This document shows positions 1 through 28,497 of a stretch of DNA of 28,497 bases, one piece after another. This DNA is from Nitrosopumilaceae archaeon (GTDB lineage Archaea; Thermoproteota; Nitrososphaeria; Nitrososphaerales; Nitrosopumilaceae). Positions within the stretch are counted from its first letter, which is position 1, and each line of letters begins with the position of its first letter. Below the pieces are notes generated by a model that made no database searches, was not told the DNA's origin, and saw nothing but the letters and a program-made list of their open reading frames with translations. The stretch covers positions 1 to 28,497 of the forward strand of contig JBQTHX010000068.1 in assembly GCA_052389415.1 (NCBI GenBank), given 5' to 3'. A program made the position numbers and the translations under genes.

Positions 1-723
1 AGCGACATAGGTTTTTCAATCGTAAAAAAATTTGTTGAAGAAGGATCACAAGTAGTTATGATAGGTAGAAGATTGGATTCATTAAAAAAAGCTGCATCTG
101 CCCTAGGAAATAATTCTAAACAAACTGTTGCGCTTCCGTGTGACATTACAAATGATGGACAAGTAATCCAAACAATAGAGCAAGTTTATGACCATTATGG
201 AAAAATTGACATATTAGTAAATAATGCAGGCGCAATCAATGATCCAATACACTTTCATGAAATGTCTGATTCTGATTGGATGTCTCTAATTAACACCAAT
301 ATGATTGGAACTTTTAGAATTACAAGAGCGGTTTTATCCAAAATGCTTGAGAAAAAAACCGGTTCCATCATTAACATTGGTTCAATATCTGCCGAGAGGG
401 CAATTCCAAAAGTACACTTGACAGTCTATTGTGCAACCAAAGCAGCCATCAACATGTTTACCAAAGGCATTGCAGTAGAGTATGCACGAAGAAACATTCG
501 ATGTAACTGCATTAATCCAGGAATAATAAAAGCGGGGATGATAAAATCATATTTAGAATATCCTGAAGCAAAAAAGGTATTAGAAGACAGACAACCACTA
601 AATCGCATAGGCGAACCAGGAGATGTTGCGAATGCAGCTGCGTATTTGGCTTCAGAAGAAGCTAACTGGATATCTGGCATCGTGCTAAATGTGGATGGGG
701 GCAAATCAGCGTCCGAAGGTTAG
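1..723 (+). CDS. Short-chain dehydrogenase/reductase (FabG-like SDR), 5'-truncated by the window edge
   Basis: Frame is open from base 1 (SDIGFSIVKKF..., tail of the Gly-rich NAD(P) motif); has DILVNNAG, catalytic YCATK (YxxxK) and the typical C-terminal LNVDGG. Confidence 0.9.
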   Translation, partial: SDIGFSIVKKFVEEGSQVVMIGRRLDSLKKAASALGNNSKQTVALPCDITNDGQVIQTIEQVYDHYGKIDILVNNAGAINDPIHFHEMSDSDWMSLINTNMIGTFRITRAVLSKMLEKKTGSIINIGSISAERAIPKVHLTVYCATKAAINMFTKGIAVEYARRNIRCNCINPGIIKAGMIKSYLEYPEAKKVLEDRQPLNRIGEPGDVANAAAYLASEEANWISGIVLNVDGGKSASEG

Positions 724-726
724 CAA

Positions 727-1173
727 TTAACTTTTTTCATTTTTTAGAAAATCTAGAGAATTTTTAATTGAGTTTTTTACTTCTTCTAACAAATCTTTGA
801 GTATGTTTTCATTGTTTGTTGCCATTTTTTGTTGAAGTTCAGTATTGTAATATTTTAACCACGAATATGTATGGTGCAAATTTTCTATCATTTCGAAAGG
901 AAGTAAAGTCTGCTTGCCTGACAATATTACCGCGTCCCATATATCAGTAAAAAATGGTTTATAATCTTTGTATTGAATTGATTCATGGATAAATCGTAAC
1001 TTTCTTTCGAGATCATCGTTAATCAATACTAGTATTTTTTGTTTCATTCCTTTCTCTTCATTTTTTTGTATTCTTCTATAATTCCAATGCTCAACGTATA
1101 CCGCACCAAAAATTATTCCAGCTAATATCGACATTTCAATAATTAATTGCACCCACTCAATAACCAAAATCAA
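727..1173 (-). CDS. Hypothetical membrane-anchored protein
   Basis: 148-aa ORF with an N-terminal hydrophobic helix; a GGTGA SD-like motif suggests the true start may be the TTG at 1167. Confidence 0.7.
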   Translation of the reverse strand: MILVIEWVQLIIEMSILAGIIFGAVYVEHWNYRRIQKNEEKGMKQKILVLINDDLERKLRFIHESIQYKDYKPFFTDIWDAVILSGKQTLLPFEMIENLHHTYSWLKYYNTELQQKMATNNENILKDLLEEVKNSIKNSLDFLKNEKS

Positions 1174-1223
1174 TCACCAAAATACTGAAACCGATCAGAG
1201 TTTGTCATTAGGTTATGAAAAGA

Positions 1224-1580
1224 TCATTTTAATCGATTGTAAATAGATTTGAATTCTTCTGCTATGGTATATGCTAGGTTTTGTAACTTTGTAACTTCTA
1301 TCATGTTTGTTTTCCCCATAGCAATTTGTCTCATCTGTGTCATACATTTGTGCACTGTATTATGATCTGAGGGGGCAGTCTTGTCAGACCATGCCTTAAA
1401 ACAATCATTAAAATCAAGACAAAAATTCAGAATTATCGTTTCCCAATCTTTTGTATTACTTGGATATCCCATGCCATGAGCAAGTTCTCGAAATTCATTA
1501 CTTCGATCAATTAAGAGCATTTTTAGGGATTTTGCAGCAATTACAGTATCATAATTATCAAGTGGAGAGGATCCTTGCAT
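1224..1580 (-). CDS. Hypothetical protein
   Basis: 118-aa ATG ORF with a TATA-like element ~25-30 nt upstream and an island operator at 1622-1639. Confidence 0.7.
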   Translation of the reverse strand: MQGSSPLDNYDTVIAAKSLKMLLIDRSNEFRELAHGMGYPSNTKDWETIILNFCLDFNDCFKAWSDKTAPSDHNTVHKCMTQMRQIAMGKTNMIEVTKLQNLAYTIAEEFKSIYNRLK

Positions 1581-1621
1581 CTGAGTTAGTAAAAATAATG
1601 TGTATTTTAATAATGTTATGC

Positions 1622-1639
1622 ATTATCAATTTTGATTAC
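1622..1639. promoter_or_regulatory. Island operator ATTATCA-ATTT-TGATTAC (for ORF 1224-1580)
   Basis: Matches the repeated palindrome; lies just upstream of a minus-strand TATA-like element at ~1603-1613. Confidence 0.7.
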
Positions 1640-1649
1640 CAAATTCCAG

Positions 1650-2528
1650 TCACACAAAATGAGGATCTTTTTTTACTAATCTTGAATGAGTTTCAACTTC
1701 GCTGTATGCTCTAGTAACATCAGTTGATGTAATTACACCTTCCAAATCCTTTTCATTGTTTACAGTTGGTATTCCGCTCACTTTATACAAACTCATTAAT
1801 TTTGCGGCTTTTCCAAGATCTTCTTCTGATTCCACTGTTAAAAGTTCTGTTCCTAAAAGTTCACCTATCTGCATTTCTTTGTTTGAATTTATTGAAACAA
1901 GATAATCCCTAGTATCACTTGGTTTGTCCTGTTTAAAATATTCACTGTGTTTCATAAACAAATCATAAGTAACTACCCCAATTGGTTTTCCATAACTATC
2001 TGTTACAACAATTCGCGCGATCTTATTTTTGTTTAACATATTTAATACAAATAGTAATGAATCAGACTTGCGACATGTAATGAGCCTTCTAGTCATGTAA
2101 TCTTTTACTTTGCAGATTCCAGAATATTTTGTAGCAAAGTTTCCAGTTATATCTGATTTGGTAGTTATTCCTACAAGTTTTCCATTCTCATCTACTACTA
2201 AAATTGCACATATCTGAAATGTTTCCATCCTTATGGCACATTGTGTTAAATGATCATCCTGTCCAACTGCTATTGTAACAGGATTTCTGCTCATTATTTG
2301 ATTTAATGGTATTTCATCTAGAGATCTAGTAGTTTTATCCTTCTCAAGGAAATTTCCAATATCTCGTTCTGTTACAATGCCTAGTGGTATTTTATTATCT
2401 TCAATCACTACCCTTTTGATTTCATTTTTTTGCATAAGTAATAATGCATCATGAATACTATTATTTTGCGTCAAAGTCAATACCGGAGTACTATAAAGAT
2501 ACATTCCTGTTTTCATCATTTTGCTCAC
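1650..2528 (-). CDS. CBS-domain protein (4 CBS repeats, two Bateman modules)
   Basis: Four G(I/V)(I/V)TxxD motifs (GIVTERD, GITTKSD, GVVTYD, GVITSTD); TATA spacing suggests the real start is the ATG at 2519 or 2516. Confidence 0.9.
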   Translation of the reverse strand: MSKMMKTGMYLYSTPVLTLTQNNSIHDALLLMQKNEIKRVVIEDNKIPLGIVTERDIGNFLEKDKTTRSLDEIPLNQIMSRNPVTIAVGQDDHLTQCAIRMETFQICAILVVDENGKLVGITTKSDITGNFATKYSGICKVKDYMTRRLITCRKSDSLLFVLNMLNKNKIARIVVTDSYGKPIGVVTYDLFMKHSEYFKQDKPSDTRDYLVSINSNKEMQIGELLGTELLTVESEEDLGKAAKLMSLYKVSGIPTVNNEKDLEGVITSTDVTRAYSEVETHSRLVKKDPHFV

Positions 2529-2557
2529 TCTTGTTTAAGATTTAAAGTATGGATATG

Positions 2558-2575
2558 ATTTTCATCCATGGTCAT
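2558..2575. promoter_or_regulatory. Island operator ATTTTCA-TCCA-TGGTCAT (degenerate)
   Basis: 11 bp upstream of minus-strand TTTAAA (2546-2541) of the CBS gene. Confidence 0.55.
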
Positions 2576-2607
2576 AAAATAAAAATTCTGAATTCCCAAT
2601 GCGATTT

Positions 2608-2943
2608 TCACCCTGTTGCATTGGGAACTATCTCAATATCCAATGAACCTCCATTAAAGTAGGCAACTATGGATTTTACTTTACTCTTGTACAAAAAATA
2701 TTTTTTACCATCTTCATTAATTGAGCCTGAGATTCCAAGGAGCTTATTATCGTGTAATTCCTGCACTCTTCTATATGCAGTGCTGATTGGGATTTTACAT
2801 TCTGCGCTCAGTTCAATTGCTGATTTTGGAAAATCCAGTGTTGCCTCAAGAATGGCACGAGAGTATTTGTCAGCTAATATTCTTAGCATGACATCTTTCG
2901 TAACTTCTTCTTGAACCTGTTTTCCCTGTTGAAGTACTTGCAT
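2608..2943 (-). CDS. Winged helix-turn-helix transcriptional regulator (ArsR-like)
   Basis: LADKYSRAILEAT...KSAIELSAECKIPISTAYRRVQEL HTH plus wing; paralogous to 28018-28347. Confidence 0.85.
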   Translation of the reverse strand: MQVLQQGKQVQEEVTKDVMLRILADKYSRAILEATLDFPKSAIELSAECKIPISTAYRRVQELHDNKLLGISGSINEDGKKYFLYKSKVKSIVAYFNGGSLDIEIVPNATG

Positions 2944-3008
2944 GCAAAGTCTTTACATGTTTATCGATATAGATAGTGGGATTGCTTTGCCATGCACTGC
3001 ACTAAATA

Positions 3009-3488
3009 CTAATGAACAATCATTACAGGGCAAGTAGCTAATTCAGTAACTTTACGGCTGACACTTCCAAGGGTGACAATCTTGGCTAATCCATGTCTGC
3101 CTTGGCTTCCCATAACAATTAGGTCAATTTTACGACCACGCATGAATTTCAGAATCGATTCCACGGGATGCCCTGATATGATGTCATAAAATGTTTTAGA
3201 TATTCCTCTTGCTTTGCAGATCCCCACTTCTGCTAAAAGGTCTTTTCTTACTTGCGATTTTACCGCAGAAATGTATTCGTTTATTGATTCTTCAAGGATC
3301 TTGTCTTTTTTTAGTAAGGCTAGTAGCATACCTGGAGGAAAATCAGATGTATCGACTGCAGCAATTATGTAAATTTCTGAATCAAATTTTTTGGCGATAC
3401 TAATTGCTTGACTGATAGCATTTCGAGAATACCGTGAACCATCAAATGGAACAAGAATTCTTTTAAAAATCCCGTTTGTCATAAACAA
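3009..3488 (-). CDS. Universal stress protein (UspA family)
   Basis: FKRILVPFDGS, DLIVMGSQG, LGSVSRKV and CPVMIVH motifs; start is probably the ATG at 3482. Confidence 0.93.
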   Translation of the reverse strand: MFMTNGIFKRILVPFDGSRYSRNAISQAISIAKKFDSEIYIIAAVDTSDFPPGMLLALLKKDKILEESINEYISAVKSQVRKDLLAEVGICKARGISKTFYDIISGHPVESILKFMRGRKIDLIVMGSQGRHGLAKIVTLGSVSRKVTELATCPVMIVH

Positions 3489-3521
3489 ATTATTATCAAT
3501 ATATACTTAAATCAATTCATA

Positions 3522-3539
3522 GACTCCATTGATGATTAT
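3522..3539. promoter_or_regulatory. Island operator GACTCCA-TTGA-TGATTAT (for Usp 3009-3488)
   Basis: 10 bp upstream of minus-strand TTTAAGTA (3511-3504). Confidence 0.55.
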
Positions 3540-3573
3540 CAAATGTATTCTTTGTTTGTTAGTGGAAAAAGTC

Positions 3574-3604
3574 ACTGTCAAAAATGATAATCAATATGGG
3601 GAAT
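3574..3604. promoter_or_regulatory. Tandem island operators ACTGTCA-AAAA-TGATAAT / ATAATCA-ATAT-GGGGAAT (for Hsp20 3644)
   Basis: Two overlapping copies 13 bp apart; ends 10 bp before TATATAAA (3615-3622). Confidence 0.7.
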
Positions 3605-3643
3605 TTAGAATCTGTATATAAATAAGAAAGCTAAAACTTCAAC

Positions 3644-3928
3644 ATGGAAAAAAAATCCAAAGAAAAGAAACTAGATACTTCGGTAGAAATTTCTGCAGAG
3701 CATAAAGAACAAGAAGAAGAAAAAAAGAAAAACTATGTCAGAAAAGAACGTAAAGAGTTATCTTATCACAGAACATTGCCTTTGCCTGAAAAAGTTATAT
3801 CTTCAAAGGCAAATGCGAAGCTAAACAATGGAATTCTAAGTATAGAGATTCCAAAAACAACACCAACTCCAAAACCAAAGAGCTCTACTATCTCAGTTCA
3901 ATGGTTCTTTTCAATTTTTTATTTTTAA
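3644..3928 (+). pseudogene. Hsp20/alpha-crystallin small heat-shock protein, internally deleted (probable pseudogene)
   Basis: Only the C-terminal half of the alpha-crystallin domain is present (VEISAE...ERKELSYHRTLPLP...AKLNNGILSIEIPK...ISV), fused directly to MEKKSKEKKL; reads past the IxV motif into the convergent gene. Confidence 0.65.
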
Positions 3929-4816
3929 TATATTGTTCTTTATTATTTGTGCAGAATCACCAAGAGCTTTTAGTTCTGGCCAATTCAGATCGATTTTGTT
4001 TATTTTAATTATTCCTGTTTTACATATAGTAACTGGTATGCCAAGACATACGTCGGATAATCCATATTCGCCTTCTAATAACATAGATGCTGAAAAATCC
4101 CTCTTTTCATCATTAACAATTGTTTTGACAATATCAAAAGTATTTTTGGCAGCTCCAAAAACAGAAGCCTCTTTAAATGATTTTAAGAGTTTCCAATAAT
4201 TTTTTAATTCCTCGGTAATTCGTATAGTTTCACTCTCTTCTAATATTTGCAGAATAGGTTTTTCATCATATTTTGCACTTGAAAATATCGGAACCATGGA
4301 ATCACCGTGTTCACCCATTACAATGCCTTCTACTTTTGACATGTTTGTTTCAAGAGACTTGGCAAGTAAATAACGAAATCTGGCAGAATCAAGGCTTGAA
4401 CCCATTCCAATAACGTTTTCTCTGTTCAAGCCAGTTTCTTTTAATATTGTGTACGTAACAACATCCAAAGGATTCGTTACTACCACAATCTTTGCACTGT
4501 CGTTGTACTTTCTTATTTTTTGTGCGATTTCTCTAGCTAATGAAACATTTGCTAAAAGCAAATCTGTTCTATTGGTAGTTATTTTTCCTCTGCTTGCCGT
4601 TATTACGATCACTTTGGAATCTCTTATTGTCTCAAAATCGTCTGTGCCTATTACAGAAATTGATGAATCTTCAGATATGGAATTGGTAATATCAAGTGCT
4701 TCTCCGATTGCCTTGGTTTTAGTAGAATTTATCAGAGTAATATCATCCAATCCCGTCGATGCCGCTAGAAATCCCACTGCAGAACCGACTCGGCCAGCTC
4801 CAATTATGGAAATAAT
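3911..4816 (-). CDS. Divergent lactate/malate dehydrogenase family protein; apparent start codon ATT at 4816
   Basis: In-frame N-terminal extension IISIIGAGRVGS (GxGxxG) upstream of the tracked GTG; has VVTNPLD, LDSARF and GEHGDS; AGGTGA SD lies 6 nt upstream of the ATT. Confidence 0.85.
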   Translation of the reverse strand: MISIIGAGRVGSAVGFLAASTGLDDITLINSTKTKAIGEALDITNSISEDSSISVIGTDDFETIRDSKVIVITASRGKITTNRTDLLLANVSLAREIAQKIRKYNDSAKIVVVTNPLDVVTYTILKETGLNRENVIGMGSSLDSARFRYLLAKSLETNMSKVEGIVMGEHGDSMVPIFSSAKYDEKPILQILEESETIRITEELKNYWKLLKSFKEASVFGAAKNTFDIVKTIVNDEKRDFSASMLLEGEYGLSDVCLGIPVTICKTGIIKINKIDLNWPELKALGDSAQIIKNNILKIKN

Positions 4817-4829
4817 GAAATTTCACCTA

Positions 4830-5258
4830 TCACTTTACTATCAAAACAGGTACCTTGGATTTATGAAGAACACTATTTGAAACACTTCCCAAAAATACTT
4901 CTTTTACTGATCCTAATCCTCTAGCTCCTATGACAATAAGATCAAAGTTTTTCTCTGCAGCATAGCCTACAATCTCTTCTGATTCATGACCATCTGTTAT
5001 TTTCTCATTAAATACAATTCCATTTTGTGCGCATCGAACTTTAGCTTCCTCCATTATTTCCTTTCCTCTCTTTCGGAGCTCTTTTTCATAGGATATGGGT
5101 GTCAACAGCAAAGATTTGGGATAAAAAGGCACTACGTTAATCCCAGTTAATGTGGCTCCACATTGTCTTGCTAGGTAAACTGCATAGTCTAGACCTCGAA
5201 ATGAATTTTTTGAACCATCAAGAGGTACAAGAATCCTTCTTATCGCTGGCAATTTCAT
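4830..5258 (-). CDS. Universal stress protein (UspA family)
   Basis: RRILVPLDGS, DLIVIGARG, LGSVSNSVL and PVLIVK motifs. Confidence 0.94.
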   Translation of the reverse strand: MKLPAIRRILVPLDGSKNSFRGLDYAVYLARQCGATLTGINVVPFYPKSLLLTPISYEKELRKRGKEIMEEAKVRCAQNGIVFNEKITDGHESEEIVGYAAEKNFDLIVIGARGLGSVKEVFLGSVSNSVLHKSKVPVLIVK

Positions 5259-5298
5259 AGATTAGATTATTTCCATGCCAATTTAATAATGTATTTAG

Positions 5299-5316
5299 AA
5301 TATCAATATTGATAAT
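5299..5316. promoter_or_regulatory. Island operator AATATCA-ATAT-TGATAAT (for the Usp-MDH operon)
   Basis: Near-perfect palindrome, 9-10 bp upstream of minus-strand TTATTAAA (5289-5282). Confidence 0.75.
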
Positions 5317-5363
5317 AAAGAATTGATTTATCAAATTATTATGATTCATTTCGGATGATTGTC

Positions 5364-5394
5364 TTTATCACTCACGATTATCAATATTAGGAAT
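5364..5394. promoter_or_regulatory. Tandem island operators TTTATCA-CTCA-CGATTAT / ATTATCA-ATAT-TAGGAAT (for the CBS-HPF gene)
   Basis: 13-bp offset pair ending 10 bp before TTTTTATT (5405-5412). Confidence 0.7.
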
Positions 5395-5488
5395 CAATCG
5401 CTCTTTTTTATTATTCATTAATTGTATTTCTTGTGTAATAAGCCATGGAGCAACTGTTAATTATGCTGAATTCGATGGAGTTTTTGGA

Positions 5489-6658
5489 ATGAGTTCGCCC
5501 CAAACCACACATGAATATTTGAAAGACATTCGCAATACAAATGTTACAAGAGTAATGCGTGCTGCAACAATGGTGGAACCCTCGTATTCACTCTCAAAAG
5601 TAATTGGTATGATGTCTGAAACTGATTCTTTTGATGTATACTGTATAGATGATGGGAAGGTATTGACAACAAATGGACGAGAGATTCTGAGTGCCAAAAA
5701 CATCGCGTCTGTGAAAATTTCTTCCTTGTTACACAGAATAAAACCGCTGTCAAAAACAGACACAATAGAAAAAGCTGCTACTGCAATGTCTCACTATAGA
5801 ATGCGTTCATTTCCTGTGATGGACGGTAAGAAAATCATGAGCGTCGTGACAGCAAAAAATATAGTCAATCTCTTGTCAAGACAAAATCTGAATTGGATTA
5901 GGGCAAATTCTGTCCTAACTGCAAATCCTATAGTTCTAAGCAACGTCGAATCACTTGCAAAAGCTAGAAAAACCATGATGACAAAGAGAATAGATCACAT
6001 ACCAATATTTCACAAAGGCAAAATTGGTCAAGTTTTAACTTCAATGCATTTGCTCCGATTGATTACTCCTCCTGAGAGGATAGGAAGTGATCAAAAAGGA
6101 GTTAATCCTAAAAGCCGATTTGAATCAGATATAGGAAACATAGGTAGCCCACGAATTCCACTATGTAGTACCAATGATACAATAAACACAGTTATAGATG
6201 CCATGCTAAAATCAGATACAACGTGTTGTCTTCTTACTCTGTGGGAAAATATCCACGGCATAATTACTTACAGGGACATACTAGATCTAATTTCTACAAA
6301 GATTTCAAGTACAGTTCCACTTTACATCATTGGAATGCCTGATGACACTGAGAACGCCGAAATCGTTAAAACAAAATTTCAAAAAATAATCAGTAATTTA
6401 ACTAAAGTTTATCCTGAAGTTGAAGAAGCAAAAACATCAATAAAAACAATACACAATCCAACAAGTCAAAGAAAACACTTTGAGGTTTCAGTTAGAATAG
6501 TTACTCCGTACAAAAATTATAATTATATTGAATCCGGATGGGATCTTTCCAAAGCATTTGATGCATTAGGAAAACGCATTATGAAAAATCTTTCAAACCG
6601 AAGTAAAAAACGTTGGAAGACATCATTACGAAAAGTATCAAAGAGAGAAATTTTTTAA
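5489..6658 (+). CDS. CBS-domain protein with C-terminal HPF/RaiA-like domain (candidate archaeal ribosome hibernation factor, Hib-like)
   Basis: Four degenerate CBS repeats (last GIITYRD), then ~110 aa with a beta-alpha-beta-beta-beta-alpha pattern ending ESGWDLSKAFDAL and a basic tail. Confidence 0.75.
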   Translation: MSSPQTTHEYLKDIRNTNVTRVMRAATMVEPSYSLSKVIGMMSETDSFDVYCIDDGKVLTTNGREILSAKNIASVKISSLLHRIKPLSKTDTIEKAATAMSHYRMRSFPVMDGKKIMSVVTAKNIVNLLSRQNLNWIRANSVLTANPIVLSNVESLAKARKTMMTKRIDHIPIFHKGKIGQVLTSMHLLRLITPPERIGSDQKGVNPKSRFESDIGNIGSPRIPLCSTNDTINTVIDAMLKSDTTCCLLTLWENIHGIITYRDILDLISTKISSTVPLYIIGMPDDTENAEIVKTKFQKIISNLTKVYPEVEEAKTSIKTIHNPTSQRKHFEVSVRIVTPYKNYNYIESGWDLSKAFDALGKRIMKNLSNRSKKRWKTSLRKVSKREIF

Positions 6659-8307
6659 TTACATTCCCATTTCAGGCATATGTGGCTGTCCACCTGGAGG
6701 AGAAGAAGGTTTCGATGAAGCCACGACATTGTCTATTCTAAGTATCATGTTGGCAGTTTCAGTTGCAGATTTGATCACTTGTTCTTTTACCTTGATTGGT
6801 TCTACAATGTCAGATTTTTGAATGTCTCCAACAACTCCATTGATGGAATCAATTCCAGCCCATTTTTCTCCAGCGCTATGTTTAGAACGAAGTTGGGTTA
6901 TTGCATCTATTGGATTCATACCTGCATTTCTTGCAAGCGCCAGAGGAATTGATTCTAAGGCCTCCGCAAATTTTTCTACCGCTAATTGCTCTCTTCCTGA
7001 CAACGATTGTGCCCAACTTCGCAATTTTGTTGCTACGTATCCTTCTGGTGCTCCTCCTCCATACACTATAAGGGTTTTTCTATTACATCCTTTACAACCA
7101 TTAATGCGTCATGAATCGACCTTTCTGCCTCATCAATTACTCTTTGCGATCCTCCTCTGAGTAGTAAACTCACAGCTTTTGGATTTTTACACCCTTCGAC
7201 AAAAACCCAGTTATCATTTTCTATAGGTCTTTCTTCTACAGTTTGAGCATCGCCAAGGTCTTTTTCTGTCAGATCATTTACGCTTCCGACTATCCTTCCA
7301 CCTGTTGCTTTTGCAAGTTTTGACATATCGCTTTCTTTAATTCGTCTTACTGCAATTATCCCAGCTTTAGCTAGATGGTGTTGGGCTATGTCATCAATGC
7401 CTTTCTGGCAAAGAACTACATTTGCATTGATCGATTTTATTTTGTCTACCATTCCTTTTAGTATGCTATCTTCCTCTGCCATGAAAGTACGTATTTGATC
7501 AGGTGTGTTTATGTTAATCTTGGCATCAAATTCCGTTTTTTCAATTTCTAACGGAGCACTAATCAATGCGATTTTTGCATTTTGTATTTTTTTTGGCATG
7601 CCGCTGTGAACAATTTCCTTATCCAAGACAATTCCATTTATCAGTCTGCTATCTGCAATTGATGCTCCTGCCTTCTTTTCTACCTTGATATTGTTTAGAT
7701 CAACTGCAAAAGTATCATCTCTAGGTGTTACTACAGAAAGCACTGCGTCAACTGCTATCTTTGCCAAATCTTCTGCCCCTACAGAAACCAATTTTGTTAC
7801 TAATGAAGTAACTGCAATTTTTTCAAGTATTTTTCTATCTTTTGGCTCGACTTTTTGCGCAATTTCTGATAGAAGAGACATGGCCTTAATTGCAGCTTTC
7901 TGATATCCATTTGCTATAATTACAGGATGAATATCATTTTCTACTAGTCCTTCTGCTTTTTCGAGGAGAGCACCTGCCATTACTACAGCTGAAGTGGTTC
8001 CATCACCTACCTCACTATCTGTGGCTTTGGCAACCTCTACCATCATTTTTGCTGCAGGATGCTGAACGTCAATCTCTTTTAGAATAGTTGCACCATCATT
8101 GGTAATTGTAATATCTCCAATAGAGTCAACAAGCATTTTATCCATTCCTCTTGGTCCAAGACTAGTACTGATTATTTCTGCAATTAGTTTGGCTGCTGCA
8201 ATGTTATTACGTTGAGCTTCTCTTCCTCGTGACTGCCTAGACCCCTCCTTTAACACTATTACTGGAATACCTTCCGTAGTTGTCTGAACCGATGACATGC
8301 TGTTCAC
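6659..8307 (-). pseudogene. ths: Thermosome (group II chaperonin) subunit, split by a 1-bp frameshift near 7070
   Basis: [18 protein letters not shown] and GDGTT motifs in 7066-8307 continue as (I)VYGGGAPE...ILRID in another frame; likely start is the ATG at 8298. Confidence 0.9.
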
Positions 8308-8339
8308 ATTGCAAAGTTTTGCTTTTATAATGAACTATG

Positions 8340-8370
8340 AATTTCAGGTATGATTATCAATAATGAAAAT
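8340..8370. promoter_or_regulatory. Tandem island operators AATTTCA-GGTA-TGATTAT / ATTATCA-ATAA-TGAAAAT shared by the divergent ths and PAC2 promoters
   Basis: 9 bp from minus-strand TTATAAAA (8330-8323) and 10 bp from plus-strand TTTTTTAG (8381-8388). Confidence 0.75.
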
Positions 8371-8410
8371 ATTACACCACTTTTTTAGAATAATTATATT
8401 ATAAAATTCA

Positions 8411-9166
8411 ATGATTTCACAATCTGATGATTCTAATTTAAAAAAACTAGAAAAAATGCCAAAATCACCATCAATATTATTCGTAGGTATTCCTGGACCA
8501 GGTCTGATTGGAATTCTTTCGTTAAATTACATAATACATTCACTTGAGATGGATATTATTGGAGAAATAGGACACTCTGATTTATCAAATATTATTTTTG
8601 TTGACAATGGCGAACTTTATGGTCCTGTAAGAATTTACAAAAAAAATAACATTCATGTTGTGATATCCGATGTTCCAATAGATTATGTAATAGCTGAAGA
8701 TTTTGCGGATTCACTCATTAAATTTTCAAAGAAGAGCAAGATAGACATGATTGTGTTATTAAGTGGCATACATGCAGTTGAGAGGAATCTGACTAATCTA
8801 AAGACATATGGTCTTGTAACTGACTACAAATTAGATCAAGTCTTATATGAAAATGAGATTCCAAAGTTTCTTTCTGGTATGATTGCAGGACCTGATGCAA
8901 CAATCCTTACTAAACTAAAAAACTCACCAATTTCAACAATTGTTCTTTATACTGAATGTAATTTCTTCTTTCCCGATCCAGAAGCTTCAATTCATAGCAT
9001 AAGTACGATATCACGAATAATAAAAAAAGAGATCGATGTTACTGAATTTAAAAAACAGATTGATTTCTTGCGATTGCAAAGCAGACAGCTTATGGAAGAT
9101 ACCTTGACAATTTTGAATCCAGAGAAAACTAAACCTGCTGTTTCAGCTCCCCAAATTTATAAGTGA
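8411..9166 (+). CDS. PAC2-family proteasome assembly chaperone (PbaA/PbaB-like)
   Basis: GIPGPGLIG, PVRIY and PDPEAS motifs; C-terminal IYK resembles an HbYX motif. Confidence 0.85.
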   Translation: MISQSDDSNLKKLEKMPKSPSILFVGIPGPGLIGILSLNYIIHSLEMDIIGEIGHSDLSNIIFVDNGELYGPVRIYKKNNIHVVISDVPIDYVIAEDFADSLIKFSKKSKIDMIVLLSGIHAVERNLTNLKTYGLVTDYKLDQVLYENEIPKFLSGMIAGPDATILTKLKNSPISTIVLYTECNFFFPDPEASIHSISTISRIIKKEIDVTEFKKQIDFLRLQSRQLMEDTLTILNPEKTKPAVSAPQIYK

Positions 9167-9172
9167 GAAAAT

Positions 9173-9562
9173 ATGTCAAACCAATCTTTTACATCATTTG
9201 AAAAGTTTTTCACCTCTTTAATAACCAGAGATATGGATGATTATACGAACAAGGAACTTGCTCCATTGTCTTATTTGACAGAAAAAGATTCTAAATGGAT
9301 TTTAGAAATAGATCTTCCCTTCGTCAACAAAAAAGACATAGAAATCACTATTGCTGATAACCAATTAATTGTCACAGCAAAGTTAGAAAAAACTTACTGT
9401 GTTTCAAAACGTGATTGCATAATTGAATTCAATTATTTTAGAAAAGCTACTTTGCTGCCTATGGGAATAGATAAAGAAAAAATTTCTGCAAAATTCAACA
9501 ACGGGATTCTGAGCGTAAATATGCCTAAAATTTCAGTCGGTATAAATATCAAAATCGATTAA
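9173..9562 (+). CDS. Hsp20/alpha-crystallin small heat-shock protein
   Basis: LEIDLPFVNKKDIEI...AKFNNGILSVNMPK and a terminal IKI motif. Confidence 0.9.
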   Translation: MSNQSFTSFEKFFTSLITRDMDDYTNKELAPLSYLTEKDSKWILEIDLPFVNKKDIEITIADNQLIVTAKLEKTYCVSKRDCIIEFNYFRKATLLPMGIDKEKISAKFNNGILSVNMPKISVGINIKID

Positions 9563-9564
9563 TT

Positions 9565-10563
9565 TTGTCTTCAAAAATTACTAATTCAAAAAATGCTTCT
9601 GGAATAGCTGGTCTGAAAAGCTCTAGAAAATTTCTTGCAGTTACAAGAGATGAAACAGTTAGTAATGTTAAGAACCTAATAATGGATAAAATAAAAGATT
9701 TAGATATTATAGACGATGTTTATGTTGTAGATAAAAACAATACGCTTGAAGGAGCAGTTTCATTGAGAAATCTTTTGCAAAATCCAAATGAAGTAAAGTT
9801 AGGGGAAATAATGAAAACAAAAGTAGCTTCTGTAAAATATCATAGTCATCAAGAAAGAGTGATTCATCTTGCATTAAAAAATGAATTGAAAGCAGTTCCT
9901 GTCGTAGATAAGGAAAATCATCTTTTAGGTGTTATACCACACGATGTCATATTGGATATCTTTCATCATGAATTTCGCGAAGACATTCTTAGTTTAGGAG
10001 GCATTCATCATAAAGTGAAGGAAATAGAAGAAATTACGACGCCTGTTTCACGGCTCATAAAAGCAAGACTGCCATCATTAATCATCGGTCTATTGGGTGG
10101 TCTTGTAGCTGCTTATATTGTAGGAGGATTCGAGGAAGTTCTAAGATCATATCTTATCTTAGCTGCATTCATGCCAGTCATGATTTACTTGAGTGATGCT
10201 GTTGGCACCCAATCTCAAACTCTCATTGTTAGGATGATTTCAAGAGAGCCTAAATTTTCTTTGAAGCACTATATGGCGCGTGAACTAAAGATAGGAGCAA
10301 GTCTTGGTTCTATTTTTGCAATATTGCTTTTCACTGCAACGTTCCTGGGATGGGGACCTGCATCACTGGGAGCAATCATTGGAATATCCATCTTTGTGAG
10401 CATGTTGACTCAGACCTTTATTGCAACATATCTATCGATGATATTAACAAAAGTTCACATAGATCCTGCTGTTACATCCGGACCTATTGCAACTATTATC
10501 AGCGATATTACCACTGTAATAACATATTTTAGTATAGCAGCCTTGCTCTTAGAGAATTTTTAA
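9565..10563 (+). CDS. mgtE: MgtE-family magnesium transporter (CBS pair + 5 TM; lacks the N-terminal superhelical domain)
   Basis: ARLPSLII, AAFMPVMI..SDAVGTQS and DPAVTSGPIATIISD signatures. Confidence 0.88.
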   Translation: MSSKITNSKNASGIAGLKSSRKFLAVTRDETVSNVKNLIMDKIKDLDIIDDVYVVDKNNTLEGAVSLRNLLQNPNEVKLGEIMKTKVASVKYHSHQERVIHLALKNELKAVPVVDKENHLLGVIPHDVILDIFHHEFREDILSLGGIHHKVKEIEEITTPVSRLIKARLPSLIIGLLGGLVAAYIVGGFEEVLRSYLILAAFMPVMIYLSDAVGTQSQTLIVRMISREPKFSLKHYMARELKIGASLGSIFAILLFTATFLGWGPASLGAIIGISIFVSMLTQTFIATYLSMILTKVHIDPAVTSGPIATIISDITTVITYFSIAALLLENF

Positions 10564-10578
10564 CTTATCTTCAACAAA

Positions 10579-11028
10579 TTAATGAACTATAGTTACAGGA
10601 CACGTGGCATGTTCAGAAACATATCTTGCAGTACTTCCAAGTCTTTTAAGTGCAGCAAGACCCTTCATGCGTCTACTGCCCATAACAATGAGATTTATTC
10701 TGTTTTTCTTTGCATATTTTAAAATGGTGTATGAAACATCACCTTCAAGCACTTTGTAGTATGCTTTCACTCCTTCTTGTCTACACTTTTCTGTAACTAT
10801 TTTGATTTCCTTTTCTCCTTTTGTTTTTAATTCTTTGATAATCTTACTATAATCTCCCATTGTGGCACCAGAGTAAATTGATGGTTCACTCATTGGATAA
10901 AACATGGGTATTATCATTAATAATTCCAAATTTGCGTTAAAATTACGTGCAATTTCTTTTCCTAAATCTAATGCTTTCTTCGAAAGTGGTGAACCTTCGT
11001 ATGGAACTAGTATATTTTTTATTATCAT
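10579..11028 (-). CDS. Universal stress protein (UspA family)
   Basis: KNILVPYEGS, NLIVMGSR, LGSTARYV and CPVTIVH motifs. Confidence 0.93.
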   Translation of the reverse strand: MIIKNILVPYEGSPLSKKALDLGKEIARNFNANLELLMIIPMFYPMSEPSIYSGATMGDYSKIIKELKTKGEKEIKIVTEKCRQEGVKAYYKVLEGDVSYTILKYAKKNRINLIVMGSRRMKGLAALKRLGSTARYVSEHATCPVTIVH

Positions 11029-11297
11029 TTGAAAATATCCTTTATTTTAATTCGGTATTTTTCAGCAATCGTTCCAAATTCTGCAAAATCTTGTTCAGAA
11101 GGCGATTTTATTCTCAATGTATAATGTGTTAAAAATGTAGGCAATACATTCCCAACAATCAAAGTATAACATGTTTCAGACAAGTCCTTTACTGTTGGAA
11201 ATGCTAGTTTGATAAATGGCAAGTAAGCTCTTGTTTGATCAATCATCAATTCGAACTGCTTTTCTAATATTTGCTTTATTTCTGCTGGTATGGTCAT
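11025..11297 (-). CDS. Hypothetical protein
   Basis: 90-aa ORF, ATGA-coupled to the downstream Usp. Confidence 0.7.
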   Translation of the reverse strand: MTIPAEIKQILEKQFELMIDQTRAYLPFIKLAFPTVKDLSETCYTLIVGNVLPTFLTHYTLRIKSPSEQDFAEFGTIAEKYRIKIKDIFK

Positions 11298-11302
11298 ATT
11301 GA

Positions 11303-11509
11303 TTACTTCCTGTAAGCAACTTCAAATTGTTTTGGACTATAATGAGATGAACATAGAAAAACTGTCTTACCGTCAATTACCTTTCCTGTAATGGATATGC
11401 CATTCAATTCTTTTTTACAGATGTAACATGTCAATGGTGAAACGGATGAATGAAGTAAGGGTTTCTTTCCTTCATGATACAGATCATGATAAAGAAATTC
11501 TTCTTTCAT
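11303..11509 (-). CDS. Small putative zinc-finger protein
   Basis: CYIC...CSSH ligand set; first gene of a 3-gene operon with TATA and operator. Confidence 0.7.
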   Translation of the reverse strand: MKEEFLYHDLYHEGKKPLLHSSVSPLTCYICKKELNGISITGKVIDGKTVFLCSSHYSPKQFEVAYRK

Positions 11510-11555
11510 TTTTATGCACAGTAAATATGGTTTTAAATATAAAGATTAGGTGCTA

Positions 11556-11609
11556 ATTATCAGTAGTGATTTTATCTTATTTTCAACCTTGATAATTTGA
11601 TACGATAAT
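11556..11609. promoter_or_regulatory. Island operators ATTATCA-GTAG-TGATTTT (11556-11573) and ATTTTCA-ACCT-TGATAAT plus tandem partner (11579-11609)
   Basis: Located between divergent TATA boxes (minus 11543-11536; plus 11621-11628). Confidence 0.75.
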
Positions 11610-11649
11610 CATCTTCTCATTTTTATATTAAAATTAGTAAAAATTCATC

Positions 11650-12099
11650 ATGACAACTGCTAAAGATATCATGAGCAAGAAAGTAGTTTCGGTAGAACCA
11701 ACAGTTTCCGTAAACGAAATTGCAAAACTAATGGACAGAAATAACGTAAGTTGTGTAGTCTTAATGCAAAATGAGGAACCTTATGGCATCATAACGGAGA
11801 GAGATCTACTATCAAAAGTTACTGCTCTTAATAAGAGATCCTCCGAAATTAGAGCAGAGGAGATCATGTCATATCCAGTTGCTCTGGTGTCTTCTTTTAC
11901 CCCATCAGATGAGATTGTACAAAAAATGTTAGAAAAGAGAATTAGAAGGGTGGTTGTAGTGGATGGCCACCAACCTGTAGGAATAATCACAGTTACTGAT
12001 TTTATAAAACACCTAAACTCCATTGTCGAAGACTATGATAATTACAAAAAAGATCTTTATCAGAGCCTTATTGATGAATATGATCATTGGAAAGGCTAG
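11650..12099 (+). CDS. CBS-domain protein (single CBS pair)
   Basis: AKDIMSK, GIITERD and GIITVTD motifs. Confidence 0.92.
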   Translation: MTTAKDIMSKKVVSVEPTVSVNEIAKLMDRNNVSCVVLMQNEEPYGIITERDLLSKVTALNKRSSEIRAEEIMSYPVALVSSFTPSDEIVQKMLEKRIRRVVVVDGHQPVGIITVTDFIKHLNSIVEDYDNYKKDLYQSLIDEYDHWKG

Positions 12100-12125
12100 A
12101 TTGCATTTGCCACTTGTAGCAGCAA

Positions 12126-12980
12126 TTAAGATGCAATAGCTTTCACGATATTTGTCTTTGTGATAATTCCTACAAGTAACGAGTTCTTTACCACTGGCAA
12201 GCCACTAATTCCATGTCGAATCATAAGTAATGCTACGTTTGATACATCATCCGTAGATTCAACCACCACTGGGTTTGAAGTCATAATGTCAGCAGCTATG
12301 AAATTAAGAAGATAGCTTAGTTGATTTGCTTTGTATTCATAAGGTGTGGAGCTTAGGGCAAATTCCTCAACATCTTTTGGGTCTGAGAATTGTTTTATCC
12401 ATAAAGGCATTTTTGCAGGAATAAAATCACGGTGAGTAATGATTCCTACTGGCCTTCTCTTTCTTTCTACAACCACTCTTGAGATCTTATTATTTATCAA
12501 AACACTTTCAACAAATAATAAGGAATCAGCAGGTTTTACAGTAATTACTTTTCTTGTCATGATTCTGGATACTTGAAGTGGAGTAGACGATTGAGTAAGA
12601 AAGACAGAAGCAAGATCGGTTTTTGTTATTATTCCTGCTAATGTGCCATCTTTTTTTAGTACAATTATTGAGCTTATCTTATGAGACAACATTAGTTTAG
12701 CACAATCATGAATGGTATCTTTTTCAGTAATAGTAACAAGATCTCTTGACATGAACTCGTTGACTCGTATTGCTTCAAGCGGCTTCCCTGCAAGATAATA
12801 AATTGCTCGGACAAGATCCTTCTCAGTTATTATTCCCACTGGCTTTTCGCCTCTAGATACTATTAATCGACTAATTTTATGCCTCAAAAGTATGGATCTA
12901 GCTTCTAAAAGCGGAGTATCTGGTGAAACCACAATAGTTCTTTTAATGACCTGACCAAGACCGACATTTCCTAGGTGCAT
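12126..12980 (-). CDS. CBS-domain protein (4 CBS repeats)
   Basis: GIITEKD, GIITKTD, GIITHRD and GIITKTN motifs. Confidence 0.92.
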   Translation of the reverse strand: MHLGNVGLGQVIKRTIVVSPDTPLLEARSILLRHKISRLIVSRGEKPVGIITEKDLVRAIYYLAGKPLEAIRVNEFMSRDLVTITEKDTIHDCAKLMLSHKISSIIVLKKDGTLAGIITKTDLASVFLTQSSTPLQVSRIMTRKVITVKPADSLLFVESVLINNKISRVVVERKRRPVGIITHRDFIPAKMPLWIKQFSDPKDVEEFALSSTPYEYKANQLSYLLNFIAADIMTSNPVVVESTDDVSNVALLMIRHGISGLPVVKNSLLVGIITKTNIVKAIAS

Positions 12981-13020
12981 TTTTTTTATTCACTTATTGC
13001 AAAATAAGAAGCCTTTTCAA

Positions 13021-13051
13021 AATATTAATGATGAGAATCAGAGATGAAAGT
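13021..13051. promoter_or_regulatory. Tandem island operators AATATTA-ATGA-TGAGAAT / AGAATCA-GAGA-TGAAAGT
   Basis: 13-bp offset pair, 11 bp before TTTAAG (13063) in a divergent CBS/CBS promoter region. Confidence 0.6.
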
Positions 13052-13094
13052 TCTTGACAACCTTTAAGTGGAAATTCCGTTTTTTTATTAACGC

Positions 13095-13640
13095 ATGGCA
13101 TTAAATCTACTTAATGAATCAATAACAAAATTTACAACCCATAAGATGACCGCCGTTGCAAGCAATCTAACCATAAGTGATACAGCAAGAGTCATGGTAG
13201 ATTCCAATGTAGACAGTGTTCTTGTCTTTGAACATGGTCAAATAATAGGCATCGTAACAGAAAAGGACATTTTCCAAGATATAGTTGCAAAAGATTTGGA
13301 CCCAAAAAAAATTACTGTAAAAAAAATAGCAAAGAAACCGCTAATCACAATAAGAAAAGACGCAACAGTAAGAGAAGCAATTGACCTGATGGAAAAACAC
13401 AACATACGCAGACTGGTTGTGATGGATAAACGGCCAATAGGATTAATTACACAGAAAATGGTTTGTGGAAATCTAGGTGAAGACTCATTTACATTGCCAG
13501 AATTAGTGTCAGAAAAGATACTCTGTCCTTATTGTTCATCACAATTTGAGAATAAGAAGATCCTCTCAAAGCATATAGATGACATACACATTGGTCGTGG
13601 CCTGCTTGAGGGGAATTTAAAACGAACCACGACAGAGTAA
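13095..13640 (+). CDS. CBS pair fused to a C2H2-type zinc finger
   Basis: GIVTEKD and GLITQK motifs; C-terminal CPYC-x12-HIDDIH. Confidence 0.88.
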   Translation: MALNLLNESITKFTTHKMTAVASNLTISDTARVMVDSNVDSVLVFEHGQIIGIVTEKDIFQDIVAKDLDPKKITVKKIAKKPLITIRKDATVREAIDLMEKHNIRRLVVMDKRPIGLITQKMVCGNLGEDSFTLPELVSEKILCPYCSSQFENKKILSKHIDDIHIGRGLLEGNLKRTTTE

Positions 13641-13667
13641 AATACAGTAAAAGATCACATACTTTAA

Positions 13668-14252
13668 TTGAAAAATTCTGTCAACCGAAAGCACCATGAC
13701 ACAAAACATGAAATAACTCGCAGCATAACCTATAGACTTCCTGCTAAATTGGTAGAAGATCTTGAAACAGAAGCAAACCAAAAAGAAATTTCCCAAAATG
13801 TTCTAGTAAAGCAAATTTTGGAAAAATATACTCAGTGGGATAAATTTGCAAATGTAATGGGTATAATTCCTATCCCCAAAGAGATTCTTAAAACACTCGG
13901 AGAAGACATGAAAGGTGATGAAATTAACAAAATTGTTGATGTAATACTTCCTATGATAAAGGATTGGATCATGTTTATGAAAGGAAGTTATGATCTGAAA
14001 AGGGCAATAGAATCTTTAGAAGACTATATGAGAGCTTCAGGAATGACATCTGATCACAGAATTGAGGGAAACATTCACCATTTTATAATACAACATAATT
14101 TAGGTATGCGTTGGTCACTTTTTACTGAACAATTATTAAAACACATTTTTCATCAATTCTTACCTGATAAAATTATGAATTCTAGAACAACCGAGAACAC
14201 GACAATTGCAAGCATAGCATTAGGATCAGAGTTTGATGAACATCAATACTAA
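13668..14252 (+). CDS. Putative ribbon-helix-helix DNA-binding protein with C-terminal domain
   Basis: TRSITYRLPAKLVEDLETEA..ISQNVLVKQIL fits an RHH pattern. Confidence 0.65.
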   Translation: MKNSVNRKHHDTKHEITRSITYRLPAKLVEDLETEANQKEISQNVLVKQILEKYTQWDKFANVMGIIPIPKEILKTLGEDMKGDEINKIVDVILPMIKDWIMFMKGSYDLKRAIESLEDYMRASGMTSDHRIEGNIHHFIIQHNLGMRWSLFTEQLLKHIFHQFLPDKIMNSRTTENTTIASIALGSEFDEHQY

Positions 14253-14320
14253 CGAATAATCAAAATTTTTTCCGTTATAAAATTTGAAATTCTCACCAAT
14301 TTTTAAAATGTTTATGGGTA

Positions 14321-14338
14321 ATTCTCACATTGGATAAT
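14321..14338. promoter_or_regulatory. Island operator ATTCTCA-CATT-GGATAAT
   Basis: 10 bp before TTTAATTA (14349-14356). Confidence 0.7.
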
Positions 14339-14379
14339 CACCAGGTACTTTAATTAAATCAACATAACAAAACAAACCA

Positions 14380-14856
14380 TTGGTTAAACTAACAAAAGAG
14401 ATTCAGGAAATGTTACGTTCTCAAAAGTTTATTGTCGTAGGTTCAGTTGACTTGAATGGGGTTGCCAACCTCTCTCCAAGAACTGCGTTTTACTTTTCAG
14501 ATGACTCTGTATTTTGGTTAGATTTTTTCAAACACAAATCACATATTAATTTTAAATCCCTGCCATGGGTTAGCATAGCAGTTTTTGACAAGATGAAATT
14601 AAAGGGGTTCCAGATGAAGGGTAAAGTTTCTTTTGTCGAGGATGTAAAAGAAAAAGAAAAAATGATTGATTTGATAACGCGGTCATCTACTGGAAAAACC
14701 TCGTCCAAGGTTTTTGAAAGACTAAATGTAGATAAATCCCCTGACGTCGTGTCATTCAAACCAAGGGCAATCTATTCACTTGATCCGGAAGAATATTCAG
14801 GTAGAGCAATTGTGTTAGATACTGATGGTGAGACAGTCTCTCTACTTGGAATCTAG
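14380..14856 (+). CDS. Pyridoxamine 5'-phosphate oxidase-like FMN-binding split-barrel protein
   Basis: VGSVDLNGVANLSPR, KSHINFKSLPWVSI and GFQMKG motifs. Confidence 0.8.
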   Translation: MVKLTKEIQEMLRSQKFIVVGSVDLNGVANLSPRTAFYFSDDSVFWLDFFKHKSHINFKSLPWVSIAVFDKMKLKGFQMKGKVSFVEDVKEKEKMIDLITRSSTGKTSSKVFERLNVDKSPDVVSFKPRAIYSLDPEEYSGRAIVLDTDGETVSLLGI

Positions 14857-16251
14857 TTTTTTCCTAATAATGTCCAGTGTTAATGATGGGTCTGCCTTAC
14901 CTTTTGTCTTTTTCATGATCTTGCCAACAAGATAGTTTATTGTATCAGGATTAGTTTTTGCTTCAGAGACTGCTTTTTGTTCCTCGCTAAAAACTTCATC
15001 AATTATTTTAGATATAGAAGAACTGTCATCAACATGTCCTAGATCCAGAATAGAAATTATTTCAGACAGTGATTTTCCCGTTTTTAGGATCTCTTGCAAT
15101 GCAATCTTGCCAGAATTTCGTGTTATGACATTATTCATTATTGCATCTGCCAAATCAGCGAGGTGTTTTGGTGTAAGTTTTAGTTGAACTCTTTGTTCTT
15201 TAGTATCTGCAAATCCTTTCAAATCTGTAGTGATGATATTTGCAATCTCCTTAGCATTTTTTTCATTATGAGCTTGTTCAAATAGGTCAGAGTAAAACTT
15301 GTCAGAAGAGAGTACTTCTGCCACTTGAAGAGGAATCTCGTATTTTTTGATGTATCTTTCTTTTTTTGAGCTAATACTTTCTGGCATGTTTTTTTGTAAT
15401 CTTTCAATAACTGAAGGTGCTATGTACACCCAAGGTATGTCCGCTTCAAGAAAATATCTATAATCTTGTTCTTCTTCTTTTGATCTTGCAGAGACAGTAA
15501 TTTTTCGCGCTTCATCCCAATGGCGAGTCTCTGCAGGAATTGGAATTCCTCTTTCTGCCAGACTCTGTTGACGTGTTATTTCAAAGTGTAATGCTTTTTC
15601 AATATCCCTAAATGATCCTACGTTTTTTATTTCCACTCTATTTCCCTTATCGATAGAGATATTTCCGTCCACTCTCAAAGCTCCCTCAAGTGAAGGATCA
15701 GAAACTCCAAGATTTTCCACAAGGTCAGCAAGAACATTAAGAAACAATCTAACTTGTTTTGGTGTTTCAAAATCAGGTTCTGTGACAATTTCTACAAGCG
15801 GTGTGCCAGCTCTGTTATAATCAATTAATGTGAGCTGTGTCTTTTCAGAAGTTCCCTCATAAACTAGTCTTCCTGGGTCCTCTTCTAGCTGAATTCGCCT
15901 AATTCTTATCTCCTTGTTTTCAATTAGGACCTTGCCATCGCTACCAATGCTTGTTGGACCATATGCATTATATTGTGTGATTTGAAAGTTTTTTGGTAAA
16001 TCTGGATAAAAGTAATTTTTTCTAAAAAAGGAAATTTTGGCAGGAGTTTTACAACCTAACGCTATTGAAATCATTGCTGCTTTTTCAACTGCTTTTTTGT
16101 TTAGCAATGGAAGAGATCCTGGCAGCCCTATGCATACGGGACAAATATTTCCATTAATCTCTAGATTACGATAGTCTGCCTTACACGAACAGAATAGTTT
16201 ACTTTCTAGTTTAGTTAACTGACAGTGAATTTCTAATCCTATCTTTGTCAT
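14842..16251 (-). CDS. gatB: Asp-tRNA(Asn)/Glu-tRNA(Gln) amidotransferase subunit B
   Basis: IGLEIHCQL, RKNYFYPDLPK, LEEDPG, DYNRAGTPLVEIVTEPD and DYRYF motifs. Confidence 0.98.
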   Translation of the reverse strand: MTKIGLEIHCQLTKLESKLFCSCKADYRNLEINGNICPVCIGLPGSLPLLNKKAVEKAAMISIALGCKTPAKISFFRKNYFYPDLPKNFQITQYNAYGPTSIGSDGKVLIENKEIRIRRIQLEEDPGRLVYEGTSEKTQLTLIDYNRAGTPLVEIVTEPDFETPKQVRLFLNVLADLVENLGVSDPSLEGALRVDGNISIDKGNRVEIKNVGSFRDIEKALHFEITRQQSLAERGIPIPAETRHWDEARKITVSARSKEEEQDYRYFLEADIPWVYIAPSVIERLQKNMPESISSKKERYIKKYEIPLQVAEVLSSDKFYSDLFEQAHNEKNAKEIANIITTDLKGFADTKEQRVQLKLTPKHLADLADAIMNNVITRNSGKIALQEILKTGKSLSEIISILDLGHVDDSSSISKIIDEVFSEEQKAVSEAKTNPDTINYLVGKIMKKTKGKADPSLTLDIIRKKLDSK

Positions 16252-17693
16252 ATTGGCACTCCTGGAAGACTAGTTGTAGCTTCCAAGGCATGGGCAGCTT
16301 GCAAGAGTGTTTTTTCTTGCATGTGATTGGCAAACAATTGCATGCCAATAGGTAATCCATTTGCAATCTCATATGGTACTGAAATTGCCGGAATTCCAGA
16401 GAGATTTGCAACTATGGTATTGATATCAAGAAGATAAAGAGATAGAGGATCATCGATTTTTTCTCCTATTCTAAAAGGTAATACAGGAGAGGTTGGAGCA
16501 ATGAGAAGATCAAATTTTTTAAATGCTTGATCAATCTCGGATTTTATTTTGCTTCTCACTTTGAGTGCTTTTAAGAAATATTTTCCCAAATATCCAGCTG
16601 ATGGTACAAATGCTCCAAGAATCATTCTTCTTGTAACTTCAGGACCAAAATTTTTTCTTACCTTTGATAGATAAGTATTAAATTCATACCCTTCTACACC
16701 AAAATCAAATCCATATCTGATGTTGTCATATCTTGCAAGGTTACTTCCTGCCTCAGTAGAGGCAATGGTATAATACACCGCAACAGAATATTTTACAGAT
16801 TCTAAGGAGACTCTGTCACATTCTGCTCCTAGAGTTTCTAGTTTTGATATTGCCCTTTCTGTGGCAGATGCAACCTGCTTGTCTACTCCTTCTCCTGTCA
16901 TTTCTGAAATTATGCCAATTTTTTTTCCTTCTATTCCTGAATCAAGATCTTTGGTATAGTCTATCGCTCCTTTGTCTACGGTAGTATTGTCGTGACTATC
17001 AATTCCTGAAATGATGTTAAGAATAAACGCCGTATCTTCAACTGTTCGTGCCATGGGACCTATTTGCTCTATGCTATTTGCATAAGAGATGAGACCGTAT
17101 CTGCTAACCAGTCCGTATGTTGGTTTCAAGCCAACAACAGAACAAAAGCTTGCTGGGTTTCTCACTGAACCTCCTGTATCGGAACCAAGAGATGCAATGC
17201 ATTCCAAAGCACTTACTGAGACAGCACTCCCTCCTGAAGATCCGCCAGGTACATAATCAGTATTCCAAGGATTTTTGCTTGTTCCAAAATAGCTAAACTC
17301 TGTAGATATTCCCATTGCAAACTCGTCAAGGTTTGTCTTCCCAGTGATTATGGCATCTTGTGATCTTAGATTTGATACTACTGTAGCATCATATGGTGCT
17401 ACAAAGTTTTCAAGCATTTTTGATGCACATGTAGTTTTCATTCCCTTTGTGCAAATGTTATCTTTGATTGAGATTGGCATTCCAAGACATGAACCAACTT
17501 TTTCTTTTGCTTGCAATTTTTTATCGATCTGTTTTGCTTGCGATATTGCGTTCTCATTTATTGAGATATAAGCATGGATGTTGCCTTCTACGTTTTTTAT
17601 ACGCTCCATTGTTTTGGAAATAAATTCTTCTACACTCAGACTGCCGTCTTTTATCTGTTGTAAATATTGTGTTCCAGTTATTCCAAGATTCAC
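16248..17693 (-). CDS. gatA: Amidotransferase subunit A
   Basis: Amidase signature GGSSGGSA...GSDTGGSVR, NLARYD and FGPEVTRR. Confidence 0.98.
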   Translation of the reverse strand: MNLGITGTQYLQQIKDGSLSVEEFISKTMERIKNVEGNIHAYISINENAISQAKQIDKKLQAKEKVGSCLGMPISIKDNICTKGMKTTCASKMLENFVAPYDATVVSNLRSQDAIITGKTNLDEFAMGISTEFSYFGTSKNPWNTDYVPGGSSGGSAVSVSALECIASLGSDTGGSVRNPASFCSVVGLKPTYGLVSRYGLISYANSIEQIGPMARTVEDTAFILNIISGIDSHDNTTVDKGAIDYTKDLDSGIEGKKIGIISEMTGEGVDKQVASATERAISKLETLGAECDRVSLESVKYSVAVYYTIASTEAGSNLARYDNIRYGFDFGVEGYEFNTYLSKVRKNFGPEVTRRMILGAFVPSAGYLGKYFLKALKVRSKIKSEIDQAFKKFDLLIAPTSPVLPFRIGEKIDDPLSLYLLDINTIVANLSGIPAISVPYEIANGLPIGMQLFANHMQEKTLLQAAHALEATTSLPGVPI

Positions 17694-17694
17694 A

Positions 17695-17961
17695 TTATAT
17701 CATCTTTGGAGCTTTAACAAAGGTGTCTTTGTAGTTTTTTAATTGTAGAATAAGTTTTTCATCATAAGGAACATGTTTGTCATCTCGCAATTTGTCAAGT
17801 GAAATTTCTTGAGTAACAAAGGATTCAGATTCTGCATCCGCTTTATCTAATATGTCAAAATAATTTAGAATCTTTTCTATTTGATCAACATATTTTGCGT
17901 GATCATCTAATTCGATTCTAATAAGGTTTGCAGCATGAAGAATTTCTTCTTTTTTTACCAT
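17695..17961 (-). CDS. gatC: Amidotransferase subunit C
   Basis: 88 aa between aspS and gatA; has LRDD and FVKAPKM. Confidence 0.9.
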   Translation of the reverse strand: MVKKEEILHAANLIRIELDDHAKYVDQIEKILNYFDILDKADAESESFVTQEISLDKLRDDKHVPYDEKLILQLKNYKDTFVKAPKMI

Positions 17962-17969
17962 TTTCTCTC

Positions 17970-19280
17970 CTATGGAGTTAATCTATCTGCGTCTCTTGGA
18001 TAAAATGTTACATCCCTAATGTTTTCTGTGCCTGTAAGAGACATCATTAGTCTCTCAAGACCTATTCCACATCCAGCATGAGGCGGAACTCCATAATCAA
18101 ACACTCTAAGATGATAATCAAAGGCATCTACTTTGAAACCCTTGTTCTTCATTCTTTCTTCAAGTTCATTTCTTTTCTCAATTCTTGTACTGCCAGATGA
18201 CAATTCTAAATCTCCAAACATTAAATCAAATGATTCTGAAATTTTTTGGTCGTCGTGTTTTGCCTTGACATAAAAAGGCTTGGGACTCAATGGCCAATCT
18301 TTAATAAAATAAAATCCAGACAGATTTATTTTTTTTAGGTTAGATGGGTAAAGATCATCTCCCCACTCTGTCTTTGCACCAACCTTTTGCATCTTATCAA
18401 CCAAGTCAGAATAAGTGTAACGTGGAATAGATTCTGGTACATCTGGAATACTAAGATCAATTCCTGAATTTGATTGTAGATGAAATTCTTTGACTATCTT
18501 GATTGATCTTTTTATAATATTTTCAATATGAGTCATTATATCATTATAGTCTGCAAAGGCCTCCTCCAAATCTATCGATATTGCTTCGGACAAGTGTCTG
18601 TTTGTTCTGGATGGTTCTGCCCTAAAGATTGGTGCAATCTCAAAAACTTTCTCAAAGCTCATGGTAAGCTGTTCTTTGTAAAGCTGTGGGCTCTGTGCAA
18701 GAAAGGCTTCCTTGTTATAATAAAATATAGGAAACAATGCTGCGCCACCCTCTGTTGCCGTAGCAATCATTTTTGGAGTATTTACTTCAACAAATTCTTT
18801 CTCATACAAGTAATCTCGAATCGATTTGAGAACCAGACTTCTAATCTTAAAGACATGTTGCAAAACAGCACGCCTCAAATCTACTGCTCTTATTTCCAGC
18901 CTAGTATCGATATTTGGTACTACTTTGGTCTGCGATGTGAAAGGGGCAATCTTGTCGACTAAAGAAAACACCCGCATCTCTTTTGGCACAATCTCTGCAC
19001 CTCGTGGAGCTTTGGGAGAGGGTCTGATTACTCCTTTGATTCCAACACTTGACTGTTCCTTTAATTTCACTATGGCCTGTTTTATCTCATCAGGACACGA
19101 ACCTGATTTTGCAGTAATTTGAATCTCGCCTTCTTTGTCTTTTAACATCATAAAAACCAGATTTCCATGATCTCTGACGCTTGAAACCCATCCCATGATT
19201 ATAACCTCTTTTCCATCCATGGAGGGATCAATCTGGTTTGAGTAAATACTTCGACGCCAAGTGCCAAGTTCTGTATCCAT
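17970..19280 (-). CDS. aspS: Archaeal-type non-discriminating aspartyl-tRNA synthetase
   Basis: ATEGG, LAQSPQLYK, FRAE and PPHAGCGIGLERL motifs; KAP loop and operon with gatCAB support Asp/Asn non-discrimination. Confidence 0.97.
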   Translation of the reverse strand: MDTELGTWRRSIYSNQIDPSMDGKEVIIMGWVSSVRDHGNLVFMMLKDKEGEIQITAKSGSCPDEIKQAIVKLKEQSSVGIKGVIRPSPKAPRGAEIVPKEMRVFSLVDKIAPFTSQTKVVPNIDTRLEIRAVDLRRAVLQHVFKIRSLVLKSIRDYLYEKEFVEVNTPKMIATATEGGAALFPIFYYNKEAFLAQSPQLYKEQLTMSFEKVFEIAPIFRAEPSRTNRHLSEAISIDLEEAFADYNDIMTHIENIIKRSIKIVKEFHLQSNSGIDLSIPDVPESIPRYTYSDLVDKMQKVGAKTEWGDDLYPSNLKKINLSGFYFIKDWPLSPKPFYVKAKHDDQKISESFDLMFGDLELSSGSTRIEKRNELEERMKNKGFKVDAFDYHLRVFDYGVPPHAGCGIGLERLMMSLTGTENIRDVTFYPRDADRLTP

Positions 19281-19390
19281 AATCTAACCTTTTATCAAAT
19301 CTGGCCTAGTAGTGTTAATTTATCTTTCCTATGATATTTCTAAGATAATCAAACAAGAATTAATTAGCTAAACTAGCATAAATCAAAGAA

Positions 19391-19588
19391 ATGCCTCTGA
19401 CAAATAGAGAGAAACTGATAATCTTGATAACAAATGCAATCACGCTATACTCTAAAAAGATGGAAGAGGGCAAAATATCTCAAAATCAATCAATAATTGA
19501 CTTTGTGTTACAATCACTTCCTGATGATGCAAAATCAGAACTTTCTATGGAGTTAATAGATGATGTCTTTGCACAGATAGCAAAATAG
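19391..19588 (+). CDS. Small hypothetical protein
   Basis: 65-aa ATG ORF upstream of purP in an otherwise empty gap. Confidence 0.65.
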   Translation: MPLTNREKLIILITNAITLYSKKMEEGKISQNQSIIDFVLQSLPDDAKSELSMELIDDVFAQIAK

Positions 19589-19638
19589 TTCTGCAACTTT
19601 CATAAAGAGCCCAAATATACATACAAGCAGGGAGGATT

Positions 19639-20664
19639 ATGACATCAATAGCAACATTGGGTTCTCATTGCGCCTTGCAAGTTCTCAAGGGTGCAAAAGA
19701 TGAGGGCTATAAGACTATTTTGGTTTCTGAAAAAAAACGTGAAACACTGTATAGGCGATTCAAGTTTATAGACGAGATAATTCTTGTTGATTCTTTTTTA
19801 GAAATAGCTGATCCCAGATGTGAATCAATACTACAAGAAAATGATTCTATAATAATTCCACACGGAACTTTGATCTCTCAGATGGAATCATCAAAAATAG
19901 AGTCCATAAAGACACCAATCTTTGGAAACAAATGGATACTTAGATGGGAATCAGATAGAAACATGAAAGAGCAATTAATGCGTGAGGCCAAACTTGAACT
20001 ACCAAGGACAGTTCCTAATCCAAAGGAGATCAAGAATCTAGTGATAGCAAAACGACATGGTGCAGCTGGAGGTAAAGGATATTTTTTGACAACTAGTGAG
20101 AAGGATTACAAGAAAAAGCGTGACAGATTAATCAATGACGGCTTGATCAAAGGTGATAGTGACCTGTACTTGCAAGAATATTCTTTTGGAGTCTCTGCAT
20201 ATTTACAATATTTTTACTCGCCATTAACTGATGAGTTGGAATTTTTTGGAGTAGATAGAAGATATGAATCAGACATTGATGGTCTTGGAAGAATCCCTGC
20301 TGCTCAACAATTAGACATTGATTCCATCTCATCATTTAATGTCATTGGAAACAGTCCTCTTGTACTGCGAGAATCACTTCTTGATGAAGTATACTCTATG
20401 GGAGAAAGATTTGTTGATGCTGCAAAAAGACTGGTAAAGCCTGGCATGAATGGACCCTTTTGTCTTGAAGGAGTATATGATGAGAATGGAAAATTTACTA
20501 CATTTGAGTTTTCAGCACGAATTGTTGCAGGCACCAACATGTATGTGGATGGCTCTCCATACTCTACCTTTTTATTCGATACTCCTATGAGCATGGGAAG
20601 AAGAATAGCCAGAGAGATAAAAAAAGCAAAAGATGCTGGCAAACTTGAAAAAATTGTTACCTAA
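19639..20664 (+). CDS. purP: Formate-phosphoribosylaminoimidazolecarboxamide ligase (PurP, ATP-grasp)
   Basis: IATLGSHCALQ, IIPHG, GGKGYF, DRRYESD, GPFCLE and FEFSARIVAGTN motifs; GGAGG SD. Confidence 0.93.
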   Translation: MTSIATLGSHCALQVLKGAKDEGYKTILVSEKKRETLYRRFKFIDEIILVDSFLEIADPRCESILQENDSIIIPHGTLISQMESSKIESIKTPIFGNKWILRWESDRNMKEQLMREAKLELPRTVPNPKEIKNLVIAKRHGAAGGKGYFLTTSEKDYKKKRDRLINDGLIKGDSDLYLQEYSFGVSAYLQYFYSPLTDELEFFGVDRRYESDIDGLGRIPAAQQLDIDSISSFNVIGNSPLVLRESLLDEVYSMGERFVDAAKRLVKPGMNGPFCLEGVYDENGKFTTFEFSARIVAGTNMYVDGSPYSTFLFDTPMSMGRRIAREIKKAKDAGKLEKIVT

Positions 20665-20753
20665 GTCGAATTACTAGTCCTTTCATTAACAAAAAAGTAT
20701 CACACCAGAAATTAACGAATTGACTAAACCGGAATAAAAAAAGAAAAGAGGGT

Positions 20754-21563
20754 TTATCTTTGTACCCTGAATTTGTTGATGTCATAGATGAGATGATCAT
20801 TTGCACCAAATGGAACCGGTTTGTCTCCATCATTTACCAAGAACACATCAGATGCATTCTCTGCAGTCACATGGTAAATGCATGACCCATCTTGTGCTGG
20901 ATTGAATTTTGCAACTCCGTCTAGTGTGACAGAGATATCATATGCTTGAATGTATGATTTACCTGCACCAGTTCCAGGAGTGGTGTCATATGTTGGATCG
21001 TTTGGATCTAAGTTATTTGCTACTTCGTTGGCTTCAAGGTTGTCAAAGTCCAGCTCTGACATTGTCTTTACACCATTAGGGGCAACAAGTGTAAGAGGAA
21101 TGTTGATTACTCTTACCTCAGCAACCTCTTCTGGTTCTGCAACGAATGTTCTGAATCCAAAGTCTTCGTTGGTGTCTGTCAATGCATCTGGATCGTACTC
21201 TAGATGAGCTTCTATCTCTCTTATTTCTGCAAAGTTTACAAGCTTTAGCAATGGTGAGCCATCTTTATTGCAAGGTATCTTCATTGCAAAATGGGCATCT
21301 ACTCCATATGGTGATGTGTCCATAAGGAATATTCCATCACCTGGTTTGAGAATGTGGCCATTCAACCAGATAAATTGTGATGATGGTATTTGCAGTCTCT
21401 GAAATCCAGATGTATCACTATCATCTGTTACCGCTGAAGGCTTTGGAAACTCTGCTGATTCTCCAGGAAATGCAATGGCAATGGTAGTTGCTGAAAGTGC
21501 AAGTATTGTTCCAATTGCTATTGACATCAGGGGTTTTTTGGTTAGTTTTCCAAAACTTAACAT
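20754..21563 (-). CDS. Secreted/surface hypothetical protein with His/Cys motifs
   Basis: N-terminal signal peptide; DTSPY..HFAMKIPC and CIYHV motifs; acidic mature part. Confidence 0.75.
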   Translation of the reverse strand: MLSFGKLTKKPLMSIAIGTILALSATTIAIAFPGESAEFPKPSAVTDDSDTSGFQRLQIPSSQFIWLNGHILKPGDGIFLMDTSPYGVDAHFAMKIPCNKDGSPLLKLVNFAEIREIEAHLEYDPDALTDTNEDFGFRTFVAEPEEVAEVRVINIPLTLVAPNGVKTMSELDFDNLEANEVANNLDPNDPTYDTTPGTGAGKSYIQAYDISVTLDGVAKFNPAQDGSCIYHVTAENASDVFLVNDGDKPVPFGANDHLIYDINKFRVQR

Positions 21564-21771
21564 TGCTCAAACTTTAAGAAATACATAATATTATCGTGTT
21601 TCCCTTTACACAATGTTAAAACATTATTTTAAATTTTGAAATTAAAATAATAATTTAAAATAAAATCTAGTTACAAAAATTTGTTATAATTTTTTAGAAT
21701 AACTTCTTGAAACACACACTACTTTTAATACCAATTATCATAACTTTATTTTTGCAGACATGTAATCTGTC

Positions 21772-21869
21772 AAGAGATCACTGGAAAAGATATCCCAATA
21801 AGTTTGTTCGTCGCACAATGGGAATATTACAATTGGCATGTTGATTTTGACCGAAGCCAGTGATCTCTT
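21772..21869. repeat. 13-bp perfect inverted repeat enclosing 72 nt (candidate structured ncRNA or MITE-like relic)
   Basis: AAGAGATCACTGG (21772-21784) pairs with CCAGTGATCTCTT (21857-21869); an inner stem is present; TATA-like TTTTAATA at 21723-21730. Confidence 0.6.
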
Positions 21870-21985
21870 TTGATATAAAATAATTTTATTGTAAACTAGA
21901 TTCTTGTATTATGTGTTTTAAATTCTTAGAATAAATATTTGGAAAATGCGTCACTTTTAACTTGTAGTAATTTGGTATTATTTGC

Positions 21986-22303
21986 ATGACGCAACAATTA
22001 TCTCAAACAGATCAAAACCAGAAAAACTTGTGGGTGTTAATAAGCACTACAAAGGAGAATACCGATAAAGAAATTCTGGAAAAGATAACTCCATCAGTTA
22101 TTGATCTTGTTGACGAGTGGCAGTCAGGTGGAAGATTTCTCTGGTCAGGACCATTTAATGACAACAAAACCGCGATGGCTGTTTTTGAAGGCACTGAGGA
22201 CGAGGCAAATCAGCTATACCAAAAATATGGCAAGATATGTGGCAATCTTTTAAACTATGATTTATACAAATGGGATGCAATCCCATTGCTGTCCTTATTG
22301 TAG
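21986..22303 (+). CDS. YciI-like / dimeric alpha+beta barrel small protein
   Basis: GRFLWSGPF....AMAVFEG.E.EA pattern. Confidence 0.65.
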   Translation: MTQQLSQTDQNQKNLWVLISTTKENTDKEILEKITPSVIDLVDEWQSGGRFLWSGPFNDNKTAMAVFEGTEDEANQLYQKYGKICGNLLNYDLYKWDAIPLLSLL

Positions 22304-22392
22304 AACAATCAAAAACTCTACAATTTTTTTTGACTTTGCAATACTAGGATATATCTAGTCGACACACCAACAGTGACAGAAATCTTTCTTTT

Positions 22393-23508
22393 TTAGAACT
22401 TTGGTACGAATCTAAACTTTTGATTTTTAATACCTAGAACAATAATTGGAATTATTGCTACTAGAAAGACTAGAGTTGCTAATGGTCCAAACTCTGGAAC
22501 GATAACTGCTACTTGGTCCATTCTTATAAGAATCTCATCAATATGTGAACTTACATCCTCGACTGGGGCACCATTTTTTATCATGTCTCGCAATTCTTCA
22601 CGCATCATGTGTTCTACTTCTTCATTTAATTCAGGATCTTGTGCACCAACTGCTGACTCGAGAAACTCAAAATTGTCAAGATATGCCTTTGTTGCCAAGC
22701 TTAGAGCTTGCTCAGTCTCACCTGCTGCATATTCTTCCTTTGCTTCAGCTAGAAGATTTCTTATATTTTCAACATAATCTGTTAGTTCAGTTACCTCAAT
22801 CTCTTCTCCTGCGACTTCTTGTAGTTCATGAATTATTCCTCCGGCCAATGTTTCTACAGTTTCAGGATCTGCTTTAGAATCATATGCTTCCCACAAGTCT
22901 TCATAAAACTCGGTAATCTCTTCAGCTTCATGCTCTGGAACTTCGGATTCTATTGTTGAATAGATCTCTTGGGATCTCCAAACAAAGGCCGACCCATCTT
23001 GGAACTCTGCCATCTCATTTATCTGACCATTTGCTACGGCCTCTCCATATTCTGCAATGGAGGTTTCAAGCAATCCAATCATTAATTTTATCTTAAAATT
23101 TGTCCTATCATATTCATTACCTACAACTGTTGCAGTAGTGATTTGGAGCAGGTCTCTAGCATCATCAATTGCTTCTTGTGCCTGTTCTCGTGTAACTCCT
23201 GCTGATGTTGTCTTGTCATTAAGTTCTATCAACGCTTGTCTTAACTCTGAATCCAGGTTTGCATCATGTTCTTGTAACTCTGGTGCCATCAGATCATAGA
23301 GTTCTGCAATAGGATGCATTGCATGTATTGATGCTAGCTGTCTATTGTCTTCATCTAGGTTATTTTCAATTGCATGAAAATGTCCCAGCATCTCTTCAAT
23401 ATACCCAGCAAAAACTACTTTTTCATCTTCTGCTGCAAAGGCAGGAATTGTAAATACGGATAATGTGATAATTACAGTCAGTCCTAATAATCCCAGTTTT
23501 TTATTCAT
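22393..23508 (-). CDS. PEFG-CTERM surface protein, acidic, His/Glu-rich helical repeats (putative metal-binding)
   Basis: Signal peptide (..PAFA); C-terminal VPEFG + TM helix + basic tail. Confidence 0.88.
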   Translation of the reverse strand: MNKKLGLLGLTVIITLSVFTIPAFAAEDEKVVFAGYIEEMLGHFHAIENNLDEDNRQLASIHAMHPIAELYDLMAPELQEHDANLDSELRQALIELNDKTTSAGVTREQAQEAIDDARDLLQITTATVVGNEYDRTNFKIKLMIGLLETSIAEYGEAVANGQINEMAEFQDGSAFVWRSQEIYSTIESEVPEHEAEEITEFYEDLWEAYDSKADPETVETLAGGIIHELQEVAGEEIEVTELTDYVENIRNLLAEAKEEYAAGETEQALSLATKAYLDNFEFLESAVGAQDPELNEEVEHMMREELRDMIKNGAPVEDVSSHIDEILIRMDQVAVIVPEFGPLATLVFLVAIIPIIVLGIKNQKFRFVPKF

Positions 23509-23514
23509 GCAAAG

Positions 23515-23528
23515 TTAGGGCAAGCTAA
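23515..23528. promoter_or_regulatory. DtxR/MntR-type box TTAGG-GCAA-GCTAA
   Basis: Lies between minus-strand TTTAAATA (23541-23534) and the ATG at 23508. Confidence 0.7.
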
Positions 23529-23583
23529 TAGATTATTTAAACCACGGGAGAGTTACAAAATCATAGAATCAGAATTTAGAATT

Positions 23584-25698
23584 CTATTTTAGATCAATGA
23601 TGATTGCGCCTTTGGCAGAATTTTCCAATTCTTGTTTTATTGCATTAATTATTTTTGTTTTTGAGGTAAGCCCAGAGAAATCAATTAGTTTGATATCATT
23701 TAACAGATGTACTTGTGGGGCAATCTCTGCACTCCTTGATTCTAAAAATTCTTCAAACTCTTCTATTATAGTTAGTGTTCCACCCTGGAAGAGTTTTCCA
23801 TTTGATACAGAAAGTTTCATTCTTCCATATCTGTCTAGAATTATTATGTGATGGTGTTTTTTTCTACCAAATAATTTTTTTTGTTCTACATGTCCCGTAA
23901 AAACAAAATAATTATCTGTCTCAAAGCTAAGGTCGATAAGATCCTTTGAAATCAGCATTATCTCGCTTGCTCTAACCAGTGCTTCATCAAGTGTAAATAC
24001 ATTTTTTGCTGTCTCATTTTCAAATTCTATATTTCCAATTGCAGTGATGCGCAAGATTGATCTTTCAGGGATGTATTCACTGTTGATAACAATGGATTCA
24101 GGAACTGCTCCCTTTTCTACAACAATGGCATGAATTTTTTTATGGAGATTCAAGATTTGATCAGGAGTTGGATTTGTAATGGTGTGTTCCAACTCTTCTT
24201 GAATCATGGATGATGCAGCACCAATAGATGATATGACTTCGGCATGCTCTGCTTTATGATATGCAATTCCAAGTTGTTTTGCTACAAATGGTACAAGAAC
24301 TGATGCACCTCCACCACCACCCACAATAGATGTCGTATCTTTTGTCATCTTGAATTCTTTTAACAAGTGACTGATCATCTTTGTAATCTCAAACGAGGCT
24401 GTCTGGATTATTGATAAGGCCATCTCAGATACAGATACGCCCACTTTTTGTGCCAAGATTCCTATTCCAATCTTGGCCGCAACCTTGTTTGCAAAAGCAT
24501 AATCTCCCTCATCAATCATGCCTAACGCGTTTGCAGCACAGGTGTTTGTAACCGCATATGTATCGCCCTTGCATTTTATTGCAACATACTCTTCTTTATC
24601 GTTTGGACGCGGTTTTATCAAGACTATTTCGCCCGTTTTTAGGTCTTCAGGATCTGCAAAACAAGAATATTTTAGACCTGCAATATGTGCACTGCGTGGA
24701 CCTACCTTCCAGACTCTGTTTTCTTTTAGTTGTATCATGCTTCCTCCTGCCACTCCGATAACTCTGACATCCATTGAGCGAATACAGGTTGGATGATCCT
24801 TTATGGTAACATAACGAATCTCTGGCTTGCCATTTCGTATTACACAGATATTGGTACTAGTTCCACCAACCTCAACAAATATTCCATTCGTGACCTTGAG
24901 ATATAATAATGCACCCGCAACACTTGCAGCAGGACCAGAAAGTATAGTAAGAATTGGTTTTGTTCTAAACGTATTCATGTCAGTTACCCCGCCATCCCCC
25001 TTCATTATCATAAGCGGTGCTGCCACTCCTGTACCGTGAATTGCTTTTTCAACAAAGTTTGCAACCTCGACTGTCTTTGGCAAGACACTTGCGTTAACAG
25101 CTGCAGTTAACGTTCTAATCTCTAAACCATAAATTCCGGAGATTTCATGTGATGCGGTAGCTGGAATATTTTGGGCATTTGCTATCTTCATCACATACAT
25201 CTCGTTTGAAGGATCATCAACTGCGAATGCTTCTGAAGCAATAATTACTTCGGCTCCTTCTTTTTTAAGATCATCCAAAGTTGCCGATACCTCTGATTCT
25301 GAAATAAGATGAGACGTGTCTAAAAATCGATAAGCGGTTTTCAAATCATGTCGTGAATTAATACTTGGATCTTGCAAATTTGTTCTCTTGATGACATTTT
25401 GTTTTTCTGGGCCCACTCCCATTCCTATTATGCCAACCTTCGATGTGTCTGATTCCAATAATGCGTTTATTGCCTGGGTAGTGCTGTGTGCAATCAGTTC
25501 AATCTCGTCTGGTCGAATGTTTGTGCTTGAAAGCAGATTCTCCAAGGCAGCAACAATTCCAGTAGATACCCCGGTTTGTGAATCGTGTGTTGTCTGTACT
25601 GTTGCCTTGCCAAGAATCTGGCCAGTAACAATGTCTAACGCTATTGCCTTTGTAAAAGTGCCACCTACGTCTATTCCTATCCTGATTCTAGACTTCAA
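23584..25698 (-). CDS. Hydantoinase/oxoprolinase family protein (ASKHA-fold A subunit-like)
   Basis: IGIDVGGTFT, HSTT, ILSGPAASVAGA, EVGGTSTNI and AGGS motifs; overlaps the FTR1 stop. Confidence 0.9.
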   Translation of the reverse strand: MKSRIRIGIDVGGTFTKAIALDIVTGQILGKATVQTTHDSQTGVSTGIVAALENLLSSTNIRPDEIELIAHSTTQAINALLESDTSKVGIIGMGVGPEKQNVIKRTNLQDPSINSRHDLKTAYRFLDTSHLISESEVSATLDDLKKEGAEVIIASEAFAVDDPSNEMYVMKIANAQNIPATASHEISGIYGLEIRTLTAAVNASVLPKTVEVANFVEKAIHGTGVAAPLMIMKGDGGVTDMNTFRTKPILTILSGPAASVAGALLYLKVTNGIFVEVGGTSTNICVIRNGKPEIRYVTIKDHPTCIRSMDVRVIGVAGGSMIQLKENRVWKVGPRSAHIAGLKYSCFADPEDLKTGEIVLIKPRPNDKEEYVAIKCKGDTYAVTNTCAANALGMIDEGDYAFANKVAAKIGIGILAQKVGVSVSEMALSIIQTASFEITKMISHLLKEFKMTKDTTSIVGGGGGASVLVPFVAKQLGIAYHKAEHAEVISSIGAASSMIQEELEHTITNPTPDQILNLHKKIHAIVVEKGAVPESIVINSEYIPERSILRITAIGNIEFENETAKNVFTLDEALVRASEIMLISKDLIDLSFETDNYFVFTGHVEQKKLFGRKKHHHIIILDRYGRMKLSVSNGKLFQGGTLTIIEEFEEFLESRSAEIAPQVHLLNDIKLIDFSGLTSKTKIINAIKQELENSAKGAIIIDLK

Positions 25699-27907
25699 GC
25701 TGGGCCCTCGACTTTCTCATCTTTAAAATCTGTTCTTCCCTTCTTGGTCGCATTACTAACACATAGGTTGCAGCAGCCAAGTAAATTCCAAGTAATACTA
25801 TTTGTGCAATCACTGTTTCAAGTGTTGGATGAATTCCTGTCATGGTTGACAAGTTAATGTCTAATCGTGGAATGGTTCCAATCATATTTGTAACTGGAAC
25901 AATATCCAGAGTTTGTAGTTCTCTTACTGCATTTCCAATAAATGCAATTGATAGATATGCTCCTACTCCCATGGTTAGTCCAAAGAGTGCCTTTAGCGGC
26001 AATCTCTTTCCAACTTTTCTCATGGTATAATATACAACAAATAATACTGCAATTCCCAAAACAAAACCCAATCCCACATAGACTTCCATGTATTTTGCAA
26101 AACCAAACATTGCTTGATAGAAAAGCACTGTCTCAAAGCCTTCTCTATACACTGTGAAAAATGAGAGCATAACAAAGACTGTAAAACCGCCAGTGGCAGA
26201 GGCTTGCCAGACCTTGGCCTTGACAAACTCCATCCATTTTTTTGTCTCTATCTTGTTTAGGATCCAAAAGCTGACATAGAATAATACTGCAGTAGCAGAG
26301 AGTGCCGCTATAGCTTCAATGAGTTCGCGATTTGCGCCAGAAATCTCGATAACATATGATGCGATAAACCAAGTTACTGCAGTTGCAGCAATCGCTGCTA
26401 CTACTCCATAGTAAACATATGGTTTGAACTTTGTATTTCTTGATGCTTCAAGATATGTCAGTATTGCACCAAGAATCAAGACAGACTCTAGTCCTTCTCT
26501 AAAGATTAGTGCAAAAGATGATGAAAAAGCAATTGTCGGAGCTAGAGTGCCAGTACCAGTGACTAGTCTTTCAGACTCGTCAAGACTGCGCTTGATTGCA
26601 ATTGTGGCTTCTTGGACCTCTTCATAGTTTGCTCTTTTGTTGATAAGATTTCTCAACTCTGCAAATTGAATCTCTGCTTCCAAAGTAAAGTTTGGATCAA
26701 TTGCTCGCAGTGGTATCTCCACATGTTCATAACTGTCAAGATATGCAATTCTTGCAGTAGCATATGCTGACTGATAATCGCCTTCCTTGTACTGGACTAG
26801 TAATGACTGTAGACTGGTACGGATAAAGTCAACCTGACCTTGTACTCCTGACTTTTGTTCTGCTGAAGCAGAACCCATGGGTAAGACCTCATTTTCAGTT
26901 GATATTGAAAGTTCTGTTGGTGCAAGGTTTGCTTGGGGTAGTTTTGATACGAGATTTTCAGCAATATCAAGATCTATCAAAATAGCACCAATCTTTTGTT
27001 TAATTATTCCAGGTGTAGAATGCTGTTTTATGACATTTCGGAGGTCCTCTCTCATGGCAATCTCTAGTTTGTGAAGTAGGGCAGAGTCTACAAGGTCGAT
27101 ATCGGCCTCTAGATACTCGAAATTCTCAAGATATGCCTCGATTGATAATTGCTCTGCCTTTACATAATTTCCTCCATCGACTTCAACCTGTAGTTGTTTG
27201 TATAATTCACGGATAACATCATACAGGTTTTGATTTATGGCACTTTGTGTTCCAAGGATGTCACGTTGGATAGCAGTAATTAATGTTCCAACCTTGACAA
27301 AATCTTCTCTTGATGATACCATGGCATCAAGTTCTTCAAAAAATGACTCTAGTTCAGAATGTTGTCTCTGATCAAAATCGCCACTAGAATCAAAGATCTC
27401 TTCAACTTGAACAAGAATCGCATTTGATATTTGATACGATGCTTCAATATTTTTTGAAGTTCCTTCTTCATATTTCTCATCAGCAACTGCAAGCATCTGT
27501 GCCATGACATTTTTTGTTAAACCTTGATCAGATTTTAGATCTTCAAGCAACGCTCTTGCGCTAGAAATTTTTTGTGCGATACTATCAGATGAAACATTTG
27601 ATTGTACATCAGCCTGGATATCAACTAAAATAAGATGAACTTCATCAGCCAAAGTCGCATCTACAGCTCGTGCATCTTGTAATGAATCTGCAAAAGTATC
27701 TGAAGCAAATTTAGAGTAAACATTGGCAGCATCATAGTTTCCTTTAATGACATTTTGTTCTGTCAGCTCCAGACCAACCAAGACCAGTTCTTTGTTGCTG
27801 TAAAGTGATACTTGATCCATAGATTGAGCAGAAATGTTCTGCATTGGAAATGCAGTTAGAGAAATTATTGTAAATATACCAAGTGCAAATATGGTAAACT
27901 TCATCAA
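25688..27907 (-). CDS. FTR1/EfeU-family iron permease with large N-terminal ectodomain
   Basis: Two RExxE motifs (REGLE, REGFE) in a multi-TM C-terminal domain; signal peptide followed by a ~430-aa helical ectodomain; start is probably the ATG at 27904. Confidence 0.92.
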   Translation of the reverse strand: MMKFTIFALGIFTIISLTAFPMQNISAQSMDQVSLYSNKELVLVGLELTEQNVIKGNYDAANVYSKFASDTFADSLQDARAVDATLADEVHLILVDIQADVQSNVSSDSIAQKISSARALLEDLKSDQGLTKNVMAQMLAVADEKYEEGTSKNIEASYQISNAILVQVEEIFDSSGDFDQRQHSELESFFEELDAMVSSREDFVKVGTLITAIQRDILGTQSAINQNLYDVIRELYKQLQVEVDGGNYVKAEQLSIEAYLENFEYLEADIDLVDSALLHKLEIAMREDLRNVIKQHSTPGIIKQKIGAILIDLDIAENLVSKLPQANLAPTELSISTENEVLPMGSASAEQKSGVQGQVDFIRTSLQSLLVQYKEGDYQSAYATARIAYLDSYEHVEIPLRAIDPNFTLEAEIQFAELRNLINKRANYEEVQEATIAIKRSLDESERLVTGTGTLAPTIAFSSSFALIFREGLESVLILGAILTYLEASRNTKFKPYVYYGVVAAIAATAVTWFIASYVIEISGANRELIEAIAALSATAVLFYVSFWILNKIETKKWMEFVKAKVWQASATGGFTVFVMLSFFTVYREGFETVLFYQAMFGFAKYMEVYVGLGFVLGIAVLFVVYYTMRKVGKRLPLKALFGLTMGVGAYLSIAFIGNAVRELQTLDIVPVTNMIGTIPRLDINLSTMTGIHPTLETVIAQIVLLGIYLAAATYVLVMRPRREEQILKMRKSRAQLEV

Positions 27908-27917
27908 ATAACGACAA

Positions 27918-27931
27918 TTAGGACAAGCTAA
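27918..27931. promoter_or_regulatory. DtxR/MntR-type box TTAGG-ACAA-GCTAA
   Basis: Immediately downstream of minus-strand TTTAAATA (27942-27935) of the FTR1 operon. Confidence 0.72.
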
Positions 27932-27950
27932 CTTTATTTAAATCAGAAAG

Positions 27951-27972
27951 TCATTCTAAAACTTTAGAATGA
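27951..27972. promoter_or_regulatory. Perfect 10-2-10 palindrome TCATTCTAAA-AC-TTTAGAATGA between divergent promoters
   Basis: Seen directly; sits 8 and 11 bp upstream of the two divergent TATA boxes. Confidence 0.6.
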
Positions 27973-27992
27973 GATTCGCGTCGTTTAAATAG

Positions 27993-28006
27993 TTAGGCTG
28001 ACCTAA
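27993..28006. promoter_or_regulatory. DtxR/MntR-type box TTAGG-CTGA-CCTAA
   Basis: Perfect palindromic arms, between TTTAAATA (27984-27991) and the ATG at 28018. Confidence 0.75.
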
Positions 28007-28017
28007 TTGTAAAAAAG

Positions 28018-28347
28018 ATGGCAAAACGACTCTCACTTTCTCAATTAAAAAAGTATGATGTGAATCAAAAGATTCTAGAGGCGTTAGCAGATGCACAGTC
28101 ACGATCAATTCTGTTTTCAGTCATAAAAGAAGGAAAGACTGCGGCAGAGCTAGCAGAAGACCACAGAATCCCTCTAAGTTCGGTATACAAGAAAATTTCT
28201 GATCTTGAAGACCTTTCATTACTCAAAGTAGAACGATGGGTTCTTGCAGATAATGGAAAAAAATTCAAACTGTACAAAAGTAGGATAAGCAAGGCGGATG
28301 TTTCCATAAGAAAACCAGAACCAGTAATTAGTTTATCACCAAATTAA
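28018..28347 (+). CDS. Winged helix-turn-helix transcriptional regulator (ArsR-like)
   Basis: LADAQSRSILFS..KTAAELAEDHRIPLSSVYKKISDL HTH plus wing. Confidence 0.88.
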   Translation: MAKRLSLSQLKKYDVNQKILEALADAQSRSILFSVIKEGKTAAELAEDHRIPLSSVYKKISDLEDLSLLKVERWVLADNGKKFKLYKSRISKADVSIRKPEPVISLSPN

Positions 28348-28497
28348 TGGGTAGAACCATTATTTTGAGACAGACTCTTTATTGGCTGGTTGTAGCTAGA
28401 AATTCTTTCTAGTAATTTATTTGTCAGTCACATTCTATAGAGTTATTATATGATCTTAGAATCATCTGAACTCTACTTTTTGTACATGCGGTTGAAA

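Follow-up and report, generated by a model that had tools for sequence, protein, structure and literature searches.

Ribosome hibernation factors of the HibA/AHA family, described in 2025–26, carry a CBS module that binds AMP/ATP, and their deletion results in poorer recovery from stationary phase (PMC13324472; PMC13728122; accessible sections of both). The entry 9SR9 is P. abyssi HibA (PMC13324472, accessible sections). SriC of M. acetivorans is represented by chain 9zni_6 (PMC13454478); the accessible part of the supplement to that study gives Hib entries with a neighbouring 'SriC short', a clade set aside by its authors as possibly diverged in function. A bacterial point of comparison is the mycobacterial DosR regulon which, like the locus described here, combines Usp proteins, an alpha-crystallin, a CBS pair protein (Rv2626c), an S30AE/HPF protein and flavoproteins; RafH is under DosR control (PMC3390679, in the part consulted).

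Gene content of the island

The window (the whole stretch analysed, 28,497 nucleotides of contig JBQTHX010000068.1 from a Nitrosopumilaceae archaeon, assembly GCA_052389415.1) contains the following island, with families assigned by Pfam and NCBIfam searches of window ORFs:

727..14856: island, 14 kb, some 21 genes distributed over at least 13 short transcription units
727..1173, minus: ORF, 148 aa; left island edge, membership doubtful
1224..1580, minus: ORF, 118 aa, no family; kept in L013, L019, L020, L024 and L026
1650..2528, minus: CBS tetrad, SriC-like, four CBS stretches (Pfam)
2608..2943, minus: winged-helix (HTH_20/ArsR-like) protein, 111 aa, candidate regulator; its Pfam HTH_20 match (E 5e-4) falls short of the curated cut-off
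3009..3488, minus: Usp 1 (Pfam Usp, E 5.4e-28)
3644..3928, plus: Hsp20a, 94 aa, internally deleted in this strain
3911..4816 (listed ORF 3911-4777), minus: LDH/MDH paralogue (Pfam Ldh_1_N and Ldh_1_C)
4830..5258, minus: Usp 2 (Pfam Usp, E 5.6e-33)
5445..5492, plus: upstream ORF, 15 codons, its TGA overlapping the HibA ATG (ATGA)
5489..6658, plus: HibA/AHA-type ribosome hibernation factor, CBS tetrad and C-terminal HPF/RaiA domain, 389 aa
6659..8307, minus: thermosome, third paralogue, 1-nt frameshift at C run 7066-7074
8411-9166, plus: PAC2 (Pfam PAC2)
9173-9562, plus: Hsp20b (Pfam HSP20)
9565-10563, plus: short MgtE with CBS (Pfam MgtE and CBS)
10579-11028, minus: Usp 3 (Pfam Usp, E 3.4e-27)
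11025-11297, minus: ORF, 90 aa, group 10579..11509
11303-11509, minus: Cys-rich ORF (Cys68), 68 aa, first of the three-gene group 10579..11509
11650..12099, plus: CBS pair protein, 149 aa (Pfam CBS, E 1.3e-26)
12126..12980, minus: CBS tetrad, SriC-like
13095..13640, plus: CBS pair and C-terminal Zn finger, 181 aa (CBS E 5.5e-22; weak zf-Di19 match, Pfam)
13668..14252, plus: 194-aa protein, ribbon-helix-helix (RHH)-like N-terminus and conserved alpha/beta domain; candidate regulator or sensor
14380..14856, plus: PNPOx-like FMN split-barrel protein (Pfam PNPOx_N, E 3.9e-11); right island edge

The clustered inventory claimed in an earlier note (three Usp, CBS proteins, two Hsp20, thermosome, PAC2, LDH/MDH, MgtE, CBS-HPF fusion and PNPOx-like protein) is present, with CBS domains in six genes (four stand-alone, the CBS-HPF fusion and MgtE; Pfam). 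These families are concentrated in 1% of the 1.43-Mb genome: the island holds three of the four Usp matches (all three stand-alone Usp genes), six of about 13 CBS genes, two of the four Hsp20 genes, one of three thermosome genes (the others lie on contigs C84 and C29) and the only HibA. ORF 727..1173 has no Pfam or NCBIfam match and is kept only in the same-genus loci L013 and L019.

PAC2, Hsp20b and MgtE (8411..10563), separated by gaps of 6 and 2 nt and in the same order in L013 and L019, are likely one operon, as are Cys68, the 90-aa ORF and Usp 3 (10579..11509), a group whose small ORF shows a codon-like conservation pattern in six loci and no family match. Alignments place the likely true starts of Usp 1 at ATG 3482 (A2) and of the CBS tetrad 1650..2528 at ATG 2519 (A7). 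The LDH/MDH paralogue, second gene behind Usp2 and 29% identical to a second MDH on contig C87, has its Rossmann motif IISIIGAGRVGS upstream of the listed GTG; a stop lies five codons before the motif, the reading frame has no ATG, GTG or TTG ahead of it, and the start is probably an ATT after a GGTGA Shine-Dalgarno sequence.

The parallel with DosR drawn in the earlier note is fair for family-level content, and Rv2626c is among the profile matches of the island HibA search. The word 'convergent' can be kept only as analogy, not homology: Pfam finds no DosR/DosS, response regulator or haem kinase in the island, and the island operator differs from the DosR motif.

HibA and the SriC-like CBS tetrads

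The fusion noted earlier as CBS-HPF is a full-length member of the HibA/AHA family and a true hibernation-factor homologue: its profile aligns with P. abyssi HibA chain 9sr9_H over query residues 19-384 and chain residues 6-387 (E 5.8e-29). Four of 14 HibA orthologues match PF02482 (E 1.7e-6 at best); the copy encoded in the window does not. An AF2 model (pLDDT 80.8) shows a C-terminal beta-alpha-beta-beta-beta-alpha fold, and Foldseek matches are MJ1225, SriD, SriA, AMPK-gamma and Dri. The short ORF upstream of HibA has equal length (14-15 codons), frame and overlap in six of 14 loci from three genera, with a peptide that is not conserved.

Both stand-alone tetrads have SriC (9zni_6) as best solved relative, 1650..2528 with E 5.3e-17 (query 11-273 of 292) and 12126..12980 with E 1.2e-22 (query 17-282 of 284), and both belong to the 'SriC-short' clade. 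In the more distant genera of L023-L026 the counterpart of the latter adjoins HibA in divergent orientation. HibA and SriC-short in Nitrosopumilaceae are already catalogued; the literature searched yielded no report of the island regulon, its motif or its candidate regulators.

A palindromic box at a fixed promoter position

The single shared operator proposed in the earlier note was borne out and is redefined here as the 9-bp palindrome TGATWATCA, often present as two units 13 bp apart. The promoter elements of the island are:

1620..1641: pair of TGATWATCA-like units 13 bp apart, reading TGGTAATCA and TGATAATGC on the minus strand
2556..2577: CBS-tetrad (1650..2528) promoter box, proximal TGAAAATCA at 2556-2564 and a degenerate distal unit
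2982..3002: conserved element other than TGATWATCA, repeated TGCA pentamers upstream of the winged-helix gene (alignment of six loci)
3490..3593: three boxes between divergent Usp1 and Hsp20a, at 3490-3498 (one mismatch), 3533-3541 (exact) and 3585-3593 (exact)
5297-5318: Usp2-side boxes of the divergent Usp2/HibA promoters, two units, ATATCA-N4-TGATAA
5375-5396: HibA-side boxes of the same promoters, CGATTATCA and a second unit
8338..8372: thermosome/PAC2 box region, exact box 8351-8359 and weaker units 13 bp either side
11554..11611: four boxes in the spacer that separates the Cys68 operon from the CBS-pair gene, at 11554, 11577, 11590 and 11603, the last three 13 bp apart
13032..13040: box TGAGAATCA common to the divergent CBS-tetrad and CBS-Zn promoters, conserved in five loci
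14319..14340: TAATTCTCA and GGATAATCA, a pair of boxes 13 bp apart that immediately precedes the PNPOx TATA

At 11 or more promoters the units begin about 60 and about 47 nt ahead of the start codon and immediately precede TATA, so placed that they abut the predicted BRE/TATA of what would be leaderless or short-leader mRNAs. Box 1633-1641 starts 61 nt before the ATG of ORF 1224..1580, the two exact boxes between Usp1 and Hsp20a each start 59 nt before their start codons, and box 13032..13040 starts 60 and 63 nt before its two start codons; box 2556..2577 lies upstream of TATA CTTTAAAT (2540-2547), and box 8351-8359 lies halfway between the TATA boxes of the divergent thermosome and PAC2 genes. 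The promoters of the winged-helix gene and ORF 727-1173 have no TGATWATCA motif.

Island spacers hold 12 matches (at most one mismatch) versus 1.2 expected, in 1,475 of the genome's 175,953 intergenic bp (binomial P 5e-9), and the island ranks first among 783 sliding windows for intergenic matches. Of 1,409 genes tested genome-wide, 23 have a site that begins 58-64 nt ahead of a candidate start, and nine of these are island genes; these motif statistics rest on crude ORF-based gene calls.

Across relatives the half-sites are conserved while spacers and flanks vary (alignments A1-A3, A7 and others), and the central W switches between A and T from genome to genome with the palindrome retained. 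The Usp2/HibA boxes (A1, six loci) have invariant half-sites around a variable 4-nt spacer; A7 (eight loci, seven genera) shows conserved half-sites in both units around variable 4-nt spacers; ATGATTATCA of the thermosome/PAC2 region is invariant in six loci (A3), and block 1620..1641 is conserved in L013, L019 and L020. Box units also precede HibA in four further genera (L023-L026); in three complete island-free genomes, no box lies upstream of the Usp2 homologue.

Distribution and candidate regulators

The island is complete in L013, L015 and L019, from the same genus as the window, and in L020 and L021; L022-L026 retain part of it, HibA there being neighboured by PAC2-Hsp20, a CBS tetrad and several Usp genes, and L027-L029, from other families, share no island genes. 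Synteny extends over three genera, with rearrangement in four more. GatB follows the PNPOx-like gene in L013 and L020, as in the window.

The island is present in 20 and absent from 16 of 36 family genomes. HibA occurs in 20, the RHH protein in 19 (one split over two contig ends) and the winged-helix protein in 18, in nearly identical sets, and all 15 genomes lacking HibA or an HPF-only gene also lack RHH and winged-helix orthologues, these counts being over related, non-independent genomes. A habitat contrast anticipated in the earlier note runs in the predicted direction for the hibernation factor: in the accessible part of the supplement, Hib is listed in Nitrosarchaeum (12/15 rows seen) and Nitrosotenuis cloacae, and for none of Nitrosopumilus maritimus, adriaticus, piranensis and oxyclinae, Nitrosopelagicus brevis and Cenarchaeum (PMC13454478).

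Both candidate regulators match HibA in phyletic pattern. The winged-helix protein is 61-89% identical in seven loci and always adjoins the CBS tetrad. The RHH protein, the best-conserved island protein (67-85% identity across seven genera), belongs to a family confined to Nitrososphaerota in Atlas; it has weak CopG/BrnA matches at residues 12-53 (Pfam, NCBIfam), and structural matches of its C-terminal domain reach Z 7.1 at most (VirS/CdpR sensor domains, H-NOX, Bet3, V4R).

A proposed survival programme and its alternatives

Sequence comparisons support the view of a single conserved island whose genes share a cis-element at a precise position. The reading we favour, at a probability of roughly 0.6, is a chromosomal, vertically conserved regulon whose dedicated regulator switches the set into a low-activity survival state. 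An island-encoded dimeric regulator, the winged-helix protein and/or the RHH protein with its putative ligand-binding domain, would bind the boxes, probably cooperatively, and switch the whole set together; as the boxes lie upstream of BRE, activation is a little likelier than repression. CBS and Usp domains would read adenylates, HibA and the SriC-like proteins may occupy and protect idle ribosomes, chaperones and PAC2 would preserve the proteome, and MgtE, MDH and the flavoprotein may tune the balance of Mg2+ and redox state. As triggers, limited oxygen, heat or a falling energy charge would be the most likely. With a hibernation factor, energy-sensing proteins and chaperones behind one DNA switch, a likely archaeal survival programme becomes directly testable.

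What is published on relatives favours hypoxia and heat over ammonia starvation as stimulus. The UspA, HSP20, CBS, LDH/MDH and regulator genes of sponge-associated Nitrosopumilus-like archaea are up in hypoxia, a rise not clear in anoxia, where three other genes went up in one symbiont and none changed in the other (10.1101/2023.02.27.530229, accessible parts). In N. maritimus, which is without HibA, detection of Hsp20, Usp and neighbouring CBS proteins was limited to 32 C; the usp transcripts were, per the authors, not regulated under ammonia starvation or copper stress (PMC12974425, accessible parts). These N. maritimus observations, together with the two sHsp genes, thermosome and PAC2 of the island, would fit an ordinary heat-shock or proteostasis regulon, with boxes for a heat-responsive regulator, protein-folding stress in place of dormancy, hypoxia or energy sensing, and HibA as one more stress gene. 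We regard this as unlikely: chaperone/PAC2 genes head only three of the 11 or more box promoters, the others heading adenylate-binding or hibernation genes; the same families rise in hypoxia in situ; and two chaperone genes are damaged here while the remaining island is intact.

That the genes are a remnant or cargo of thaumarchaeal integrated elements, their patchiness reflecting gain by transfer and not a physiological programme, accords with the 20/16 distribution and with UspA, CBS, CopG/RHH and hemerythrin arCOGs being among the 20 commonest cargo families (PMC6563490, accessible part). We consider it improbable, as no integrase (Pfam) or tRNA gene was found, G+C is even across the window, the housekeeping flanks (SDR, GatB) are alike in two genera, and mobility leaves the positioned common promoter element unexplained. 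A generic lineage promoter element or chance AT-rich pattern, with no dedicated regulator and independently controlled paralogue clusters, is about as improbable. The genome is 34% G+C, 134 of 146 intergenic matches genome-wide lie outside the island, and counts of the 9-mer with one mismatch across the entire window, coding as well as intergenic DNA, show no clear enrichment (27 versus 18.75 expected; 6 of 100 shuffles reached 27). However, box density is ten-fold higher in island spacers (8.1 versus 0.77 per kb), the register before starts is fixed, even a permissive test places a site in it for no more than 14 of about 1,390 non-island genes, and half-sites persist as spacers and flanks drift.

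Damaged chaperone genes

In the thermosome gene, the Cpn60_TCP1 profile (Pfam) is matched at positions 1-369 by the N-terminal and 373-488 by the C-terminal part, and relatives read through in frame at the frameshift site; contigs of runs X3 and X4 have one extra base after 7071, which those of X1 and X2 (possible source samples) are without. Hsp20a matches only profile positions 29-102 (Pfam). In relatives it has 164 aa, of which the first 13 are identical to this strain's copy, and a run X3 contig continues into sequence like the N-terminal region of the long form. The two damaged genes fit relaxed selection on part of the gene set.

Gene Content and Conservation of the Island

The earlier note had described a cluster of stress and dormancy genes at 727-14856 that share one operator. 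This observation is confirmed and sharpened by family assignments, by synteny and by a defined promoter element, TGATWATCA, and Pfam and NCBIfam scans of 33 ORFs bear out its gene list while adding six further ORFs.

Features of the island (Pfam and NCBIfam families, with the ORFs beyond the earlier list)
1650-2528 (-) and 12126-12980 (-): two CBS tetrads
5489-6658 (+): 389-aa CBS protein
Three Usp genes
A CBS pair, and a CBS pair with Zn finger
A short MgtE with CBS domains
Two Hsp20 genes
A thermosome gene in two pieces
A PAC2 gene
An LDH/MDH-type dehydrogenase gene
A PNPOx-like split-barrel protein gene
2608-2943 (-): small winged-helix protein (wHTH), beyond the earlier list
13668-14252 (+): 194-aa protein with a weak CopG/ribbon-helix-helix match (RHH), beyond the earlier list
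727-1173, 1224-1580 (-; hyp118), 11025-11297 and 11303-11509 (-; Cys68): ORFs without family, beyond the earlier list

The island makes up 1% of the genome (1.43 Mb in 94 contigs, 94% complete) and holds three of its four Usp matches (the fourth being a weak match within an 802-aa frame), six of about 13 CBS-bearing genes, two of four Hsp20 genes, its sole HibA-like gene, one of three thermosome paralogues (the other two are 65-67% identical) and one of two MDH-type genes (the other is 29% identical). GatCAB, AspRS and unrelated genes lie to its right (Pfam). The Cys-rich, conserved 68-aa ORF Cys68 has a CxxC…C..H pattern, is absent from the ORF list, and is located upstream of a 90-aa ORF and Usp3, apparently in a single operon.

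Comparison of the island proteins with 13 loci by tblastn revealed that the whole gene order is kept in three loci of the same genus (L013, L015, and L019) and in two other genera (L020 and L021); loci long enough to reach the flanking SDR and GatB genes share these too. In five more distant family genomes (L022-L026), HibA occurs with subsets of the island genes (PAC2-Hsp20, a CBS tetrad, several Usp, the wHTH-tetrad pair, RHH, MDH, and PNPOx), and in three genomes of other families (L027-L029) HibA is the sole match. The sequence comparisons indicate that this is a conserved and probably co-regulated stress and hibernation island.

A Shared Promoter Element

Alignments of orthologous spacers (A1-A3 and A7) show short fixed blocks among drifting flanks and 4-nt spacers. 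The repeated unit is the 9-bp palindrome TGATWATCA, in which the central base swaps between A and T among genomes with retention of the palindrome, and units often occur two or three together, spaced 13 bp. A 16-bp palindrome, TTATCA-N4-TGATAA, was considered as the operator and dropped, the 16-mer being the junction of two 9-bp units; a 9-bp unit every 13 bp is preferred because of the W flip and the tandem arrays in L023-L026.

Counted from the start codon, the best unit begins between -59 and -63 in hyp118, Usp1, Hsp20a, Usp2, PAC2, the second CBS tetrad, CBS-Zn, the CBS pair, and PNPOx, and a second unit is present at about -47 in several of the promoters. The first CBS tetrad is in the same register if a conserved ATG at 2519 is taken as its start, and units are found at -52 for the thermosome, -53 for the Cys68 operon, and -70 for the upstream ORF (uORF) of HibA. 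HibA in L023-L026 is preceded by TGATWATCA units as well. TATA-like boxes, which like the putative leaderless starts are read from sequence, are located some 22-30 nt upstream of the start codons, which would place the units right next to the BRE/TATA region.

With crude gene calls (longest ORFs of at least 90 aa, chosen greedily, small genes being counted as spacer), spacers contain 146 hits with at most one mismatch genome-wide, and the island has 12 against 1.2 expected (P 5e-9) in 1,475 of the 175,953 spacer bases; exact spacer hits number 11, and the island accounts for three. It ranks first among 783 sliding 14.2-kb windows, the runner-up outside its contig having seven hits. Of 1,409 genes tested, 23 have a hit that begins 58-64 nt upstream of a candidate start, and nine of these 23 belong to the island. 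When coding DNA is included, the whole window has 27 hits compared with 18.75 expected, a count attained in 6 of 100 shuffles.

No TGATWATCA element was found upstream of ORF 727-1173, or upstream of the Usp2 homologue in three complete family genomes that lack HibA and the island. The wHTH gene is instead preceded by conserved tandem TGCA pentamers (2982-3002), which may be an autoregulatory site. The component families are already known; a description of a hibernation island in ammonia-oxidizing archaea, or of this regulon, motif or register, was not found in the literature searched, in which few subscription journals were covered.

A HibA-type Hibernation Factor

A single-sequence search with the 389-aa CBS protein, a CBS-HPF fusion, returned CBS chains only. 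A profile of 14 orthologues drawn from the compared loci (A4) aligns to chain 9sr9_H (query 19-384, chain 6-387, E 5.8e-29), and 9SR9 is HibA-ATP of Pyrococcus abyssi in the available text of its report (PMC13324472). The Pfam HPF model PF02482 is matched by four of the 14 orthologues (best E 1.7e-6), with no match to the window's own copy at E up to 1. The AlphaFold (AF2) model of the fusion (pLDDT 80.8) has four β-α-β-β-α repeats and, at the C-terminus (residues 278-374), a β-α-β-β-β-α arrangement; Foldseek matches of the tetrad include MJ1225 (E 5e-17), SriD, SriA, AMPK-γ, and Dri. Pfam CBS stretches, the AF2 model and Foldseek thus identify the N-terminal CBS tetrad of HibA/AHA proteins, and the profile alignment, orthologue PF02482 matches and model identify their C-terminal HPF/RaiA (S30AE) domain. 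Because of the 9sr9_H alignment, the orthologue matches, the model fold, and the CBS-tetrad matches, the fusion is assigned as a HibA/AHA family member on sequence and model, with ribosome binding predicted.

In the accessible parts of the reports on this family, its members span the ribosomal subunits, bind AMP/ATP, and are required in recovery from stationary phase, with ribosome binding, translation block and 70S preservation established solely in P. abyssi, T. barophilus, and Hfx. volcanii (PMC13324472; PMC13728122). The island protein resembles them in architecture and length (389 aa here versus 392 aa), in the collinear alignment through the HPF domain, and in its AMPK-γ- and MJ1225-like CBS tetrad. 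In contrast to these family members, the gene is one of many in an island whose promoters share an element and is preceded by a conserved overlapping uORF (5445-5492; 14-15 codons), the stop of which overlaps the HibA start (ATGA). The length and frame of the uORF, but not its peptide, are kept in 6 of 14 loci from three genera, and L024 has an 8-codon version; the uORF may couple translation of the hibernation factor to its own or control it by re-initiation. Three genomes have ORFs of 115-130 aa that are HPF-only and match fusion residues 271-384 (genome:contig:positions G032:C16:81294-81632, G045:C1:435451-435762, and G060:C92:45833-46147).

HibA is present in 20 of 36 family genomes, 18 matches being full or near-full and two cut by a contig end. 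The Hib-bearing genera listed below are those of soil, low-salinity sediment and wastewater; the Hib-less ones in that list are marine, pelagic or symbiotic. The HibA paper, in the portion available, names Nitrosopumilaceae among the lineages without identifiable factors, and a search of its supplements for Nitrosopumilaceae names found none (PMC13324472); the presence of HibA in 20 family genomes qualifies that statement. The survey by habitat proposed in the earlier note gives, for the hibernation factor, the predicted direction in a sample of about 60 of 321 species rows in a supplement (file 10) of PMC13454478. Within these rows Hib is listed, mostly beside 'SriC short', for Nitrosarchaeum and Nitrosarchaeum_A (12 of 15 rows), for both Nitrosotenuis cloacae entries, and for some species of CSP1-1, DRGT01, JACQFM01, and JAWVZS01, and not for N. 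maritimus, N. adriaticus, N. piranensis, N. oxyclinae, Nitrosopelagicus brevis, or two Cenarchaeum species. The occurrence of HibA in several non-pelagic genera and its absence from pelagic isolates fits an ecological split, as far as the sampled rows extend.

SriC-like CBS Tetrads

The best solved relative of both stand-alone tetrads is chain 9zni_6, which aligns over nearly full length (E 5.3e-17 for 1650-2528 and 1.2e-22 for 12126-12980). 9ZNI is the SriC-SriD ribosome complex, and since its chain 7 recurs in a SriD-only entry, chain 6 is taken from the entry list to be SriC (PMC13454478, available part). Both genes thus encode tetrads of about 280 aa that are nearest SriC. The same source places Nitrososphaerales homologues in a 'SriC-short' clade that the Sri authors omitted from their analyses. 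SriC, with SriD as partner, contacts uS11 and the 3' end of 16S through a long basic β-hairpin loop; in the SriC-short clade, to which the island tetrads are assigned, the ribosome-binding loop is shorter and less basic.

The grouping of CBS-tetrad genes is reminiscent of the sri clusters (the sriABCD operon of Methanosarcina acetivorans) and of Dri; sri transcripts increase on energy depletion in M. acetivorans, according to the part of PMC13454478 consulted. However, SriA, SriB, and SriD are all 0 in the Nitrosopumilaceae rows read in its supplement, and the island genes are separate units with a common box rather than one operon, the tetrads being interspersed with Usp, chaperone and transporter genes.

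Candidate Regulators and Comparison with Known Systems

Two proteins encoded in the island are candidate regulators. wHTH is 61-89% identical across loci and RHH 67-85%, the highest in the island. An RHH orthologue is present in 19 of 36 family genomes (one split by contig ends) and wHTH in 18, such that the HibA, RHH, and wHTH genome sets are nearly identical in these 36 related genomes, a count that ignores kinship. In the 15 genomes that lack both HibA and an HPF-only gene, there is no orthologue of RHH or wHTH, and two of these genomes have weak paralogues; G032 has both candidate regulators and an HPF-only gene without full HibA. Paralogues of the two lie side by side at G015:C7:45762-46663, G020:C1:419557-420439, G034:C3:29535-30480, and G039:C3:64964-66491, an adjacency that hints that wHTH and RHH work as a pair and form a recurring two-gene regulatory module in Nitrososphaerales.

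Fold searches with the RHH C-terminal domain gave best natural matches to the VirS sensor domain (Z 7.1) and H-NOX (Z 5.8-6.0), within the range of chance, and other weak matches (Z 7.1 or less) to the CdpR sensor domain, Bet3, and V4R. Foldseek of the RHH protein (model pLDDT 66) ranked designed proteins first, and in the Atlas the protein occurs in Nitrososphaerota clusters only, with HicB on 11% of members in one cluster. One joint reading, to which we give roughly one chance in eight, is that a lineage-specific one-component sensor, RHH, controls the island, with uORF gating of HibA. The putatively H-NOX/V4R-like C-terminal domain, with its five invariant histidines, would sense O2, NO or redox state; RHH would bind tandem TGATWATCA units at -60 and -47 and recruit the basal machinery to about a dozen promoters simultaneously, putting the ammonia oxidizer into a hibernating state. 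HibA synthesis would be further gated by the leaderless 14-15-codon uORF with its stop overlapping the HibA start, such that HibA output would depend on re-initiation and scale with ribosome traffic.

The earlier note had interpreted the island as an energy-starvation or hypoxia programme resembling the mycobacterial DosR regulon. This interpretation is supported in part: the set of stress and hibernation genes is genuine, conserved and probably co-regulated; a DosR/DosS-type system does not form part of it. The likeness to DosR (DevR) lies in shared family content, i.e. many small units with Usp, α-crystallin, a CBS pair, an S30AE/HPF protein (RafH) and flavoproteins, and in tandem palindromic boxes upstream of promoters that join the units (PMC3177182 and PMC3390679, available parts). 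In contrast, there were no Pfam hits to Response_reg, GerE/LuxR, HisKA, or GAF in the 33 window ORFs; the island has neither a DosR-type response regulator nor a DosS/DosT kinase, its motif differs, its transcription machinery is archaeal, and its genes are contiguous whereas those of the DosR regulon are scattered. On paper the island is like a dormancy regulon, by analogy and not as a member of the DosR system. A mobile origin in the distant past is possible: thaumarchaeal integrated elements often carry Usp, CBS, RHH, and hemerythrin genes. However, the island has no integrase (Pfam) or tRNA (Rfam and tRNA scans of the window gave no match), there is no compositional shift (window G+C is even, about 0.31-0.40), and the flanks are conserved housekeeping genes rather than variable.

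With respect to the trigger, two sponge-associated Nitrosopumilus-like archaea under hypoxia raise few genes, including UspA, HSP20, CBS-domain, PII, and transcription regulator genes, and one of the two also raises an LDH/MDH gene (10.1101/2023.02.27.530229, portion available). In N. maritimus at 32 C, Hsp20, four Usp and neighboring CBS proteins are raised or detected only then, and the authors note no regulation of usp transcripts under ammonia starvation or copper stress (PMC12974425, in the text accessible). The Usp-CBS operons of that species (Nmar_1271-1274 and Nmar_0673-0674) resemble the island in having Usp beside CBS, with proteins that co-appear under stress (32 C) (PMC12974425), but N. 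maritimus has no Hib in the supplement rows sampled (PMC13454478). Because of the sponge-symbiont hypoxia, N. maritimus 32 C, and sri energy-depletion data, hypoxia, heat, and low energy charge are all candidate triggers by analogy, ammonia starvation as such being least supported.

Ammonia-oxidizing archaea dominate nitrification in soils, sediments, and oceans, and to our knowledge their survival of oxygen or energy shortage is poorly known. Archaeal ribosome hibernation factors were first described in 2025-26, and we know of nothing reported on their control. The island offers a defined cis-element with fixed register together with two candidate regulators, ties hibernation factors to Usp, CBS, chaperone, and proteasome-assembly genes, and leads to predictions testable in existing cultures.

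Candidate Regulon Members outside the Island

The clearest candidate member outside the island is a CBS locus on contig C65 (G000:C65:4049-4205; L030), where the spacer separating a divergent CBS pair (149 aa) from a CBS protein of 278 aa contains two units, one of them an exact TGATAATCA box. Weaker leads are a hemerythrin gene (C40), a PNPOx-like gene (C27), and a receiver-domain gene (C56), with an AHSA1-like gene on C9 as a further candidate. Two units 13 bp apart, CGATAATCA-TTAA-TGATTAACA, are located between an amoB-like fragment and amoC (G000:C77:31127-31148; L031), about 160 nt before amoC, and are likewise a lead. Most of the remaining hits outside the island look like noise.

Damaged Genes and a Second Element

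The thermosome gene has a frameshift at 7066-7074, where one base is lost from a C4 run on the minus strand. The sequencing runs listed comprise four DNA runs of one study (X1-X4), which carry no habitat labels, and no RNA run. The extra base is present in contigs of X3 and X4 and not in those of X1 and X2, the possible source samples; either strains differ at this site or the homopolymer was misread. Hsp20a (3644-3928) encodes 94 aa, whereas three relatives encode 164 aa; it has lost about 76 internal residues and the stop codon. The in-frame deletion takes out the N-terminal region together with the beginning of the α-crystallin domain, and the long form is apparently present on a contig of run X3.

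In the LDH/MDH gene (4778-4829) there is no ATG, GTG or TTG between an in-frame stop and the Rossmann motif (…*NFIISIIGAGRVGS), and a GGTGA Shine-Dalgarno sequence lies 6-7 nt before an ATT. The start likewise lacks ATG, GTG, and TTG in L013 and L021 and is GTG in L020, which suggests a non-canonical start codon for this paralogue.

A second, unrelated element, TTAGGRCAAGCTAA, is located between the TATA box and the start of a 371-aa ORF and of an FTR1-like permease gene, and a perfect 9+9 palindrome, CATTCTAAA-AC-TTTAGAATG, adjoins a paralogous HTH gene (28018-28347). The element and the palindrome may reflect a metal regulon, and their positions in the window are as follows.

23515-23528: second-element site
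27918-27931: second-element site
27952-27971: 9+9 palindrome

Follow-up and report, generated by a model that had tools for sequence, protein, structure and literature searches.

A CBS-domain protein of a Nitrosopumilaceae archaeon is very probably an orthologue of the archaeal ribosome hibernation factor HibA/AHA/Hib

A gene located in a 28,497-nucleotide stretch of a Nitrosopumilaceae archaeon genome (contig JBQTHX010000068.1 of assembly GCA_052389415.1; the whole stretch is hereafter called the window) has a product that is very probably orthologous to the ribosome hibernation factor known in archaea as HibA, AHA or Hib. This assignment is made because the protein combines a disk of four CBS domains with a C-terminal domain whose predicted fold matches hibernation factors, because a sequence profile links that domain to bacterial HPF, and because a profile of the family matches HibA from end to end; ribosome binding by the protein would follow from this homology. 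The HibA/AHA/Hib family has already been described by three groups in 2025–2026, and the window gene is an ordinary, unannotated member of it. An earlier reading of the DNA, made from the letters alone (the first-pass annotation), had stated that fusions of CBS and HPF domains are described as archaeal hibernation factors, and such fusions are indeed published under the names Hib, HibA and AHA (PMC13324472, PMC13728122, PMC13004131). The public label of the protein is just "CBS domain-containing protein", and naming it as a HibA/AHA-type hibernation factor improves the annotation. Ammonia-oxidising archaea from this family are abundant organisms with a very low energy supply, so that the parking and protection of ribosomes bears on their survival.

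The reading frame of the hibA/AHA-type gene starts with ATG and is intact, and the bounds originally given for it are exact according to the list of open reading frames and the translation (Table 1). The start methionine is shared by all 33 aligned homologues. A single copy of the gene is present in the host genome (1.43 Mb in 94 contigs, with a completeness of 94% and a contamination of 2%). Searched against 5.8 billion proteins, the sequence yielded 3107 candidates, 509 of which are homologues at E ≤ 1e-3. Among the 120 homologues listed, nearly all are full length, with identities of 53–83%, and those that carry a name in their source are each called "CBS domain-containing protein", from Nitrosopumilaceae, Nitrosotalea, "Thaumarchaeota" or Bathyarchaeia; the extra name "ribosome-associated translation inhibitor RaiA" appears in one JGI record. 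The gene is also intact and free of indels in the contigs of runs X1–X3, three public DNA data sets from one study, two of them being possible sources of the window itself. The sequencing runs listed for it were four, all of DNA and from that study, with no RNA run among them.

Table 1. Features of the hibA/AHA-type gene, its product and its surroundings, in window coordinates
Feature	Position (nt)	Strand	Residues	Basis or remark
hibA/AHA-type gene	5489..6658	+	389 aa	Stop included in coordinates; ORF list and translation
N-terminal CBS module, four CBS motifs in one disk	5489..6298	+	1–270	Pfam, AlphaFold model, Foldseek
Long loop after CBS3 helix	6056..6160	+	190–224	Low-pLDDT loop in model; positional equivalent of HibA/AHA "PTC loop"/"loop 3"
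HPF/RaiA-like core	6299..6571	+	271–361	β-α-β-β-β-α model, Foldseek, profile match to S. aureus HPF
Elements of the domain model			strand 278–281; helix 287–307; strands 313–322, 329–338, 343–350; helix 353–383	
Basic C-terminal tail	6572..6655	+	362–389	Partly continues the long last helix (to residue 383 in model)
Intergenic region, 230 nt	5259..5488	.		Between hib gene and divergent universal-stress-protein gene 4830–5258 (−) (USP by Pfam)
Universal stress protein genes, three	3009–3488, 4830–5258, 10579–11028	all −		Pfam
Stand-alone four-CBS gene, "type A", SriC-like, candidate partner gene	12126–12980	−	284 aa	SriC 9zni_6 full length, E 1.2e-22
Stand-alone four-CBS gene, "type B", SriC-like	1650–2528	−		Beside HTH_20 gene; SriC 9zni_6 full length, E 5.3e-17

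The N-terminal module had been read as four degenerate CBS repeats, of which Pfam scores just three stretches (CBS, E 2.5e-16), with nothing above noise in the rest of the protein; NCBIfam gave only weak matches to CBS-containing models, far under their cut-offs. The reading of four repeats is upheld by the predicted structure. In the full-length AlphaFold model, built from a 33-row alignment with a mean pLDDT of 77, four β-α-β-β-α units extend over residues ~18–270, and beyond residue 270 a linker is followed by a helix, three strands and a helix, the pLDDT falling below 50 in the linker (272–287) and in the tail. Using Foldseek, the full model was superposed on the solved CBS tetrads MJ1225, SSO3205, SriD, SriA, AMPK-gamma and Dri, with E-values between 6e-16 and 1e-12 and TM-scores (target) of 0.77–0.79. 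Counting against the HibA reading, the close-family CBS module by sequence scores better with SriD (E 1.2e-17) than with HibA (E 4.4e-12), and the position of the ribose-binding Asp in CBS2 is occupied by Asn in the window protein.

The long loop that lies between the CBS3 helix and CBS4 matches the position of the HibA loop 190–207 as described in PMC13324472. Its length is conserved, with 35 residues in all 33 close homologues and 32–44 residues across 51 diverse fused relatives, and within the close set P194, G199, G204, N217, G219 and R222 are invariant. By analogy with the characterised proteins, this loop would insert into the peptidyl-transferase centre. T184, T260 and D263, which belong to stretches of the G-h-h-T-x-x-D type, are kept in 46–50 of the 51 fused relatives, an indirect sign of putative adenine-nucleotide binding at the CBS3/CBS4 interface.

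The C-terminal region, for which an HPF/RaiA topology beginning with an LYIIG segment at about nt 6320 had been proposed, is predicted to adopt the fold of a hibernation factor. LYIIG begins at residue 278, that is, at nt 6320, and the model of the C-terminal domain, built from an alignment of this domain with 25 stand-alone relatives and having a mean pLDDT of 83.9, contains in order a strand, a helix, three strands and a long helix. When this model was compared with solved structures using Foldseek, all 24 listed rows at E ≤ 1e-3 proved to be ribosome hibernation factors (HPF of several bacteria, chloroplast pY, RaiA/YfiA, RafH and MPY), represented by ribosome-bound or ribosome-derived chains. 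The best E-value was 5.4e-6, the TM-scores (query) ranged from 0.45 to 0.67, and the first unrelated fold, a dsRNA-binding region, appeared at rank 35. Structure prediction and fold search both support the HPF fold that had been proposed for this domain. The top 50 matches, drawn from a PDB copy extending to 2026-04-08, included neither the 9SR9 series nor 9L96.

The same relationship is found in sequence. Residues 271–389 alone (119 aa) retrieved 129 cluster representatives at E ≤ 1e-3, 70 of them at E ≤ 1e-10, out of 1.84 billion; these relatives are a mix of proteins of ~365–410 aa that match through their C-terminal part and stand-alone proteins of ~113–145 aa. A profile composed of the window domain and 25 stand-alone relatives (26 members) was compared with the PDB sequences and gave 37 matches at E ≤ 10, including 19 to HPF, RaiA/YfiA or protein Y; at E ≤ 0.01, HPF/RaiA/YfiA proteins account for eight of the nine matches. 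The best HPF match is to S. aureus HPF (E 8.6e-6, positions 24–114), and in the profile alignment the motif D-L-S-K-A-F-D (352–358) falls on D-L-Y-A-G-I-D, where the last helix of that protein begins, in line with the D-L-x-x-A-I/F-D pattern that had been claimed for this helix. The top PDB match of the profile, a phage Q-beta A1 fusion (E 1.6e-6), was rejected, as 28 residues are counted twice in the tandem fusion, each with an i-E of 0.14. The tail beyond the HPF-like core had been called very basic, and its 28 residues include 12 K/R and a single D/E; its K-K-R-W-K-T-S motif is nearly invariant across the family, and the tail may act in the mRNA channel, as suggested by analogy with the described factors.

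The two modules were also compared together with the known archaeal factor. A profile of the fused family, consisting of the window protein as first sequence and 50 fused relatives (51 in all), aligns with Pyrococcus abyssi HibA (9sr9_H; eight entries) in one stretch, profile positions 22–367 lying on chain residues 17–374, with an E-value of 1.2e-43. A comparable match (E 5.5e-43) covers both modules of the 406-aa chain 9l96_a, through residues 8–185 and 204–390; a literature search for 9L96 found no relevant paper. Using the single sequence and phmmer, the CBS part alone (residues 30–286) aligns with HibA, with an E-value of 9.8e-6, so that the link between the C-terminal domains needs profiles or the predicted fold. 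The window protein thus has the four-CBS disk, the β-α-β-β-β-α HPF/RaiA domain, the two-module homology and the extended CBS3 loop of HibA/AHA/Hib. Representatives of fused clusters at a greater distance are named as "CBS domain-containing" or "HPP family" proteins of Nitrososphaeraceae and Nitrosocosmicus. The supplement of the AHA paper (PMC13728122) lists Nitrosopumilaceae orthologues, so that the family is known and the orthologous group is catalogued. Its entries include the AHA of Nitrosotalea devanaterra, with an "extracted_CTD 272-389" whose boundaries and motifs are those of the window protein, as well as an AHA of Nitrosotenuis, stand-alone HPFs of Nitrosopumilus and Nitrosomaritimum, and a SriC of Nitrosarchaeum. 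A literature search for Nitrosopumilus together with "ribosome hibernation" found no paper.

The expectation that a standard annotation would see a CBS protein alone is confirmed on several levels, with Pfam and NCBIfam reporting CBS only, PF02482 absent genome-wide and the homologues named after their CBS domains. A Pfam scan with a maximum E-value of 10 found no PF02482 match on the window C-terminal domain, which leaves the curated cut-off of 23.7 bits unreached, and none in the whole host genome at E ≤ 10; the same model was detected in 12 of 14 control genomes, including those of Haloferax volcanii and Sulfolobus acidocaldarius. PF02482 is matched by six of the 26 profile members, with a best E-value of 9.6e-6, the window's own domain not being among them. 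Since the domain is sub-threshold while six of 26 profile members match, the window protein is homologous to the PF02482 family yet outside Pfam membership. The sub-threshold Pfam and NCBIfam matches of the C-terminal 119 residues (Holin_BhlA, E 0.0026; N_BRCA1_IG; Cas12e, E 0.018) were dismissed as chance.

Across the archaeal family to which the host belongs, the C-terminal HPF domain was detected in 112 of 201 sampled genomes (85 of the 144 of high quality), representing 16 of 27 genera, and in six of ten other genomes of the window's own genus. The matches of one genus are stand-alone HPFs, encoded by open frames of 114–134 aa. With the window domain as query, none was found in the 11 remaining genera sampled. 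The text of PMC13324472 places the Nitrosopumilaceae among lineages without identifiable factors, and one supplement file of that paper contained no Nitrosopumilaceae entries; the present distribution qualifies that statement, which fits just part of the family, namely the 11 of 27 genera without a match.

The gene sits within a stress-gene neighbourhood. Beside the three universal stress protein genes, its neighbours in the window encode a malate/lactate dehydrogenase, a thermosome protein, PAC2, Hsp20, an MgtE-like protein with a CBS pair, two further CBS-pair proteins, an HTH_20 protein and two stand-alone four-CBS proteins; from 14.8 kb on, the window is occupied by housekeeping genes (GatB, amidase, class II tRNA synthetase, a DUF1246/DUF1297 protein, hydantoinase and FTR1). 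In seven loci from seven genera, a stand-alone four-CBS gene is found at a distance of up to 7.5 kb in all seven and a universal stress protein gene at up to 5 kb in six, and thermosome, PAC2 or Hsp20 genes stand beside hib in three; these counts indicate that the stress-gene neighbourhood of hib is conserved. In a proteome study of N. maritimus, USP and CBS proteins encoded in common operons were reported at the highest growth temperature alone (PMC12974425). The description of the protein as "the effector of the island", used in the first-pass annotation, is only a way of speaking.

The two stand-alone four-CBS proteins, types A and B, form two paralogue groups whose best solved match is the SriC chain 9zni_6. 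With presence defined by a threshold of E ≤ 1e-40, type A occurs in 97 of the 201 genomes, and its genera are the same 16 of 27 that carry the HPF domain. Type A is present in 94 of 110 genomes with an HPF-domain locus, and HPF is missing from just three of the genomes that carry type A; a single contig holds both in 85 genomes, where their separation never exceeds 10 kb and in 73 is no more than 1.2 kb, a distance that leaves room just for the hib CBS module and an intergenic spacer and for no other gene, but all of these counts overstate the evidence because related genomes are not independent. All four adjacent pairs that were inspected are divergent, with spacers of 78–126 nt: G020 (genus g21), G003 (g4), G064 (g18) and G142 (g14). 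In the window's genus the gap between type A and hib amounts to 5.5–7.3 kb. A complex prediction for the type A CBS tetrad and the HPF domain gave a score of 0.01 against a mark of 0.32, which speaks neither for nor against an interaction.

This linkage hints at a two-gene module, and it raises the possibility, which we regard as tentative, that hib, or a stand-alone HPF descended from it, and the SriC-like "short" tetrad constitute a conserved, mostly divergent hibernation module, a Hib/Sri hybrid in which the HPF domain would replace SriD beside the SriC-like protein on the small subunit. A thermosome/PAC2/Hsp20/USP block would have split such a pair by 5.5 kb in the window's genus. The corresponding alternative to a self-sufficient factor, equally doubtful in our estimate, is that the window protein is one of two partners encoded by a two-gene system and that the hibernation state needs both of them, HPF taking the place of SriD. 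The co-occurrence, the close same-contig linkage and the divergent orientation described above argue for it, as do the full-length match of type A to SriC and the persistence of the pairing in genus g14, where HPF is a stand-alone gene of ~112 aa; a precedent is provided by SriC, which occupies the small subunit in tandem with the A-site SriD (PMC13004131). Gene linkage alone, however, does not demonstrate binding, the genomes sampled are related and thus not independent, and 16 HPF-positive genomes, including one closed genome (G010), are without type A at E ≤ 1e-40. Moreover, the characterised HibA and AHA work without such a partner (PMC13324472, PMC13728122), and hib and sri are reported to be anti-correlated, in a count from which a "SriC-short" clade of Nitrososphaerales was left out (PMC13004131). 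In the Hib/Sri literature consulted, we found no statement on the pairing of hib with type A. If such a module exists, it would join two systems, Hib and Sri, that are treated as mutually exclusive in the literature, and the tight linkage between hib and a SriC-like gene offers a concrete, testable idea on the relation between the two.

Two other explanations bear on the nature of the protein itself. It could be a metabolic or transcriptional regulator, comparable to the CBS-tetrad transcription factor HhpR, in which the HPF-like domain has been recruited to bind an RNA or protein other than the ribosome. CBS tetrads have many functions (PMC13728122), weak Foldseek matches of the C-terminal model to dsRNA-binding domains occur from rank 35 onwards (E 3e-3 to 1e-2), and ribosome binding in this lineage rests on homology; against this, the match to HibA runs from end to end, the top structural ranks are all taken by hibernation factors, and the CBS3 loop and the basic tail, which correspond to ribosome contacts of HibA and AHA, are conserved, so that we regard a regulator of this kind as improbable. 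Less probable still, to the point of being nearly negligible, is a chance likeness to HPF of a short α/β domain, which would reduce the protein to a CBS protein with an unrelated tail. Its one source of encouragement is that the domain goes undetected by the curated models of Pfam and NCBIfam. It is already contradicted by the profile links to bacterial HPF and to HibA and by a confident fold prediction with specific fold matches, and the 129 relatives of the C-terminal domain at E ≤ 1e-3 indicate that the resemblance is more than chance. Orthology to HibA/AHA/Hib is accordingly the preferred reading.

By analogy with the characterised factors, a protein with the architecture, fold, homology and conservation shown above may be expected to act as follows. 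The C-terminal HPF/RaiA-like domain would occupy the mRNA/tRNA channel of the small subunit at the A and P sites, with the basic tail lying along the path of the mRNA. The N-terminal four-CBS disk would rest on the large subunit, from where the long loop of CBS3 could reach the peptidyl-transferase centre. A single polypeptide might in this way clamp the idle 70S ribosome, stop translation and shield the ribosome from degradation when energy is limited or under stress, and adenine nucleotides would probably be bound at the interface of CBS3 and CBS4. For the window protein we infer ribosome binding, the target of the loop, and the binding and effect of nucleotides from its characterised relatives, which have been studied by cryo-EM on the 70S ribosome, by knock-outs and by measurements of AMP, ADP and ATP binding (PMC13324472, PMC13728122).

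The closest comparison is with HibA of Pyrococcus abyssi and Thermococcus barophilus, reported by Madru et al. (Nat Commun 2026, PMC13324472; preprint 10.1101/2025.10.11.676729). HibA consists of four CBS domains (1–269) joined to an HPF/RaiA-like domain (270–392); its C-terminal domain occupies the mRNA/tRNA channel of the 30S subunit, its CBS module is seen on the 50S subunit in three positions, and its "PTC loop" (190–207) encloses a universally conserved adenine (PMC13324472). Recovery is delayed in the knock-out, and the module binds AMP, ADP and ATP with Kd values of 12, 65 and 113 uM, ribosome binding showing no clear nucleotide effect (PMC13324472). The term "nucleotide-gated", which the first-pass annotation had applied to the window protein, is thus unproven also for the characterised HibA/AHA members. 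The window protein resembles HibA in size (389 versus 392 aa) and in the same order of four CBS domains, a long CBS3 loop, a β-α-β-β-β-α HPF/RaiA domain and a basic end, and the family profile aligns with HibA over its whole length. It differs in being distant in sequence, the single-sequence search aligning the CBS part alone, in belonging to a mesophilic Nitrosopumilaceae-type archaeon, in being known here from its sequence and predicted structure, and in its genomic linkage to a SriC-like CBS tetrad.

AHA of Haloferax volcanii, described by Souza et al. (EMBO J 2026, PMC13728122), has the same architecture as HibA, with two AMP molecules at the CBS3/CBS4 junction and a "loop 3" that enters the peptidyl-transferase centre; 3160 homologues were counted in 2723 species (PMC13728122). 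The same fusion of CBS and HPF domains, termed Hib, was counted in 2951 species by Nissley et al. (PMC13004131). The window protein shares the two-module architecture of AHA, and the AHA data set includes AHA and stand-alone HPF sequences of Nitrosopumilaceae. Whereas two AMP molecules were seen at CBS3/CBS4 of AHA, nucleotide binding of the window protein is putative, and PF02482, though detected in the control genome of Haloferax, is absent from the window's genome at E ≤ 10.

Bacterial HPF and RaiA (YfiA, protein Y) and plastid pY, the proteins of the PF02482 family, resemble the C-terminal domain in fold, in profile similarity and in the D-L-x-x-x-(I/F)-D motif at the start of the last helix. 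The bacterial forms, however, have no CBS module, and the window domain has a longer last helix followed by a tail and scores below the Pfam threshold. SriA–D of Methanosarcina acetivorans, ARC-P/ARC-A and Dri of Pyrobaculum are similar in that they contain a related ribosome-binding CBS-tetrad module, and SriD, SriA and Dri are among the structures on which the full model of the window protein was superposed; an ATP-triggered release has been claimed for the Sri-type ARC complex (ARC-P/ARC-A, Methanolobus; 10.64898/2026.01.19.700304). The Sri, ARC and Dri proteins are without an HPF domain, whereas the window protein has one, and because of this HPF-like domain it represents the fused (Hib) form and not Sri.

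The stand-alone four-CBS protein of type A, whose gene lies close to hib (the gene encoding a four-CBS module followed by a C-terminal HPF/RaiA-like domain), shares the genus-level distribution of hib within the Nitrosopumilaceae: in the family sample its orthologues were found in 16 of the 27 genera, the same 16 that carry hib or a stand-alone HPF. Of the 85 family genomes in which both are present on one contig, 73 have hib or the stand-alone HPF gene directly adjoining the type A orthologue. A second tetrad of the window, type B, is about 30% identical to type A; its pairing with a small HTH_20 gene recurs near hib in two further genera (loci L009 and L010), where the tetrad is 47–56% identical to type B.

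Features surrounding hib in the window and at one related locus
Feature	Position	Strand	Remark
Four-CBS protein, type B, 292 aa	1650-2528	-	SriC-like
Small HTH_20 (ArsR-type) gene	2608-2943	-	adjoins type B
Universal stress protein (USP) genes, three	3009-3488, 4830-5258, 10579-11028	all -
Thermosome (Cpn60/TCP-1) gene, split	6659-8307	-	break near 7066-7075
PAC2 gene	8411-9166	+
Hsp20 gene	9173-9562	+
MgtE-like transporter gene	9565-10563	+	with CBS pair
CBS-pair genes, two	11650-12099, 13095-13640	+
Four-CBS protein, type A, 284 aa	12126-12980	-	best solved match SriC (Methanosarcina acetivorans CBS tetrad), full length
Stand-alone HPF-like gene	L014:9852-10190	-	one genus of the family

Stress-related genes are among those around hib, and a USP gene lies no more than 5 kb from hib or HPF in six of seven loci inspected, one from each of seven genera. 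A proteome study of N. maritimus describes USP and CBS proteins from shared operons as seen only at the highest growth temperature (PMC12974425).

The thermosome gene of the window is divided into two frames, of 413 and 135 amino acids, by a one-base frameshift inside a short homopolymer; in a genome of the same genus it is unbroken, at 542 amino acids (L008:4024-5652). The break stems from variation in the population or from a mistake in assembly, because contigs from two public sequencing runs (X3 and X4) carry one additional base after 7071, which places the gene in frame, while those from two other runs of the same study (X1 and X2, possible sources of the window, depth 11–18) agree with the window. 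Six open frames of the window, 105–371 amino acids long, matched no Pfam family at the cut-offs applied: 727-1173 (-), 1224-1580 (-), 20754-21563 (-), 21986-22303 (+), 22393-23508 (-) and 28018-28347 (+).

In one genus of the family, as seen in the family-wide search and at locus L014, the HPF-like domain is encoded by a separate gene, of about 112–134 amino acids, that still adjoins the type A tetrad and USP genes. This arrangement is compatible with derivation of the stand-alone HPF from hib by removal of its CBS module, and the HibA paper puts forward such a loss as the origin of the stand-alone HPFs of archaea (PMC13324472).
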